IMG/VR virus record: IMGVR_UViG_3300035506_000159
Length of the DNA stretch: 64,000 nt
DNA from: an uncultured virus (IMG/VR IMGVR_UViG_3300035506_000159)
Taxonomy: Duplodnaviria > Heunggongvirae > Uroviricota > Caudoviricetes
Strand: one strand, 5' to 3'
Below the pieces are notes generated by a model. The model was given only the letters and a program-made list of their open reading frames with translations, was not told the origin of the DNA and did no database searches. A program made the translations under genes and the position numbers. Of the stretch, positions 1 through 64,000 are shown in pieces (position 1 is the first letter of the stretch; each line of letters starts with the position of its first letter).

Positions 1-212
1 GTCCAGTCCATAGCATAGTCACCATCAACAATATGAACACTAACCTTGGAGCGAGGAGTTCCAAAGCTTACGTAGCAATCCTTCCAGAAAAGTTCAGATG
101 CTTCCATGAGTTCAACAAGAATCAAAGAACAATGAGCAAGAGGGTCAGTGCTAGTAAAGAAACGATAACCACCATCAACAGCATCAAAGTCCTTGAAAAT
201 CTCAAGCTCCAT
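1..212 (-). CDS. hypothetical protein, runs off window
   Basis: Hand-translated MELEIFKDFDAVDGG..., GGAG SD and minus-strand TTGACC-N18-TATAAT upstream. Confidence 0.65.
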   Translation of the reverse strand, partial: MELEIFKDFDAVDGGYRFFTSTDPLAHCSLILVELMEASELFWKDCYVSFGTPRSKVSVHIVDGDYAMDW

Positions 213-294
213 GTTCACTCCAATCTCTCTATCACATCTTATAATAACATTATAACATGATATAGGCTCTGCGGTCAATAGTCCAAGAGTGTCT

Positions 295-516
295 CTACAA
301 TTCCTTCAAACCATGATTCCGCAAATACTCATTGAATATTTCTTTTTCTTTTTCTAATAATTCATATTTACGATGTTGCCTAGCTATAAATCTTTTTTCG
401 GCTATTCTAGAAATAAATAAAGTCACATAGAATATAGCTAGAAGTATAATATCTATATTAAATATAAGTCTAATATTTTCTATCAATTTTCCTCGCTCGC
501 TTAAAAAATTCTTCAC
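295..516 (-). CDS. hypothetical membrane protein
   Basis: ORF track, one hydrophobic stretch, abuts the upstream ORF. Confidence 0.5.
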   Translation of the reverse strand: MKNFLSERGKLIENIRLIFNIDIILLAIFYVTLFISRIAEKRFIARQHRKYELLEKEKEIFNEYLRNHGLKEL

Positions 517-517
517 G

Positions 518-667
518 TTATTGATTCAGAGAATAGTTTATCGGGTCCCAATCAGTCCAATCATCGATAGATGAAAAATCAGAAATGGCATATAGGTTAG
601 AAATAATACCTATCACCAATAGAATACCAATAATAATAACAACCAAGAGACACAGAATATCAAACAT
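518..667 (-). CDS. small single-TM protein (49 aa)
   Basis: Hand-translated MFDILCLLVVIIIGILLVIG..., AAGGAG SD. Confidence 0.6.
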   Translation of the reverse strand: MFDILCLLVVIIIGILLVIGIISNLYAISDFSSIDDWTDWDPINYSLNQ

Positions 668-724
668 ATATCTCCTTTGCGGAAAAAGGGTAGTACAGAT
701 ATTTCCGCACTACCCTTAAATTAA

Positions 725-1120
725 TTATTTTTTCAATTTTGGAACAATACCATGAACCCGCATAGAATCAAGATATTCATCTTCATCACCATCATAAATA
801 CCTTGCCATTCATTGAGTTCATAGGCAATATTTTCAGTTACATCAATATCGTCATCAATGTAATCATAGGCCATACCAGTAAGAACGCATGCCTTGAAAA
901 GAGAAAGCTCTTCATCAAGAATCATTTCCGCGTACTCAAAGAAATTATCCTTAAGACAAGGCTTGTCAGATTCAAGCTCCCCAAGCATGTAAATCCACTC
1001 TTCTTGGTTCTCAAACATCTTCCAATAAACGCGATGCATCAAATTATTAAGCCACTCTGCAGCATTGGTATCATCTTCAAAGTACTTGGCATAATCACGA
1101 TTGAAATTGCGGTCAGACAT
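725..1120 (-). CDS. acidic hypothetical protein
   Basis: ORF track; start moved to MSDRN after AAAGGAG. Confidence 0.75.
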   Translation of the reverse strand: MSDRNFNRDYAKYFEDDTNAAEWLNNLMHRVYWKMFENQEEWIYMLGELESDKPCLKDNFFEYAEMILDEELSLFKACVLTGMAYDYIDDDIDVTENIAYELNEWQGIYDGDEDEYLDSMRVHGIVPKLKK

Positions 1121-1130
1121 GTTATCTCCT

Positions 1131-1400
1131 TTACTCACTAAGAATTGATACACTCTTTACAGTTCCATCTTTTCCAGTTACATGAACGCTATAAACCCTA
1201 TCATTCCAATTCCTAGTAATGCGGAAACGAGTATAGGAAGAAGGCTCTTCGTAGAAAAGAATACCATCACGAAGCTTTACAACATCATCTTTCCGCGAAT
1301 CCTCATTGGAAGAGAAAAAACGAATATCAGCATCAATATAACCAATCATAGAATTAATAACATCATTGATTGAAACATCTTCCGAGAACCTATAATACAT
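1131..1400 (-). CDS. hypothetical protein
   Basis: ORF track; start at MYYRF after AGGAG. Confidence 0.65.
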   Translation of the reverse strand: MYYRFSEDVSINDVINSMIGYIDADIRFFSSNEDSRKDDVVKLRDGILFYEEPSSYTRFRITRNWNDRVYSVHVTGKDGTVKSVSILSE

Positions 1401-1486
1401 GCAATCTCCTATCACTTTTATTTTGTAATTATATTATAACACTAAAATAAACCAATAGTCAATGTACAAGTAATTATCTATATTTT

Positions 1487-1657
1487 CTACATACTTGCGT
1501 AAAGTAGTTCAATCTTTTTATAAATATGAAAAGCTTCACCGTATTCAGCAGTTAGAATCTTAATATCTTCATCATTATCTGCTTCATTGATTTCATCTTC
1601 AAGTTCAATGAGTCTATCTTCAATCATTCCTAAAAGTAACTGCTGATATACATCCAT
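1487..1657 (-). CDS. small acidic hypothetical protein
   Basis: Start at MDVYQQ after AAGGAG; own TTGACA/TATAAT promoter. Confidence 0.65.
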   Translation of the reverse strand: MDVYQQLLLGMIEDRLIELEDEINEADNDEDIKILTAEYGEAFHIYKKIELLYASM

Positions 1658-1735
1658 TGAAAACTCCTTTCTATAGGCTACATTAATATAATTATAACAA
1701 TAGCTATAGGAGTTTGTCAATACAATATCAATAAT

Positions 1736-2029
1736 TTAACAAACTAATTCTATATTCTTACAATCAATTGGTACAATTTCTCCTTCAGGAAGACCAAACA
1801 TTTGTACATCACAAGAATAGATTTCTGTATCATCACCATAACCATAGTTATAAAAATTCATAGCATCTTCTTTAGAAGTATAAAATTCACAATGTTTATA
1901 GAATGATTGGTCACATAAGTCTCCACGTTTATAGATAGGACTCTTAATCCATTTTTCAATTTCATATAAATAATCTACATCATCTATATTACCAATAGCA
2001 AAATAGAGTTTCATGTTATAATCAATCAA
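1736..2029 (-). CDS. hypothetical protein
   Basis: ORF track, AAGGAGAGG SD. Confidence 0.7.
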   Translation of the reverse strand: MIDYNMKLYFAIGNIDDVDYLYEIEKWIKSPIYKRGDLCDQSFYKHCEFYTSKEDAMNFYNYGYGDDTEIYSCDVQMFGLPEGEIVPIDCKNIELVC

Positions 2030-2341
2030 TTATAATCCTCTCCTTAATACAAATTCAACAATTACACTATAATATTATTTTCCGCATTTGTCAATAGATA
2101 TTTTTTCTCTATACTATTGGTCAAAAAAATATATTGACATATAATAATATAATATATATATAATATAAATATATAAAAGAAAAATGTTAGAAAAGAAAAA
2201 AATAAAAAAGAAAAGAAACCAAAAAGAAAATGAGATATTGCGGCCTCAGCTCTTGTATTTGCAATAGCGAAATTTTTCTTGACAAAATATTTTTATTGTG
2301 TTATGATTGATTCATCAAACAAATTCAACGAAAGGTGTTCA

Positions 2342-2593
2342 ATGATTTATCAGCTTCAGGTCGAACGTGAACGTATGCATCTGTCCCTCGAAGATGTTGC
2401 TGAAAAGTGCGGCATTGATGCAGAAACTCTATCTTATTATGAGCATTTCCCTTGGGCTGTTCCAACAGATATTCTCCGCAAGCTTAGTAAGATTTATGCA
2501 GTATCTCCATATGGTCTTGTTGGAAATATCGCAGAATTTGATTGGGTAAATGATTTGAAGAAACAATATAGGCTTGCAAAGCGACTTGACTAG
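2342..2593 (+). CDS. XRE-family helix-turn-helix protein
   Basis: RERMHLSLEDVAEKCGIDAETLSYYE HTH pattern; SD GAAAGG. Confidence 0.8.
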   Translation: MIYQLQVERERMHLSLEDVAEKCGIDAETLSYYEHFPWAVPTDILRKLSKIYAVSPYGLVGNIAEFDWVNDLKKQYRLAKRLD

Positions 2594-2641
2594 TGTTCTA
2601 TTTTTATGCTATAATATCTATATAGATAGTTAGGAGATAGC

Positions 2642-2974
2642 ATGATTAAGTACATCAAAGTTAACAATATTTCTAAGCCAAATGCGGAATATCGTTCTGT
2701 CAAATATATTATCGAAATTCACAATCACAATGGCCACGTTATGTATTCTAATCTTGAAACTATGGAATACAACAATGATTTTGATTATGTTGCGGGACAT
2801 CGTTATTATAACAATTTTAATGAATGTATCGCAGATTGCCGCAAACTTGTTGCTCATTATCCTGAAATTAAGTGTACTATTAATATGATTAAATATCTCC
2901 GTCAGTATCATTATGATGATATTGCTCGTGTTAAGCCTTCTCATAGTGTGATTGGAGTTGTATATGCGGATTAA
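2642..2974 (+). CDS. hypothetical protein
   Basis: ORF track, AGGAG SD. Confidence 0.7.
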   Translation: MIKYIKVNNISKPNAEYRSVKYIIEIHNHNGHVMYSNLETMEYNNDFDYVAGHRYYNNFNECIADCRKLVAHYPEIKCTINMIKYLRQYHYDDIARVKPSHSVIGVVYAD

Positions 2975-3290
2975 AAAGTGGGTAGTTCTTGACCGTCCAT
3001 ATGTTAAGATGGAGTTTAATCCTCCGCACTACATTCAAGATTGTAATATTCTTGCTATTGGTGACAGTCCAAGAGATACAATGTCTATTTATAAAGATAA
3101 ATGGCCTGAAGATAGGTTCATTTATGAAGCATCTATAGACGATAGGTATCTAACTGACGGTATTATTCAATTTTATGAAATTGATACTGCTCACTGTTGG
3201 TATGTAGGTGAAAATCCGCAAATTGCCCTGCATGGTCTGAAAGAAGGAGAAAAAGTTAATGGATATGACTGGGAATATGTTCGGCCATGA
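2964..3290 (+). CDS. hypothetical protein
   Basis: ORF track, start at MRIKK after GGAG; overlapping operon. Confidence 0.65.
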   Translation: MRIKKWVVLDRPYVKMEFNPPHYIQDCNILAIGDSPRDTMSIYKDKWPEDRFIYEASIDDRYLTDGIIQFYEIDTAHCWYVGENPQIALHGLKEGEKVNGYDWEYVRP

Positions 3291-3705
3291 TAACTTTCTG
3301 ATTGATTTTGAGCGTCATGGAAATGTGGTGCGTTTCTATTTTGGAAATAATCATGACTATACTGGAGACGATTGGAACGACCTATGGTATGAAAATAATG
3401 CGGGTCGAGTTTATAAAGAGTATATTACTGGATATATAGATGTTGCATTTAGTCTTGATTGGCATGTATATGAACCCGGAGATTCTGACGCTGTAAATGC
3501 ATGGGCTAAAAATGATATGAAGGATGAAATGGTACCTTGTATTTCTATAGTTCCTGCTGAAAAAGATAGCTGGCATGAAGATTTTATTCATGCGGTATTC
3601 AATTTTAAGTCTATAAATATTTATTTTAATATGCCATATGATGTACTAGATTGTATTATCGATGAACATCATGGCCTTACTGTAATTGGAGGTAGCATTG
3701 TCTGA
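3259..3705 (+). CDS. hypothetical phage protein
   Basis: ORF track, AGGAG SD, YTGDDWND motif. Confidence 0.7.
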   Translation: MDMTGNMFGHDNFLIDFERHGNVVRFYFGNNHDYTGDDWNDLWYENNAGRVYKEYITGYIDVAFSLDWHVYEPGDSDAVNAWAKNDMKDEMVPCISIVPAEKDSWHEDFIHAVFNFKSINIYFNMPYDVLDCIIDEHHGLTVIGGSIV

Positions 3706-4057
3706 CGAAAAGGTTGAACTTGTTGCATTTTATAAGAAGGAACTAGATTCTGCTATGGAACTATTTTCTCAAGTAGTTACAAAAGAAGTAGCCAATATGA
3801 CAAATGAGACAGCCAATCAGGTTGCCGCAAAGATTTTTGGCTACTATAGGATGATTTCTAGTACTCTTGGATACTATGTACAAAATGCTATGTATCGATT
3901 TGAGCTAGAAGATATTACTCTCGTGGAAATCAATGAGCTAATCCAGTTAATCGAGCAAACACGAGTATCTCTAACTAATTCTTATCTTGGACTCTTTGAT
4001 ACAGGAGAACAGGAGGAGCCAGAGGAAGAAGATGAAGTGGCAAGTGATTCCGAGTAG
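3698..4057 (+). CDS. hypothetical helical protein, acidic tail
   Basis: TTG start after GGAGG. Confidence 0.65.
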   Translation: MSDEKVELVAFYKKELDSAMELFSQVVTKEVANMTNETANQVAAKIFGYYRMISSTLGYYVQNAMYRFELEDITLVEINELIQLIEQTRVSLTNSYLGLFDTGEQEEPEEEDEVASDSE

Positions 4058-4262
4058 AGTTGATATTATCAATCGACTTCTTCAAATTGAAGATTATGTT
4101 GGTGTAGATGAATTTCTACATAATTTTGTATATAAATATCTTTCTATAGATGAATTGATGCTATTGGCAAACTGGAGTGCCACTGACCTAGATATATATT
4201 TCACAGATGACGGAGTTCTTAAAGAACAGATGGGAGACTATATAGACTATGACACAAAGTAA
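4032..4262 (+). CDS. hypothetical protein
   Basis: ORF track, start at MKWQV. Confidence 0.6.
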   Translation: MKWQVIPSRVDIINRLLQIEDYVGVDEFLHNFVYKYLSIDELMLLANWSATDLDIYFTDDGVLKEQMGDYIDYDTK

Positions 4263-4803
4263 ATGGATTCCAGTATATTCCAATGGTGAAGAGATTCAGG
4301 TTGGAGATACTGTTTATATAGACAATCTTGATAAAACTTTTAAGATTACTGCAATTAATATGTATTGCGGTTATCAGGGTAATATTGCTCTAACTCTTTA
4401 TAATAATTCCAAGAGTATCTATACAAATTCAAATGGTAGGCTTGACAAATATGAACCAAAGCCAGACACAGTAGAAGCAGTATATGAAGACGCGGAATTG
4501 ACTCCGACTGAATATTATGCGAAGTATAGCGATGGAACTGATATAGATGGTTCTAATAGTACATATTGTGAATATATGGCTAAGCATCTACTTCATCGAC
4601 TTGAACGTATTCTAGCAGATAATTCGACTCTTATTATTGATGATTCTGATAACATTAAAGTTGAACTTGAACCTTCTGATAACTCTCAAGTTGAGGTTGA
4701 AAGTTTTAAAGAAGATAATGATATAGAAGTAATCGATGATTCTAAAGACGCTCCAAGTACAAATGTTTGGGATGATATTTATAGGACTTTTTCACTTTTT
4801 TAA
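4249..4803 (+). CDS. hypothetical protein
   Basis: ORF track, GGGAG SD. Confidence 0.7.
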   Translation: MTQSKWIPVYSNGEEIQVGDTVYIDNLDKTFKITAINMYCGYQGNIALTLYNNSKSIYTNSNGRLDKYEPKPDTVEAVYEDAELTPTEYYAKYSDGTDIDGSNSTYCEYMAKHLLHRLERILADNSTLIIDDSDNIKVELEPSDNSQVEVESFKEDNDIEVIDDSKDAPSTNVWDDIYRTFSLF

Positions 4804-4821
4804 AATTTAAAGAAATAATAG

Positions 4822-4866
4822 AGAGCTAATTGTCAATTGACAGTTGGCTCTTTTTTATTATATAAT
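4822..4866 (+). promoter_or_regulatory. intrinsic terminator overlapping a sigma-A promoter
   Basis: AGAGCTAATTGTCA/TGACAGTTGGCTCT hairpin plus T-run; TTGACA 4837, TATAAT 4861. Confidence 0.75.
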
Positions 4867-4909
4867 ATATATAGAAAGTGAAGGCAACACCAAACCAAAA
4901 GGAGCTAGG

Positions 4910-5221
4910 ATGGTTGATATTAAGAAGATTTCCAACGAGGAAATTGAAGCTTGGTTCGATGCTCAACAGGCTTCTCTTGACTATTATCTTAAGAATGATG
5001 CGGGATGGGATAGCAAGTTCGTTTATTCCAAGGCAAATAAGATTCGTCATCAGATGCAGGGCGCGATGCACATTCTTAGTGACCTTTTTAATATTGAAAT
5101 GGTACATGACCAGCCTGGTTGCCGCGACAAGTGGGCAGTCCTTACTCCTGACCTTGAAGATTTCATTGAAGATTATTATTATGAAATGAAAATGGATGCC
5201 GAGGGCGAGGAGGATTATTAA
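4910..5221 (+). CDS. hypothetical protein
   Basis: Start at MVDIK after AAGGAG. Confidence 0.75.
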   Translation: MVDIKKISNEEIEAWFDAQQASLDYYLKNDAGWDSKFVYSKANKIRHQMQGAMHILSDLFNIEMVHDQPGCRDKWAVLTPDLEDFIEDYYYEMKMDAEGEEDY

Positions 5222-5454
5222 TGAATACTATTCGCAAGATTGAGAATTATCTTAATAATCTTGAAAGCTTTAGTTTGTTTGCGGACCAATTTCCCACTGA
5301 CCCATATTGGGCTGAGAAGAAAAGTAATGTCCGCAAGGAAGAGCGTAGTATTCTTGATTTTCTTGTTGCTATTGGTGTAGAACCGCATAAAGACTTGAAT
5401 GGTTCTTGGAAAGTGGCTGGTGATTGTCTTGTAACAGATGAATTTGAGTTTTAA
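5221..5454 (+). CDS. hypothetical protein
   Basis: TAATG-coupled to the previous ORF. Confidence 0.7.
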   Translation: MNTIRKIENYLNNLESFSLFADQFPTDPYWAEKKSNVRKEERSILDFLVAIGVEPHKDLNGSWKVAGDCLVTDEFEF

Positions 5455-5465
5455 ACTGGAGGACT

Positions 5466-5714
5466 ATGGTTGAATTTTTATTTTTAGCAGCTAAGGTTCT
5501 GGGGATGATGTGCGTATCAATTATTGTAATCACACTAGTCATAGCCTTTATAGGCTTGGCTGTGTGGTTACTTGATATTATCTTCTCTAAAATTCCTTGG
5601 CCGCTTGATGATGACGATGATTATTTTTATGTCTATGTAGATGATGAAGATGACCTCGAAGAACTTCTGAGTCAGTTGGATGATGAATTTGATGATGAAG
5701 ATGGAGAGGAATAA
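5466..5714 (+). CDS. membrane protein with very acidic tail
   Basis: Long hydrophobic N-terminus, D/E-rich C-terminus, GGAGG SD. Confidence 0.7.
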   Translation: MVEFLFLAAKVLGMMCVSIIVITLVIAFIGLAVWLLDIIFSKIPWPLDDDDDYFYVYVDDEDDLEELLSQLDDEFDDEDGEE

Positions 5715-5716
5715 CT

Positions 5717-5878
5717 GTGCCTAATATAGGAACTATGATTGTCGAAGGTATATTTACTGTTATCATTTTTCTAATCTTCATAGGCTTTATTGCAATGTGT
5801 TTAGGTATCATTGCTTTTCTAATTAAAAAAGTATATGACTGGCTAGATTCAAAGATTGGAGATATTTTTCATGACTGA
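5717..5878 (+). CDS. small TM protein (53 aa)
   Basis: Hand-translated MPNIGTMIVEGIFTVIIFLIFIGFIAMCLG... Confidence 0.55.
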   Translation: MPNIGTMIVEGIFTVIIFLIFIGFIAMCLGIIAFLIKKVYDWLDSKIGDIFHD

Positions 5879-5957
5879 ACCTGGGCAGATTGTCGCTATT
5901 CTCATTATGAGTTGGGCATTTTATAAACTATTTGAATTGGAAGATAGAAGCTTATGA
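5871..5957 (+). CDS. small TM peptide (28 aa)
   Basis: MTEPGQIVAILIMSWAFY..., GGAG SD, overlaps neighbours. Confidence 0.4.
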   Translation: MTEPGQIVAILIMSWAFYKLFELEDRSL

Positions 5958-6091
5958 ACATGTTCTTTTATATACTTGGAGGGATAGTATTACTTCCTGT
6001 TGTAGGAGTATTTATTGCTGCTATTATAGGTGTTGCTTTCATTATTTCCGCATGTACATATGATATTTTAAAAGAATACTTCTCTAAATAA
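5954..6091 (+). CDS. small TM protein (45 aa)
   Basis: MNMFFYILGGIVLLPVVGVFIAAIIGVAFII..., ATGA overlap. Confidence 0.5.
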   Translation: MNMFFYILGGIVLLPVVGVFIAAIIGVAFIISACTYDILKEYFSK

Positions 6092-6181
6092 TTTGAAGAA
6101 AATATATTGAGAATCATTATTCTTGACTATTGGACTTATTTTATGATATACTATATATAGTCCAAAAGGAAAGGAAGAAAT

Positions 6182-6472
6182 ATGATTACTATTGCTCGTG
6201 ATTCTCTTGAAGAAATGATTTCTAACTTTGCTAGCGTTTATAACAAGCACGCTTTGAGTGGTAAACTTAGCGGAAATTATAAAGAAGCAGCTAATTCGTT
6301 TGGGGCAATTGAAGATACTATGGCTTCTATTGGTATTCATCTTAATTATTCTCTCGTTGATTGGTTTGTTGATAAGGCAAATGGGGAGAGGATTCTTCCT
6401 GAGTTTCATTATATTACAAAAGAAAACTTCTATATTGATAACAATGTTATTGAGTATATTGATATTTGTTAA
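6182..6472 (+). CDS. hypothetical protein
   Basis: ORF track, own promoter and SD. Confidence 0.7.
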   Translation: MITIARDSLEEMISNFASVYNKHALSGKLSGNYKEAANSFGAIEDTMASIGIHLNYSLVDWFVDKANGERILPEFHYITKENFYIDNNVIEYIDIC

Positions 6473-6483
6473 AGAAATTATAG

Positions 6484-6528
6484 AGCCTGGCATGTCATTT
6501 GACGGCCAGGCTTTTTTTATGCTATAAT
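6484..6528 (+). promoter_or_regulatory. terminator overlapping the ruvB promoter
   Basis: AGCCTGGC..TGTCA-TT-TGAC..GCCAGGCT plus T-run; TTGACG 6499, TG-TATAAT 6523. Confidence 0.7.
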
Positions 6529-6566
6529 ATATTTAGTAAGTGAGTGAAACAGATAGGAGTAATTAG

Positions 6567-7508
6567 ATGCAGCAGACCGAAGAGAAGTCCTTTCGCCCGC
6601 AGTATCTTAAAGATTATCAGGGCCAAGAGAAGGTTAAGAAGCTGATTACTGTTTATATTCAGGCAGCTAAGCGTCGTGGCGAAACTCTTGACCATGTTCT
6701 TATTACTGGTCCTTCTGGCGGTGGTAAGTCTACACTTGCGGGAATTATTGCAAATGAAATGGGTGGAAACCTTATTGCATTTTCTGCCATGACCCTTAAG
6801 AAGAAAGATGATATGTATAATATGTTCTCTCAAATTGAAGAGAATACTATTATCATGCTTGACGAAGTTCAGGCTCTTCCTAAGAAGCTTCAAGAAATGC
6901 TTTATACTGCTATGGAAAATTATTACTACGATTATGTTTCTGATGAAATTTATTCTGAACGTATCCAGATTCCGCACTTTACTCTTATAGGTATTACTAA
7001 TGAGACTGGTGGACTCACTGAACCTTTTAAGAATAGGTTTCCTATCAATATTATTCTGAATCCTTACAACACTACTGAAATGGGTAAGATTGCCAAGCAG
7101 AGCTGTGCTAAATTGGAAATGAATATTTCTGATGAAGCTGCGGAGCTGATTGGTCAGGCATCGAGGGGAGTTCCACGTGTATGTAATGGTCTTCTGCGTC
7201 GTGTTGCTGATTTTGGTCTTCTGTTCAATGATGGTTATCTGGATGTAAAAACTGTTGAAGAAGCTTTCGATATGATGGATATTAATAAATATGGTCTTAA
7301 TAACCAAGATATGGCATATATGAATCTTCTTCATAATGCTCACAAAGCTCTTGGTATTGATACCATTTCTATGTCTATCAACATTGATAGAAAAACTGTA
7401 GAGAACACTATTGAGCCTTATCTATTCCAGAAAGGGTATGTGTTTAAAACTCCTCGTGGTCGTGTACTCACAGAGCTTGGCCGCAATATTATTAACAATA
7501 ATCTCTAA
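6567..7508 (+). CDS. ruvB: Holliday junction branch migration ATPase RuvB
   Basis: FRPQYL..Y.GQ, LDHVL, Walker A GPSGGGKS, SRGVPR, IEPYL...G...KTPRGR. Confidence 0.95.
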   Translation: MQQTEEKSFRPQYLKDYQGQEKVKKLITVYIQAAKRRGETLDHVLITGPSGGGKSTLAGIIANEMGGNLIAFSAMTLKKKDDMYNMFSQIEENTIIMLDEVQALPKKLQEMLYTAMENYYYDYVSDEIYSERIQIPHFTLIGITNETGGLTEPFKNRFPINIILNPYNTTEMGKIAKQSCAKLEMNISDEAAELIGQASRGVPRVCNGLLRRVADFGLLFNDGYLDVKTVEEAFDMMDINKYGLNNQDMAYMNLLHNAHKALGIDTISMSINIDRKTVENTIEPYLFQKGYVFKTPRGRVLTELGRNIINNNL

Positions 7509-7521
7509 ATTAAAATTTTTA

Positions 7522-7550
7522 TTGACAAAATAAAATTTATATTATATAAT
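7522..7550 (+). promoter_or_regulatory. sigma-A promoter for candidate sRNA-A
   Basis: TTGACA-N17-TATAAT. Confidence 0.8.
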
Positions 7551-7557
7551 ATTATTC

Positions 7558-7671
7558 AGTTAGTAAGAGTAATTAAACTACCTATTTTTAATATGACTTA
7601 AGGGGATTCATATTAAAGACAAGTCTACTAAGGGGATGGAATGACTAAAGTTACTCTTACTAACTTTTTTT
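7558..7671 (+). ncRNA. candidate structured sRNA-A (two UAAGGGGAU loops)
   Basis: 15-bp closing stem 7558-7572/7651-7665, U-tail, two inner hairpins each carrying TAAGGGGAT. Confidence 0.6.
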
Positions 7672-7686
7672 ATTTTTGGAGGTAAG

Positions 7687-7944
7687 ATGAAAAAGAATTG
7701 TGGAAGCTGTAAATATCTTGGCATTAACTATGACATTAATAAGCCATATGCATATTGTACTTTTAGCTATACTGTTTATAATCTTCCAATAGAGAAATGT
7801 AAAATTAATATTCTAAATAATATGGATTGTCAAGGAGCATTTTATCAGCAACGATGCTGTCTATCTCAATATATGGAATATATTTTCAATTATTCTTGGA
7901 ATCTTCAAGATATTGTAGATAGTATTATCGATAGTCAATGTTAG
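7687..7944 (+). CDS. Cys-rich hypothetical protein
   Basis: CxxC at N-terminus, GGAGG SD. Confidence 0.65.
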   Translation: MKKNCGSCKYLGINYDINKPYAYCTFSYTVYNLPIEKCKINILNNMDCQGAFYQQRCCLSQYMEYIFNYSWNLQDIVDSIIDSQC

Positions 7945-7953
7945 GAGAATACA

Positions 7954-8205
7954 ATGAAAATGGAAAATGTGCGGCATTGTCCTTTCTGCAACTCTCATGA
8001 AATTTATTCTAGTGTTCTTGTAACTGATAAAGTACAAGGTATTCTTGCTTGTAATGATTGTGGAGTTGGCTGGAATCTTACTTATAGTTTTAGCAATCTT
8101 ATCTTTTATAATGTTGATGTACAAGATAAAGACCATCTAATTACAAATTATAAAGAAACTATGCGGCAGCATCTTGTTGACATGTGGAATACTCGATATG
8201 AATAA
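7954..8205 (+). CDS. Lar-family (restriction alleviation-like) zinc-ribbon protein
   Basis: CPFC...CxxCG...WNTR signature. Confidence 0.7.
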   Translation: MKMENVRHCPFCNSHEIYSSVLVTDKVQGILACNDCGVGWNLTYSFSNLIFYNVDVQDKDHLITNYKETMRQHLVDMWNTRYE

Positions 8206-8332
8206 TAGTAAAATTAGTGGACAATTTTAAGAAAAAGTTCAGCTATAAAAATCATATAATATAACGGGGAATAATATAAATTGAAATTGTGCGGGTTTCA
8301 TATTTCTATATACTTATTAAGGAGATGTTTTT

Positions 8333-8539
8333 ATGTCACCAACATGTTTCTCTTGCGCACATTCGTATATAGATTCTGAGACTAAAGAACTTGGTTGCCG
8401 CAAATCTAAAGAATGTTCACGCACTAATCGTTGCTCAAAATATGAATCATTTTTTACCGCTTTGAATAATAAAATTATTCAACAAATGGATGAATGGGTA
8501 CATCACGATAGTACTAAGTATGACAATTTTGCATATTAG
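8333..8539 (+). CDS. Cys-rich hypothetical protein
   Basis: ORF track, AAGGAG SD. Confidence 0.65.
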   Translation: MSPTCFSCAHSYIDSETKELGCRKSKECSRTNRCSKYESFFTALNNKIIQQMDEWVHHDSTKYDNFAY

Positions 8540-8549
8540 GAGGTTTTAC

Positions 8550-8660
8550 ATGCAAATACTCTTCGCAGTCATGGCCTTTTTGTGGAGTATAGGCATGATT
8601 TTTATAATTATTTCTGTTATTTGGATTATTAGATGGCTTTGGATAAAGCTATTTAAATAA
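8550..8660 (+). CDS. small TM peptide (36 aa)
   Basis: MQILFAVMAFLWSIGMIFIIISVIW..., AGGAGG SD. Confidence 0.6.
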   Translation: MQILFAVMAFLWSIGMIFIIISVIWIIRWLWIKLFK

Positions 8661-8755
8661 TTTTGAAGAAAATATTGTTGATATACTTTCAATTGACAAT
8701 AGATAAGAATATATGTTATAATATATTTATAAGCAAGATAGAGAAAGGAACATCA

Positions 8756-8944
8756 ATGACAATGGAAGATGTTATTCTCAATGGAGAATATTCTAGTAAT
8801 TTCATTTCTGATTTTGATCTTTTCTATATTGATGAAGATAATGAATATCATTGGATTAATAAAGTTGGAAATTGTTATGAACTTTATGCTGACGCTCCAA
8901 TAGTAGAATTTGATGCTTCTGTAAAAATGATTGTCATTGAGTAG
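8756..8944 (+). CDS. hypothetical protein
   Basis: Start at MTMED after AAAGGA; promoter at 8693. Confidence 0.6.
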   Translation: MTMEDVILNGEYSSNFISDFDLFYIDEDNEYHWINKVGNCYELYADAPIVEFDASVKMIVIE

Positions 8945-8952
8945 GAGAAATA

Positions 8953-9132
8953 ATGAACGAGTTTAAGATTGGTGATTTTGCTCTCTATTCTGATAAACTC
9001 GGTTATACTGCTAAAGTAGTTGTTATTGAATATATTGATGATAATTATATTAGCTTTTATAATCTTGAAGATGAATCAGATTATGATATTGTTTCTCTAT
9101 CAACGTTTCTTGAGTGTGCGACTCTTTATTAA
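8953..9132 (+). CDS. hypothetical protein (59 aa)
   Basis: MNEFKIGDF..., AGGAG SD. Confidence 0.6.
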   Translation: MNEFKIGDFALYSDKLGYTAKVVVIEYIDDNYISFYNLEDESDYDIVSLSTFLECATLY

Positions 9133-9136
9133 AATG

Positions 9137-9175
9137 AATAAAGCCTATACAATTAATTTTGTATAGGCTTTTTAT
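9137..9175. terminator. bidirectional intrinsic terminator
   Basis: AAAGCCTATACAA/TTGTATAGGCTTT between convergent genes. Confidence 0.75.
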
Positions 9176-9453
9176 TCTAAAATTTTACCATTCTTATCTA
9201 ATTTGCGGGAAATGGGACAGGAATAAATATTCTGATATAGAGATTCCAACTCTGTATTTAGATAATCTTTATATTTTGTTGTTGAACTATCAGAATATTT
9301 TATTTCTTCCATTAAATATTCATAGGTAGCATTAATATCTTCTGTTACTTCTCTGGTACAACCTCTTTTACTTCCTTCAGGAATATAGGTTCCAATAGGA
9401 CAAATGTCACAATTCATATTTCCGCATTTGCCGCATCTAAGAGTAACAAACAT
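9172..9453 (-). CDS. Cys-rich hypothetical protein
   Basis: CxxC pairs, AAGGAGG SD, own minus-strand promoter. Confidence 0.7.
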   Translation of the reverse strand: MFVTLRCGKCGNMNCDICPIGTYIPEGSKRGCTREVTEDINATYEYLMEEIKYSDSSTTKYKDYLNTELESLYQNIYSCPISRKLDKNGKILE

Positions 9454-9587
9454 TAATCCTCCTTTCTTTGTGTCTATTGAAGATATTATATCATATCTCT
9501 ATAGTTTAGTCAAATTCTAGATTTGACAATTGCCGCAATTATATGTTATAATATAAATATAATGTCAAGAGAAAGGTGTATTGGTGT

Positions 9588-10352
9588 ATGTATAATATCG
9601 AAAATGATATTGTAGAAAAGGTAATACGCAATACAATTCATGATGCTTTTGATGCATATGCAGATGAAAGGGATACTTGTAAATTATTTTGGTATATGGA
9701 TGATGATGAATATTATTATGAAGAGAATACTCCTTGCGGCGAATATGTAGGTTCAGGTGTATCTAAATTAGTATTTGATTTTCCGCATGATGTTCCAGAT
9801 TATGTATTTAAACTTCCTTTCCAAGGTGAATGTGTGCTTGAATATGATGACAATGATGAAGTTTGTGATGAAGAATATTGGGAATTTGGATATGTATATA
9901 AGGGAACAAAAGATTATCTACAGGCACTAGATATTCCTGAAAATGACCACTGTGCTTGGGAAGTATTTCTATATGAAGAAGCTAAGAAGGCAGGAGTAGA
10001 AGAATTTTTCACAGAAGTCAATCTATTTACTATGGTTGGTCATAATCATCCTTATCCTATTTATATTTCTCCAAAAGTAGAAGAAACTTGGGAATGTTGT
10101 GATGAAGATTCTAAGACTACATCAAAAGAATCTCGTGATAAGGCAATAGAAATGCAGAAGCATAATGATATTATTTTCTATGATTATAATATTCTCGCAG
10201 CTCTTATTGACCAAACTTCATATGAAAAAGTATGCAATCTTCTAAACTTTATGCGGAAGTTCGATATTTCAGATTTGCATAGCGGTAATATTGGTATAGA
10301 CAAAAATGGTAAGATTGTAATTATTGATTATGCGGGATATGGTGGTTTTTAA
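9588..10352 (+). CDS. protein kinase-like (PKL fold) protein
   Basis: GSGVSK glycine loop, VFK lysine, DLHSGN catalytic loop, IIDY metal motif. Confidence 0.8.
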   Translation: MYNIENDIVEKVIRNTIHDAFDAYADERDTCKLFWYMDDDEYYYEENTPCGEYVGSGVSKLVFDFPHDVPDYVFKLPFQGECVLEYDDNDEVCDEEYWEFGYVYKGTKDYLQALDIPENDHCAWEVFLYEEAKKAGVEEFFTEVNLFTMVGHNHPYPIYISPKVEETWECCDEDSKTTSKESRDKAIEMQKHNDIIFYDYNILAALIDQTSYEKVCNLLNFMRKFDISDLHSGNIGIDKNGKIVIIDYAGYGGF

Positions 10353-10684
10353 TGAAGCTTTATATTAGTCTTGATTATATGGAATATGATATTGAAACTC
10401 GTAATCTAGCAGAAACCAATATCTGTGACGAAGTAGCAAAGAAATATCATGAACCTTGTTCTCCTGTGCCGCACACCGATACTATGATTATTGATTGTGA
10501 GCGACCTGTTGGAGAAAAGGCAGCTCGACTGATTCGAGTTCTCATTAACATGCAATCTGCGGATGCTGTTGTTGTTCCAGATAACTATTATGAATACTTT
10601 ACTTGCCTAGATGATATTGCAATTGCACAGATTTTTAACAAGCCGCTAATCAAATCCAATAGTAATTGGCTTAGCAAGTATTAA
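10352..10684 (+). CDS. DUF4406/nucleoside deoxyribosyltransferase-like protein
   Basis: KLYIS...ADAVVV...IA....KP pattern, degenerate. Confidence 0.4.
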   Translation: MKLYISLDYMEYDIETRNLAETNICDEVAKKYHEPCSPVPHTDTMIIDCERPVGEKAARLIRVLINMQSADAVVVPDNYYEYFTCLDDIAIAQIFNKPLIKSNSNWLSKY

Positions 10685-10703
10685 AAATATTTTAAAATTA
10701 TTC

Positions 10704-10732
10704 TTGACAAAAAATAAATCATATATTATAAT
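10704..10732 (+). promoter_or_regulatory. sigma-A promoter for ncRNAs and TROVE gene
   Basis: TTGACA-N17-TATAAT. Confidence 0.8.
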
Positions 10733-10744
10733 ATAAATATAAAC

Positions 10745-10813
10745 AATGAGTGATGGAAGAAAGAGTTACTTCATTTAGGGAAAATATATACTCTATCTTA
10801 TTATATCCTCATT
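10745..10813 (+). ncRNA. candidate Y-RNA-like RNA 1
   Basis: AATGAG/CTCATT ends pair; AAGAAAGAGT/ACTCTATCTT stem closes a loop starting TACTTC. Confidence 0.5.
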
Positions 10814-10817
10814 TCTT

Positions 10818-10954
10818 TAACGCAATAGATATGTGATTGGAGCATCAGTACGATAACTGATTTTGCGGTTACTTCTATTATAAAAAGGTGAATATTTTCT
10901 AGCCTAAGAAGCTAGCGTGTCACCGCACTCATTGCTTCCATATCTATTGCGTTA
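10818..10954 (+). ncRNA. candidate Y-RNA-like RNA 2
   Basis: Perfect 16-bp terminal stem TAACGCAATAGATATG/CATATCTATTGCGTTA; TGCGGT/ACCGCA closes a loop starting TACTTC; directly upstream of TROVE. Confidence 0.65.
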
Positions 10955-10987
10955 GTTTGGTAAAATACTATCCTCGAAGGAGAATAT

Positions 10988-12412
10988 ATGTCTAAGTTCA
11001 ATAGTGAATATAATGTTTCATCCTTTGAGGGTGGAGCTGCATTTGAACGCGAACCTCTTAAAAATTGGTTGAATACTATTCTATCTTATAATTGTGAAGA
11101 TGGATATTATATGTCCGCACAAGAAAAGATGGATGACTATATTTCTGCTACACGTATGATTATTGATACATATGGTATTAATTTTGTTTGTAAAGCAGCT
11201 AGTTTTTCTCGTAGGGCTATTGGTATGCGTTCAATTTCTCAGTTAACTGCTGCTATACTTAATAGTTATACATTTGAGAATAAGAGACAGTTTTATCATT
11301 ATTTCTGTCGTCGTCCCGATGATGTCGCGGAAATTTTTGGTGCGGTAGATATGCTAGGTAATCGTCGTAGTCATGCTCTTGTGCGGGGATGTGGTGATTA
11401 TCTATCTTCTATTAGTGATAATTATACTCTTGCCAAGTACAAGTTGACTGGCAAGAAATATAATATGTATGACCTTATTAATATTACCCATGCACATAAT
11501 TATGTTATTGATAAATATAAAAATAATACTCTTCCACCTGCTGAAACTTGGGAAAATATTATTTCCAATAGTGTAGATAAAAATAAGGATTGGGTGTATC
11601 TTGTAACCAACAATAAACTTGGTTATCTTGCTCTTATTCGTAATCTAAATAATATCCTTCCTGCTATTGAAGAAGCTGCTCCAAATCAATTTAAAACTAT
11701 TTTAGATGAATACCTTGTTCCCGCGCTTACAAATCAGTGGGTTATACGTGGTTCTCTAGTATCTCCGCTTCAAATCTATACTGCTTATAAAAATCTCAAT
11801 GTGAGGAATTATACTATTATTCATGCACTTGAAGAAGCTTTCTTGCTAAGTACAAGTAATATTCCAAACTTGGAAGGTCTTACTATGCTAGCATTTGATG
11901 TTAGTGGAAGTATGGAACAACCATTTAGTAAGAACTCTTCTCTATCTATTGTAGAAGTGTGTGCAGTTTATGCTGCTGCATTTTTTGTTTCCAATAGGAA
12001 TGTTGATATTATAAAATTTGGAGATTATGCAAAGCCTTGTAATTATTCTCGTCATGATAGTGTTTTTAATCTTATTAATAAATTCAAAGATAACGACGAG
12101 TGCGGATATGGAACATATATTAATTCTCTAATTCCGCACATGGGTGCAATCTATGACCGCGTCTTGCTATTTAGTGATATGCAAGTATGTGAAGCTAGTT
12201 ATTATCACCGAGAACAAGATTTTTATGAGAAGCTTGAAACTATGCCTGAAACTTATGTACATTCATTTGACTTAGGGCATTATAGCTCTCAATGCGTTCC
12301 AAACAATGATCATTTTCATTTCTTTACTTCATTGAGCGATAAGATTCTAGCTTTTATTCCTCTATTGGAAAAAGATGAAATGTCATTATATGATTATATT
12401 CTAAAATATTAA
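10988..12412 (+). CDS. TROVE-domain (Ro60/Rsr-like) RNA-binding protein with vWA domain
   Basis: EGGAAF, GMRS, RPDD, Y.LAKY, TWE, LGYLALIRNL; MIDAS DVSGSM, GT, SDMQ. Confidence 0.92.
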   Translation: MSKFNSEYNVSSFEGGAAFEREPLKNWLNTILSYNCEDGYYMSAQEKMDDYISATRMIIDTYGINFVCKAASFSRRAIGMRSISQLTAAILNSYTFENKRQFYHYFCRRPDDVAEIFGAVDMLGNRRSHALVRGCGDYLSSISDNYTLAKYKLTGKKYNMYDLINITHAHNYVIDKYKNNTLPPAETWENIISNSVDKNKDWVYLVTNNKLGYLALIRNLNNILPAIEEAAPNQFKTILDEYLVPALTNQWVIRGSLVSPLQIYTAYKNLNVRNYTIIHALEEAFLLSTSNIPNLEGLTMLAFDVSGSMEQPFSKNSSLSIVEVCAVYAAAFFVSNRNVDIIKFGDYAKPCNYSRHDSVFNLINKFKDNDECGYGTYINSLIPHMGAIYDRVLLFSDMQVCEASYYHREQDFYEKLETMPETYVHSFDLGHYSSQCVPNNDHFHFFTSLSDKILAFIPLLEKDEMSLYDYILKY

Positions 12413-12519
12413 AATATATTTCAAATTTCTATTGACTTAGGGATATTATTATAATATAATATCCCTAAGAGATTTGGACAAAAGGTTATAAAAAATGATT
12501 AACCACTTTCATATCTAAG

Positions 12520-12660
12520 TGTCCCCTTGTTAACGTCGGATACGTTAACTTGATATATCCCCTGAAAAGTGTATATATAAGTTCCCTTACTTAATATACA
12601 CAAACCCCTTAGAGCTATGTTTGCAGAATTTAACTATTCTATAAGCATAGCTCTTTTTTT
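12520..12660 (+). ncRNA. candidate C-rich sRNA-B
   Basis: Non-coding; hairpins interspersed with TCCCCTT, ATCCCCT, TTCCCTT, ACCCCTT; ends in terminator 12611-12660. Confidence 0.55.
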
Positions 12661-12748
12661 ATACATATTTTCTTCATATACATATTTGACTGCCGCACAT
12701 ATTATATGTTATAATATATATAACAAAGCCAAGAGAAAGGAAAAAGAA

Positions 12749-12979
12749 ATGTTCAATGCATGGGGAGAGCCTGTTATCGGCAATATGTTTTATCCTATGG
12801 TATATACTGAAACGAATAATGAGAACATGCTTAACCTTCTCGACCATCTTTGTAATATGGGAGTTCATGAAATCTCAGCTAATCGTTTTGAATCTCTTCT
12901 TGACGAATATAATGTTGATTGGGACGCACTTGATTCTGATATTCAATCAACTGTAGTTAGCTATATCGATATTGACTAG
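12749..12979 (+). CDS. hypothetical protein
   Basis: Start at MFNAWG after GAAAGG; promoter at 12687. Confidence 0.7.
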   Translation: MFNAWGEPVIGNMFYPMVYTETNNENMLNLLDHLCNMGVHEISANRFESLLDEYNVDWDALDSDIQSTVVSYIDID

Positions 12980-14750
12980 AAAGAAGATGCGGAATATGCG
13001 GCCTAAGTCTCTTTTGACTAAAGAAGATATTGTTACTATGAAAGAATATGCTCAAGCATATGCTGGAATTGATAAAGTTAACACTGATTATCTTATTAAT
13101 CCTTGGGATAAGAATAAGATGACTATGTTTAAGCTTCTTGGTAAGAAGCTTCGTGTAACTGTACCTATTAAAATTACTGTTAATCAACGTCAACAGGAAG
13201 CGGATCTCCGCACTTTTCATAGGGTTCCTTTGACTGGAACTTATGAAAAAGATAGTGGGCATATTTTTATTCGCAGGTTTGAGGAATATTTTTCTAATTT
13301 GCTTACTCAGGGTGTAATTCCAGAAATTTGTCTTGACAGATTTAAGAAAATGTTTTATAATAATAATATTCTGCGTGGTACTTTTAAAGTAGAAGTAGAA
13401 CCATATATTACATATGGAAATCTTGATATGGAAACTCATAATAATTATTATATGTTTATTAACAATAATAAACCAGATAAAGTTATCAAGATTACTAACG
13501 ATACTAAGATTCAGCGTGCTATCCAAAAGCTTTTGAAGTTTTATGATTTTCCTTATATGGATGATTATAATGATTGGAAGAATAAAGTTAGTTCTGTAAC
13601 AACTGTAAAAACCAAGATTCAGAATGTAGTTCTTAGTATTCATCCTCTGGATTTTATGACCGCATCTGATAATAATTGTAACTGGAGTTCTTGCATGTCT
13701 TGGCGTACTGGCGGATATTCTTCTGGTACACTTGAAATGATGAATAGTAATATGGTTATAATTGCATATGTTGAGAATAAAAATGATAAGTTTATGTTTA
13801 ATGAGCATGAACTTACTAATAAATCTTGGCGTGCATTTTTCTATATTCATAAAGATATTATTTGTAGCGGCAAGAATTATCCTTTCCAGAACTATGAGCT
13901 TAGTCAGGAAGTTGTAAAAGTATTGCGGGAAATGGCCGAGGAAAATCTTGGTTGGAAATATCAGTATGGTGTTCAGCAATACTATGACCTTTTCCCATTT
14001 TCACAGAATGACTATCTCCGCAATGATTATAATATTCGTTATATGCACCGCACCTATGACTGGAATCGTCATCAGTTTAATGAAGCTACATATAACTATC
14101 CTAAAAACGAGAAACATTCTATTATCATTAGTACTCTTGGTATGTATAATGATTTGGTTGAAGACCATTCTACTAAGTATTTTTGTGTGCGGAATTATGT
14201 AAAGCATAATCTTTTTCTCAATGCTTCTGGTCCCGCATATTGTCTTTGCTGCGGGCAGAGGATTAATAAGAATGAGAAGTATGATTCTTGTGAAGAAGAT
14301 TTCTTGACTCATGGTCGGCAAAAGTACTGCGAAGATTGTCAGAATAAATATCATTGTGATTGGTGCGGCGGTGTTCATAATGATGAAGAGCTATATGTAG
14401 TGAATTTCTTTCCTTTTAAAGAGCCTAGGATTCATGAAATGTATGCTACCGCAACTAAGATGGTTGTTTGTAAAAAGTGCATAGAATCTGGAGAGATTAT
14501 GTATGATGGTACAAATAATCTTTACATGTCTACAGCTGGTTATTTGTATTATAAAAAGTATGAAGATGAAATTATTGCACATTATAATGTTATAAAAGAA
14601 AATGATAAAGATGAAGAATATTCGTCTTTGCATTTTCGTCGTCATGCATACCATGTTCCTATTGACCATTCTAAAGTAATTTCCGCAAAGGAGGCTATTA
14701 GTCGTGGACTATACTGTGAAACAAAAAATTGCGATTCCCTTTCTGCTTAA
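12972..14750 (+). CDS. large hypothetical phage protein (LSIHPLDF..WSSC motif, C-terminal CxxC pairs)
   Basis: 592-aa ORF; function not assignable. Confidence 0.75.
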   Translation: MTRKKMRNMRPKSLLTKEDIVTMKEYAQAYAGIDKVNTDYLINPWDKNKMTMFKLLGKKLRVTVPIKITVNQRQQEADLRTFHRVPLTGTYEKDSGHIFIRRFEEYFSNLLTQGVIPEICLDRFKKMFYNNNILRGTFKVEVEPYITYGNLDMETHNNYYMFINNNKPDKVIKITNDTKIQRAIQKLLKFYDFPYMDDYNDWKNKVSSVTTVKTKIQNVVLSIHPLDFMTASDNNCNWSSCMSWRTGGYSSGTLEMMNSNMVIIAYVENKNDKFMFNEHELTNKSWRAFFYIHKDIICSGKNYPFQNYELSQEVVKVLREMAEENLGWKYQYGVQQYYDLFPFSQNDYLRNDYNIRYMHRTYDWNRHQFNEATYNYPKNEKHSIIISTLGMYNDLVEDHSTKYFCVRNYVKHNLFLNASGPAYCLCCGQRINKNEKYDSCEEDFLTHGRQKYCEDCQNKYHCDWCGGVHNDEELYVVNFFPFKEPRIHEMYATATKMVVCKKCIESGEIMYDGTNNLYMSTAGYLYYKKYEDEIIAHYNVIKENDKDEEYSSLHFRRHAYHVPIDHSKVISAKEAISRGLYCETKNCDSLSA

Positions 14751-15540
14751 TAGTAGACTAAATGATATTGCCGCAGAATTTAATATTGACTTTGATAATA
14801 CATTTAATAATTTTGATAAACTAATGGAATTTATTGATATGTATCCTGATACTAGGATTAATATATCTTTTGTTAATGGGCTAGATAAGACAATGGCAAA
14901 AAGACTTTCTAGGTATTCTGATAATGTTTATATTAGATTGCAAGCAAGTGATATAGGGTCTTGTCCTACTTTAGCAGAAAACAATATTAAATACTTTTTT
15001 GATAGGTCTGTATCAGCTGGAACTTATGCTAGTCTAGATGATTTTATTGCTCTTGGTGTAACAGATGTATATATTGTTGATGATTTGGTTTATAATTTGA
15101 AAGTTATGCGGAAATGGTCAGATGAACATAATATTAAACTTCGTCTTATTCTAAACAGGATTCCATCTGTTGCCTTATCTGCTGGAATGAATCCAAAATC
15201 ACCTATCTTTAGACCAGATGATATAGACTTGTTCCAAGAATATTTTGATTGTTTTGAATTTGCATTTGAGGAATATCCTGATAAAGTACAACTTGAAACC
15301 ATGTATAAAATTTGGTTTGAAGATAAAAAATGGTATGGAGAACTATCTGAAATAAATACAGATATTAAATTTTCTTTTCCAAATTATTCAATTATTCCAT
15401 TCCATAGGGATTTCAAGTTTAACTGTTGTCGCAAGTGCGAAATGAAAATGAATAATCCATGCCGCAAATGTACTCAAATTATTGAAATTGCTAATCAGCT
15501 TGCTGAAAATAGTATTTCTATTAGTATGGACAATTCTTAG
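14704..15540 (+). CDS. peptidase U32-like protein with C-terminal Cys cluster
   Basis: KLRLILN...FRPDDIDLF..YFD.F, CxxxC...CxxC at C-terminus. Confidence 0.45.
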   Translation: MDYTVKQKIAIPFLLNSRLNDIAAEFNIDFDNTFNNFDKLMEFIDMYPDTRINISFVNGLDKTMAKRLSRYSDNVYIRLQASDIGSCPTLAENNIKYFFDRSVSAGTYASLDDFIALGVTDVYIVDDLVYNLKVMRKWSDEHNIKLRLILNRIPSVALSAGMNPKSPIFRPDDIDLFQEYFDCFEFAFEEYPDKVQLETMYKIWFEDKKWYGELSEINTDIKFSFPNYSIIPFHRDFKFNCCRKCEMKMNNPCRKCTQIIEIANQLAENSISISMDNS

Positions 15541-15617
15541 AAATAAATATAATACATTTTTTAAATATATTGACGAGCGTTATTTTTCTTCGCTGAACCA
15601 AGAAAGGATTTATCCAA

Positions 15618-16382
15618 TTGAGGAATAAAGGAAAAAAAATAACGAGGGTTATAATATTGGCTCTTGTATGCATGTTATTTGTACCTAGTCTAGCATATGC
15701 TAATACTGGAGAACTTCGTGCAAAGTTAAATCTAGTTGAAAATGAAAATAGTAATATATTTGAACAAAAACTAGATGAAGAAAAGACAGAATTTATTGAA
15801 GATGCTGAATCAAAGTTTGATACATGGGAAGAGTATCTTACTAGTACTCAGATTGATTTATATAATGATTTGATTGATAAAGCATTTTCTGCTTCTTCTT
15901 TAGGAGAGATTGAAAATTACAGGTCTAGTATAGATTCTATTATGACCAAGGGAGAAGAGGCAAAAGAGAAAGCAGAGGAACAAGCTAGAATTGCGGCTGA
16001 AGATGCTAAAAAAGCTAAAGCATCTGAAGAAGCTAAAACCGCACAGCAAAGTTCCACCACTTCAAATACACCAACCAATAGCACCAGTGAAAATGAACAA
16101 TCTTCTTCTATTGGTATGACAGGACAACAATTCAAATCTGCGGGAGTTGTCTATATGAATGGTATTAGATATACTTACTATAGTAGTAGGGTATTGTATC
16201 ATTATAGGACTTCTGAGTGGTATGTAGATTCTAACGGCTTTTATAGGACCGCAGATGGGTATTTAGTTGTTGCTTGTTACTTTTTGCCGCAAGGCTCTAC
16301 AGTATCTACTCCTTGGGGAACGGGTATGGTATTAGATAGTGGAGCTGGCAGCAATACAGTAGATATGTATGTTTGCTTTTAA
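15618..16382 (+). CDS. secreted protein, coiled coil plus 3D-like (lytic transglycosylase-type) domain
   Basis: Signal peptide ending AYA; VVA..LPQGS.V....G.VLDSG....VDMY. Confidence 0.6.
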   Translation: MRNKGKKITRVIILALVCMLFVPSLAYANTGELRAKLNLVENENSNIFEQKLDEEKTEFIEDAESKFDTWEEYLTSTQIDLYNDLIDKAFSASSLGEIENYRSSIDSIMTKGEEAKEKAEEQARIAAEDAKKAKASEEAKTAQQSSTTSNTPTNSTSENEQSSSIGMTGQQFKSAGVVYMNGIRYTYYSSRVLYHYRTSEWYVDSNGFYRTADGYLVVACYFLPQGSTVSTPWGTGMVLDSGAGSNTVDMYVCF

Positions 16383-16406
16383 GGTGCATGTTATAAGGGA
16401 GATATA

Positions 16407-16787
16407 ATGTCTATCAAGAATAATGAAAAGAAACTGAAATTTTTATTCATTATTGTTGCGGCAATTATTGTAATTTCTTTGTGTCTTGTTATTTTTTCAT
16501 GTAATCAAAAGCAAACTACTAATATGATTATTCAGCATGAAGAAAATAATAGTAATCCTTCGATAGATGTACAAGGTGATGTTATCTATCATAATATTAC
16601 TATTTATGATGGAAATGGAAGTATTGTAGCTAACTATAAAGGTAAGTATAATGCACTTCGCAATGGTGAAATATTAACCTTGACAGATGATACTAGTAAT
16701 GATATAATTACTATATCACTGGGAGAGAATTATACTATTGTAGATATTGCGGGAAGTGCAAATGATACAATTGCCACTGTTAGTTAG
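16407..16787 (+). CDS. membrane-anchored hypothetical protein
   Basis: N-terminal TM helix. Confidence 0.7.
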   Translation: MSIKNNEKKLKFLFIIVAAIIVISLCLVIFSCNQKQTTNMIIQHEENNSNPSIDVQGDVIYHNITIYDGNGSIVANYKGKYNALRNGEILTLTDDTSNDIITISLGENYTIVDIAGSANDTIATVS

Positions 16788-16795
16788 GAGATATA

Positions 16796-17092
16796 ATGAA
16801 ACCATATGGAATAAATATTAATGCTAGTTTTGTTGAAACAGACAATGGATGTGAAGTTGCAGTTAAGCTCGATGATAGTGAAGGTTTACAATTAGCAAAA
16901 CGAGTTAAAGGCAATGATGCAGAAAAATGTTTGGAAGCTATGTATAAGGTTATTGCCCAAGAAATGATTGTGCATAAACTAGGAGATAATAAGAATTGCG
17001 AAGATAGTAGTCTTGAAGATTACGCTCGTCAAGAAAAAGTGACACCAAAGACTACTAAGAACCGCATTAATATTTTTAAAGATTGGTTTTAA
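16796..17092 (+). CDS. hypothetical protein
   Basis: ORF track, AGGAG SD. Confidence 0.7.
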   Translation: MKPYGININASFVETDNGCEVAVKLDDSEGLQLAKRVKGNDAEKCLEAMYKVIAQEMIVHKLGDNKNCEDSSLEDYARQEKVTPKTTKNRINIFKDWF

Positions 17093-17111
17093 TTTTTAGA
17101 GGAGAAAGATA

Positions 17112-17417
17112 ATGGAAGACATTATTCTTAATGATGGTACTTTTATCTATAGTGAAGAAGGTGTTAAAGATTATCTTTCTTCTCTTGGTTTTTCCATAGA
17201 ATATTTGCGGACCATGTTCTCTGATGATAATAAAATATTTGAACTTGAACAACAGCTTAAAGACAGTGAAATTTATGAAGATGCTCTTTATTGTTCTAAA
17301 AGAGACATGGTACAGGATATTTCAGAAGTATGTGACGATATGAAGTCTTATCTTAAAGGTAAGAAATCTCGTGAATATATTTCCAAAATAGAAGATATAA
17401 TTGAATATTATACGTAA
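17112..17417 (+). CDS. hypothetical protein
   Basis: ORF track, GAGGAG SD. Confidence 0.7.
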   Translation: MEDIILNDGTFIYSEEGVKDYLSSLGFSIEYLRTMFSDDNKIFELEQQLKDSEIYEDALYCSKRDMVQDISEVCDDMKSYLKGKKSREYISKIEDIIEYYT

Positions 17418-17432
17418 GAGCAAGGAGGAGTT

Positions 17433-17564
17433 ATGATTAGTCTAGCTATTGCTAAGGCATATTATCGCCGCATCCATCGTGGCGAAATTACAATTGAAGA
17501 TGTTCCTGAAAAGATGAAGGAACAAGTTCAGGCACTTCTTGATGAAGATAATAAAACTGAATAA
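17433..17564 (+). CDS. CD1375/XkdX-like small tail-associated protein (43 aa)
   Basis: MISLAIAKAYYRRIHRGEITIEDVPEKMKEQVQALL, AAGGAGG SD. Confidence 0.7.
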   Translation: MISLAIAKAYYRRIHRGEITIEDVPEKMKEQVQALLDEDNKTE

Positions 17565-17643
17565 TTATTTGATATAACAGAAGTATTATAAATATTTCTG
17601 TTATATTTTTGTATATATAGGATATATTTAAAGGGGTTTTGAT

Positions 17644-18390
17644 ATGGCTGAAGAAGTTTCAGAATCAATTATAATCAAAGATATTAAAATTAATAACAAT
17701 GGTACATTTCAATCTATTTTTCCAATTGAAGTTAGTCAAGGTGGAACTGGTTTAACTATATCTCCGCAAGCATTGGTTAATTTAGCCAGCACTGATGCAG
17801 TAGATATTTTTACAAGCAGCCCTCAGTTAGGTGTTAGTGGAATTTTACCAATTGCAAATGGCGGAATTGGTAGGTCTTCTGCTCCGTCTATGTTAACAAA
17901 TTTAAGTAGCACTACAGCTGCTAGTCCACTTTCTGCCAGTCCCAGGCCGGGTGTAACTGGAACTCTACCAATTAGTAAAGGTGGAACAGGAAAGACAACA
18001 GCAGCAGATGCTATTTCCAATCTAGGAATTAACAGTTATGTTAACTCAAGTAGTGTGGCATCTGGACTTCCAGTATCATATAGTAATTTAATTAATTGGA
18101 GCTATATTAAGTATAGCAATAATTTTGCTATTTGCGCTGGAGTGTTTTATGCAAAACAAGATACTTCTACTTATAATCCAGCTATGAGTAATTATAGTGC
18201 AACTTTTCCATTTACATTTAAATTTGCTCCAGCAGTAAATATAAACTGTTATATGGATGGATTGAATGTAGCACAAATTAATTATGTTAAATCAACTACA
18301 ACTGACGTTAATTTTTGGGCTAGAAGAGAACAAAGTACAACGGTGGCATATACTCAATGTTACATTATTGTTGCAGGAACTTATGCTTAA
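17644..18390 (+). CDS. tail-fibre-tip-like protein, paralog 1
   Basis: QSIFPI..QGGTG N-terminus, G.LPI.xGGTG repeats, C-terminal YIKYSN..FPFTF domain. Confidence 0.7.
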   Translation: MAEEVSESIIIKDIKINNNGTFQSIFPIEVSQGGTGLTISPQALVNLASTDAVDIFTSSPQLGVSGILPIANGGIGRSSAPSMLTNLSSTTAASPLSASPRPGVTGTLPISKGGTGKTTAADAISNLGINSYVNSSSVASGLPVSYSNLINWSYIKYSNNFAICAGVFYAKQDTSTYNPAMSNYSATFPFTFKFAPAVNINCYMDGLNVAQINYVKSTTTDVNFWARREQSTTVAYTQCYIIVAGTYA

Positions 18391-18403
18391 TTAAGGAGAT
18401 AAA

Positions 18404-18697
18404 ATGAAATATGTAGACAATACTGAGAATCATAATGAAATGCCAGAAGATTTTAATCATGATGATTACTATTTTATGGAAACAATGATTGCAAAACATG
18501 GTGCCTATGATACTATTGATAATGTAACTAAGTTTGCATTAGATGAAGATGATTATGAGTATGTAACTATTTGTAATCCAAAATCTGATCCAATTTATCA
18601 AAGTATGCTAGCGAGTATTCAGCGAGAAGAAAATATTAATTCAATTCCAGAGCTTGATAAAGCCATCTGTGATTTGTATGAAATGTTTGCTGAATAA
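18404..18697 (+). CDS. putative fibre chaperone, paralog A
   Basis: EMPEDFN.DDY, IAK.GAYDTIDNVTKF, D.A.CDLYE. Confidence 0.55.
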   Translation: MKYVDNTENHNEMPEDFNHDDYYFMETMIAKHGAYDTIDNVTKFALDEDDYEYVTICNPKSDPIYQSMLASIQREENINSIPELDKAICDLYEMFAE

Positions 18698-18783
18698 TTC
18701 TTGTAAAAGAAAAGGGGATATAAATGGGGATTTATTTACCTTTTCTTAATAATTAAAATATAATAGAAAGGTAAAATATAGTT

Positions 18784-19695
18784 ATGTCTGTTTCAGATAT
18801 TCAAATTAAAGCAGGAAATGATTTCAAATCTATTTTTCCTATTACTCCAAGTCAAGGAGGAACTGGTTTAAAGACAAGTCCACAAGCTATTACAAATTTA
18901 GCAAGCAATGAATCTTCAAATATTTTTATAGAGAATCCTTCTATTGGCGTAACTGGTATTCTTCCTATTTCTAATGGAGGTACTGGACTTTCAGCTTCTC
19001 CCTCTTTAATTACTAATCTAAGTTCTAATAATCCGGAATCTCTTTTTCAAGAAAATCCGCGGCCTGGCGTTACTGGAATATTGCCATTAGCAAATGGTGG
19101 AACTGGAATTAATTTTAATCCATATATTCAGTTTGATTTATCTTCAAATGACTCTGTATCTTTATTTGATGCTTCTAATAGTAATATCACTCCTGGAGTT
19201 ACTGGCACACTACCTATTAGCAAGGGTGGTACTGGAGCTACTACAGAATCTAATGCTAGAACAAATTTAGGAATAAATACCTATGTATTAAGTAGCGGTG
19301 GTCAAGGTTCTTATGATTATAATACATATGAGTGGAGTGGTAATCAGTTAAATCCATCTGTTAATAGCAAGATTAGGTATGACTGGATAAAATATAGTAA
19401 TGGATTGGCAGTAATGTCAGTTCTTATTAGATATAGCAAACTTCCCGCATATAGTGCTTTACATTGCTATTTTACCCTACCATTTGCTTTTACCCACCCA
19501 GCAATTGTTAATGCTGGCTGTTCTGTAGATTCAGACAATGCCTGTTATATGACATATGTTAGAGGAGCATCAGGGTCTGTCGATTCTTATCTATATCGTT
19601 CTAGCACTAGTACTTCAGTAGGCTTAGAACTATATTATATTGTATCTGGATGCTGGGATTCTAGTCTTTCTTATGCGGCTAATGGAGTTTCATAA
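18784..19695 (+). CDS. tail-fibre-tip-like protein, paralog 2
   Basis: SIFPI..QGGTG, four GGTG repeats, ARTNLG, WIKYSNG..LPFAF. Confidence 0.7.
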   Translation: MSVSDIQIKAGNDFKSIFPITPSQGGTGLKTSPQAITNLASNESSNIFIENPSIGVTGILPISNGGTGLSASPSLITNLSSNNPESLFQENPRPGVTGILPLANGGTGINFNPYIQFDLSSNDSVSLFDASNSNITPGVTGTLPISKGGTGATTESNARTNLGINTYVLSSGGQGSYDYNTYEWSGNQLNPSVNSKIRYDWIKYSNGLAVMSVLIRYSKLPAYSALHCYFTLPFAFTHPAIVNAGCSVDSDNACYMTYVRGASGSVDSYLYRSSTSTSVGLELYYIVSGCWDSSLSYAANGVS

Positions 19696-20597
19696 TGGAA
19701 GATATTAAAATTAAAAATACTAATGGAGAATATCAATCTATTTTTCCAATTAAAATTAATCAAGGTGGCACTGGAAAAAACACTGAAAATAAAATTATAG
19801 TTGATTTATATTCTAAAGATAAAAAGAATATTTTTGAAGATGAAGAAACAAAAATTGGAATTAAAAATATTCTTTCTGTTGTTAATGGCGGAACAGGTAT
19901 CAGTACTAGTCCAAAAGCGATATTGAACTTGAATAATAATTCCACTTTACAACCTATATATAACACAAATATAGAATATGGATTAGATTCATCTAGTGTA
20001 TTACAAATATCTAATGGTGGTACTGGGAAAAATTCAAATATTAATTTATATGGTTATCTAAATTTAAATAGCAAAAGAAATCTTTTTCAATCTAATTCTC
20101 CTGCTTATACTGGTTCAACAGGTATATTAAATATAAATAATGGCGGAACAAATGCTTCTGAATCTTCTGTAGCATTATCTAATATTGGAATTAAAGACTA
20201 TATTGTAGAAAATAACATTTGGAGTTCACTTGGAGATTGGGATAATTTATCATCTTATTTAGGAACAGTTGACAATATTCAATGGTTTTATTTAAAATAT
20301 GCAAATGGTATTGCATTGTGTCATGGAAGCGCAAGATTTCTTACTATTCCTGCTGTTAGCTATACTCCTTTTACAATAAACTTATCAGCTAGTCTTCCGA
20401 TGGAATTTGCTTATCCTCCAGCAACATCCATTAACTGCTCTTTCCCGTCAGATACGACAAGCGGAGTCTATTATATTAGGTCTACTACAGATTCAATAAA
20501 TTTTTGGGTATATAGGAAATATAATACTAGTACTGCATTAAGTCAAAATGATGCATTAATGTTATATTTTAATGTCATGGGCAGATGGAAAGAATAA
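19695..20597 (+). CDS. tail-fibre-tip-like protein, paralog 3
   Basis: QSIFPI..QGGTG, NGGT repeats, YLKYANG..LPMEF. Confidence 0.7.
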   Translation: MEDIKIKNTNGEYQSIFPIKINQGGTGKNTENKIIVDLYSKDKKNIFEDEETKIGIKNILSVVNGGTGISTSPKAILNLNNNSTLQPIYNTNIEYGLDSSSVLQISNGGTGKNSNINLYGYLNLNSKRNLFQSNSPAYTGSTGILNINNGGTNASESSVALSNIGIKDYIVENNIWSSLGDWDNLSSYLGTVDNIQWFYLKYANGIALCHGSARFLTIPAVSYTPFTINLSASLPMEFAYPPATSINCSFPSDTTSGVYYIRSTTDSINFWVYRKYNTSTALSQNDALMLYFNVMGRWKE

Positions 20598-20657
20598 ATT
20601 AAAATTAATTTGGGGATATATCTCTTTCTAGGGGAATAGAAAGGAGATATATAAACA

Positions 20658-22004
20658 ATGTCTATAACAAATATTAAAATTAAAAATAATAGTGGAGAAT
20701 TTCAATCTATTTTTCCTATCACCATAGAACAAGGTGGAACAAATGCGGAAAACTTGAGTGATGCTCAATATAATTTGGGCATCACTGATGCTAGAAAAAT
20801 AGCGACTAATTACATCGATGAAAATTCAGATAATGGAACAATTAATATAGGCAATATCGATAAAATTAATAACCCATCTGGTGTTTCTGGAACTCCTTAT
20901 AGTATCGAATTAACTTCTGATGCAATCAATTTTAATGATGCTGATAAGGGGACTACTCCTATTTCAATTCAAGATGTAGCTAACTCTAAAAAAGATGATA
21001 ATGGTTTAATTGTTAATCTCAATAAAGTATTAGTATATACTAATGATGCTGGATTCCAATGCAGAAAGAATGGTACAGATGGAGTACTATATGAAGCAAA
21101 TCTTGGAATCCAAAAAGCAGGAGAAGTATATATTTCTAATTGGAACAAAGAAAGTAATACATTAGTAAATCAACTTTGTTTAAATAGTTCTGAAACATAT
21201 ACTCCCAATAATTTGCGGACTGGTAAAAAACTTTCTGCCGCAGGAGATTTAGCAATATCTGGTGATTCTACTTTAACAGGTAATCTTATCTGTTCTGGGA
21301 CTACAGATTTTCCATTGCCAGTCCATTATGGAAATATTACAGAGTTAGATAGTCAAAATGTTGGTTTAAATAGTTTTACAAGTGTTGAAGATTCTCCAGT
21401 ATATACTGGTCAATTATTAACTTTATCTACAAATAGAGATATTAGTTCTATTGATAAAACTACTGAAAATGATGCAGGAGGAGCTGCGCAACTAGCTTTT
21501 GATAGTTTTTATAATTCAATATATCATAGAGCATATCAACCATATAGCGATACAGAAGATATATCTGGTTGGGGCGATTGGTATAAATTATTAGATACAA
21601 ATAATTGTAAAGATTATATAATATCAGTCGAGAATCCAGGAGATAATGTTAAAGGTGGTTGGCTTTCTATAAAGTTTGCGAATGGCTTTGCAATATGTGC
21701 ATTACAACAAATAAAAGATATTAATACTAATATTCAATGGACCAGTGGTTATAGAACTAAATCTGGTGAAGGATTTGGAAATGTAGATTTTCCATTTGAA
21801 TTTGCTAATAAACAAATTCCTTATATAAGTGCTCAATTACTTGATAATGGAAACAATTGGTGTTGGTTAATGCAAAATGGTTATCAAGCAGAAAGTGATC
21901 CAACTACATATAAACATTTAGGAGAGTGGCTGGTTTATAGGCCAGCTGTTATGAATACAGCGGGTATGAGAGCTTGTTTCATATGTATAGGATTCTGGAA
22001 ATAA
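20658..22004 (+). CDS. tail-fibre-tip-like protein, paralog 4
   Basis: QSIFPI..QGGT, larger middle region, WGDWYK, IKFANG..FPFEF..IGFWK. Confidence 0.7.
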   Translation: MSITNIKIKNNSGEFQSIFPITIEQGGTNAENLSDAQYNLGITDARKIATNYIDENSDNGTINIGNIDKINNPSGVSGTPYSIELTSDAINFNDADKGTTPISIQDVANSKKDDNGLIVNLNKVLVYTNDAGFQCRKNGTDGVLYEANLGIQKAGEVYISNWNKESNTLVNQLCLNSSETYTPNNLRTGKKLSAAGDLAISGDSTLTGNLICSGTTDFPLPVHYGNITELDSQNVGLNSFTSVEDSPVYTGQLLTLSTNRDISSIDKTTENDAGGAAQLAFDSFYNSIYHRAYQPYSDTEDISGWGDWYKLLDTNNCKDYIISVENPGDNVKGGWLSIKFANGFAICALQQIKDINTNIQWTSGYRTKSGEGFGNVDFPFEFANKQIPYISAQLLDNGNNWCWLMQNGYQAESDPTTYKHLGEWLVYRPAVMNTAGMRACFICIGFWK

Positions 22005-22041
22005 TAAACCATATTGTTGTAATTAACTGAGGAGAAGATTA

Positions 22042-22320
22042 ATGAGATATATAGATGTAAATCGCCAAGAAATGCCAGATAATTTTAATAAAGATGACTA
22101 TACAATTGCTGAAGCTACAATTGCTAAAGATGGAGCTTATGATACAATTGATAATGTGACTAAATTTTTTCTAAATCAAGATGATTATGAAAAAGTTTAT
22201 ATGTGCTATCCAAAGGTTGAAAATGAAAATATAATTAGCCCAATAGAAGAAACTTTGATTGAACATGACCAAGCACTATGTGATTTATATGAAATTTTAA
22301 ATAATGCTGGCTTAGCATAA
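22042..22320 (+). CDS. putative fibre chaperone, paralog B
   Basis: Shares GAYDTIDNVTKF and CDLYE with 18404..18697. Confidence 0.55.
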   Translation: MRYIDVNRQEMPDNFNKDDYTIAEATIAKDGAYDTIDNVTKFFLNQDDYEKVYMCYPKVENENIISPIEETLIEHDQALCDLYEILNNAGLA

Positions 22321-22324
22321 TAAT

Positions 22325-22356
22325 AAGAGGACTAGAATTTTTCTAGTCCTTTTTTA
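22325..22356 (+). terminator. intrinsic terminator
   Basis: AGGACTAGAA/TTCTAGTCCT plus T-run, followed directly by a TTGACA promoter. Confidence 0.8.
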
Positions 22357-22419
22357 TTGACAAAAAATATATATTATAATATAATTATAATATATAAACC
22401 AATAGACAAAGGAGAAGTC

Positions 22420-22896
22420 TTGATTTATCTAACTGCTAATGTATTTGCAGGAGATAATTATCCTGAAAATGCAGCTAATGAAATCAATATTCGTAATGCA
22501 AATATTTGGAATAATCAAGCTAAAGATAAAGATTATGTATATATTTGTGGGAATGTAGTTGATGGTAATATTGATAAAGAACTAAAGAAATTGCTAAAAA
22601 TGCTAAAAGGAAATATCACAGTTTTACGTGGAGATACAGATAATGAATCTAATCTCGAAATCTTTAAGGAAATTGGTTGGAGCGTGGCAAACTTCTTCAC
22701 TACCGATGAAGATAATTATCGTTTTGTGTGCGGCTATCATTGTACTGATCCTCACGTGTTTCCTAAATCTAAAACAATTATTTGTTGTGGTAAGGAAAAT
22801 AATTCTTGCTGTCCTAATAGTGTTAATGTTTCTTTTAATACTAATTTTGCCCTCTTGAGTCTACAAGATGTGGAGAAGCTTTATAATCAAATTTGA
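22420..22896 (+). CDS. degenerate calcineurin-like metallophosphoesterase
   Basis: IYLTANV (for DxH), CGNV (GD), RGDTD (GNHD), SVNVS; TTG start after AAGGAG. Confidence 0.65.
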   Translation: MIYLTANVFAGDNYPENAANEINIRNANIWNNQAKDKDYVYICGNVVDGNIDKELKKLLKMLKGNITVLRGDTDNESNLEIFKEIGWSVANFFTTDEDNYRFVCGYHCTDPHVFPKSKTIICCGKENNSCCPNSVNVSFNTNFALLSLQDVEKLYNQI

Positions 22897-22950
22897 CAAT
22901 AAATTTAAAAATATGTTATAATATAATCAACGAAAGAGAGAAAGGATATT

Positions 22951-23553
22951 ATGATTTGGTTTACTTCTGATATATATTTATATCCTTCTAGCTCTGATTC
23001 CAATGACCATTATAATGATTATATTATAAATAAATGGAACACAGATATTGCGGCCCTCGATGACGTGTATGTACTAGGCGGCCTTTTCCGCACTTATCGA
23101 GAAATTGAACCTTTCAATAAAAATTATGTTGAAAAAATTATTGATAGGCTCAATGGCCGCATCCATCTTGTTCCAAATGAAGATGTTGATGATTTTCTTT
23201 TATATTCTTATCTTGATTCTATTGGAAAGATTGAGTGGCAATTTCAATATGATTTTAAACACTATAATTATTTAATGATAGCTACCTGTAACCCAATAGA
23301 TGTAACAACTTATTCAGAATCATATGATGAGGGATTTGAAGAGTATATTAATATTATTGGTAATGGTCTTGCCCGCATGGAAGACCTTACCGATGGATGC
23401 ACGTATGCTCCCGCATCTTACACAGCTAAACGAGGTTTTGTTTCAATAGATGATGTATGGGAAGATGCAAATCAGAGTGCATATGTTGATGCTCTAATCG
23501 AAGTTTTAAATGCAGTTGAAGAAGAAGATGATGACTGGAATGATTGGGATTAA
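22951..23553 (+). CDS. degenerate calcineurin-like metallophosphoesterase
   Basis: IWFTSDIY, IINKWN, VYVLGG, LNGRIHLVPNED; metal ligands lost. Confidence 0.65.
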   Translation: MIWFTSDIYLYPSSSDSNDHYNDYIINKWNTDIAALDDVYVLGGLFRTYREIEPFNKNYVEKIIDRLNGRIHLVPNEDVDDFLLYSYLDSIGKIEWQFQYDFKHYNYLMIATCNPIDVTTYSESYDEGFEEYINIIGNGLARMEDLTDGCTYAPASYTAKRGFVSIDDVWEDANQSAYVDALIEVLNAVEEEDDDWNDWD

Positions 23554-23711
23554 ATGAGTAACGGAGATATTTTTCTTATTATCTGGTTTGTAGCAGTTGC
23601 GGCGATTGTAATCGTCCCGCATTTGAAGTAATTATAGATTTAAAATTTTACTTGACTCTTGGATTAAAAATATGTTATAATATTATTATAAGATAAACGG
23701 AAGGAGAGAAA

Positions 23712-23921
23712 TTGAAGTTTCCTTGTACTTATGATTTCCATCAGATGCGAACAGCTCTAGAATCTGCTGGATATTCAGAAACTAAAAAGAAGAAGTACCG
23801 CAAACCAAAAGCAATCAAGTGTAAGGTATGCGGTACAGATATGGTGCGGCAAGATGAAAGTAATGTAGTCACATGTCCTAATTGTGATAACTACATTGTA
23901 TTTGAGGAAAAGGTTCAGTAA
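23712..23921 (+). CDS. small zinc-ribbon protein
   Basis: CKVCG...CPNC, AAGGAG SD, own promoter. Confidence 0.7.
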   Translation: MKFPCTYDFHQMRTALESAGYSETKKKKYRKPKAIKCKVCGTDMVRQDESNVVTCPNCDNYIVFEEKVQ

Positions 23922-23984
23922 CACATTTTCTTCAAAATCAAGATTTGACAATATATTATAATTTATGTTATAATATAAATAACA

Positions 23985-24330
23985 AGTTGAGAGATTTGTT
24001 GAAGGTTTGGGTCAAGCAAAAGCTAATATAGTAATTTTTTATAAGATACCTCAATAGAGTCTTCGTTTTTCTTATAAAAGGTCTACTATTACCTAAATGA
24101 GTAACTTAACCAACTACTCACTTTGCGGAGATGGATTCCCGCATCGTAAAATGTTATGGAGGTCCGTGAGCGGTCATGTGCTGGTGAAGTTGCATTGGTG
24201 TTTTCCAACTGATGTAAATCGAGGGACAACAGCTTGCCTACACAATAGTTTGTTATATATTGTTACCTAGAAAAGCAATATATCCTTTCTATAGGGTGAT
24301 ATAGAGTATGATAAGCTAGATTTTTAGCCT
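23985..24330 (+). ncRNA. candidate structured RNA or leader of the tRNA operon
   Basis: Follows promoter at 23945, no convincing ORF, several hairpins. Confidence 0.35.
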
Positions 24331-24337
24331 ATCATGC

Positions 24338-24426
24338 GGAAAAGTGGCAGAGTGGTTGATTGCGTTCGCCTGCTAAGCGAATAATGGGTGAAAATCCATT
24401 CACGAGTTCAAATCTCGTCTTTTCCG
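24338..24426 (+). tRNA. tRNA-Ser(GCT)
   Basis: GGAAAAG/CTTTTCC acceptor, TTCGC-CTGCTAA-GCGAA, long variable arm. Confidence 0.92.
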
Positions 24427-24444
24427 CATGGTAGTATATACAGT

Positions 24445-24517
24445 GGACCTATAGCATAATGGTCAATGCAGCCGACTCATAATCGGTTGAGTGTAGGTTC
24501 AAATCCTACTGGGTCCA
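24445..24517 (+). tRNA. tRNA with CAT anticodon, probably Ile2 (or Met)
   Basis: GGACCTA/TGGGTCC, CTCATAA loop; body resembles Ile2. Confidence 0.88.
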
Positions 24518-24547
24518 CTGTATATATTAAATGTGAATATGTATTGT

Positions 24548-24630
24548 GGGCTAGTGGCGAAATGGCAAACGCGGTGGACTTAAAATCCACTTCTCGTGAG
24601 AGGTTGAGGGTTCGAGTCCCTCCTGGCCTA
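24548..24630 (+). tRNA. tRNA-Leu(TAA)
   Basis: GTGGA-CTTAAAA-TCCAC, variable arm, GGTTCGAGTCC. Confidence 0.92.
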
Positions 24631-24658
24631 CAATGCATATTTGCAAATTATTATCAGA

Positions 24659-24731
24659 CACTCCTTAGCTTAGCAGGTAAAGCAGAGGACTTTTAATCCT
24701 AAGAGCATCGGTTCGATTCCGATAGGAGTGA
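24659..24731 (+). tRNA. tRNA-Lys(TTT)
   Basis: CACTCCT/AGGAGTG, CTTTTAA loop. Confidence 0.88.
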
Positions 24732-24758
24732 CTGATGATAGTCAATGCTATACTACGA

Positions 24759-24832
24759 GCGGCGTTACCTCAGTTGGATAGAGGAGAAGACTTCTAATCT
24801 TTTTGTCACGGGTTCGAGTCCTGTACGCCGCA
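24759..24832 (+). tRNA. tRNA-Arg(TCT)
   Basis: GCGGCGT/ACGCCGC, CTTCTAA loop. Confidence 0.92.
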
Positions 24833-24849
24833 CGTAGTATAGTTAATAT

Positions 24850-24925
24850 GCTGCAATAGCTCAGTCGGCAGAGCACTTCGTTGGTAATTAAGAGGTCCAC
24901 AGTTCAATACTGTGTTGCAGCTCCA
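24850..24925 (+). tRNA. tRNA-Thr(GGT), encoded CCA
   Basis: GCTGCAA/TTGCAGC, TTGGTAA loop, weak anticodon stem. Confidence 0.82.
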
Positions 24926-24956
24926 TCTATAATCTTGTTTACGAGTGGAGAATATT

Positions 24957-25139
24957 ATGTCTAAAAAGAAAAAGAAATTTTCTATAGGCAAAATTACATC
25001 GGAGCAGCAATTTGAAATGTCTAAACCAAAGTGGAATGGATATAATTGCGGCACTGGTGTTCATGGTGACGTATCATATAATAGACGAAAGTTTAAAAAG
25101 GATACTAATCACATTATTAACGAGGATTGGCAACACTAG
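24957..25139 (+). CDS. small basic protein within the tRNA cluster
   Basis: MSKKKKK..., GGAG SD. Confidence 0.6.
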   Translation: MSKKKKKFSIGKITSEQQFEMSKPKWNGYNCGTGVHGDVSYNRRKFKKDTNHIINEDWQH

Positions 25140-25208
25140 ACTATGGTGTAATGGTAACACTACAGGTTTTGGTCCTGTCATTCATGGTTCGAGTCCATGT
25201 AGTCTAGC
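25137..25208 (+). tRNA. tRNA-Gln(TTG)
   Basis: TAGACTA/TAGTCTA, ACAGG-TTTTGGT-CCTGT. Confidence 0.9.
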
Positions 25209-25256
25209 GTTGCTAATCTAGCATTTAAAATTAAATAATTAAAGAAAGGTTATAAA

Positions 25257-25448
25257 ATGAAGATTGACCCTCGTGACTACGAGTCCTATGATGACTTCTA
25301 TGAGGAAGAATATCCACGTAAACCAAAGCTACATTATAATGATGTAGCTAAGCACCGCAAAGGTTCAGATATTCGTAACAAGCGACTTGAAAAAGAACGC
25401 TGGAAGGATAACGAATCTGACAAGGATATTGATTCATTTAACCTATAA
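25257..25448 (+). CDS. small charged protein
   Basis: ORF track, GAAAGG SD, followed by terminator. Confidence 0.65.
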   Translation: MKIDPRDYESYDDFYEEEYPRKPKLHYNDVAKHRKGSDIRNKRLEKERWKDNESDKDIDSFNL

Positions 25449-25594
25449 TTTTAGAAAAGCCTTCCGTTTGGAGGGCTTTTCTTTTATTCCTTCAAATTTG
25501 ACCGTGGCGTCGAAGAAAATATGCTACAGAAATTTTTAATCCAATTTTGCCCAAATAATTTTGTTATATATTTTTCCCGAAACTAAGGAGTATT

Positions 25595-26035
25595 ATGCAC
25601 AAGAAGATTCTAAGTTCTGATTACAACCCTGAAACTGGTATTAGTACTGTTACTCTCGTTGACCAGTGGGGTACTCATACTGCAACTGCCAAGCTTCACC
25701 CAGAAGATAGTGATGTTGCAAACATGTGGGATGGTTGTGCAGCCGCACATTACAAGGCAGAACTAAAGTCTATGAAGAAGAAGATTAAGGCGATGCGTGA
25801 ACGTAAGCGCGGTGCGGAAATTCTATTTAATAATCTAGCTGAAAATACTCTTCCAGACGACGCTACTCTTGCTCGCGCAAAACGTCAGGTAGAAGTTATG
25901 GGTCGTGAACTTAGTCTTCTCCAAGGGCAATATCATGATATGAAGCATAACTATCATGCTGTCATTGAGCACAGTCTAAATGGCAAGCGTGAATTCCGCA
26001 AGAAGATGACAGATAAAGAAAATGTGGATGAATAA
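25595..26035 (+). CDS. hypothetical phage protein
   Basis: AKLHPED motif, AAGGAG SD. Confidence 0.75.
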   Translation: MHKKILSSDYNPETGISTVTLVDQWGTHTATAKLHPEDSDVANMWDGCAAAHYKAELKSMKKKIKAMRERKRGAEILFNNLAENTLPDDATLARAKRQVEVMGRELSLLQGQYHDMKHNYHAVIEHSLNGKREFRKKMTDKENVDE

Positions 26036-26101
26036 TTAACTATTGACTCTTGGATGAATTTTGTGATATAATATATATAATCCAAGAGATAAGAGGTAAA
26101 G

Positions 26102-27271
26102 ATGTTTAATAATCCTGTTGCGGACTATGTTTTTGATTTTAAGCATAATTATCAGAATAAGCATCCTTTTGATGGAGAGTATAGTTGGATTGATGCTCTT
26201 CATCGTGATAATCGCATGTCTCCTCTTATCATCAGTACTTATAAGAATTATATGATTATTAAGTATCGTTCTTTGACTGAATCTTTTGAAGACCCAGAAT
26301 TTTGGGATAAGTATGACCAGTTTTATCAGTATTCTCGTTCTCTGGTTATAGACTTTAAGAATGAGAATATTGTTCTTTGGCCTTATAAGAAGTTTTTTAA
26401 TATTAATGAACGCGCGGAAACTAGCTATGAAAATATTATTTCCCGCATGGAAAATGCTCATGATGTATATTTTTCTGAAAAGCTTGATGGTTCTTATATT
26501 GCAGCTACTTTTTATATGGGTGAATTTGTAGTATCTTCATCTTCTGGAATTGATCCATCTACCAATGGTTATGTAGAGTATGCCTATAATTATATTTCTA
26601 ATCATGACAATGTGCGGATTATGCTTGAAGAGGGTGAAGGTTTTACTTATATATTTGAACTTATTGAACCAGATTTTGACCAGCATGTAGTAGATTATTC
26701 TAACATTGAACATGGTCTGTATCTTACTGGCGTAATTGATAATGAGATTGGGGTTAGCCTTAATCCGCGGCAGGTAGTAGAATTAGCAGAAGAATATGAT
26801 GTACTTCATGCTAATGTGGTAGATGATACTATTTATCACATTCTTTCTACTCTTGGTGATGTACCATCTAATGAAGCAGAAGGTTTTGTACTATATATTG
26901 ACGGATTTCGTGTAAAGATTAAGTATGATTCATACGTTGAGCTTCATGGAGTTCTTAGTGCAATTAAGTCTCCTAAGCTTACTATTGCGGCTATGCGTGC
27001 TGGAAATTTAGATGATTTTATTTCTAAGATTCCTGCGGCATATCATGACATCGTTATGTCTTATGTACATGATGCTGTAGAGTATGAAGAACATATGATT
27101 GAGACTGTTCTTGATTATATGGAGAAGATGTATTCTAGCATTGGCCGCAATCCTTCTCGTAAGGAAGCGATGATATATATTACTGAAAATATGCCAAAGG
27201 AAATTCAAGCATATGCTCGTAATATATTTCTTGGCCGCAAGAATGATTATCTAAAGCATTACAAGGGTTAA
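26102..27271 (+). CDS. T4 Rnl1-type RNA ligase
   Basis: PYKKFFN, motif I EKLDGS, FEL, EGFV, RVKIK. Confidence 0.88.
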   Translation: MFNNPVADYVFDFKHNYQNKHPFDGEYSWIDALHRDNRMSPLIISTYKNYMIIKYRSLTESFEDPEFWDKYDQFYQYSRSLVIDFKNENIVLWPYKKFFNINERAETSYENIISRMENAHDVYFSEKLDGSYIAATFYMGEFVVSSSSGIDPSTNGYVEYAYNYISNHDNVRIMLEEGEGFTYIFELIEPDFDQHVVDYSNIEHGLYLTGVIDNEIGVSLNPRQVVELAEEYDVLHANVVDDTIYHILSTLGDVPSNEAEGFVLYIDGFRVKIKYDSYVELHGVLSAIKSPKLTIAAMRAGNLDDFISKIPAAYHDIVMSYVHDAVEYEEHMIETVLDYMEKMYSSIGRNPSRKEAMIYITENMPKEIQAYARNIFLGRKNDYLKHYKG

Positions 27272-27290
27272 TATTATAAAGAATTTATAG

Positions 27291-27335
27291 AAGACCATTT
27301 GTCATTTGACAAGTGGTCTTTTTTTATGCTATAAT
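27291..27335 (+). promoter_or_regulatory. terminator overlapping a sigma-A promoter
   Basis: AAGACCATTTGTCA/TGACAAGTGGTCTT plus T-run; TTGACA 27306, TATAAT 27330. Confidence 0.75.
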
Positions 27336-27378
27336 AATATCAACAAGTTGAGGGAAACCAAGAGGAAAGGAACTTGAA

Positions 27379-27831
27379 ATGGATAAGCCTACTGTTTTCA
27401 TTATGTGCGGACCTGCTGGTTGCGGGAAAACTACTGTTGCACATTCCATTGCTGCTACTTATGATGCAGAAATCTTTTCCTCAGATGATATGCGTGAGCA
27501 GCTGTATGGTGATTCTTCAATCCAAGGTGATGCTGATGAGGTTTTCCGCAATCTCTATGCTGCAGCCCGCATATCAGTTAGCACTGGCAAAAATGTAGTT
27601 ATTGATTCTACTTCTCTTGGACGCAAAGTCCGCAAGCGTTGTATGCGCAACTTTGATGGAGTTGATTTTGTCGCTGTTGTAGTTACTGCTTCTCTTGAAA
27701 CTGCACTTCGACAGAATGAAAACCGCAAGCGTAAGGTTCCTCGCTACATCATCGAACGACAGTTTAAGCAGTTTAATCCTCCAACTGAGGATGAAGGTTT
27801 TGTTAAGATTTTGGAATATCGGAGGTATTAA
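27379..27831 (+). CDS. polynucleotide kinase-like P-loop kinase (AAA_33)
   Basis: GPAGCGKT, SSDDMRE, VIDST, RQNENR, P...EGF. Confidence 0.85.
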   Translation: MDKPTVFIMCGPAGCGKTTVAHSIAATYDAEIFSSDDMREQLYGDSSIQGDADEVFRNLYAAARISVSTGKNVVIDSTSLGRKVRKRCMRNFDGVDFVAVVVTASLETALRQNENRKRKVPRYIIERQFKQFNPPTEDEGFVKILEYRRY

Positions 27832-28382
27832 TGATATATTTCACGTCTGACCTCCACATAGGTCATGACCAACCTTTTATCTGGCGTTCTCGTGGATTTT
27901 CTTCTATTGAAGAACATGATGAAGCTATTATAGACAATATCAACAAGACAGTTGATAAAGGAGACACTCTTATTGTGCTTGGTGATTTGTCTCTTGGACC
28001 TCTTGAGAACGTCCATAAATTGTCTTATATAGACTTTACTGTCAAGGTTAAGGTTTTAATTGGAAATCATGATTCATTTCCTCGTTTAGATGCATATGAT
28101 AATATTGGATTTGATACTACCTCTTTTGGCTATGCTAGTCCTTTTACATATCATAAGTGGAAGTTCATGCTTTCACATTATCCAATGCTAACGACTAATT
28201 TTGACGATAAGGGAGTGCGGAATCGAGTTTGGAATCTGCATGGTCATACTCACAGTAAGGATAAGCTAGAACTTTGGCCGCAGGCTGGTATAAATGTTGG
28301 AGTAGATGCCAATAATCTTTGTCCGATTTCTATTGAAGAAATTATTGAAACTATTAGGGAGACTTGGAACGATGAACATTAA
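27831..28382 (+). CDS. calcineurin-like metallophosphoesterase (intact)
   Basis: SDLH, LGD, GNHD, SHYP, HGHTH, NVGVD. Confidence 0.9.
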   Translation: MIYFTSDLHIGHDQPFIWRSRGFSSIEEHDEAIIDNINKTVDKGDTLIVLGDLSLGPLENVHKLSYIDFTVKVKVLIGNHDSFPRLDAYDNIGFDTTSFGYASPFTYHKWKFMLSHYPMLTTNFDDKGVRNRVWNLHGHTHSKDKLELWPQAGINVGVDANNLCPISIEEIIETIRETWNDEH

Positions 28383-28740
28383 GACTTGGTATTATAATAG
28401 TGTAATGGATGATTTTCTTGATTATGTTAATGATATTCTTGAATATGATTCTGATAGGCCATATGAAGATGTTTATGATGACATTGTAATGGTATCTACT
28501 GGTAATGATTGTGGTCGTCGTGCTGGTTTTAACGCTACAATGGCTCATGAAATTGCATTTGATCGTGATTTTATCAACTATGTACACTCTATGGGTCTAA
28601 CACTTGATGAAATCATTTGTAAGTATGGTGATGAAGGCATCGACTGTTGGGCCGCTAACTTTATCATGGATACTTATTATGATAACTTTGCCGAAGAGTG
28701 GAAAGAGCGTTGCACTCAGTATAATCTCGGAGAATATTAA
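28372..28740 (+). CDS. hypothetical protein
   Basis: Start at MNIKT. Confidence 0.65.
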   Translation: MNIKTWYYNSVMDDFLDYVNDILEYDSDRPYEDVYDDIVMVSTGNDCGRRAGFNATMAHEIAFDRDFINYVHSMGLTLDEIICKYGDEGIDCWAANFIMDTYYDNFAEEWKERCTQYNLGEY

Positions 28741-28864
28741 AATTCATAAATAAATTATAAGAGTAAGGTAGAAATACCTTGCTCTTTTTTTATTTGACAA
28801 AAATTAATATATGTGATATAATATAATAGTAATGAAGATAAAAGTAAATGGAAAGGAGTAAGAG

Positions 28865-30760
28865 TTGAAAAATTCATATAATGAAGATTCAATTCAAAAA
28901 CTTGACCCATTAAGCTTCACAAGACTTCGCCCTGATACGTATTGCGGGTCAACTGAAGATAGTACACAGCTTTGGCAAGAAATTGTACTTAATTGTACGG
29001 ATGAATTTCTTGCTGGAAATTGTGATGAAGTAGTAATGACTATTGATGATAATAATGTAATTTCAGTTTCAGATAATGGTCAAGGTATTATTCCAAATGT
29101 AAAAAAAGATGGAGATAGAACCATTCTTGAAATGGTTTATGGTGATATTAATACAAGTGGTAAGTATGATAAATCTGAAGATGCAGTATACAAGGTTTCA
29201 ACTGGTGCATTTGGCATCGGTAGCTCTCTAACTAATTTTCTTAGCCACTGGCTTATTGCCACGACCAAAAGAAATGGTGAATTTGAAACAGTTTATTTTA
29301 AAGAAGGAAAATTTGATAGACGTGAAAGTGGCGAGTGTGATAAAGATGAACATGGTGTAACTGTTACTTTTCGCCCCAGCGAAGAGTTCTTTAAAGACCC
29401 AAAGCCTAGTCGTTCAAAAATTAATGAAAATCTTCTTAATATTTCTTGTGTATGTAACGGACTTACTCTTTATTTTAACGGAAAGAAATTTTACAATCCA
29501 GATGGACTTTCTGACCTACTAAAGAGAAAAATTGGAAATGACATTCAAATTATTTCTACCCCGTTTGTTATGGATAAAGAAATTGGCAATCAAAGACTAG
29601 TTCTTGCTATGTCTTTTGGTACTAAATCTACAACAGATTTTTATAGTTTTTGCAATTATTCTCCAATTGAAGCTGGAACACCAATATCTGCAATTAAATC
29701 TTGTATTACGAGAACACTAAATAAATGGGGACAGGAGAATAAACTACTTAAAGAAAAAGAAACTTTGCCTGGTTCTGCTCTTCAGGAAGGAATATCAGTA
29801 GTTTTTAATTTGATTTCTCCAAATATTAGATATGACTCACAAACGAAAGTACGAGTAACATCTACTGAAGATAATAGTTTTATTAATTCTGTATTAAGCG
29901 AAGAATTTGAACTTTGGTTAGACCAAAATCCAAAATTTGGTGAATCAATCATTGAATCTGCGCTCATAGCACGTAAGGCAGCTGAAGCTGCAAAGAAAGC
30001 TCGTGCAGCAGTTAAGAATAAAGCAGCTGAAAAGAAAGAAAAGGCATTTAAGATGCCTACTAAACTTACAGATTGTTGGACAAAAGATAGATCTAAGTGT
30101 GAACTATTTCTAGCAGAAGGTTTATCAGCAGCATCTGGTCTTGTAGAAGCTAGGTCTTCTGAGTTTCAAGCAATCTATGGACTTCGTGGAAAATGTCTAT
30201 CTGTACTAAAAACAACTCCAGAAAAGATTTTAGCAAATCAAGAAATTAATAACTTGATTCAAGCTCTTGGTCTTGATTGCGATACCAAAACTGCAAAATT
30301 GACATATGATAAAGATAAGCTTAGGTATGGAAAAATTATTGCTTCAGCTGATGCAGATTTTGATGGGTACGCAATCGAAAATTTGATTTTTAATATTCTG
30401 TGGTATCTATGTCCAGAACTTATTATTAATGGTCATGTCTATTCTGCTGTTCCACCTCTATTTAGAGTGACAACAAAGAAGAATGAATATATTTATCTAA
30501 GAGATGCTAACGCTCTTGAAGATTATAAGAAGGAACATGCAAATGAAATTGCAGTTATAGGCCGAATGAAGGGACTTGGTGAGCAAGATAGCGACGAGCT
30601 AAGTTATGCACTTCTCGACCCAGAAACACGTCATATTGTTCAGCTTAAAGTAACAGATTTTGAAAAGACTGATGCTCTTTTTGAAGATTTATATGGTAAA
30701 AAAGTAGAACCAAGAGTTAAGTTCCTGCTAGAGCATGGAGAGGAAGCAAACGTTGATTGA
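28865..30760 (+). CDS. gyrB: type II topoisomerase subunit B (GyrB/ParE-like)
   Basis: RPDTY, DNGQGI, GAFGIG, EGLSA, LRGK, DADFDG, KGLGE. Confidence 0.92.
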   Translation: MKNSYNEDSIQKLDPLSFTRLRPDTYCGSTEDSTQLWQEIVLNCTDEFLAGNCDEVVMTIDDNNVISVSDNGQGIIPNVKKDGDRTILEMVYGDINTSGKYDKSEDAVYKVSTGAFGIGSSLTNFLSHWLIATTKRNGEFETVYFKEGKFDRRESGECDKDEHGVTVTFRPSEEFFKDPKPSRSKINENLLNISCVCNGLTLYFNGKKFYNPDGLSDLLKRKIGNDIQIISTPFVMDKEIGNQRLVLAMSFGTKSTTDFYSFCNYSPIEAGTPISAIKSCITRTLNKWGQENKLLKEKETLPGSALQEGISVVFNLISPNIRYDSQTKVRVTSTEDNSFINSVLSEEFELWLDQNPKFGESIIESALIARKAAEAAKKARAAVKNKAAEKKEKAFKMPTKLTDCWTKDRSKCELFLAEGLSAASGLVEARSSEFQAIYGLRGKCLSVLKTTPEKILANQEINNLIQALGLDCDTKTAKLTYDKDKLRYGKIIASADADFDGYAIENLIFNILWYLCPELIINGHVYSAVPPLFRVTTKKNEYIYLRDANALEDYKKEHANEIAVIGRMKGLGEQDSDELSYALLDPETRHIVQLKVTDFEKTDALFEDLYGKKVEPRVKFLLEHGEEANVD

Positions 30761-32873
30761 TGAAACTATTGATATTATTTCAGAACTAACTCAAAATTTT
30801 GTCGATAGCAGCTATGATACAAACTGTAACCGTGCTTTTCCAGATGTAAGGGATGGTCTTAAGCCAGGTATGCGGGCTTGCATTTATGAAATGTGGACTC
30901 GTAAATATACTAGCAATAAGCCACATGTCAAGTCAGCAAAGATTAGTGGCGCAGTCTGTTCAGACTTATGGCCGCATGGTACTGCTGCTATTTATGAAAC
31001 TTTTGTCCGCATGTCTCAGCCATTTACAAATAATCTTCCAGAAGTGGATTTTCATGGTGCTAATGGTAATATTATTCTTGGTGGAGATAGTTATGCCGCA
31101 GACCGATATACTGAAGCTAGGCTTTCAAAAATTACAGAAGAAGGTATGCTTGCGGGAATTGATAAGAATAATGTAGATATGATTCTGAATTTTTCAGAAG
31201 ATGAATATTGGCCTAAAGTTCTTCCTGCTCTTTTTCCTCGTCTTTTGGTAAATGGAACCCAAGGCATCGGCGTTTCTATCGCGAATATATTTCTGCCGCA
31301 TAATTTCCAAGAGACAACAGATGTAATTCTTAATTATATTAAGAGCGGTGAAATTGATGAAGATAATTATTTTCCTGACTTTCCAACTGGTGGTACGATT
31401 GTAAATAAAGATGAACTTTCTATTATCAATAAAACTGGCAAAGGTAAAGTTGTAGTAGAAGCTAATTATAAAATTTCTGGTAAAGAAATTAATTTCTATG
31501 AAATGCCATATCAAGTTTATATTGAGCCAGTAATTGAAGAAATTAAAAAGGCATATGAAGAAGATAAGCTGCCTGGGTTTAAAAATATCTCCAATAGGTG
31601 TGATAAGAATAATATTTCTCTACTAGTAGAATGTGAACGTAATGCTGACCCGCAGAAGTTAGTCAATGCACTGTTTGAAAATACAAGTCTGCGGAAGCAG
31701 TATAATGCTAATCAAAATGGTATTATCAGTAAGACACCAGTTCTTCTTAATTTGCGGCAAATGATTGATGTCTATATTGACCATAATACTAATTGTATCA
31801 AACGTGAGCATCAATTTGACTATGATAAAGCCATTGCCCGCATCCATATTCTAGAAGGACTCCTAATTGCTCTATCTAATATTGAAGATGTAATTGAAAT
31901 TATTCGTCATTCAGCTAATCCTTCCACAGAACTAACTAATAGATTCAATCTAGATGACATTCAAGTAAAAGCTATTCTAGATATGAAACTATCTCGTCTA
32001 TCTAAGCTAGAAGAAGATAAGTTAATCCAAGAGAAAGAGGAGAAGGAAGATTTTGCGGCAAAATGTAAGAAGGTAGTTGAAAGTGAAGATGAACAGAAAA
32101 ATATTCTAGTTGAACGACTTTCTAATCTTGCTAAGAAATATGGCACTCCTCGCCGCACTCAAGTAATTCAGAAAGATATTGTTAAGACTATTGGCTCAAA
32201 GAAGAAAACAGAAGAGGTAGTTAAAGATATTGTTGTAGCTTTTAATCCTATTGGATATGTTCAGGCAATTCCTGTCACTCAATATCGTAATAATGGCTTT
32301 GATTCTTTTAAGACTACAACTAAAGATTTAATTCTGCTTTTCTCTAATCAAGGACGATTCTTCCGCATTAGTGGAAAGAATATTAAAGAGTGCGGGCCAA
32401 AGGATAAGGGAACTGCTATAGGCTCAATCATTAAACTTAATGAAGGCGAAAAGATTATTAATATTTCTTCTATGGATATTAATGATAAGCGACCTTATCT
32501 TCTTTTCACAATTAATAATGGTATGATTAAGAAGATTGATAAAACAGAATTTATTGGCACTACCCGCAATCTAAATGGAATGATGGCATGTAAGCTAAAG
32601 GAAAATTCATCTGTAGTGTCAATTAATGAAACTAATGGATGTATTGTAACTTTAGTAACCAAGAGCAACTATGTAATTTCTTTTGAAGCAGAAGATGTGC
32701 GGCTAGTAGGTCGTGCGGCTGCTGGTGTCAAGGGAATTAACTTGGGTGAGGATGATAAAGTAGTAGAATGTATTATTTCTGATTCTAATGCTTCTAAGGT
32801 TAAGACTACTCTTGGAAATCTTGAAATCCATGTTCAGAAACGTGGCGGCAAAGGTAAGATTGTCAAGAAATAA
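30735..32873 (+). CDS. gyrA: type II topoisomerase subunit A (GyrA/ParC-like)
   Basis: PDVRDGLKP, PHG, AADRYTE (catalytic Tyr), PDFPTGG; true start may be slightly downstream. Confidence 0.92.
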   Translation: MERKQTLIDETIDIISELTQNFVDSSYDTNCNRAFPDVRDGLKPGMRACIYEMWTRKYTSNKPHVKSAKISGAVCSDLWPHGTAAIYETFVRMSQPFTNNLPEVDFHGANGNIILGGDSYAADRYTEARLSKITEEGMLAGIDKNNVDMILNFSEDEYWPKVLPALFPRLLVNGTQGIGVSIANIFLPHNFQETTDVILNYIKSGEIDEDNYFPDFPTGGTIVNKDELSIINKTGKGKVVVEANYKISGKEINFYEMPYQVYIEPVIEEIKKAYEEDKLPGFKNISNRCDKNNISLLVECERNADPQKLVNALFENTSLRKQYNANQNGIISKTPVLLNLRQMIDVYIDHNTNCIKREHQFDYDKAIARIHILEGLLIALSNIEDVIEIIRHSANPSTELTNRFNLDDIQVKAILDMKLSRLSKLEEDKLIQEKEEKEDFAAKCKKVVESEDEQKNILVERLSNLAKKYGTPRRTQVIQKDIVKTIGSKKKTEEVVKDIVVAFNPIGYVQAIPVTQYRNNGFDSFKTTTKDLILLFSNQGRFFRISGKNIKECGPKDKGTAIGSIIKLNEGEKIINISSMDINDKRPYLLFTINNGMIKKIDKTEFIGTTRNLNGMMACKLKENSSVVSINETNGCIVTLVTKSNYVISFEAEDVRLVGRAAAGVKGINLGEDDKVVECIISDSNASKVKTTLGNLEIHVQKRGGKGKIVKK

Positions 32874-32956
32874 TAAATAAAATAAAACTCCTTGACTCTT
32901 TTCTAAAAATAATATATAATAATATTATAAAGTTAAGAGTTAAGGAGTTATTTTAT

Positions 32957-34006
32957 ATGCCAACTATTAGCTATACACATTCAGATGGATTTGAAATTTA
33001 TTCTCCACAGCTTGTAGGAAAGCCATTTAAAAATTATGAGCAAGCTCTAAAGACTAATAAATGGATTGGTTCTATTAAGAAGGATGGATATTGGGAATCT
33101 ATCTATAAAATGAATGGTAAAGTTTATATGTTTGCTCGCAATGTGAGTAAGAAGACTGGGTTGCCTACTGAGAAGATTGACCATGTGCCGCACATCAAGG
33201 AATGGGCAGAAAAGTATCTACCTGATAATTCTATTATTGTGGCTGAAATATATTTGCCCAATGGTACTTCTAAGGATGTAACTACTATTCTTGGTTGTCT
33301 ACAGCCAGAAGCAGTTACTCGCCAAGAGAAGAATGAAAAACTTCATCTATGGGTACATGATGTCCTCATGTGGGATGGATATAATTATGTAGAAAAGAAA
33401 GATGGTTATGCACAACGATATGCTGACCTAGAAAAATATATTTCTCCTATCCGCACAGATGAAATTGAGCTAGCTACTTTCTATGATTCTGCTGATACAG
33501 ATTTGCTTGAGAAAGCAGAAGAACTAATTGCAGATGGAGAAGAAGGAATGGTCATTCGAGCAAAAGACCAACCCTATAATCCTGGCACTCGTAGGCCAAA
33601 GGAAATGTTTAAAATTAAAAAGGAAATTGCTAGTGATATTGACCTAGTTGTGACTGCACTATTGGATCCAACATATTATTATGAAGGTAAAGAAGCAGAT
33701 ACATGGCCTTTCAAAGATGAAAAAGGTAATCTAATTACAAAAGCTGCCTTCTATGGATGGAAAAATGCTCTAGAGGTATCGGCATATGATACAAATGGTG
33801 AGCTAGTAAAAATTGGTCAAGTTGCCAGTGGTCTAACTGATATTATGCGGGAAGATATGGCTAAAAATCCGCACAATTATATAGGCAATGTTGTTCAGGT
33901 TAAGGCTATGTCTTGGACTGATGATGGGGCATTGCGACATCCTATCTTTATTCAGATGCGGCCAGATAAGGATGCTTCTGAGTGTAAGCTTGAAGAACTT
34001 CGATAA
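32957..34006 (+). CDS. ATP-dependent DNA ligase
   Basis: KKDG, EGMVIR, KIK, LRHP...RPDK. Confidence 0.88.
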   Translation: MPTISYTHSDGFEIYSPQLVGKPFKNYEQALKTNKWIGSIKKDGYWESIYKMNGKVYMFARNVSKKTGLPTEKIDHVPHIKEWAEKYLPDNSIIVAEIYLPNGTSKDVTTILGCLQPEAVTRQEKNEKLHLWVHDVLMWDGYNYVEKKDGYAQRYADLEKYISPIRTDEIELATFYDSADTDLLEKAEELIADGEEGMVIRAKDQPYNPGTRRPKEMFKIKKEIASDIDLVVTALLDPTYYYEGKEADTWPFKDEKGNLITKAAFYGWKNALEVSAYDTNGELVKIGQVASGLTDIMREDMAKNPHNYIGNVVQVKAMSWTDDGALRHPIFIQMRPDKDASECKLEELR

Positions 34007-34113
34007 AAATTCTTCAAAATTATTATTGACTAATATTAAATTATAATTTATAATAATATTAACAACAAAGTAAAAAGAGCAATAAAGCTCTATGAGACAA
34101 AAGGAGTTTTGAA

Positions 34114-34365
34114 ATGGCAAAGGCAATTCTTTCTGAGAACGCACAGGTTATTCTTTCTCACCTTCAGGATATGGGTGGCGAGCTTGAGACTGCTCCCATG
34201 ATTGCTGAGGCTACGGGCATTAATGTAAAGTCCGTTAACGGTATCGCAACTGGTCTTGCTAAGCGTGGTCTTGTTACCCGTCTTGAGGTTGAGGGCATGG
34301 ATAAGAAGGTTATTGCCCTTACTGATGCTGGTCGTGAGTTTGATCCACAGGCCATTGCAGAGTAA
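34114..34365 (+). CDS. small winged-helix DNA-binding protein
   Basis: IAEATG....V......LAKRGLV...LTDAG; own promoter and terminator. Confidence 0.75.
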   Translation: MAKAILSENAQVILSHLQDMGGELETAPMIAEATGINVKSVNGIATGLAKRGLVTRLEVEGMDKKVIALTDAGREFDPQAIAE

Positions 34366-34435
34366 TTAAAGATTCCATTTCAGATTAGGGAAGGAGAATA
34401 ATATTCTTCTTCCCTTTTTTATTCTAAGGAGTATA

Positions 34436-35404
34436 ATGTATGCCATAATTATTACTTGCCTTGTATTAATCATAGTGGCTAGTATTGTATTCTACAAAAT
34501 AGGAGAACATAAAAAGGTTGTAATAGAATTTGAAAAATCTAATGCGGCCTTTGAGCAGGAAAAAGAAAAGCTTAAAAAAGATATTGATATTCTAAATCAA
34601 TCTATTCAAGTTAAAAATCAAAATCTAAATCTTGCTCGACAAAGAATAGAAGAAATTAATCTTGAATATCAAGATAAGCGGCAAATGATTAATGATGCTT
34701 CAGACTTGGCCCGCAAAGAACATGAAGAAAAATCTGCCGCATATCAACAACAATATGAATCTTCTATTCTTCTATTGGATAAAGAATATAAAGAAAAAAA
34801 TGACATATTAGATAATGAATATATTACTAAGAAAGAAAGCTATGATGCGGAAATTGAAACCTTAATTTCTCAGCTAAAATCTTTGCAGAATCAGAAGGCT
34901 GCGACTATTGAAGCACTAGAACGAGAGCAGGCTGTGCGGGAACAAGCTAATCTATATAGGCTTGATATATCTGAACAAGATAAACAAGATGTAAAATTTT
35001 TACAATCTATTCAATATAGGATTAGTAAGCCACGAGTTGTTGCTATGCTAATTTGGCAAACATATTATCAACCAATAGCAAAGAAGAAATTTCCTCTTAT
35101 TCTAGGCACAGAAAAAGTGTGCGGCATTTATAAGATTACAAATATGGATAATCAAAAAGTATATATAGGTCAAGCAGTAGATATGCGGGAACGATGGCTA
35201 CAACATTGTAAAAAAGGTTTAGGTATTGATACTCCGCAGAATAATAAACTATATGCGGCCATGCTACAAGATGGACTAGAGAATTTTACTTTTGAGCTAT
35301 TGGAGTCTTGTGAACCTTCTGAACTAAATGAAAAAGAAAAGTATTATATTAATCTTTATAATGCTTGTGAATATGGATATAACCTTACATCTGGTAATAA
35401 TTAA
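34436..35404 (+). CDS. membrane-anchored coiled-coil protein with C-terminal GIY-YIG nuclease
   Basis: N-terminal TM; GIYKITN..VYIGQA..RW.QH..E..YI..GYN. Confidence 0.82.
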   Translation: MYAIIITCLVLIIVASIVFYKIGEHKKVVIEFEKSNAAFEQEKEKLKKDIDILNQSIQVKNQNLNLARQRIEEINLEYQDKRQMINDASDLARKEHEEKSAAYQQQYESSILLLDKEYKEKNDILDNEYITKKESYDAEIETLISQLKSLQNQKAATIEALEREQAVREQANLYRLDISEQDKQDVKFLQSIQYRISKPRVVAMLIWQTYYQPIAKKKFPLILGTEKVCGIYKITNMDNQKVYIGQAVDMRERWLQHCKKGLGIDTPQNNKLYAAMLQDGLENFTFELLESCEPSELNEKEKYYINLYNACEYGYNLTSGNN

Positions 35405-35413
35405 GGAGGAATA

Positions 35414-36190
35414 TTGAATCCTGAATCAATTTTAGCTAAAATGACCTCTTCATTTTTAGCTAAGACTCAACGAGAAACTGGACAGATTTTTATGTTATCT
35501 ATTCTCGCTGGATGTTTTATTGCACTAGGTGCCGCTTTTATGATTCTAATCAAGAGTGATGCTAACCTTAGTTTTGCAATTATGTCTCTACTATGCGGTT
35601 TAGCATTTAGTCTAGGCTTGTTTGCAATCCTAGGTACTGGCGGAGAACTATTTACTGGTAATTGTCTTATTTTTTCTGTAACAGATTATCCACTTGATCG
35701 CACTTCTTGTATATCACTTATTAAATATTTTGCTCTAGTTTGGGCTGGAAATTTTATAGGTTCTCTTGGAATTTCATTACTCCTATTCTTTTCTGGCTTT
35801 GGAGAGCTAAATGGAGGATTAGTAGGTCAAATTGCAATCACTGTTGCTGTTACTAAATATTCTTTGCCTATCGGACAAATGTTTGTGAGGTCGATTCTTT
35901 GTAATTTCTTGGTATGTCTTGCAGTATTTGTCGCTACTAATGCAAGTAATTTGATGGACAAATTTATTTCTGCTCTTCTTCCTGTTTCTGCATTTGTTGC
36001 ATGTGCATTTGAACACTGTATTGCAAATCAAACGTTCTTTATCCTGGGTGGATTTCTTTCTGTCGGAGCAGGAGTTGAATTTAATATTGGACTGGCTATT
36101 TTGAATCTTATTATTACTACTATTGGAAATATGATTGGTGGTGCTGTTCTATTTGCGGGAATGTTTTATATCGCCGCAAAGAAGAGTTAA
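35414..36190 (+). CDS. formate/nitrite transporter (FNT family)
   Basis: LAGCFIALG, ELFTGN, GNFIG, LCNFLVCLAV, FEHCIAN, GNMIGG. Confidence 0.93.
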   Translation: MNPESILAKMTSSFLAKTQRETGQIFMLSILAGCFIALGAAFMILIKSDANLSFAIMSLLCGLAFSLGLFAILGTGGELFTGNCLIFSVTDYPLDRTSCISLIKYFALVWAGNFIGSLGISLLLFFSGFGELNGGLVGQIAITVAVTKYSLPIGQMFVRSILCNFLVCLAVFVATNASNLMDKFISALLPVSAFVACAFEHCIANQTFFILGGFLSVGAGVEFNIGLAILNLIITTIGNMIGGAVLFAGMFYIAAKKS

Positions 36191-36269
36191 AATAGTCCTT
36201 GACGAATAGACTTTAATTTGATATAATATAATTATAGAAAATGAGGTCGAACCTTAAAGGAGAGATTAA

Positions 36270-37232
36270 GTGAAGCAAACTACGATTGAGATTCCAGAAT
36301 TTCTAGATATTGTTGAACTACTAGGAACTAAAGATGCATATTTAAATATGATTAAGCGAGATACAGACTGTAAGATGTCTGTTCGTGGCGATCAAATTGA
36401 TGTTTTTGGTAGTGATATAGAAGTAGATAGAATTTGTGCAGTTTTTGACCGCATGATGCAAATTACAGCAGCGAAACAAGGTCTGACTACCACTGATGTT
36501 GCATTGTTTCTGAAACAAAGTCGTGAAGGCAGTATTTATATTCCAGAGGAAGATAACGTAATTCTTAAATATGGTAAAAAGGAAATCCGCACTAAGACGG
36601 CTGGACAGACTCGCTATTTGCAATCTCTTCGAGATAATGATATTACAATTTGTACTGCACCTCCTGGCGCATCAAAGACTTTTACCGCTGTTGCATATGG
36701 TCTTAATATGCTAATTAATCGAGAGATTGATAATATTATTATTACCCGTCCTCTTGTTGAAGCTGGCGGAGAAAAAATTGGTGCAGAGCCTGGTGATATG
36801 AATACTAAACTCACTAATTGGATGCTACCTTGTCTTGATGTTTTTGAACGTGTTCTTGGTAAAGAGCAACTTCAATCTCATATTGATAAAGATAAAATTC
36901 GCATGATTGCACTTGGCCGGATGAGAGGTCTCAGCTTTTATCGCAGCTTTGTTATTGCAGATGAAATGCAAAATTCTTCAATCGTTCTCGCAAAACTAGT
37001 TGCAACTCGTATTGGTGAACAAAGTAAAATTTGTATTATTGGCGACCCAGCTCAGAAGGATAGCGATAGGCGTTCTGGTCTAGATTATCTAGAACATGCT
37101 TGTAAGAATATTGATGGTGTTGGCGTAGTTAAAATGGGTAACGAAGATGTAGTACGTCATCCAATTATTACTAAGCTACTTGATGCATTTGATAAAGAAG
37201 ATAAACGAATCAGCAACAGCGATCAATTTTAG
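36270..37232 (+). CDS. phoH: PhoH-family protein with N-terminal KH-like domain
   Basis: TRPLVEAG, MRG, DEMQN, GDPAQ, DVVRHP. Confidence 0.9.
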   Translation: MKQTTIEIPEFLDIVELLGTKDAYLNMIKRDTDCKMSVRGDQIDVFGSDIEVDRICAVFDRMMQITAAKQGLTTTDVALFLKQSREGSIYIPEEDNVILKYGKKEIRTKTAGQTRYLQSLRDNDITICTAPPGASKTFTAVAYGLNMLINREIDNIIITRPLVEAGGEKIGAEPGDMNTKLTNWMLPCLDVFERVLGKEQLQSHIDKDKIRMIALGRMRGLSFYRSFVIADEMQNSSIVLAKLVATRIGEQSKICIIGDPAQKDSDRRSGLDYLEHACKNIDGVGVVKMGNEDVVRHPIITKLLDAFDKEDKRISNSDQF

Positions 37233-37241
37233 GAGTCTACA

Positions 37242-38123
37242 ATGCCTTCACGTAAATATAACGAAGGAGATTTAATAGGCCCGAATAATATTTTATTGCT
37301 TAAAAGACTTCCAAATGAGGGGCATAATACTTATGCATTGTTTAAATGTCCCTCATGCGGAAAGGAATTTAAATCTCAAATTTCTCCAGTCGTAAAAGGA
37401 ATAGTAAAAAGTTGTGGATGCCAGCGGCATAATAAAGAAAATTTTCAAAAATATAAAGCAGGAGATTTAGTAGGTCCATATAATATTTTAATGGTAGAAA
37501 GAACAAAAATAATACAAAATCATTCATACGGGAAGTTTATTTGCCCATATCACGATGATTCAAATCATATCTTTGAAACAAGAATTGAATCTGTTGTTTC
37601 TGGTCATACTCGTAGTTGCGGATGTCAAACTTCTATGATAGATTATACTGGAACTAGATTTGGAAAACTTGTTGCTATAGAGCCAACTAGCTATAAGAAT
37701 GGTACAAATGTTTACTGGAAAATGCGGTGTGATTGCGGCAATATATGTTATGTTTCATCTGACCATATTAAAAATACTAAATCATGTGGATGTATAAGTT
37801 CAAAAGGAAATTTAGCAATAAGAGAAATATTAAATGATCTAAATATCTTTTTTATTGCAGAATATAGGTTTAAAGATTGTAAAAACATCAATACGCTACC
37901 TTTTGATTTTTTCTTACCAGAACTTAATACTTGTATTGAGTACGATGGAGAACAACATTTTAATGCAATAGATGCATGGGGTGGAATAGAAAAGTTACAA
38001 AAACAACAAAATAATGATACCATTAAAAATAAATATTGTGAAAAAAATAATATAAAATTAATTAGGATACCTTACTATGATTTTGAACAATTAGATAACA
38101 ATTATATACTAAGGAGATTGTAA
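37242..38123 (+). CDS. free-standing homing-type endonuclease (Zn repeats plus PD-(D/E)xK/Vsr-like domain)
   Basis: Three SCGC repeats; LPFDF..IEYDGEQH..KN.YC..LIRIPY. Confidence 0.8.
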   Translation: MPSRKYNEGDLIGPNNILLLKRLPNEGHNTYALFKCPSCGKEFKSQISPVVKGIVKSCGCQRHNKENFQKYKAGDLVGPYNILMVERTKIIQNHSYGKFICPYHDDSNHIFETRIESVVSGHTRSCGCQTSMIDYTGTRFGKLVAIEPTSYKNGTNVYWKMRCDCGNICYVSSDHIKNTKSCGCISSKGNLAIREILNDLNIFFIAEYRFKDCKNINTLPFDFFLPELNTCIEYDGEQHFNAIDAWGGIEKLQKQQNNDTIKNKYCEKNNIKLIRIPYYDFEQLDNNYILRRL

Positions 38124-38125
38124 AG

Positions 38126-38812
38126 TTGGGTAAGATTACTATTCTAGATGAAACTACGAAGAATCCTATCACACTAGCTGGTCTAATGTCTGGTGTAGCA
38201 TATGGTTCAGATATTACTAGCGATGCTAAGAACTATAAGCGAGGTCTAGAGTGCATTACATCTAATCATGGTCGTGTTCTTGAATTCCCGCAAGTATTCA
38301 TGGAACTAGAGGACTATAGTATCAAGGCAGTTCGTGAAATGATGCGGCATGTTGGTGATGGACTTTCTGTAGTCCAAGAGTCAACACGATATGTTAAGTT
38401 TACAGAGAAGAATTTTAGTTATGTTACTCCTCCAAAGATTGCGGCGAATGAGGATGCACTAAAGCTATATCAAGATACTATGGCTACCATTGGAGAAAAA
38501 TATCTAACTCTTATTGATGAATATAAGATTCCAAAGGAAGATGCATCTGCTCTACTTCCTCTAAATCTTACTACTCGTCTTTCAATGCGGAAAAATGCTC
38601 GTGACCTACAGAATATGTATGCAATTCGTAGCTGTAGTCGTGCATATCATGAAATGCGAGATATGATGGATGACCTTGATGCCGCACTTCGTGCTTACTC
38701 AGAAGAGTGGAATACTCTTTGTGATATTATTTTTAAAACAAAGTGTGAAGTTTGCGGATATTGTACTGAAGCATATGGGTGTGGACGTTATCCTAAGCGA
38801 GAAGAGCTATAA
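38126..38812 (+). CDS. thyX: flavin-dependent thymidylate synthase
   Basis: HGRVLE, REMMRH..QESTRY, EDA..LP, R.C.RA..E.R. Confidence 0.9.
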   Translation: MGKITILDETTKNPITLAGLMSGVAYGSDITSDAKNYKRGLECITSNHGRVLEFPQVFMELEDYSIKAVREMMRHVGDGLSVVQESTRYVKFTEKNFSYVTPPKIAANEDALKLYQDTMATIGEKYLTLIDEYKIPKEDASALLPLNLTTRLSMRKNARDLQNMYAIRSCSRAYHEMRDMMDDLDAALRAYSEEWNTLCDIIFKTKCEVCGYCTEAYGCGRYPKREEL

Positions 38813-38889
38813 AAATAATTTGACAGTAAATAAAAAATAAGTTATAATATAAATGTAATTAATTAACAAAGAGTTAAAAGGAGAATAAG

Positions 38890-39831
38890 TTGAAGAACTT
38901 CGTTAATAAGGCCAATGTTCAGGGTTACGTTTTCTCTCACAATCTTGCTGCCCGCATTTCTAAGAAGGGTGTTCCTTATATTGGTGGTACAGTTCAGATT
39001 GCTACTGATGATGAGGCTATGAATGTTGTTCCTGTATCCTTTATTTATGTCACAGAAACTTTCGCCAAGAGTGGTAAGCCAAATGATACATACACCACGC
39101 TAAAGGAGATTATTGAGGGTGACACTACTTTTGAGACAGCTGGCACAAATGCTCCTCGTGTTCGCATTGATGGTCGTGTTGGAGTAAATGATTTTGTTAG
39201 CCGAGATGGTGAGATGGTTTCTGCCAAGCGTATTGAAGGTTCTTTCGCTCATTTTATGTCTCCTGCCGAGAAGCTAAATGATCGACCTGCAACTTTTGAT
39301 ATGGATATGCTAATTTCTGGTTGCGGCACTCGTGAGTCTAATATTACTGGTAATGAGTATGCAGACCTTTCTGGTTATGTTTTTAATTTTCGTGGCGACC
39401 TAATTCCTGTAACTGTTCAGGTTACGAATGAAGCTGGCGTTAATTATTTTGTTGACCAGGATATTTCTAACAAGAATCCTATGCTTACTCGTGTTTGGGG
39501 TAATATTAAGTCTGACCAGATTCAGATTGCGAGTGAGACTGAATCTGCGTGGGGTGGTCCTTCTGAGGAGTATACTACCCGCACAATTCGTTCTTGGGAT
39601 GTGGTAGGTTCTTCTGCCGAGCCAATGGAATTTGATGATGATTCTACAATCACTAAGAAGGAACTCAAGGCAGCTCTAGCAGCTCGTGAAGAGCGACTTG
39701 CAGAAGTTAAGCGTAATCATGAAGAATATCTTGCTTCTCGTAGTAATGCATCTGCATTTGCCGCAGCTCCTAAGAATGATGTTCCATTTGATAATGCATC
39801 AGACGATGATGATGACGATTTCGATTTCTAA
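38890..39831 (+). CDS. single-stranded DNA-binding protein
   Basis: Acidic DDDDDFDF tail, position in the replication module. Confidence 0.7.
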   Translation: MKNFVNKANVQGYVFSHNLAARISKKGVPYIGGTVQIATDDEAMNVVPVSFIYVTETFAKSGKPNDTYTTLKEIIEGDTTFETAGTNAPRVRIDGRVGVNDFVSRDGEMVSAKRIEGSFAHFMSPAEKLNDRPATFDMDMLISGCGTRESNITGNEYADLSGYVFNFRGDLIPVTVQVTNEAGVNYFVDQDISNKNPMLTRVWGNIKSDQIQIASETESAWGGPSEEYTTRTIRSWDVVGSSAEPMEFDDDSTITKKELKAALAAREERLAEVKRNHEEYLASRSNASAFAAAPKNDVPFDNASDDDDDDFDF

Positions 39832-39907
39832 AATATAATTGAATAAGGTGGGATGAAATATTCCCACCTTCTTTTTCTATTGGATATAATATTAGAAAGG
39901 AAATATT

Positions 39908-40541
39908 TTGGGTATCGATATTTTTTCTATTCAACCTCATGAAGTAAGTCGTGACCTTTCTGGATATACTGTACTTTTTTATGGCGAGCCAAAAACTGGT
40001 AAGACAACTACTGCTGCAAAATTTGATAAAGCTCTCTTGCTAGCTTTCGAGACTGGTTATCTAGCAATCCCAGGTGTAATGGCACAGCCTATTAATAAGT
40101 GGTCTGAATTTAAGCAGGTTCTTCGCCAACTAAAGGACGAAAAGGCACATGAGTCATTCAAAAATATAATTCTAGATACTGCCGATATTGCGTATGATCT
40201 ATGCGAGAAGTATATTTGCGCACAAGCTGGTGTTTCAGCTATTAATGAAATTCCATATGGCCAAGGTTGGACTAAGGCCGCAAAGGAATTTGACGAAGCT
40301 ATTCGTTCAATTCCGCAGATGGGCTATGGTCTAGTCATGATTTCACATTCTCAGGATAAGGTTTTTAAAGATGAAGATGGTAATGAGTACAATCAGATTG
40401 TACCAACTCTTCCAAATAAGGCTCGACTAATTGTAGACCGCGCTGCCGATATTATTGGCTATGCACATCCCGTTCAAGATGAAGATGGTTCTACTCATAC
40501 TCGTCTATATATGCGTGGTACTCCTCGATTCGTTGCTGGGT
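39908..40541 (+). CDS. AAA_24/Sak4-like ATPase, exon 1
   Basis: GEPKTGKT, ILDT, ISH; ends FVAG-T at the 5' splice site. Confidence 0.85.
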
Positions 40542-41679
40542 CAATTTTAACTTATTAATTCGCAAGGAGAAAACATGAAAGTCCAAAGAAATAGAAACGG
40601 ACACATTTCTTGGACTGATGAACTTATTAATTTTATTATTGAAAATAGATATAATATATCATATGCTTCCAGAGAAACTGGAATAAGAAATCAAACGATT
40701 TCTAGAAAATTAAATCAACTTGGCTACACAGATAGAACAAAAGGAAATCTTAGAAAATATACTGTGAATGAAAACATATTTGATAATATAGATTCTAAAG
40801 AAAAAGCATATTATTTAGGATTATTAGCGGCTGATGGCTCTCTTAATCAAAATAGTAGTTTAGTTAGATTATCTTTACACAATAATGATAAATATATGTT
40901 AGAGCAATTTAATGATTTTGTTGGGAGTAATAGACCAATTTTTTCTAATAAAAACGATTGTTGTAGTGAAGCTTGTATTAATAGTTTTTATATGCAGAAA
41001 AGTTTAATAAAATTTGGTGTAGGGTATCAAAAAAGTTACAATTTAAAAGCACCAAATATAAATAATTTATATGCAAAATCTTTTATTCTTGGTTTATTCG
41101 ATGGTGATGGTTCAATTTCAAAAACAATAGATAAAGACGGTTATCCACATTATAGTTTTAGAATCACTGGAACAAAAGATATATTAGAATATTGTGCTAG
41201 TCATCTTTATATATTCGATGGTAAATATTCTATAAAGTTAGAACATCGCTGCAAAGATACATACCAATTAAGCGTTATAGGAAATAAAAAAACAGCATTG
41301 TTATTATTAGATTTATATGATAATAATTTTAATAAGCCATTAAAAAGAAAATATTTCCGTTTTCAAGAATTAATAAATTATAACGGCTCCTTTAAAGAGG
41401 AATCTTTATCGAAAAACCTTCCTAACCTATAAAAATAGGGTGTCCTTTTATAACAACAGGGCTAACGGTTCAGAAGTAAGAAATTACATTATGAGTAAGG
41501 GAACCTAAGTCTTTTTAAGATAAGGCAATACCGTGCAAAGTTCTTATTTATTATAAGAATATGTGTATCGACTATCCCGGCAGGGAGTAGGATTTTAGTG
41601 AAATTCTAAGTCCGAAATGGAAGGGGACCAGAACGGTTCAAGATATAGTCAGTCCCTTTGCGAAAGCATTGGATAGACG
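40542..41679 (+). mobile_element. group I intron (1138 nt) with LAGLIDADG gene
   Basis: U before 5' splice site, terminal G; P3 CCTTCC/GGAAGG, P7 GACTA/TAGTC; splicing gives ..AGSRFKHTPDY. Confidence 0.88.
40575..41432 (+). CDS. intron-encoded double-motif LAGLIDADG homing endonuclease
   Basis: YYLGLLAADGS and FILGLFDGDGS. Confidence 0.9.
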   Translation: MKVQRNRNGHISWTDELINFIIENRYNISYASRETGIRNQTISRKLNQLGYTDRTKGNLRKYTVNENIFDNIDSKEKAYYLGLLAADGSLNQNSSLVRLSLHNNDKYMLEQFNDFVGSNRPIFSNKNDCCSEACINSFYMQKSLIKFGVGYQKSYNLKAPNINNLYAKSFILGLFDGDGSISKTIDKDGYPHYSFRITGTKDILEYCASHLYIFDGKYSIKLEHRCKDTYQLSVIGNKKTALLLLDLYDNNFNKPLKRKYFRFQELINYNGSFKEESLSKNLPNL

Positions 41680-42053
41680 CACGTTTTAAACATACTCCAG
41701 ATTATCTAGAATACTTTACCTATGATAATTTGGTTAATGCTATTGGCGATGCAATTGATAAGCAAGCCGCAGAAGATGATGGTAAATTTGTAACTTCTGA
41801 ACGAACTACTGCTTATCAAGTTGATGAATCCAAGAGTTATGATGAACTTATGCATGACATTAAAGAGCTAATCAAGAAGATTCAGAGTAATACTGGTGCT
41901 GAATTTAAGACTAAGTGGCAACCAAAGATTACTGCTATTACTGATAAGTATCTTGGTGTGGGTAAGAAGGTTAATGATTGTACTCCAATGCAAACTGAGC
42001 AGCTAGAACTTATTTATACAGACCTTGCTGATGAAGTTGCTAATGGACTTTAA
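41680..42053 (+). CDS. AAA_24/Sak4-like ATPase, exon 2 (spliced product 335 aa)
   Basis: In frame after T|CA junction. Confidence 0.82.
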
Positions 42054-42160
42054 GTAATATATAAGAGGGATATGAAGAATATCCCTCTTTTTTTATCTCT
42101 TGACAAAGCATAAGATATGTGATATAATATATATAAATAAAAATGATGTTAGGAGGTCAA

Positions 42161-42685
42161 ATGGCAAAGATAGAAGTAAAATGCCCTTGGTGCGGAGAAA
42201 AATTTGACCGCAATAACCCAGAAAATAAATATGTATATGAAGGCCGCAGATATTATCATGAAGCTTGTTACCAAGAGAAAAAAGAAAAAGAGAAAGATAG
42301 CGATAAAACAAAGATTGCGGAAATTAGAAGTAAAGCAGCTCAGTGGTTAGGTGATTCTACTAATTATGCTATGGTATCTAAACAGATTAATAGCTATCTC
42401 AAAGATGGATGGTCATATCAAGAAATATATAATGCATTAGTATATTGGATTGATGTGCGGCAAGAAAATCCGCAAAAGGCAAATGGTGGAATTGCAATTC
42501 TAAATTATATTAGAAAAGACTCCGCAAAATATTGGGAAAATCAAAAAAAGATGGAAGAACAAGGTGAAGAAGTAAAAGAAAATCTTGAAGATTATATTTC
42601 TTTTAGACACCAAGAACGAGTTGTTCCATCTAAAAGATATAAGATTCAGCGTCCAAAAAGGACTAACTTTTTTGAATTAGATTAG
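42161..42685 (+). CDS. zinc-finger protein upstream of helicase (possible loader or initiator)
   Basis: CPWC...HEAC; AGGAGG SD; role inferred from position. Confidence 0.6.
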   Translation: MAKIEVKCPWCGEKFDRNNPENKYVYEGRRYYHEACYQEKKEKEKDSDKTKIAEIRSKAAQWLGDSTNYAMVSKQINSYLKDGWSYQEIYNALVYWIDVRQENPQKANGGIAILNYIRKDSAKYWENQKKMEEQGEEVKENLEDYISFRHQERVVPSKRYKIQRPKRTNFFELD

Positions 42686-42694
42686 GAGGGATAA

Positions 42695-44188
42695 GTGAGT
42701 CAATATTATGATTCAGCAGCAGCAATTCAAGCAATTGGTTGTTGCTTCAATAATCCCTCTCTTCTAGATGCTGGTAGTGGTTATACTTTATCTGATACTG
42801 ATTTTGTAACTGATTTTCATAGAGTTGTTTTTGCTTCAATTGCAAATCTTCATAATGCTGGTGCGGAAAATATAGGCATTAAAACTATTGAAGATTACTT
42901 AGCAAAAAGACCAAAGAGTTTAGCCATTTACAAAGATAGTGATGGTAGTAACTGGTTAATGAAAGTATTAAAAGAAGCACAGCCAACTAACTTTGATTAT
43001 TATTATAATCGAGTTAAGAAAATGTCATTACTTCGTGGATATAATGATATTGGAATGGATGTTTCTTTTATTCTTGATGAAGATAATGTTTTTGATATTG
43101 CAATGCGAGAAGAGCAAGAAAAGAAATTAAACGCTATGTCTCTTCAAGATATTGCAGATGAAGTCGAGAACAGAATAGTTAGAATTAAAGAAGTCATTGT
43201 AGATAATGACTCAGATGAATCTTGTCAAATTGGTGATGGTCTAGAAAATCTAGTTGAACGACTTAAAGATGAACCTGTTCGAGGCTATCCATTATTTGAC
43301 CGAGGCAATAATATTGTTACAATGGGTGGTAGATTAGGAACATTTTATCTCAGGTCGGCTTCCACAGGCGTAGGAAAGTCCAGAACCGCTATGGCAGATG
43401 CATGTTTCTTGGCATGTGACCGCATGTGGGATAATGGACAGTGGGTAAGTATAGGCGAGAAGATTCCAACTGTCTTTATTTCTGTAGAGCTTGATAAAGA
43501 AGAACTGCAAACAATGGCTTTGGCTTTTATTAGTGGAGTACCAGAAAATCATATTCTAGAACAACAATTTGATTTTGAAGAAGTAGATAGAGTAGCTGAA
43601 GCAATTAAAATCCTCAATGAATCAAAACTATTTATTGAATATCTACCAGATTATAGCATGATGGATATTGAGAATTGTATTAAGAGAAATATTAGAGTGA
43701 ATAAAACATCGGCAGTATTTCTTGATTATATTGCTACTTCAATGAAGATGATGGAAGAACTTAAAAGAAATGTTGGTTCGATGGTAGCACGAGAAGACCA
43801 AGCATTATTTCTTCTTGCAACAAAGATTAAGGATATTGCACAAAAATATGGTGTGTTTATTTATTCTTCAACTCAGCTAAGTAATAATTTTAAAGGCGAA
43901 AGAATCTTAGACCAAGGTATGCTTGCTGGAGCAAAAGCAATTGCTAACCGTGTCGATGTTGGTGAAATCATGGTTGACATGACTCCGCAAGATTTAGAAG
44001 AAATTAAACCACTATTAGATGCAAATCCTGGTCTTGGAACTCCAAATGTAAAAATGTCAATATATAAAAATCGTAGAGGTAAATTCAATAGAATTATATT
44101 GTGGATGAAGGCAGATAAAAGTACATGTAGGTATGAAACAATTTTTGCAACAGATTACAACTATACATTAATTAATCTAGAAGCATAG
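42695..44188 (+). CDS. dnaB: DnaB-like replicative helicase
   Basis: STGVGKS, ISVEL, FLDY, STQL, KNRRG. Confidence 0.88.
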   Translation: MSQYYDSAAAIQAIGCCFNNPSLLDAGSGYTLSDTDFVTDFHRVVFASIANLHNAGAENIGIKTIEDYLAKRPKSLAIYKDSDGSNWLMKVLKEAQPTNFDYYYNRVKKMSLLRGYNDIGMDVSFILDEDNVFDIAMREEQEKKLNAMSLQDIADEVENRIVRIKEVIVDNDSDESCQIGDGLENLVERLKDEPVRGYPLFDRGNNIVTMGGRLGTFYLRSASTGVGKSRTAMADACFLACDRMWDNGQWVSIGEKIPTVFISVELDKEELQTMALAFISGVPENHILEQQFDFEEVDRVAEAIKILNESKLFIEYLPDYSMMDIENCIKRNIRVNKTSAVFLDYIATSMKMMEELKRNVGSMVAREDQALFLLATKIKDIAQKYGVFIYSSTQLSNNFKGERILDQGMLAGAKAIANRVDVGEIMVDMTPQDLEEIKPLLDANPGLGTPNVKMSIYKNRRGKFNRIILWMKADKSTCRYETIFATDYNYTLINLEA

Positions 44189-44202
44189 AAAGGAGAGTAA
44201 AC

Positions 44203-45279
44203 ATGTATAACAAAGACGATGTGAAAGATGCTATCGAAATGGAAGATGTTTACTCTCTTCTCGATTATTTTCAAGCAGACCCGCAAATGTATTCTGACCA
44301 AATCATCAGCCGCACCGTCTGTCATGGTGGAGATAGTCATAAGCTATATTATTATGACGAACAACAATTATTTCACTGTTATTCTGGTTGCCATGATAGC
44401 TTTGATATATTTGAATTAGTACAACGAGTGCGGCATATCGATGACTTGAATCAAGCAATTATTTTTGTTGTAGAATTTTTCAATTTGCAAGGCAGGGTTG
44501 AATCTGAAAATATAAATACTCATGATAGTGAAGATTGGAAAATTCTAGCCGCATATGATAAGATTAATTCTATTCAATATGAAGAAGTTAACCAAGTCAA
44601 ACTCCCCATTTTAAATGAAAATATACTAAAATACTATCCAAAACCAATAGTCAAACCTTGGATTAGAGATAATATTAGTCAAGATATTTGCAATTACATG
44701 GGAATTTGCTATGACCCAGTAGATGGAAATATCCTAATCCCGCACAGGGATATTGAGGGAAATCTTATAGGCATTAGACAAAGGACTCTAATCAGAGAAC
44801 AAGAGCAATATGGTAAATATAAACCTTGGCGCAGAGGTACTCAACTTTACAATCATCCTCTTGGATTTAATCTATATGGAATTAATAATGCCAAGAGTAA
44901 CATAGCAAAAGTAAAAACTGCAATTGTAGTAGAATCTGAAAAATCAGTATTGCAATCAATGAGTTATCTTGGAACTGCTAACAATATTGCAGTAGCTGTA
45001 TGCGGCAGTTCACTTTCAAAATATCAATTCAACATGCTTCTCAATCTAGGAGTTAATGAAGTAGTAATTGGTTTTGACAAAGACTTTGAAGAAATAGGTT
45101 CAGCGGAATATTTTCAAGTAATAAATAAATTAGAAAAGATATATGCAAAGTATCATACTTATGCTAATATTAGTTTTCTATTCGATGCAGAGAATGATAC
45201 TCTAGGATATAAAAATTCTCCTTTTGATAAAGGTAAAGATGCTTTCATGAAATTGTGGCGGCATCGTATATATTTATAG
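44203..45279 (+). CDS. DNA primase (zinc-binding plus TOPRIM)
   Basis: CH...FHCYSGC, LYG, VESEKS, FDKD. Confidence 0.85.
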   Translation: MYNKDDVKDAIEMEDVYSLLDYFQADPQMYSDQIISRTVCHGGDSHKLYYYDEQQLFHCYSGCHDSFDIFELVQRVRHIDDLNQAIIFVVEFFNLQGRVESENINTHDSEDWKILAAYDKINSIQYEEVNQVKLPILNENILKYYPKPIVKPWIRDNISQDICNYMGICYDPVDGNILIPHRDIEGNLIGIRQRTLIREQEQYGKYKPWRRGTQLYNHPLGFNLYGINNAKSNIAKVKTAIVVESEKSVLQSMSYLGTANNIAVAVCGSSLSKYQFNMLLNLGVNEVVIGFDKDFEEIGSAEYFQVINKLEKIYAKYHTYANISFLFDAENDTLGYKNSPFDKGKDAFMKLWRHRIYL

Positions 45280-45338
45280 TTGACAAATTAAAATTAAAAT
45301 AGTATAATATATTTAGATAAAAATACTATTTATAAAGG

Positions 45339-47111
45339 GTGATTATGAATTATAAACTTTACAAGGAAACAAATCCGCAATATTCAGCGTTGCAGCAAAT
45401 TCTATATAATCGTGGTATTCCGATAGAAAAACAAGAAGAGTGGCTTAATGCAAATGAAAATGATATTTATTCTTGGCGAGAGCTAGATAACAGTCTTAAG
45501 ATGCAGCGAGCGGTTCAAATGGTTCAAGATACCATTTTAAAGAATAATGATATTCTTGTAGTAGTAGATGCGGATTGTGATGGATATACTTCTGCAGCTA
45601 TCATTCTCAATTATATTTATAAGCATTATCCTGATTATTATAAAGACCATATGTCTTATGTTCATCATGCAGGTAAGGAACATGGTCTTAATGATGTTCT
45701 AGATACTATTCTTGAACAGAAGCCTGCATTAGTGATTGCACCAGATGGTGGTACAAATGACCTAGCCGCGCATAATATTCTTAATGAAAACAATATCAAG
45801 GTTCTTATCCTTGACCACCATGACGTTGAAGCAGATAAGAATATTGAATCCAGTCCAGCTTTGATTATTAATGTTCAACTAAGCAATTATCAAAATAAGG
45901 CTTTAACTGGCGCAGGAGTGGCATATAAGTTTTGTTGTGCATATTCTGAGCTTAATCATTTTGATGAACCTACTTGGTTAATGGATTTGTGTGCGCTTGG
46001 AAATTGCGGAGACATGAGTGACTATACTCAATTAGAAACTCGTGCAATTATTAATGTTGGTTTTAATAATATTAATAATAAATTTATCGATGCTATGGTA
46101 CAAAAAAATGGATATATTCTTGAAAAGAGAAATGGAATTAATTATAATTCATGTGCATTTGCAATTATTCCATTTATTAATAGCATAACTAGAAGTGGCA
46201 CACAAGAAGAGAAAACAATTATATTTGAAGCCATGTTAGATGCTAATAGAAACCAAAAAGTTCCTTCATCAAAGAGAGGTGCAAAACATACCTTAGTTCC
46301 ACTACATGATGAAGCAGTTCTAGTTGCTGAGAGAGTTAAGCGTCGTCAAACCAAACTACAAGATGAAGCTATGGCTTTCTTAGAGCATAAAATTGAAGAT
46401 GAAAATCTTCTTGATGACGCTATGCTTCTCTTACTTTGCAATCCTGGTGAAGTAGAAAAGAATCTCGCGGGACTTGTAGCAAATAAACTTCAGGCAAAAT
46501 ATCAAAGGCCAACAGCTGTTTTAACCAGAAACAAGAGCAAAGATGACACGGAATATTTCTATCGTGGTTCTATGCGGAATTATTCCATGTCTGAAAATCA
46601 AAATCTTAAAGATACTCTTTTAGCTACTGGTCATATTGAATTTTGTTCTGGGCATCAATCAGCGGCAGGATTAGGTATAGCTGAATCAGAGCTAGATGAT
46701 TTTATTGCGGCGATGAATAAAGCATATGAAAATATCAATCTAGAAGCAACTTATTGGGTTGACTATATTTGGTATAAAAATACAATTGATGCAGATAAGA
46801 TTCTAGATATTGGCCGCATGAATATCTTTGGTCAAAATATGCCAGAATCTACTGTATGTATCTGTGATATTCCTCTAGATTCATCAAAGGTAACTTTAAT
46901 GTCCAAAGATAAAAATCCAACTCTAAAGATTAGTGTCAATGGAGTCGATATGATTAAATTTAAGTCTAGTCAAGAAGAGTTTGATGAATGGACCAGTGGA
47001 GATAAGGTTTTAACTGTTATTGGTAAATGTAAAGTAAATGAATGGAATGGAAAAGTATCTCCACAAATTATTGTTGATGACTATGAACTTACTGAAGAAT
47101 GGATTTTTTAA
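45339..47111 (+). CDS. recJ: RecJ-like ssDNA exonuclease (DHH)
   Basis: DADCDG, DHH, GAGV, GSMR, GHQSAAG. Confidence 0.9.
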   Translation: MIMNYKLYKETNPQYSALQQILYNRGIPIEKQEEWLNANENDIYSWRELDNSLKMQRAVQMVQDTILKNNDILVVVDADCDGYTSAAIILNYIYKHYPDYYKDHMSYVHHAGKEHGLNDVLDTILEQKPALVIAPDGGTNDLAAHNILNENNIKVLILDHHDVEADKNIESSPALIINVQLSNYQNKALTGAGVAYKFCCAYSELNHFDEPTWLMDLCALGNCGDMSDYTQLETRAIINVGFNNINNKFIDAMVQKNGYILEKRNGINYNSCAFAIIPFINSITRSGTQEEKTIIFEAMLDANRNQKVPSSKRGAKHTLVPLHDEAVLVAERVKRRQTKLQDEAMAFLEHKIEDENLLDDAMLLLLCNPGEVEKNLAGLVANKLQAKYQRPTAVLTRNKSKDDTEYFYRGSMRNYSMSENQNLKDTLLATGHIEFCSGHQSAAGLGIAESELDDFIAAMNKAYENINLEATYWVDYIWYKNTIDADKILDIGRMNIFGQNMPESTVCICDIPLDSSKVTLMSKDKNPTLKISVNGVDMIKFKSSQEEFDEWTSGDKVLTVIGKCKVNEWNGKVSPQIIVDDYELTEEWIF

Positions 47112-47127
47112 TTAAAAAATAAAAATT

Positions 47128-47171
47128 AGCCTATTGTCACACTTGACAATAGGCTTTTTTTATGTTATACT
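47128..47171 (+). promoter_or_regulatory. terminator overlapping the dnaE promoter
   Basis: AGCCTATTGTCA/TGACAATAGGCT plus T-run; TTGACA 47143, TG-TATACT 47166. Confidence 0.75.
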
Positions 47172-47205
47172 TATATTAGATAAAGGAAAATTATAGGAGG
47201 GTTGA

Positions 47206-50200
47206 ATGGTAAAAAGATTTTGCCCGCACGCACATACTTATTATTCTAATATACGTATTCTTGATGCTATTGCAGACCCAAAAGAATTAATCAATAAAGC
47301 TATTGAACTTGGCATGAGTGGAATTGCTATCACAGAACACGGAAATGTTTGTTCCGCGCCAGTTGCTAATTTTTATGCGGAAGAAATCGCAGAAAAATAT
47401 CCTGATTTTAAGGTAGCTCTTGGTTGTGAAATATATTTGACTGATACTCGTGAACAAAAGCAAGATTATTATCATGCTGTTCTTATTGCACGTGATACTA
47501 TCGGTCATCAAATGATTCGTGAACTTTCTTCTATTGCATGGATGAATAGCTACTATGATAGAGGAATGGAACGTGTTCCAACTCTACGAAGTGAAATTGA
47601 AGACGCAATTAAAAAATATGGCAAGGGTCATATGATTATGACTCAAAGCTGTCTTGGCGGTCGCGTTAATAAGCATCTCTCTAAAATGATTCAATGCGAA
47701 AAAACTGGAGATAAAGTTGGCCGCAAAGAAAATCATAAAATTATTGTTGATTTTATGAAATGGGCTGATGAATGGTTTGGTGATGATTTCTATCTAGAAA
47801 TTGCACCAGCACCATATCCAGAACAAATTGAAGTCAACTCTAGAATGATGGGTCTATCTAAAGCTTTTAATAAGAAAATTGTTATTGGTGATGATGCTCA
47901 TAGAGTTAATAAAGAAGATTATGAAGCTCATAAGGCTTTCTTGAATAGTCAAATGGGTGAACGAGAGGATATTGATAATTTTTATCTTTATACTTATCTT
48001 CAATCAGAAGAAGAAGTTAAAGAACATATTAAAGATACTGGTCTAGATTATGATGAATTGGCAGCCAATAGTCAAGAAATATATAACAAACTTGAAAATT
48101 TCAGTTTGCGGCATAAACAGCACGTCCCGCAAGTTGAAGTTAAAAATTATCCAATTGAAGATAAAAACAGTCATAAATATAATCCTGATAAATATCCCGT
48201 GCTTGATGAACTAATGCACTCCGACAATCCGCAAGAACGATATTGGATTAACTACTGCCAAGAGAAACTAGAAGAAAAAGATATTAATAAGCCTGAATAT
48301 CTGGCGGAACTTGAAGAAGAAGCTCGTATCCAAAAAGTAATTGGAGAAAAGCTAGAAACTTGTATTTTTAGTTATCCAATTTTCTTGCAGTATTATATTG
48401 ACCTTATTTGGGATTGTGGTAGTACTGTAGGTGTTGGACGTGGTTCTAGTGTTGCTGGTCTTAATCATTATCTGTTAGGACTAACCCAAGTTGATCCGCT
48501 AGCTGAAGGTCTCCCTTACTATTGGCGGTTTCTTAATGATGAAAGAGTTGAATTACCAGATATAGATCTAGATTTCTGTCCAGATAAGCGAGCAGACGTA
48601 TTCGCCAAGATTCGTGAAGAGCGAGGTGAACTTGGTCTAATTCAAGTTTGTACTTTTGGTACTATGACTGCTAAAAGTGCAGTACAAAGTGCTATGCGAG
48701 GATATAGGTCTGATAAGCATCCAAATGGAATTGATAATGATATTGCACAATATGCAACAAGCTTGATTCCATCAGAACGTGGTTTTACATGGCCTCTTTC
48801 AGATGTAATTTATGGCAACGAAGAAAAAAATCGTAAGCCAATTACAGAATTTGTAAAAGTAATTAAACAATATCCTGGTCTATTGGAGACTATTCTAAAA
48901 GTAGAAGGCTGTGTATCTCGTCGTGGAACTCATGCATCTGGTGTCCTTTTTCTTGAAAAAGGACATGAATATGATGAAGGCGCAATTATGCGCTCTCCAG
49001 ATGGTTCTTTAGTTACACAATATGACCTTCATTCCGCAGAAGCTTGTGGCGCAGTAAAATATGACTTTCTTCTAACAGAAGTTCAGTCTATTATTACTCA
49101 AGCTATTAAAATTCTCCAAGAGCATAATGAGATTGAACCAGAACTAACTTTGCGGCAAGCATATGATAAGTATATTCATCCAACTGTTCTTCCCCTAGAC
49201 GATGAACAACTTTGGGATGATTTGGCTTTTAAAGATATTCCGCATAAATTTCAATTTGATTCTACTGTTGGCAGTCAAACTGTTAAAACTCTTAGACCAC
49301 ATTCCGCAAAGGAAATGGCAGATGCTAATAGCATTATGCGGCTAATGGCACCAGATACTTGGGATGAAACTCCGACTGAACGATATGCCCGCATGAAAAA
49401 CGATATGTCACAGTGGTACAAAGAAATGGATAAGTGGGGTCTAACAAAAGAAGAGCAAAAGGTTCTAGAGCCGCATTATCTACCAGTATATGCTTCTCCA
49501 TGTCAGCAAGAGCAACTTATGCTTATTCTAATGGATGAAAATATTTGCGGATTCTCTTTGAAGGATGCAAATGCAGCCCGCAAAATTGTAGCTAAAAAGC
49601 AGCTAAGTAAAATCCCAGATTTGAAAGCAAAGATTCTTGAAACTGCTTCTTCTGAAAATCTAGGCAAATATATTTGGGAAACAGCAGTAGAGCCACAGTG
49701 CGGTTATTCATTTTCAATTCTTCATTCTACTGTGTATTCATATATTGGACTTCAAACAGTTTATCTTGCTACTCATTGGAATAAGATTTATTGGGATTGT
49801 GCTTGTATGCAGATTGAAGGTGGAATTGAAAATGATTCTACCACTAACTATGATAAGATTGCTAAGGCAGTTTGTGCAGCTAGTACAAATGTTAATATAT
49901 CTCCAATAGACATCAATAAGTCAGGTTATCTATTTGAGCCAGACGTAGAAAATAATACTATTCTATATGGTATGAAAGCATTGGTTGGTATTAATGGTGA
50001 TATGATTAATGATATTATATCTCATAGGCCATATTCTTCTTTTGAAGACTTCTGCAGCAAAGTGAAATGCACTAAAAATACCCTAGTACCACTAATTAAA
50101 TCTGGAGCATTTGACCAGTTTGATGAGCGTAAAAATATTATGGAGAAGTACATCTGGTCTGTTTGTAATCCTAAAAAAAGAATCACTATGCAAAATTTCG

Positions 50201-51045
50201 CAGGATTGCTAGACGCGGGATTACTGCCAGATGATATTGATTTTGAAAAAAGAGTATTTAACTTTACTCGCAGTCTTAAAAAATTCTGTAAGCAAGGTGA
50301 TAAATATTATTTGCAACCAAAACATGAAGCATTTCTTCAGAAAAATTTTGATATAGACCCGCAAGTAGATAAAGATGGTAATATCTATATTACTGTTGAC
50401 TCTTGGAAGAAAGTCTATGATGAAGCTATGAAACCAGCTAAGAAATATATTTCTGGCCGCAAAGAAGAATTACTCCAAGAGTATAATCAATATCTCTTCA
50501 ATAAAGAGTGGGATAAATATGCGGAAGGTGATTACTCAGCATGGGAAATGGCTTCACTTGGATATTATTATCATGAACATGAACTAGCACATATCGATAA
50601 TTCACGATATGGTATTACTTCATATAAGAATATTCCTGAAGTTCCTGTAGTAGAAAAAACTTTTAAGAAAGGCAATAAAGTTATTCCAATTTTTAAGACT
50701 TATAGAATTGCAGGAACTGTAATTGCAAAAGATGATGCTAAATCTACCGTTACTCTACTTACTACAGATAGTGGAGTTGTAAATGTAAAAATGAGCAGAG
50801 AATATTATGCTAGACTTGCTAAGCAAATTTCTAAAGTTAAACCAGATGGAACAAAGCAAGTAGTAGAAAAAAGCTGGTTTGGACGTGGAACTATGCTTGT
50901 TTGTAATGGCTATCGTCGTAGTGGGCAGTTTGCTTGTAAGAGTTATAAACATAGCAATTCACATCAGGTATATAAAATTATAGGCATTAACGGCAAGACT
51001 ATTAATATGACTTATTTAAGAGCAGGTGAAATAAATGAAGAGTAA
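47206..51045 (+). CDS. dnaE: DNA polymerase III alpha subunit
   Basis: PHP HAHT..AITEHG, GRGS, PDIDLD, HASG, KYDFL, YSFS..HS. Confidence 0.95.
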   Translation: MVKRFCPHAHTYYSNIRILDAIADPKELINKAIELGMSGIAITEHGNVCSAPVANFYAEEIAEKYPDFKVALGCEIYLTDTREQKQDYYHAVLIARDTIGHQMIRELSSIAWMNSYYDRGMERVPTLRSEIEDAIKKYGKGHMIMTQSCLGGRVNKHLSKMIQCEKTGDKVGRKENHKIIVDFMKWADEWFGDDFYLEIAPAPYPEQIEVNSRMMGLSKAFNKKIVIGDDAHRVNKEDYEAHKAFLNSQMGEREDIDNFYLYTYLQSEEEVKEHIKDTGLDYDELAANSQEIYNKLENFSLRHKQHVPQVEVKNYPIEDKNSHKYNPDKYPVLDELMHSDNPQERYWINYCQEKLEEKDINKPEYLAELEEEARIQKVIGEKLETCIFSYPIFLQYYIDLIWDCGSTVGVGRGSSVAGLNHYLLGLTQVDPLAEGLPYYWRFLNDERVELPDIDLDFCPDKRADVFAKIREERGELGLIQVCTFGTMTAKSAVQSAMRGYRSDKHPNGIDNDIAQYATSLIPSERGFTWPLSDVIYGNEEKNRKPITEFVKVIKQYPGLLETILKVEGCVSRRGTHASGVLFLEKGHEYDEGAIMRSPDGSLVTQYDLHSAEACGAVKYDFLLTEVQSIITQAIKILQEHNEIEPELTLRQAYDKYIHPTVLPLDDEQLWDDLAFKDIPHKFQFDSTVGSQTVKTLRPHSAKEMADANSIMRLMAPDTWDETPTERYARMKNDMSQWYKEMDKWGLTKEEQKVLEPHYLPVYASPCQQEQLMLILMDENICGFSLKDANAARKIVAKKQLSKIPDLKAKILETASSENLGKYIWETAVEPQCGYSFSILHSTVYSYIGLQTVYLATHWNKIYWDCACMQIEGGIENDSTTNYDKIAKAVCAASTNVNISPIDINKSGYLFEPDVENNTILYGMKALVGINGDMINDIISHRPYSSFEDFCSKVKCTKNTLVPLIKSGAFDQFDERKNIMEKYIWSVCNPKKRITMQNFAGLLDAGLLPDDIDFEKRVFNFTRSLKKFCKQGDKYYLQPKHEAFLQKNFDIDPQVDKDGNIYITVDSWKKVYDEAMKPAKKYISGRKEELLQEYNQYLFNKEWDKYAEGDYSAWEMASLGYYYHEHELAHIDNSRYGITSYKNIPEVPVVEKTFKKGNKVIPIFKTYRIAGTVIAKDDAKSTVTLLTTDSGVVNVKMSREYYARLAKQISKVKPDGTKQVVEKSWFGRGTMLVCNGYRRSGQFACKSYKHSNSHQVYKIIGINGKTINMTYLRAGEINEE

Positions 51046-51124
51046 CCTGCTCTTCTTTTTGATATTGACAAATATTAATATAATATGATATAATATATGT
51101 ATAGAAAGTTGATAAGGAGGTAAA

Positions 51125-51715
51125 GTGGAAAAAGGAGTAATATTAGCTATATGCGGAAAATCTGCAACTGGAAAGAGTACTTTGGCAAGCTACTTACAAC
51201 AGTGGATGGTTGCTTATGGTAAGCCAGCTATGTCTATTATAAGTGCAACTACTCGTCCTCCAAGAGACAATGAAAAAAATGGTGTTGATTATTTCTTTAT
51301 GACTAAAGAGCAATTTGAAAAGAAGATTGGACATCATGATTTTCTTGAGTATGCGGAATTTCGTGGCTGGTATTATGGAACTCCACTTTCCTCTTTGTCG
51401 CATGATAGAGTTAATATACTAGTGGTAAATCCGCAAGGATTAGAATCATTGTTGTATTTTCAAGATGAATATGATATTATTCCGGTTTATCTTGAAGAAT
51501 CTTTTGAAGTGCGGTTAGAAAGATCTTATGCACGAGAAAATAAAATGAAATTTGAATATATTCGTCGTGCAATTGTTGATTTTTTTGCTTTTATAGGAAT
51601 TAAAAAACTTATTAGAAAATTCCCGCGTCATATTATATTCTCTAGAGGTTCTTCTATAACAATAGAAATTAATTCTATTATGCATTATTTAATCTCTCTT
51701 GGTGTTATTCACTAA
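51125..51715 (+). CDS. gmk: guanylate kinase-like protein
   Basis: GKSATGKS, TTRPPR..E..GVDYFF, YYGT. Confidence 0.88.
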   Translation: MEKGVILAICGKSATGKSTLASYLQQWMVAYGKPAMSIISATTRPPRDNEKNGVDYFFMTKEQFEKKIGHHDFLEYAEFRGWYYGTPLSSLSHDRVNILVVNPQGLESLLYFQDEYDIIPVYLEESFEVRLERSYARENKMKFEYIRRAIVDFFAFIGIKKLIRKFPRHIIFSRGSSITIEINSIMHYLISLGVIH

Positions 51716-51808
51716 ACAGAAAGATTGGACCAAAAATTAGAAATCTTTCTTATCAATTTTTATATATAAATACGCAGAAAGACACTAGGAATATAGGGAG
51801 TGTGATTA

Positions 51809-52819
51809 ATGTTAATTAAGAAACGAGATGAAAAACTTCAAGATTATAATCTTGAAAAAATCTCAATCGCTATTAGTGGTGCTTTTAATGATTTTAATGA
51901 AGAGTTTGACGATGTAGAAGTATTGAATTTAATTGAAGATAGAATTTCAAAGCTTCCTAATCCAGTAGATGTTGAGGTTATTCAAGACGTTGTAGAAGAT
52001 GCCCTTCTTGATTGCGGATACCGCAAAGAAGCTAAGGCATATATTAAGTTTCGCCATAGGCATGAACTACTTCGCAAGGCCAATACTACTGATAGAAGTA
52101 TTAAAGAGCTTCTTGATGGTGATTCAGAATTTTGGAATAAAGAGAATAGCAATAAAAATGCAAAGTGGGTAACTACTCAACGAGATTATATTGCTGGCAT
52201 TACCTCAAAAGATATTGCTCGTCGATTTGTCTTTCCAGAAGATGTAATTGCGGCGCATGATGCAGGTATCATTCATATTCATGATATGGATTATGTTGCA
52301 CAAAATACACTTCATAATTGTGACCTAATTAATCTAAATGATATGTTGCAAAATGGTACTGTTGTAAATGGTGTAACAATTGATAAGCCACATCGTCTTT
52401 CAACTGCAATGACAATTGCAACTCAAATTATTGCTGCTGTTGCATCCTCGCAATACGGCGGCTGTACTGTGAATCTCGTACATCTGGCTCCTTTTGTTCG
52501 TGATTCATATAATATGCACTATTGTAATGCAGGCGAAGAACTACGTGCAATTGGAGTAGAAGATACTGAAGAAGCACGTGATATTATCGCCCGCAAGAGG
52601 ACTAAGAAGGAAATTGCTGATTCAGTACAAACCCTGAACTATCAGCTCAACAGTCTTACTACAACCAACGGTCAGTCGCCTTTTGTCTCCGTATTCATGT
52701 ATCTTGGCGACACAGATGAATATAAAGATGAATTGGCAGCTTTGATTGAAGAAGTTCTAAATCAACGAATCCTTGGAATGAAAAATAAAGTTGGAGTCTA
52801 TGTAACTGTTGCTTTCCCT
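51809..52819 (+). CDS. nrdD: anaerobic ribonucleoside-triphosphate reductase, exon 1
   Basis: ATP cone IKKRD, ENSNK, HIHD, NC, QYGG, GQSPF, AFP. Confidence 0.92.
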
Positions 52820-53789
52820 AAATAATTTGGGGCTTAATATAGTGATATATTAATGAAAAAGATGGTGAACTCATAAACGTGAGGTGTCTAATATAAAAAT
52901 ATTAGGCTAACGGTCAACTAAATCGAAAGATTAAGGTGGTAAGAGAGTCTAAGTCCATTTATTTTGGATATGATGATACCGTGTTAAGTTATTCTACAAA
53001 ACATTATTAAGGCAGATTATCTAAAAGAAAGGAGGAGATATGTGGAAAGATATTGAGAATACAAATGGTTTTTATTCTGTCAGTGAAGATGGACTTGTAA
53101 AATCAAATGATAGGGTTATTTTTAATAAAGGTTCTAATGCATATAATAAAATTTCTGGAAAAATCTTAAATCAGTATAAGAATAATAAAGGATATTTATA
53201 TGTTGATCTATGTATAGATGGAAAAAGCAAACATTTCTTAGTTCATAGATTGATTGCAGAAGCTTTTATTGATAATCCAGAGAAATATCCAATTATTAAT
53301 CATAAAGACAACAATCCACTAAATAATAGAGTAGAAAATTTAGAGTGGTGTACATATGCATACAATAATCAATACAGAGCTAAGCAAAATAGAAATAATT
53401 ATTCTGAAAAATGTAAAAAAGTTAGAGAACAACCAAGTGTATGGCTGTACAGGTCGGTAAAACAATATGACCTAAACAGCAATATAATTCAGACTTTTAA
53501 CAGTCTGACACAAGCTACGAATTGGTTGATTGAAAACAATTATACTTCAAATAAAAATGCAAAATCAAATATAATTGCTTGCTGTACCAATAAAGCCAAA
53601 ACTGCCTATGGTTTTATTTGGAGATATGTAGAATAAAAAATGTAACGACTATCCCGCAAGGGAGTAGGGTTAAAGCAAGGTGGAAGTCCAAACCCGAAGT
53701 GCCATCTATCTGTTTTTACAGATAAAGAGATAGTCTAATCCCACTTTTAAATAAGTGTTAAAGTATTGCGAAAGCAAGGGTAGATAATG
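52820..53789 (+). mobile_element. group I intron (970 nt) with HNH gene
   Basis: P1 CCCT|AAAT/ATTTGGGG with U-G, P3 AGATGG/CCATCT, P7 GACTA/TAGTC, terminal G; restores FPKLLYVL. Confidence 0.9.
53040..53636 (+). CDS. intron-encoded NUMOD4-HNH homing endonuclease
   Basis: WKDI..YSVS..G, VHRLIA, INHKD....NRVENLEW, AYGFIWRY. Confidence 0.92.
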   Translation: MWKDIENTNGFYSVSEDGLVKSNDRVIFNKGSNAYNKISGKILNQYKNNKGYLYVDLCIDGKSKHFLVHRLIAEAFIDNPEKYPIINHKDNNPLNNRVENLEWCTYAYNNQYRAKQNRNNYSEKCKKVREQPSVWLYRSVKQYDLNSNIIQTFNSLTQATNWLIENNYTSNKNAKSNIIACCTNKAKTAYGFIWRYVE

Positions 53790-55052
53790 AAATTACTCTA
53801 CGTCCTTGAAGAAGACAATGTTAGACCAGACTCTAAGTATTGGTATTTAACAGAACTCGCAGCTAAGTGTACTGCGAAAAGACTTGTTCCAGATTATATT
53901 TCTGAGAAAAAGATGAAGGAACTTAAACTTTCTAAGGGAGAAACTGTTGGTCATGGAGATGTCTATGGCTGCATGGGTTGTCGCTCGTTCCTAACACCAG
54001 ACCGAAGTGGTAATGGATATAATAATATTGCGAAAGCAAAAGATTATGACGGAAAGCCAAAATATTGGGGTCGGTTCAATAATGGCGTCTGCACTATCAA
54101 TCTTGCAGATGCAGCTTTAAGTGCAATTGAAGTTCTCAAAGAACAAGGTACTGAACTTACTCAAGAAAATATTGAAAAGGTATTTTGGCCTTTGATGGAA
54201 GAACGAACCGAACTTTGTCACAAGGTTCAAAAGATTCGTGCGGAACGACTTTCTAAGACCAAGGCAGAAGTAGCACCAATTCTATGGTGTGATGGTGCTC
54301 TCGCTCGCCTAGACCCGCACGAAACCCTAGATCCGCTAGTTCATAATGGATATTCAACTAGTTCTCTTGGTTATGCGGCTCTATATGAGTGCGTAAAAGC
54401 TGTAACTGGTGAAAGCCATACTCAACCTATTGGTAAGGAATTTGGTTTGCGAGTAATGCAATATCTAAACGATCAATGCACCAAATGGAAACTAGCAGAA
54501 AATATCGATTATTCTGTATATGGCAGTCCAATCGAGAGTACTACTTATAAGTTTGCGACTTGCCTTAAGAAGCGTTTTGGTGAAGTTCCTGGCATCACCG
54601 ATAGAGATTATGTAACCAATAGTTATCATATTCCAGTATTTGAACATATTAATGCTTATGATAAGCTCGCAAAAGAAAGTGAGTTCCAAGTACTAAGTCC
54701 AGGGGGTGCAATTTCATATATTGAAACTGCTAATCTCCAGAATAATATTCCCGCAGTAGAAAGCATCATGCAATTTATTTATGACCATATCATGTATGCT
54801 GAACTAAATTGCAAGAGTGATTATTGCCAAAAGTGCGGATATGACGGAGAGATTATTATCAAGCAAGATGAAAAAGATGGTCATCATTTCTTTGAATGTC
54901 CGCAATGCGGCAATACTGATGAAGATTCAATGAATATTGCTAGACGAGTTTGTGGTTATATTAGTACAAATTCAATGAATGAAGGTCGTATGCAAGATGT
55001 AGCAAATCGCTATGTACATATGACTGACCATGAGTTAGAAGAAGGAATTTAA
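53790..55052 (+). CDS. nrdD: anaerobic ribonucleoside-triphosphate reductase, exon 2 (spliced product 757 aa)
   Basis: MGCRS, CxxC pairs, glycyl-radical RVCGY. Confidence 0.92.
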   Translation, partial: KLLYVLEEDNVRPDSKYWYLTELAAKCTAKRLVPDYISEKKMKELKLSKGETVGHGDVYGCMGCRSFLTPDRSGNGYNNIAKAKDYDGKPKYWGRFNNGVCTINLADAALSAIEVLKEQGTELTQENIEKVFWPLMEERTELCHKVQKIRAERLSKTKAEVAPILWCDGALARLDPHETLDPLVHNGYSTSSLGYAALYECVKAVTGESHTQPIGKEFGLRVMQYLNDQCTKWKLAENIDYSVYGSPIESTTYKFATCLKKRFGEVPGITDRDYVTNSYHIPVFEHINAYDKLAKESEFQVLSPGGAISYIETANLQNNIPAVESIMQFIYDHIMYAELNCKSDYCQKCGYDGEIIIKQDEKDGHHFFECPQCGNTDEDSMNIARRVCGYISTNSMNEGRMQDVANRYVHMTDHELEEGI

Positions 55053-55058
55053 AGACCA

Positions 55059-55571
55059 ATGAGAATTGCTCAAATTAGGTCTATGGATATTTCTAATGGA
55101 TTAGGAGTTGGTGCGGCCCTGTTCACGCAGGGCTGCCCCTTTCACTGTAAAGGGTGTTTCAACTCTTCTACTTGGGACTATGAAGGAGGAATCCTATATG
55201 ACCAAGAGCAAAAAGAAAAGATATTAGAAACGATTAGACCAGAGTATATTACACGTTTTAGTCTATTGGGTGGAGAGCCACTTTCACAGTGTAATATACC
55301 AGAATTATTAGATTTAATTTTAACTATTAGAGAAGAAAAACCAAATATTGAAATTTGGTGTTATACGGGTGATGTATTAGAAAATCTATGGAAAAGATGT
55401 GAAACAGAACCAGAACTTCAAGAAATTTTAAATCAACTATCAGTATTAGTTGATGGGCCATTTATCCAAGAGCAAAAAGATTTAACATTAGCTTTTAGAG
55501 GTAGCAGTAATCAAAGATTAATTGATATGCGGCAAAGTTCTCCGTCGCATATTGAGACTTTAGACATTTAG
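55059..55571 (+). CDS. nrdG: NrdD-activating radical SAM protein
   Basis: GCPFHCKGCFN, LGGEP, DG.F, RGSSNQR. Confidence 0.93.
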   Translation: MRIAQIRSMDISNGLGVGAALFTQGCPFHCKGCFNSSTWDYEGGILYDQEQKEKILETIRPEYITRFSLLGGEPLSQCNIPELLDLILTIREEKPNIEIWCYTGDVLENLWKRCETEPELQEILNQLSVLVDGPFIQEQKDLTLAFRGSSNQRLIDMRQSSPSHIETLDI

Positions 55572-55580
55572 GGAGGAAAT

Positions 55581-55775
55581 ATGATTAAAAACTTTTTTAA
55601 AGGATTTTTCATCGCCTTTCTAGCTATCATTATTCTTTGTATCGCCTTTGTTATTTTTAAAGCAGCTATCGCATTGATAGCATCTATGTGCGGTTTTGAT
55701 TTTGAGTGGGCTTATTCAGCATCTATTATTTTCTTAGCTTGCATCATTGTCGGTATTGGTTTTATTGATATATAA
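55581..55775 (+). CDS. small two-TM protein
   Basis: Hydrophobic, GGAGG SD. Confidence 0.65.
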   Translation: MIKNFFKGFFIAFLAIIILCIAFVIFKAAIALIASMCGFDFEWAYSASIIFLACIIVGIGFIDI

Positions 55776-55891
55776 TTGAATAGGGTAATATATTTTTTAT
55801 ATTGCCCTATTTTTTTATGTAAAATAAAGTTTGACGAAAAATAAAAATTATGTTATACTATATTTAGTTAAGATAGATTAAGGAGGAAAAA

Positions 55892-56263
55892 ATGGCAGAA
55901 ATCGGAGTTGGAAATATGTACGATATGTGCAAGATTGAAACTCTACAGAAGCAGCCAATGAATCCAGAAGATTACCGCAAAGAACTCGTTAATGTTGGAA
56001 GTTGGTTTTCTAGTAATCTTGGCACACAGTATTATATGCTTCTAAATAATGAACTTCATGATTACACTGTTTTTAATTTCATTAATTATAATTTTGCTAA
56101 AGCTGTTGATGAACTTGAGGAGGTACTTAATAGTCGAGGAGCTGTATACGGTATAGATTTTAATCATGACAATAATTACTTTGAGTTTTGGATTGTAAGT
56201 GGGGATGAAGCTCATATGTATATTTTATTCCCCTGTAATGAATTTGTAATTGATATTCGATAG
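55892..56263 (+). CDS. hypothetical phage protein
   Basis: AAGGAGG SD, own promoter. Confidence 0.75.
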   Translation: MAEIGVGNMYDMCKIETLQKQPMNPEDYRKELVNVGSWFSSNLGTQYYMLLNNELHDYTVFNFINYNFAKAVDELEEVLNSRGAVYGIDFNHDNNYFEFWIVSGDEAHMYILFPCNEFVIDIR

Positions 56264-56274
56264 CGGAGGTAATA

Positions 56275-56511
56275 TTGATGGAAATTTATATTGATGCTTA
56301 TATTGGGCTACCTTTTGAAATTCGTGTTGTAGAAGACCACCAAATTATTCAGCATGTGCATATTCAAACTGTGCGGGAACTAGTAGATACTATCGAGGTT
56401 TTTGAACGTGAGTATAATATTGATGGGGCTTATGTTCTTGGCGATCCCAAGTTTGCTGCTGCACTTGTGATGGTACTTCCTGGCGAACTTAATCTTCAGG
56501 TAAAGGAGTAA
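56275..56511 (+). CDS. hypothetical protein, paralog of the next gene
   Basis: PF.IRV.ED..EYN..G..K. Confidence 0.7.
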   Translation: MMEIYIDAYIGLPFEIRVVEDHQIIQHVHIQTVRELVDTIEVFEREYNIDGAYVLGDPKFAAALVMVLPGELNLQVKE

Positions 56512-56512
56512 T

Positions 56513-56743
56513 ATGACTAATCTATACGTATCAGCTTCTCCAATCGCTCCTTTTAATATTCGAGTATTTGAAGATAATAATCAAATTCATCAAGAACTTT
56601 GTTTTTTGAGTGAGCTAGATGATAGGGTTATTATTCTTGATAATGAATATAATGTTGAAAATAATTATATTCAAGGAAACAAGAAGTATATTGCAGAGCT
56701 AGTTAAAATTTATAGCAGTCTTAATTTCAAAATTGTAAAATAA
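56513..56743 (+). CDS. hypothetical protein, paralog of the previous gene
   Basis: PF.IRV.ED..EYN..G..K. Confidence 0.7.
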   Translation: MTNLYVSASPIAPFNIRVFEDNNQIHQELCFLSELDDRVIILDNEYNVENNYIQGNKKYIAELVKIYSSLNFKIVK

Positions 56744-56761
56744 TAATAAAAAGGAGTCAAA

Positions 56762-57034
56762 ATGATTAAGTACCTTCTCAAGAACACAGCTGAATATCGA
56801 ATTGATGATATTGAAGATGTTAAAAAGTTTCATGAACAGCTACAAGAACAAGCTAAGGAAGGTGGATATACTCTAAACTCTTTTTCTTGGTCTGAGAAGT
56901 CTAGTAAGCTAGATGGAGATATTGAAATTTATTTTGTCGTTAAAGCAACATTTATTTTTAATGTAGCTAAAGACCCTGAAAACTACCAGTTTACACGAGT
57001 AGATTTTCCAGAATTTGCACTAAAGGAGGACTAA
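56762..57034 (+). CDS. hypothetical phage protein
   Basis: AAGGAG SD. Confidence 0.75.
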   Translation: MIKYLLKNTAEYRIDDIEDVKKFHEQLQEQAKEGGYTLNSFSWSEKSSKLDGDIEIYFVVKATFIFNVAKDPENYQFTRVDFPEFALKED

Positions 57035-57457
57035 TTGGAAACAATTAAAATTAAGTATATTGATTCTCCGCATCTAGAGCAAACAGCACGAGGAAATTGG
57101 ATTGACCTCTATCTAGCAGAAGATATTACTTTTAAGGCAGGAGAGTTTAAGCTTTGTCCTCTCGGAGTAGCTATGAAACTTCCGCATGGATATGAAGCTT
57201 TAACCGCGCCGCGTAGTTCTACTTTCAAGAGATATGGTCTTATTCAAACTAACTCTATTGGTGTTATTGATTCATCTTATTGCGGCGATACAGATCAGTG
57301 GATGTGGCCCGCAATTGCTACACGAGATATTACAATTTCAAAGGGTACTAGACTTTGCCAATTCCGCATTATCAAGTCACAACCTGTAATTGAATTTGAA
57401 GAAGTCAATAAACTAAATGATATTTCTCGTGGCGGATTTGGAACAAGTGGAGTATAG
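57035..57457 (+). CDS. dut: trimeric dUTPase
   Basis: WIDL, PRSS, GVIDSSY.G, Q, RGGFGTSG. Confidence 0.93.
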   Translation: METIKIKYIDSPHLEQTARGNWIDLYLAEDITFKAGEFKLCPLGVAMKLPHGYEALTAPRSSTFKRYGLIQTNSIGVIDSSYCGDTDQWMWPAIATRDITISKGTRLCQFRIIKSQPVIEFEEVNKLNDISRGGFGTSGV

Positions 57458-57465
57458 GAGGTAAA

Positions 57466-58317
57466 ATGAAAATTTTAAAGCCAGATAAAGTTATCGATGC
57501 TTTAGAATCGCAAGTCATTTTCCCCTTGTCAGAAAATTTTTCTCCTACTTTAGGAGTTATTGTAAATCGTGAAACAGAAGCCGATTCAGCTAGTTATGTG
57601 CGGCAAATTGAAAAAATGGGAAATAAATATAACTGCAACATAGAAATTTTTAATGTTGCAAATATGATTGATGCCGCGATGGCAATTTCAGAATTAAAAA
57701 AGAATTTAAATTGTTTTGGAATTATCATAGTATCAGATTTTGGAGAAGCAACTAGAGCACTTTATGACATGATTCCTCCAAGACTTGATGTTGATTGTTC
57801 TTCTACAACATCTATTGGTATGTTTATGGTTAATAATTCGCCAGTGGGTTTTAGAAAAGCTCCTTGTCCTGTTGTAGCAGCTATTAAAATTTTAGAATAT
57901 GAAAATTATGACTTGGCTGGGAAAAAAGTTGCTATTCTTGGTCGTTCTTTAACTACTGGACGGTTAGCTGCCCATTGTTTTTTGAAAAAAGATGCTACTG
58001 TTACAGTATTTCATACAAAATCTGGAAGAATCAATCTATCGGATTATGATGTTATTGTATCTTGTATAGGCAAGCCAGAATTGATTACAAAGAGTTGGTT
58101 CCCAGATGGTGTAAATGCTCAATATATTATCGATATTGGAATTAATGTCAATGATGAAGGAAAACTTTGCGGCGATGTGAGAAAAAAAGATTTTGAAAAT
58201 ACAAATGTTGCAATTACTCCAGTGCCAGGAGGAATTGGAAAATTAGCTACTACTATATTATTTACAAAAGTTTATGCTAATACTAAAGCATTAACATCAA
58301 CCGTAAAATATACATGA
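57466..58317 (+). CDS. folD: FolD-like methylene-THF dehydrogenase (divergent)
   Basis: DVD, PC, ILGRS..GR, ATVT..H, IDIGIN..GDV, TPVPGGIG. Confidence 0.82.
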   Translation: MKILKPDKVIDALESQVIFPLSENFSPTLGVIVNRETEADSASYVRQIEKMGNKYNCNIEIFNVANMIDAAMAISELKKNLNCFGIIIVSDFGEATRALYDMIPPRLDVDCSSTTSIGMFMVNNSPVGFRKAPCPVVAAIKILEYENYDLAGKKVAILGRSLTTGRLAAHCFLKKDATVTVFHTKSGRINLSDYDVIVSCIGKPELITKSWFPDGVNAQYIIDIGINVNDEGKLCGDVRKKDFENTNVAITPVPGGIGKLATTILFTKVYANTKALTSTVKYT

Positions 58318-58811
58318 GATATTTAAGTTTAGATCAGGCTTTAAAAGTAAGTGGATGGGCAATATTTGATAATACAAAATTGATTGCTCATGGCACATTC
58401 ACTATTCCATCAAATAAACCAATAGAACAAAGATTAAATATGATGATGAAAAATCTTTGTGAATTGGAAAATGAATATGATTTTGATATGATATTTTTTG
58501 AAGATATTCAAAATCAAAATAATAATGAAACATTTAAAAAGCTAGCATACACACAAGCCGCAATTCTTATATGGTGTTATAGTGTTGAAAAACCATATGA
58601 CATTTTATCTCCATCCCACTGGAGAAAGATAATTAAAGACAAGTGCGGCAAATCGTTCGGAAGAGCGAGGACAGAACAAAAACAAAATGCAATTGATTTT
58701 GTTAAAGAACATTATAATGAAGATGTTGATAGCGATACAGCAGATGCAATATGTATAGGCTATGCCGCAATATCTGAATTAAAGAACAATAATAAAAACA
58801 GTGCATGGTAA
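58314..58811 (+). CDS. RuvC-like Holliday junction resolvase
   Basis: LSLDQ..SGWA, FED, PSHWRK, D.ADAI.IG. Confidence 0.82.
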   Translation: MRYLSLDQALKVSGWAIFDNTKLIAHGTFTIPSNKPIEQRLNMMMKNLCELENEYDFDMIFFEDIQNQNNNETFKKLAYTQAAILIWCYSVEKPYDILSPSHWRKIIKDKCGKSFGRARTEQKQNAIDFVKEHYNEDVDSDTADAICIGYAAISELKNNNKNSAW

Positions 58812-58812
58812 T

Positions 58813-58846
58813 AAAAAAAGGGACTACCTTAATGGTAGTCCCTTTT
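58813..58846. terminator. bidirectional terminator between replication and late modules
   Basis: A7-GGGACTACC/GGTAGTCCC-T4. Confidence 0.85.
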
Positions 58847-58857
58847 ATTTTTATATT

Positions 58858-59217
58858 TTATTCTTCTGAAGAATCGTCAGAAGTATCATCAGAACCAGAA
58901 AGTTCAATTACATCAATATTAATATTATTGTCCTTTAGAAAAGCTGCAAAAGCATCATACAGACCAGAACTTGCAGCACCACTAATGCCACCAGCAACAA
59001 CAGCTTGAAGAATTGTATTCGCATCAACAAGAGGATTACCGCAAACGGTAATAATAACAGAAACAATAATACCTTCGATAGTAACAAAAACTGGAATCCA
59101 ACGATTTTCAAAAGTTTCATCTGAAATAGCGTGCTTTAGAATATAACCAGTAATCAAAGCAAGAAGAACAACTGGAATTAAAAGATAATCACTTACAATA
59201 TTAGTAATATCTAACAT
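58858..59217 (-). CDS. holin
   Basis: 2-3 TM helices, GYILK..NRWIP..G.ISG.ASSGLY; end of the late module. Confidence 0.75.
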   Translation of the reverse strand: MLDITNIVSDYLLIPVVLLALITGYILKHAISDETFENRWIPVFVTIEGIIVSVIITVCGNPLVDANTILQAVVAGGISGAASSGLYDAFAAFLKDNNINIDVIELSGSDDTSDDSSEE

Positions 59218-59236
59218 ATCTGTCTCCCTTCAGATA

Positions 59237-60193
59237 TTAAGATGTTTGAATCCAAATTAAACAAGTAGCAGAAGAAGGTTCTTCTGAAGAAACTGTAACA
59301 ACATCAGATGCTGCTTTTCCAGATAAAGCATTGTATACGGCATTGCTTGTTGGTAAAGAAGCACTTCCAGAAGATATGGATGTAGTCGCGGCTCTTAGCG
59401 CAGCAGAGCCAAGACCAAGATTTGTTCTAGCCATAGATGCTGTGGTGGCTCCAGTTCCTCCGTTTTCGATAGCAACAGAAGATATAGCTTTAGGAATTCC
59501 CTCAGAAAAATATACTGGTTGATTTTCAGAACCAGTATTTACTATATCTGTAAAATTATCTCCCATTAACCTACAAGCTTGCAATGCAGCTGCAGAATAT
59601 GCGGTATTCATGTTTACAAATTTTTCACCGTCAAATAGACCAGTGGGATTTCCAACTAAATTGCTTTCTGGTTCCTGAGATAATTCTACTGGTATACCAT
59701 CTTTGAAATATACTGGAACACTTGAAGAACCAATAGAATACGTATCAGGTGGAGTTGGATCGGTAGGGTCCCAGCTAGCAAAATCAGAGTCATTTTTAAT
59801 TAACTTAGTTGCATATATTGCTGAACCATTATTTTTAACCGTAATATTTTTAGTTGCTATTGGAGTTCCAGAAGAAAAATATACTGGGTGTAGACTATCT
59901 GTATTTAATCCAACACCAGAAGAATTTGCCAATTTTTGTGCAGCAGCTGCTACGCCACTCAAATCTGCGAGTGAATGTGTATGGTTAGAATCTGATTTAT
60001 TTGCTACAGTTTCTTTTAAGGAGGATATATCGCTGCTATTGGTTGAAATAGCATCAGCATCTAGTGAAACACGTTTGTTATTTACGTCTACTGCTAAAAC
60101 ATTTTTATCCGTCGCAGCATAAATCGCACCATTTTCAATAGCTTTTGCGTCAATCTTGGCTTGAGTACCAGTATAAAATTTAGCTTTAGCCAA
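59237..60193 (-). CDS. tail fibre/appendage protein
   Basis: PVYF..G.P repeats, ENGGTGATT..ARTNLG; TTG start after AGGAGG. Confidence 0.65.
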   Translation of the reverse strand: MAKAKFYTGTQAKIDAKAIENGAIYAATDKNVLAVDVNNKRVSLDADAISTNSSDISSLKETVANKSDSNHTHSLADLSGVAAAAQKLANSSGVGLNTDSLHPVYFSSGTPIATKNITVKNNGSAIYATKLIKNDSDFASWDPTDPTPPDTYSIGSSSVPVYFKDGIPVELSQEPESNLVGNPTGLFDGEKFVNMNTAYSAAALQACRLMGDNFTDIVNTGSENQPVYFSEGIPKAISSVAIENGGTGATTASMARTNLGLGSAALRAATTSISSGSASLPTSNAVYNALSGKAASDVVTVSSEEPSSATCLIWIQTS

Positions 60194-60264
60194 AATTCCT
60201 CCTTTCAAAATATATAAAATAGTAGGGAGAATTAAATCTCCCTACTATATCAATTAGTTATATA

Positions 60265-61944
60265 TTAGAGTGTCTGCCATTCAAGAGCACTATCAGTATA
60301 GCTCTTGGCAGAAGATAGAGCAGTATTAGCTTGAGTCTCAGCATAGGTCTTAGCAGTAGCTAGGTTAGTATCACTGTGAGCATTTGCGTTAGTTTCAGCA
60401 GTACTAGCAACAGTATCTGCGTAGGACTTTGCGGAAGATAGAGCATCATCAGCTGCGCCAGCAGCATCATATGCACTAGAAGCAGTATAAGCAGCAGAGC
60501 CAAGACCCTTAACCGCAACATCAGTACCATTAAATGCAACACTACCATCAGTAGAACCAGTAGTAAGAGTATAAGTTGGAAGGTTTGCACGAGTTACAGC
60601 AATAACACCATCAGTCTCAGAGACAGCGGAAACATACTTACCAGTTACAGCAGAATCAGTATAATCAAGGCCACCAATAGCGGTAGAAATCTTAGTATCA
60701 GCATTGGTACCAGCAGTATCAATTGCTTCAGATTTAGCAGTACCAATAGCGGTAGTAAGTTCATCGCTAGCATCGGAAATCCTACCAGTGACGAAATCTT
60801 CAGTTGCATAACCAGTTAGGCTAACTGCAGAATCGCCAATCTTTTCAAACTTACCATTAACAAGCATGTACTCGTCATAGCCTTGACCATCAACTGCATC
60901 GCTCTTAGCAACCATATAAATGGTGTGTTCGTTAGCTGTATCAATCGATTGAAGAGAGGAAACAATTTCACGCTTTAGGTGTCCTGCATTGGCAACAGCA
61001 GTAGCGATAGCAGAATCAGCTTCACCCTTAGTGTATGCATCAGTGATGCCGTAGCCAGCAAGAGTGGTTGCCTTATCTGCCTTCTTATCAAGACCAGTAT
61101 CAGCGTAGCTCTTGGCTTCAGTAAGAGCAGAATCAGCAGCAGACTTTGCGGCAGCTGCAGCGGTACTAGAAACTGAACCTTCACCAGTGCCATTTAGAAC
61201 TTCTAGAGCAGATTTATTAGCATTAGCAGTACTGGTAACAGAAGTAATGTCAGTTTGAGCCTGTCCAACACTTGCTTCTAGAGTATCAATATCGCCTTCG
61301 GCAGTTTCAACACGAGTAGTAAGAGCAGCAATATTACTCTCGTTAGTTGCAACTTGACCATTTTCAAGAGCAGAAACAGCTTTAGAAACCTTACCAACTT
61401 CAGTATCAGTATAGCTCTCAGCTTCAGTTAGAGTTGAAGAAGCAGAATCTGCAACTGCTTTTGCTACAGAGCCTTCAGTAGTAGCACCACCATTTAGAGT
61501 ATCAATAGCAGACTTGTTTTCAGCAATAGCATCTGCATTTTCACCAATAGAAGTCGTATGACCAGCAACAGTTTTCTTAAGTTCATCAACATCCTTAGAA
61601 ATATCAGCAGTACCACCAGTAATCTGGGATGCAACATAAGCATAAACTTGTTGAGCAGTAGCAAAACCAGTGTCAGAATCATTGATTGAAGAAGCAGGAA
61701 TTACTACATCTACATATGCACTACCATTATAGAACTTAACTTGTTGATTTTCAGTATTAATATATAGAGTATTAACCTCGCCAGATGCGGGGAAAGAAGC
61801 AACTGCCTTTACGCAAGCACCAGAATAGGCTTGATTGCCCTTATAAATTTGGTGAGTATCAGTAACAAAGTAAAGAGCATTGTCATCTAGATTGCTGGAG
61901 GTTAAATTAGCAAGGGTAGTTGTATAAAATTTAACTTGAGCCAT
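60265..61944 (-). CDS. tail fibre-like coiled-coil protein
   Basis: AKSYAD/YTD repeats, KADKATTLAGYGITDAYTK repeat. Confidence 0.7.
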   Translation of the reverse strand: MAQVKFYTTTLANLTSSNLDDNALYFVTDTHQIYKGNQAYSGACVKAVASFPASGEVNTLYINTENQQVKFYNGSAYVDVVIPASSINDSDTGFATAQQVYAYVASQITGGTADISKDVDELKKTVAGHTTSIGENADAIAENKSAIDTLNGGATTEGSVAKAVADSASSTLTEAESYTDTEVGKVSKAVSALENGQVATNESNIAALTTRVETAEGDIDTLEASVGQAQTDITSVTSTANANKSALEVLNGTGEGSVSSTAAAAAKSAADSALTEAKSYADTGLDKKADKATTLAGYGITDAYTKGEADSAIATAVANAGHLKREIVSSLQSIDTANEHTIYMVAKSDAVDGQGYDEYMLVNGKFEKIGDSAVSLTGYATEDFVTGRISDASDELTTAIGTAKSEAIDTAGTNADTKISTAIGGLDYTDSAVTGKYVSAVSETDGVIAVTRANLPTYTLTTGSTDGSVAFNGTDVAVKGLGSAAYTASSAYDAAGAADDALSSAKSYADTVASTAETNANAHSDTNLATAKTYAETQANTALSSAKSYTDSALEWQTL

Positions 61945-61964
61945 TAGTTTATCTCCTTTTTAAT

Positions 61965-62390
61965 TTATAAAGTAGACCAAATAGTTTTATTAGAAACCAT
62001 TATATAATCATTAGTTAAAGTATCCCATTTATAAATAGCATCATCCGCAACGTATAATGTATTCGTATCTCCCTGTGCGGGGAAAGTATCAACTCCTCCC
62101 ATATAAACGGGATTTAAATTGTCAGGTGAGATTTGAGTCCAACCCTCTTTATATCGCCAAAGGATTGCAGTATTTTCTACAAAATAAAATCCTTCAACAG
62201 GAGCAAGGACTGCTTTTCTATCTTCATCTGTTGGGAAGACTTGCACACAATTGTATGCAAGTCTTAACCCATTATAGTCTAGAAAGAGTTGTTTAGTATC
62301 GGTAGTAAAGATTAATTGCCCATCTTTTACTTCCAAGGCGGATAGTCGGCTATTTACAGTTGCATACATTTTTACAATTGCATTAGCCAT
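61965..62390 (-). CDS. structural-module protein
   Basis: Shares N-terminal module and FPAxG..NTLY with neighbour. Confidence 0.65.
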   Translation of the reverse strand: MANAIVKMYATVNSRLSALEVKDGQLIFTTDTKQLFLDYNGLRLAYNCVQVFPTDEDRKAVLAPVEGFYFVENTAILWRYKEGWTQISPDNLNPVYMGGVDTFPAQGDTNTLYVADDAIYKWDTLTNDYIMVSNKTIWSTL

Positions 62391-62411
62391 TAGCAAACCT
62401 CTTTACTTTAA

Positions 62412-63935
62412 TTAAAATTCATTCATAACTAGAGCTGCATTAGCTACTGCTGTATCAGTATAGGAATTAGCTGTAGAAATAGCATTGGTTACATAACTTG
62501 TAACAGTAACATCTGCATTTTCATCACCGCTAAAATCGCTACCAAGTCGGCTATCAATATACTGTACAGCGGCATTGTAATTGGTATCTCCACTAGTTTG
62601 TATATCTTTAATCTTAGTGTTGACATATCCTACAACAGTAGAAGCGTCTTCAAGATTACCAATTCTATCACTTATAGCAGATGTAACATCAGAAGAAGTA
62701 GCATAGTCTCCTAGTGCTTCTGTAATAGCTGCGGAAACTTCATCTGCATCTTGAAAACGATCATCTGCATCAGATTTAGTATAATAACTTTCAAGAGCAG
62801 TCTCAATTGCAGTATTAACTTCAGTAGAAGTAACTTTAGTATTAAGATTTTCAGTAATTGGTTTTAGAAGTTCATCAACAGCAGCAGAGGTATAATAATT
62901 TTCAAGAGCATTGGTATCTGCTTCAATCTTAGTTTCTAGAACTTTGTCAATTTTTGTACGCTCTTCAGTAATCTTATCATCGACAGCAGAGAGAAGTTCA
63001 TCTTGAGTAAGCTTATAAGTATCAAGTTGCTTTTTATTCTCATGAGTATGTGCTTTATCAATTGTATCTTGAAGAGACTCAAGAGAAACTGTAGAGTCCT
63101 TAATCTTTTTACCAGTTAATCCGTCAAAGACTGCGATATTTGCATCGATAGCAGATTCTGGCCCAATAACAAATTCTGAACCATCAATATTAACATTGAC
63201 TACAATAAAGTCAGAGTCTTGTGCGTTTTCAGAATCAGCAACGACAATGATCAAATCGCCAACTTCGCAAACCTGTCCTGCATAAGTGCCAGCTTCAGTA
63301 ACACGGAAAGTTTGACCAATTTTAACTTCAGATGGAAGTTGAGTTTCAGAATTAACAACACCAACAGTGAAAGAATTGATACCATTAACTAGAGCATCAA
63401 CATAATGCTTAGTTGCAGCTTCAAGGTCTTGAGTTGGGTCTGCGGCAAGCTTAACGGAGCCAGTAAATTCCGCGCCAGATAAAGCTGCATAGTTTTCAAA
63501 TTCAGCTTTTAGATTAGCAAGTTGTTCAGAAAGAGAGCCATCTTCTTCAGAAGTAACATCTTCAAAAACAACTACGAAATCAGAGCCATTATAGATATAA
63601 CCTTTACTTTCGCCAGTAACAATATAAACGACGCCTTGTTCAGGAGATGTTATAGAAGCAAGATTAGTAACAACTTGAACAAATTGCTTCATTTGAGATT
63701 GGTCAACACCAACCTTTTCTAGTGAATAATTACCAGCTTCTCCTTGGAGTACATAAGTTTCATATACACCATTTTGTAGAACCTTGATAGTTTGACCAGC
63801 ATAGGCATTTGCAGCCTTAGCATAGACTAGCGCTTCCTCATAGGAATCCCAAACTTCAGAAGCATCCAAAGGCAAGGCATTACCACGAGAATAGGCTTTA
63901 ACAGCAACTAGAAGATTCTTAGATTCAATAGCCAT
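62412..63935 (-). CDS. tail/appendage structural protein
   Basis: ADPT..LEAATKHYVD, YYT repeats, AGGAGG SD. Confidence 0.65.
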   Translation of the reverse strand: MAIESKNLLVAVKAYSRGNALPLDASEVWDSYEEALVYAKAANAYAGQTIKVLQNGVYETYVLQGEAGNYSLEKVGVDQSQMKQFVQVVTNLASITSPEQGVVYIVTGESKGYIYNGSDFVVVFEDVTSEEDGSLSEQLANLKAEFENYAALSGAEFTGSVKLAADPTQDLEAATKHYVDALVNGINSFTVGVVNSETQLPSEVKIGQTFRVTEAGTYAGQVCEVGDLIIVVADSENAQDSDFIVVNVNIDGSEFVIGPESAIDANIAVFDGLTGKKIKDSTVSLESLQDTIDKAHTHENKKQLDTYKLTQDELLSAVDDKITEERTKIDKVLETKIEADTNALENYYTSAAVDELLKPITENLNTKVTSTEVNTAIETALESYYTKSDADDRFQDADEVSAAITEALGDYATSSDVTSAISDRIGNLEDASTVVGYVNTKIKDIQTSGDTNYNAAVQYIDSRLGSDFSGDENADVTVTSYVTNAISTANSYTDTAVANAALVMNEF

Positions 63936-63961
63936 GTTCTTTTTCCTCCTTTACCTTTGAA

Positions 63962-64000
63962 TTAAATAGTAACCTTGAAAGTCATGCCAGCTGCAGCGGG
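63962..64000 (-). CDS. C-terminus of an upstream structural gene (partial)
   Basis: ..PAAAGMTFKVTI* entering the window. Confidence 0.45.
   Translation of the reverse strand, partial: PAAAGMTFKVTI

Follow-up and report, generated by a model that had tools for sequence, protein, structure and literature searches.

The window, as we call the whole 64,000-nucleotide stretch of viral DNA analysed here, carries two putative small-RNA units (sRNA-A and sRNA-B), a Ro60 homologue preceded by Y-RNA-like modules, and an array of four tail-fibre-like paralogs. The features of the small RNAs and of the Ro60 neighbourhood are as follows.

7522–7550, + strand: promoter of sRNA-A (TTGACA-17-TATAAT), sigma-70 consensus match 12/12
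7558–7672, + strand: sRNA-A, fold −31.2 kcal/mol, z −4.04
7599–7607 and 7629–7637, + strand: UAAGGGGAU in the two inner hairpins of sRNA-A
10704–10732, + strand: promoter of the Y-module/Ro60 transcript, consensus match 12/12
10742–10816, + strand: Y-RNA-like module 1, GUGAUGG...GUUACUUC...UAUCC with closing stem
10825–10947, + strand: Y-RNA-like module 2, a motif match, GUGAUUGG...GGUUACUUC...UUCC with a longer insert
10988–12412, + strand: Ro60/TROVE homologue of 474 aa, upstream of sRNA-B
12432–12460, + strand: promoter of sRNA-B (TTGACT-17-TATAAT), sigma-70 consensus match 11/12
12436–12449 and 12456–12469: perfect inverted repeat of 14 bp (100% complementary), overlapping the sRNA-B promoter and bracketing its −10 box
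12467–12661, + strand: sRNA-B, about 195 nt, fold −51.8 kcal/mol, z −6.43
12523–12526, 12559–12562, 12584–12586 and 12605–12608, + strand: four C-rich motifs of sRNA-B
12551–12564, + strand: main seed of sRNA-B
12611–12654, + strand: long terminator stem of sRNA-B, followed by U7 (a T7 run in the DNA)

Judged from these elements, sRNA-A and sRNA-B each resemble a + strand transcription unit, and we infer that both are transcribed. In a shuffle folding test, none of 200 shuffles folded as well as either RNA. The 5′ and 3′ ends of sRNA-A are joined by a 17-bp stem that encloses two inner hairpins and is followed by a U7 run; TAAGGGGAT occurs in it twice (at 7599 and 7629), with no further copy on either strand of the window. 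Opening either G-run region of sRNA-A was predicted to cost 1.1–1.3 kcal/mol, and the two sRNA-B seeds tested were predicted to be almost wholly unpaired (opening cost 0.1–1.1 kcal/mol). sRNA-B starts 55 nt past the Ro60 stop codon on the same strand, and the arms of the inverted repeat at its promoter are CTTAGGGATATTAT and ATAATATCCCTAAG. The Rfam search gave no match for sRNA-A and, at E ≤ 10, only chance-level matches for sRNA-B, including one to RsaOG on the promoter region (20.7 bits, cut-off 50, E 0.57); therefore, neither RNA is homologous to any family held in Rfam. A terminator scan listed neither the sRNA-A nor the sRNA-B stem. Gene 7687 follows sRNA-A directly with its SD and ATG, and since no promoter separates it from the sRNA-A terminator, sRNA-A may be not a free RNA but a cis leader.

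The Ro60 homologue matched TROVE in Pfam above the cut-off (4.1e-8) and vWA_Ro60 below it (1e-5; 26.0 bits against 27.7 bits). It also matched phrog_850 'RNA-binding protein' (3.7e-18), and tblastn detected 84 phage records, several with Ro-like annotation. Module 1 is one of 22 modules in alignment A2, in which three variable closing-stem pairs are retained in 22/22 sequences with 11–13 double changes; its score of 60.1 bits with the covariance model CM R1 is that of a training row of the same model. Module 2 was the second-best model match in the whole window, a weak one (14.7 bits, E 0.81), and its closing stem was predicted to be 14 bp. In 6 of the 49 relatives scanned, Rfam at gathering scores did not detect the module family. 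Relatives of the phage carry tRNA-like versions of the modules on the same strand next to Ro60.

The fibre-like proteins have the N-terminus in common and divergent C-termini. In untargeted inspection, no invertase or reverse transcriptase was noticed beside the array, whose relevant features are as follows.

17631–17639, + strand: SD of paralog 1 (AAGGGGUUU), 5–13 nt before the ATG of gene 17644–18390
18698–18783, + strand: leader of paralog 2 (gene 18784–19695)
18714 and 18726, + strand: G-runs of the paralog 2 leader, with the sRNA-B site at 18713–18722
18739–18747, + strand: anti-SD of the paralog 2 leader (CCUUUUCU), with the SD at 18765–18773
19695–20597, + strand: paralog 3, its start overlapping with the stop of paralog 2 (TAATG)
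20598–20657, + strand: leader of paralog 4 (gene 20658–22004), with the sRNA-B site at 20612–20622
20616–20652, + strand: hairpin of the paralog 4 leader, burying the SD (20640–20647) and displaying GGGGAA in its loop

The first-pass annotation of this DNA had proposed that sRNA-B controls which fibre paralog is translated, on the basis of complementary matches of 11, 10 and 9 nt, with sRNA-A, which holds two TAAGGGGAT copies, as a sponge. All three matches and both copies were confirmed as exact: GATATATCCCC (12552–12562) is the reverse complement of GGGGATATATC (20612–20622) in the paralog 4 leader over 11 nt, TATATCCCCT (12554–12563) that of AGGGGATATA (18713–18722) in the paralog 2 leader over 10 nt, and AAACCCCTT (12602–12610) that of AAGGGGTTT (17631–17639) at the paralog 1 SD over 9 nt. 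The two GGGG motifs in accessible loops of sRNA-A are complementary to C-rich motifs of sRNA-B over 7–8 nt. Match length by itself is nothing special, as sRNA-B has 70 exact complements of at least 9 nt and 7 of at least 11 nt on the + strand of the window. Plain windowed duplex energy placed the fibre leaders at ranks 7, 10, 20 and 22 of 87, and dinucleotide-shuffled sRNA-B was equal or better in 19–58% of 150 trials per leader, which is the background level.

The distribution of G- and C-runs is not random. The window contains 11 CCCC runs, and three of them, which are all three intergenic ones, lie inside 86 nt of sRNA-B (P ~2e-4). Five of the 10 intergenic GGGG runs on the + strand fall in the fibre leaders, which make up 372 of 6563 intergenic nt (P ~1e-4). 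G4 runs are concentrated in these leaders and in sRNA-A. Among the 34 GGGG runs on the + strand, only three reach complementarity to sRNA-B of at least 9 nt, all of them in fibre leaders. Given the rare G4/C4 cores, complementarity was modestly above chance in a flank-shuffle test, where the probability that at least 3 of 10 intergenic G4 sites reach at least 9 nt was 0.011–0.028; this test, like all significance tests here, was chosen post hoc, after inspection of the data, and concerns one genome. In favour of a role of sRNA-B, GGGGAUAUA and a second G-run are common to the paralog 2 and 4 leaders, although the two proteins have just 37.5% identity over the first 80 residues; having one motif in common, the two sites are not independent events. 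UAAGGGGAU differs by one base from the usual SD context of the phage, UAAGGAGAU, and the degenerate motif shows no overall enrichment (24 observed, 28.2 expected), and thus G-runs near starts may be SD variants.

Weighting by accessibility changed the ranking of the 87 start regions as sRNA-B targets: paralog 2 took rank 1 (net −12.7), ahead of the sRNA-A region at rank 2 and paralog 4 at rank 3 (−9.3), with paralog 1 at rank 10 (−6.9) and paralog 3 at rank 39. Shuffled sRNA-B was as good in 1/99 trials for paralog 2 and 0/99 for paralog 4, as against 26% of 99 for paralog 1, 75% for paralog 3 and 12% for sRNA-A; for the four leaders summed, it was as good in 2%. With accessibility included, pairing is above chance for paralogs 2 and 4 only. 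The proposed block of paralog 1 therefore gained no support, and the same holds for sRNA-A as a sponge.

The leaders of paralogs 2 and 4 responded differently to masking of their sites in silico. Two alternative folds were predicted for the paralog 2 leader, and the probability that its SD is unpaired fell from 0.40 in the free leader to ~1e-5 with the sRNA-B site masked, consistent with the claim that sRNA-B shifts paralog 2 off. The paralog 4 leader folds with −16.9 kcal/mol (z −3.57; 0/200 shuffles equally good), and its SD stayed buried with 20611–20623 masked (unpaired probability 7e-9 to 1e-6), so that the claimed opening of paralog 4 was not reproduced. As a whole, the first-pass interpretation is supported in part: in silico, paralog 2, the G4 concentration and the three top-ranked partners agree with it, whereas paralog 4 opening, the paralog 1 block and the sponge gained no support.

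We tentatively favour, at odds well short of even, an explanation in which an early C-rich sRNA-B acts on the leaders of the fibre-like genes. Its exposed C runs match rare G runs before these genes, and therefore sRNA-B may tune the tail-fibre-like genes of this large gut phage. A host-type promoter would produce sRNA-B early as a small RNA in its own right, and the 3′ end of the Ro60 transcript would carry it as well. sRNA-B would act in the manner of RoxS, FsrA and RsaE, Firmicutes sRNAs with C-rich regions, its unpaired CCCC/CCC motifs pairing with GGGG-type, Shine-Dalgarno-like sites; such G-runs are scarce in the intergenic DNA of this phage, and likely targets are those in three of the four paralog leaders and the two sRNA-A loops. 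The prediction is best for paralog 2, where occupation of the upstream AGGGGAUAUA would free the anti-SD and bury the ribosome site. Since the paralog 2 stop and the paralog 3 start overlap, translational coupling is plausible and paralog 3 would follow paralog 2. Direct masking of the paralog 1 SD would be possible but weak. sRNA-A may be a G-rich decoy like RosA/RsaI or, more simply, a terminator-bearing leader of genes 7687–8205 that sRNA-B touches. In the most economical reading, an early RNA would restrain fibre-like genes located in an early-transcribed block, and a choice between paralogs is less likely than such restraint. Sequence anatomy, motif enrichment, the in silico ranking and the in silico switch are observed; from them we infer pairing of sRNA-B in vivo and any effect on the virion. 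The fibre switch is hypothetical, and a receptor switch would place one conjecture upon another.

Both RNAs may instead be directed at the host: sRNA-B would mimic host C-rich sRNAs and act on G-rich ribosome sites in mRNAs of the host, sRNA-A would mimic a G-rich sponge that soaks up host C-rich sRNAs, and the matches to the fibre leaders would be incidental or secondary. The anatomy of both RNAs is equally compatible with this explanation, the consensus host-type early promoters on both units fit host takeover, and the C-rich/G-rich network of Bacillus and Staphylococcus is a host metabolic circuit (PMC8216469; PMC6158497). However, neither RNA matched Rfam, including host C-rich sRNA families if held there, and the concentration of G-runs in fibre leaders and the flank-extended pairing would be left unexplained. 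We regard a host-directed pair as unlikely.

A yTAAGGGGAT(AT) motif could also be read by a protein or a phage-specific transcription system, as a DNA operator or promoter element or as a loop motif of an RNA-binding protein; sRNA-B would then hold inverted copies beside a palindromic operator, with complementarity as a by-product. The repeat around the −10 box of sRNA-B resembles this motif, and such a palindrome over the promoter points to a DNA-binding protein. GGGGATATA occurs only three times, once each before paralogs 2 and 4 and once, inverted, in sRNA-B; a weak promoter-like site (18735–18764) follows directly after the two G-runs of paralog 2; tandem GTGTCCCCTTAG-type repeats, putative iterons, exist in other viral contigs (e.g. 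L076 and L078); and several G-runs lie in hairpin loops, the usual display of protein-binding RNA sites. On the other hand, outside sRNA-B the intergenic G-runs are 10/10 on the + strand and 0 on the − strand, which fits an RNA-level or directional role and not an orientation-free operator. The copies are irregularly spaced (30, 12, 19, 36, and 46 nt), the small neighbouring proteins yielded no DNA-binding family, and a half-site model does not account for the stems flanking single copies. A protein-read motif seems doubtful.

There may be no regulatory link at all, the RNAs being lineage-specific filler, a 3′ UTR or a leader, the G-runs ordinary SD variants, and the complementarity that expected of an AT-rich genome given rare cores. 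The 70 matches of at least 9 nt, the background-level plain energies, the unenriched degenerate motif and the post hoc choice of the significant tests agree with this, as does the lack of conservation: sRNA-A, sRNA-B and the four-fibre array were not found in 49 related phage loci or GenBank phages. We nevertheless consider it improbable, as the C4 cluster and the G4 enrichment each have P ~1e-4, both RNAs fold far better than shuffles, both units are bounded by strong promoters and terminators, and the accessibility-weighted top three are exactly the proposed partners. Finally, that sRNA-B, sRNA-A or both are further Y RNAs, partners of Ro60, is very improbable and was rejected: sRNA-B adjoins the Ro60 gene, sRNA-A, on the same strand 3.3 kb upstream, shows an end-to-end stem as is typical of Y RNAs, and according to PMC4201824 Y RNAs are encoded on the same strand as Ro60 and no more than 4 kb from it, but the invariant GUGA...UAC..C...UCC with closing stem occurs only at 10742–10816 and 10825–10947, the family covariance model, applied with its filters off to the whole window, detected neither RNA at E ≤ 10, neither has a tRNA-like domain or an Rfam match, and relatives keep Ro60 and the Y modules while both RNAs are absent there.

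The modules at 10742–10947 resemble the bacterial and phage Y RNAs YrlA/YrlB in being small, structured and encoded on the same strand beside the Ro60 gene (Chen et al. 2014, PMC4201824); sRNA-A and sRNA-B differ from YrlA/YrlB in lacking the family motifs, and the motif of the phage family (GUGAUGG / GUUACUUC / UUUCC) differs from the GNCGAAN0-1G given there. In favour of sRNA-B acting on the fibre leaders, the closest parallels are RoxS and FsrA of Bacillus subtilis and RsaE of Staphylococcus aureus. According to PMC8216469, C-rich regions of RoxS/FsrA pair both with SD regions and with the RosA sponge at its G-rich regions, and the four G–C pairs are essential. Like these RNAs (PMC8216469), sRNA-B appears as a unit of its own, bounded by a sigma-A-type promoter and an intrinsic terminator, has several unpaired CCCC/CCC motifs, and is predicted to pair with G-rich SD-like sequences through a G–C core that carries the interaction. 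Unlike these RNAs, it has no sequence or structure homology detectable with Rfam, is phage-encoded right behind a Ro60 gene, and has as top predicted targets the phage's own fibre-like genes rather than central metabolism. sRNA-A displays GGGG in accessible loops like the G-rich sponges RosA (B. subtilis) and RsaI/RsaOG (S. aureus), and RosA's G-rich regions are described in PMC8216469 as lying in single-stranded stretches. It differs from them in that it is possibly not a free RNA, with the SD of gene 7687 immediately after its terminator, and in that 12% of shuffles equal its pairing; moreover, the chance-level RsaOG match lies on the promoter region of sRNA-B and not on sRNA-A. A RoxS/RosA-style C-rich/G-rich RNA pair is plausible.

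S. aureus RNAIII acts by SD masking on spa and rot and by anti-antisense activation on hla. The C-rich loops of sRNA-B are similarly predicted to mask the paralog 1 SD, and the first reading of paralog 4, an sRNA opening an SD-burying hairpin, resembles the activation. That opening was not reproduced by folding, however, and the predicted paralog 2 mechanism is the reverse, as upstream binding would release an anti-SD. Phages are known to vary their tail fibres by invertible segments (Mu Gin and P1 Cin) and diversity-generating retroelements. The array described here shares with these systems several alternative fibre-like proteins with a common N-terminus and divergent C-termini, whereas all four of its genes are intact and co-oriented, and any choice between them would be post-transcriptional.

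The window covers that arm of a large phage in which the early genes and those of nucleic-acid metabolism lie (approximately 31% G+C), with + strand genes spanning 2279 to 58811. The two predicted RNAs, the tail-fibre-like genes, and the main annotated neighbours are located as follows.

6567-7508, + strand, RuvB (annotation)
7558-7672, sRNA-A, predicted RNA
10988-12412, + strand, Ro60/TROVE protein (annotation)
about 12467-12661, sRNA-B, predicted RNA
17644-18390, + strand, tail-fibre-like paralog 1
18784-19695, + strand, tail-fibre-like paralog 2
19695-20597, + strand, tail-fibre-like paralog 3
20658-22004, + strand, tail-fibre-like paralog 4
24338-25208, cluster of seven tRNAs (ARAGORN, Rfam)
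26102-28382, + strand, RNA ligase, polynucleotide kinase, and phosphoesterase (annotation)

Topoisomerase II, DNA ligase, PhoH, DnaB, primase, RecJ, DNA polymerase, and NrdD were also annotated, together with several homing endonuclease genes, and nine perfect TTGACA/TATAAT promoters were found on the + strand between 6000 and 24000. The RNA ligase, kinase, and phosphoesterase genes adjoin the tRNA cluster and, with the tRNAs and Ro60, form an RNA repair and quality-control set. Homing endonucleases (GIY-YIG and HNH) break up or border replication and nucleotide genes at 34436-35404, 37242-38123, 40575-41657, and 51809-55052; NrdD is present as two ORFs on either side of an HNH gene.

The four fibre-like paralogs lie outside the structural or late module, on the + strand among the Ro60, tRNA, RNA-repair, and replication genes. 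Paralogs 1-3 are mutually 31-37% identical over their full length, and paralog 4 has only the N-terminal 50-80 residues in common with them. The family phrog_11393 'tail fiber protein' matched stretches of approximately 60-75 residues in paralogs 1, 2, and 3 (2.1e-11, 1.3e-16, and 4.2e-8, respectively), and paralog 2 was weakly similar to the PDB chain 8vbx_R 'Tail fiber (gp47)' (E 0.002). Paralog 4 gave neither a PHROG tail-fibre match nor a match in the PDB search. A fifth fibre-like gene (59237-60208, - strand, PHROG tail-fibre match of about 1e-6) was identified at the right end of the window, and the - strand block from 58858 that holds it may be the true structural module.

sRNA-B lies behind an 11/12 promoter (12432-12460) and closes with a stem of 19-nt arms and a U7 tract, and its predicted fold is stable (-51.8 kcal/mol, z -6.4). 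Its three CCCC motifs and one CCC motif are all unpaired in the lowest-energy and centroid folds, and the opening cost of the two seeds tested was 0.1-1.1 kcal/mol. Reading by eye detected a single ORF, of seven codons (ATG...TAA, 12496-12519) behind a weak SD-like AAAGG (SD, Shine-Dalgarno), which is probably meaningless. Judged in silico, sRNA-B would qualify as a stand-alone sRNA by its promoter, intrinsic terminator, and non-coding character. Transcription of both RNAs from the + strand fits the orientation of their promoters and T-runs; a terminator scan of the window listed neither stem.

sRNA-A has a 12/12 promoter, a 17-bp stem joining its ends, two inner hairpins with G-runs, and a U7 tract (-31.2 kcal/mol, z -4.0). 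Both UAAGGGGAU copies fall within loop regions of the predicted fold, and opening these G-run loops costs 1.1-1.3 kcal/mol, with loop coordinates approximate by 1-2 bases. The SD of gene 7687 lies directly 3' of the sRNA-A terminator and, among the matches listed, no promoter-like site precedes it; hence, sRNA-A is possibly an attenuator of the downstream zinc-ribbon genes, and it may be a cis leader or transcription attenuator rather than a free transcript. The region after the terminator (7672-8205) encodes two small Cys-rich zinc-ribbon-like proteins of 85 and 83 aa, with a weak Lar_restr_allev match (5.7e-5, under the cut-off). Three other ideas were provisionally dropped: a CRISPR-repeat mimic, as the two units of sRNA-A are too unlike each other; a CsrA-type protein sponge, as no CsrA-like gene was seen; and a put/nut-type antitermination RNA.

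The first-pass annotation had reported three complementary matches between sRNA-B and the fibre leaders, and all were recovered exactly in place, as were both TAAGGGGAT copies of sRNA-A. The G-motifs of sRNA-A were likewise confirmed in two loops, with exact complementarity of 7-8 nt to the sRNA-B seeds. Match length alone is not beyond chance, since sRNA-B has 70 exact complementary matches of at least 9 nt, and 7 of at least 11 nt, to the + strand of the window. Neither is plain windowed duplex energy, by which the fibre start regions ranked 7, 10, 20, and 22 of 87, while 150 dinucleotide shuffles of sRNA-B gave equal or better values in 19-58% of cases for individual leaders and in 23% for their sum; unrestricted duplexfold was discarded for its unrealistically long duplexes. 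The best plain duplex score (-23.8) belonged to 41433-41657, a structured non-coding stretch of 225 nt located 3' of an endonuclease and possibly an intron, and this score was taken as incidental. These chance-level values speak for the absence of any regulatory link, an explanation that we regard as unlikely.

CCCC occurs 11 times in the 64 kb, and the three intergenic copies fall together in an 86-nt part of sRNA-B. The intergenic GGGG runs of the + strand number ten: five in the 372 nt of fibre leaders, two in sRNA-A, one before gene 8333, and two in the non-coding stretches 41433-41657 and 52826-53039, both of which adjoin homing-endonuclease genes and may be introns. In post hoc tests, the binomial P was approximately 1e-4 for G-runs and 2e-4 for C-runs. 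When the cores were fixed and the flanks shuffled, at least three sites reached 9 nt in 1.1-2.8% of 20,000 trials. The 87 start regions were then scored with an IntaRNA-like measure, in which the energies needed to open the two partners are added to the duplex energy, and compared with 99 shuffles in which the sRNA-B body was permuted and the terminator kept.

Accessibility-weighted ranking of start regions against sRNA-B (rank of 87; net energy; shuffles as good)
Paralog 2: rank 1; -12.7 kcal/mol; 1 of 99
sRNA-A region, upstream of gene 7687: rank 2; -11.4 kcal/mol; 12%
Paralog 4: rank 3; -9.3 kcal/mol; 0 of 99
Paralog 1: rank 10; -6.9 kcal/mol; 26%
Paralog 3: rank 39; -3.9 kcal/mol; 75%

The four-leader sum was equalled in 2% of the shuffles. 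Once accessibility was taken into account, the leaders of paralogs 2 and 4 rose above background and those of paralogs 1 and 3 did not; by plain energy, no leader did. The sites of paralogs 2 and 4 use a common seed (12551-12564) and a common motif, GGGGAUAUA, and therefore amount to roughly one event and a copy. For the pair of sRNA-A and sRNA-B, this ranking was preferred over the loop opening costs.

The predicted consequences of pairing differed among the leaders. In the lowest-energy fold of the paralog 2 leader, AGAAAAGG(GG) pairs with CCUUUUCU and the SD is 40% unpaired. Masking 18712-18723, in imitation of binding, shifts CCUUUUCU onto the SD, whose unpaired probability falls to approximately 1e-5. 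The proposed shut-off of paralog 2 by sRNA-B was thereby reproduced in silico. Its extension to paralog 3 by translational coupling is plausible because the start of paralog 3 overlaps the stop of paralog 2. The paralog 4 leader forms a strong hairpin (-16.9 kcal/mol, z -3.6) with the SD buried and GGGGAA in the loop; sRNA-B had been proposed to open this gene, but the SD remained buried (7e-9 to 1e-6) with 20611-20623 masked. As for the proposed block of paralog 1, sRNA-B would bind over the SD itself and mask it directly, but the pairing score was ordinary.

We also searched for both RNAs in related phages. The relatives are gut-type phage contigs of roughly 140 kb, and their Ro60 is 36-48% identical in 46 of the 49 loci; of the remaining three, one matches at 28% and two are partial or 40-41% matches. 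Gene order is kept: of the 49 loci, 7 contain RuvB, 40 g9576, 11 g12972, 19 g14704, and 11 g15618. Among viral and metagenome contigs, single-protein scans gave no Ro60 closer than these; a protein search did show two, one at 99% (P0001, on a 3.5-kb contig) and one at 56% (P0002, on a 23-kb contig). No match to GenBank phages was obtained by megablast of 7000-21000 or by distant-mode blastn of each RNA, and exact 20-mers from the two RNAs were absent from viral contigs. Searches of the 49 loci with blastn-short and nhmmer gave nothing significant (best E 5.7 for sRNA-A and 0.11 for sRNA-B, the latter falling in that part of the query which belongs to the downstream promoter). When viral contigs were searched with a pattern of three motifs, 27 loci were obtained, none sRNA-B-like by eye and many being GC-rich DNA or tandem repeats; one of the 49 loci (47.5% GC, 8 kb from Ro60) has a cluster of three CCCC inside 110 nt. 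Directly 3' of Ro60, the relatives have a terminator, then a promoter and the next gene, and lack a 200-nt RNA, and in six RuvB-bearing loci coding sequence follows RuvB directly, with no sRNA-A-like unit. The four-fibre array was absent from the 49 loci, save one short N-terminal match, and from five whole records, two of which gave weak partial matches. None of the Rfam families matched sRNA-A, sRNA-B, or the leader of Ro60.

Because of this absence from the relatives, both RNAs and the fibre array appear to be lineage-specific and to co-occur only here, which is compatible with a linked function in this single case. Of the words sampled from 7500-13000, 45-56% were present in six gut metatranscriptome runs, a result that weighs neither for nor against the two RNAs.

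Considering these results, we tentatively propose, as a possibility rather than an expectation, that sRNA-B base-pairs with one or more of the fibre leaders and alters their expression. The full circuit of the first-pass annotation, in which sRNA-B blocks paralog 1, shuts paralogs 2 and 3, and opens paralog 4 with sRNA-A as sponge to give a receptor switch, is a subset of this reading, not a separate alternative, and is improbable. We give similarly little credence to the joint proposal of a private SD code, in which GGGG SD-like sites restricted to the leaders of four alternative receptor-binding fibres would be read by an early C-rich sRNA-B and buffered by sRNA-A, so that post-transcriptional control, and neither DNA inversion nor mutagenic retrohoming, would set the fibre mix of the virion; the sRNA-B promoter would be under a palindromic operator and the G-rich sRNA-A would act as decoy or leader.

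A real rival is that the motif is read by a protein, or as a DNA or promoter element, and not by sRNA-B, since a perfect 14-bp inverted repeat of the same motif family (12436-12469) lies on both sides of the -10 box in the sRNA-B promoter and the only occurrences of GGGGATATA are those ahead of paralogs 2 and 4 and an inverted one within sRNA-B. The half-site of this repeat resembles the G-run motif, and the repeat has the look of an operator that a DNA-binding protein would recognise. On the other hand, outside sRNA-B all ten intergenic G-runs are on the transcribed strand and several are within hairpin loops, which makes an orientation-free DNA site less likely. We consider that the reading of the motif by a protein or as DNA would probably not hold. 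Tandem repeats built on GTGTCCCCTTAG or GTATCCCCTTAGGGATAC, possibly iterons, were observed in four other viral contigs (L076 and L078, both around 1501-1619, and L053 and L058), so that CCCCTT-type motifs can be DNA repeats. In addition, UAAGGGGAU differs by one base from the common SD context of the phage, UAAGGAGAU, and the motif with one mismatch was not enriched (24 matches, expectation 28.2 ± 5.2), so that the G-runs close to gene starts may be variants of the SD. A host-directed role for the RNA pair is comparably doubtful.

That sRNA-A or sRNA-B is the Y RNA partner of Ro60 is very improbable: both are on the same strand within 4 kb of Ro60, the location used as a criterion in the available text of PMC4201824 (sRNA-B begins 55 nt past the stop of the Ro60 homologue, the gene immediately 5' of it, and sRNA-A ends 3.3 kb before its start), but neither carries the invariant GUGA...UAC..C...UCC motif with a covarying closing stem. 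The RNA partners of Ro60 are likely to be two modules in its leader, located behind a perfect promoter.

10742-10816, + strand, Y-RNA-like module
10825-10947, + strand, Y-RNA-like module

A search for the motif found only 10750 and 10833 in the window. A covariance model of the module family, applied to the entire window with its filters disabled, detected 10742-10816 (a training row, 60.1 bits) and 10825-10947 (14.7 bits, E 0.81), and matched neither sRNA at E <= 10. Concerning a T-arm, acceptor-like stem, and D-arm domain, neither RNA has a tRNA or YrlA match (ARAGORN and Rfam detected only the seven tRNAs). The module recurs in many relatives: one to four modules precede Ro60, further copies are located 7-11 kb beyond it, and many versions have T-arm and D-arm sequences like those of YrlA. 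Three variable closing-stem pairs are kept in all 22 aligned modules, with 11-13 double changes. The family signature, GUGAUGG / GUUACUUC / UUUCC with a strongly covarying closing stem, differs from the bacterial Y RNA motif GNCGAAN0-1G published in the available text of PMC4201824. Rfam gave no YrlA or Y RNA match in the window or in six relatives scanned of the 49, whose 49 Rfam matches were 48 tRNAs and one ROOL. This ROOL RNA (284 bits, 18139-18797 of locus L031) adjoins tRNAs and Y-like modules; none was found in the window. In three more distant relatives (L043, L047, and L048), a tRNA or tRNA-like sequence lies directly 3' of Ro60, the position of sRNA-B.

Phage-encoded trans-acting sRNAs with known targets are few, and to our knowledge no phage sRNA controls the phage's own receptor-binding proteins; among the titles and abstracts listed by a full-text literature search, sRNA control of a phage's own tail fibre was not described. 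If sRNA-B gates fibre-like genes, RNA-level tuning of host range or adsorption would be possible, and the Firmicute C-rich/G-rich sRNA logic would reach viruses. If it gates none, a lineage-specific RNA pair around a phage Ro60 gene is still worth recording, and the widespread, well-covarying Y-RNA-like family of roughly 140-kb gut phages, missed by current Rfam models, still stands.

The nearest parallel of sRNA-A and sRNA-B, as a likeness on paper, would be this Firmicute network. Rfam contains an RsaE model, and no RsaE or RoxS match was obtained in 12380-12740 among 4227 Rfam models at E <= 10; sRNA-B and sRNA-A are not homologous to RoxS, FsrA, and RsaE or to RosA and RsaI. According to the available text of PMC8216469 and PMC6158497, the CCCC regions of RoxS, FsrA, and RsaE pair with SD-like G-runs, and RosA or RsaI acts as a sponge through an exposed GGGG, the G-C core being essential. 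sRNA-B resembles the former in its promoter, terminator, and multiple unpaired C-motifs, and sRNA-A resembles the latter in its G-rich loops, which are predicted to be single-stranded.
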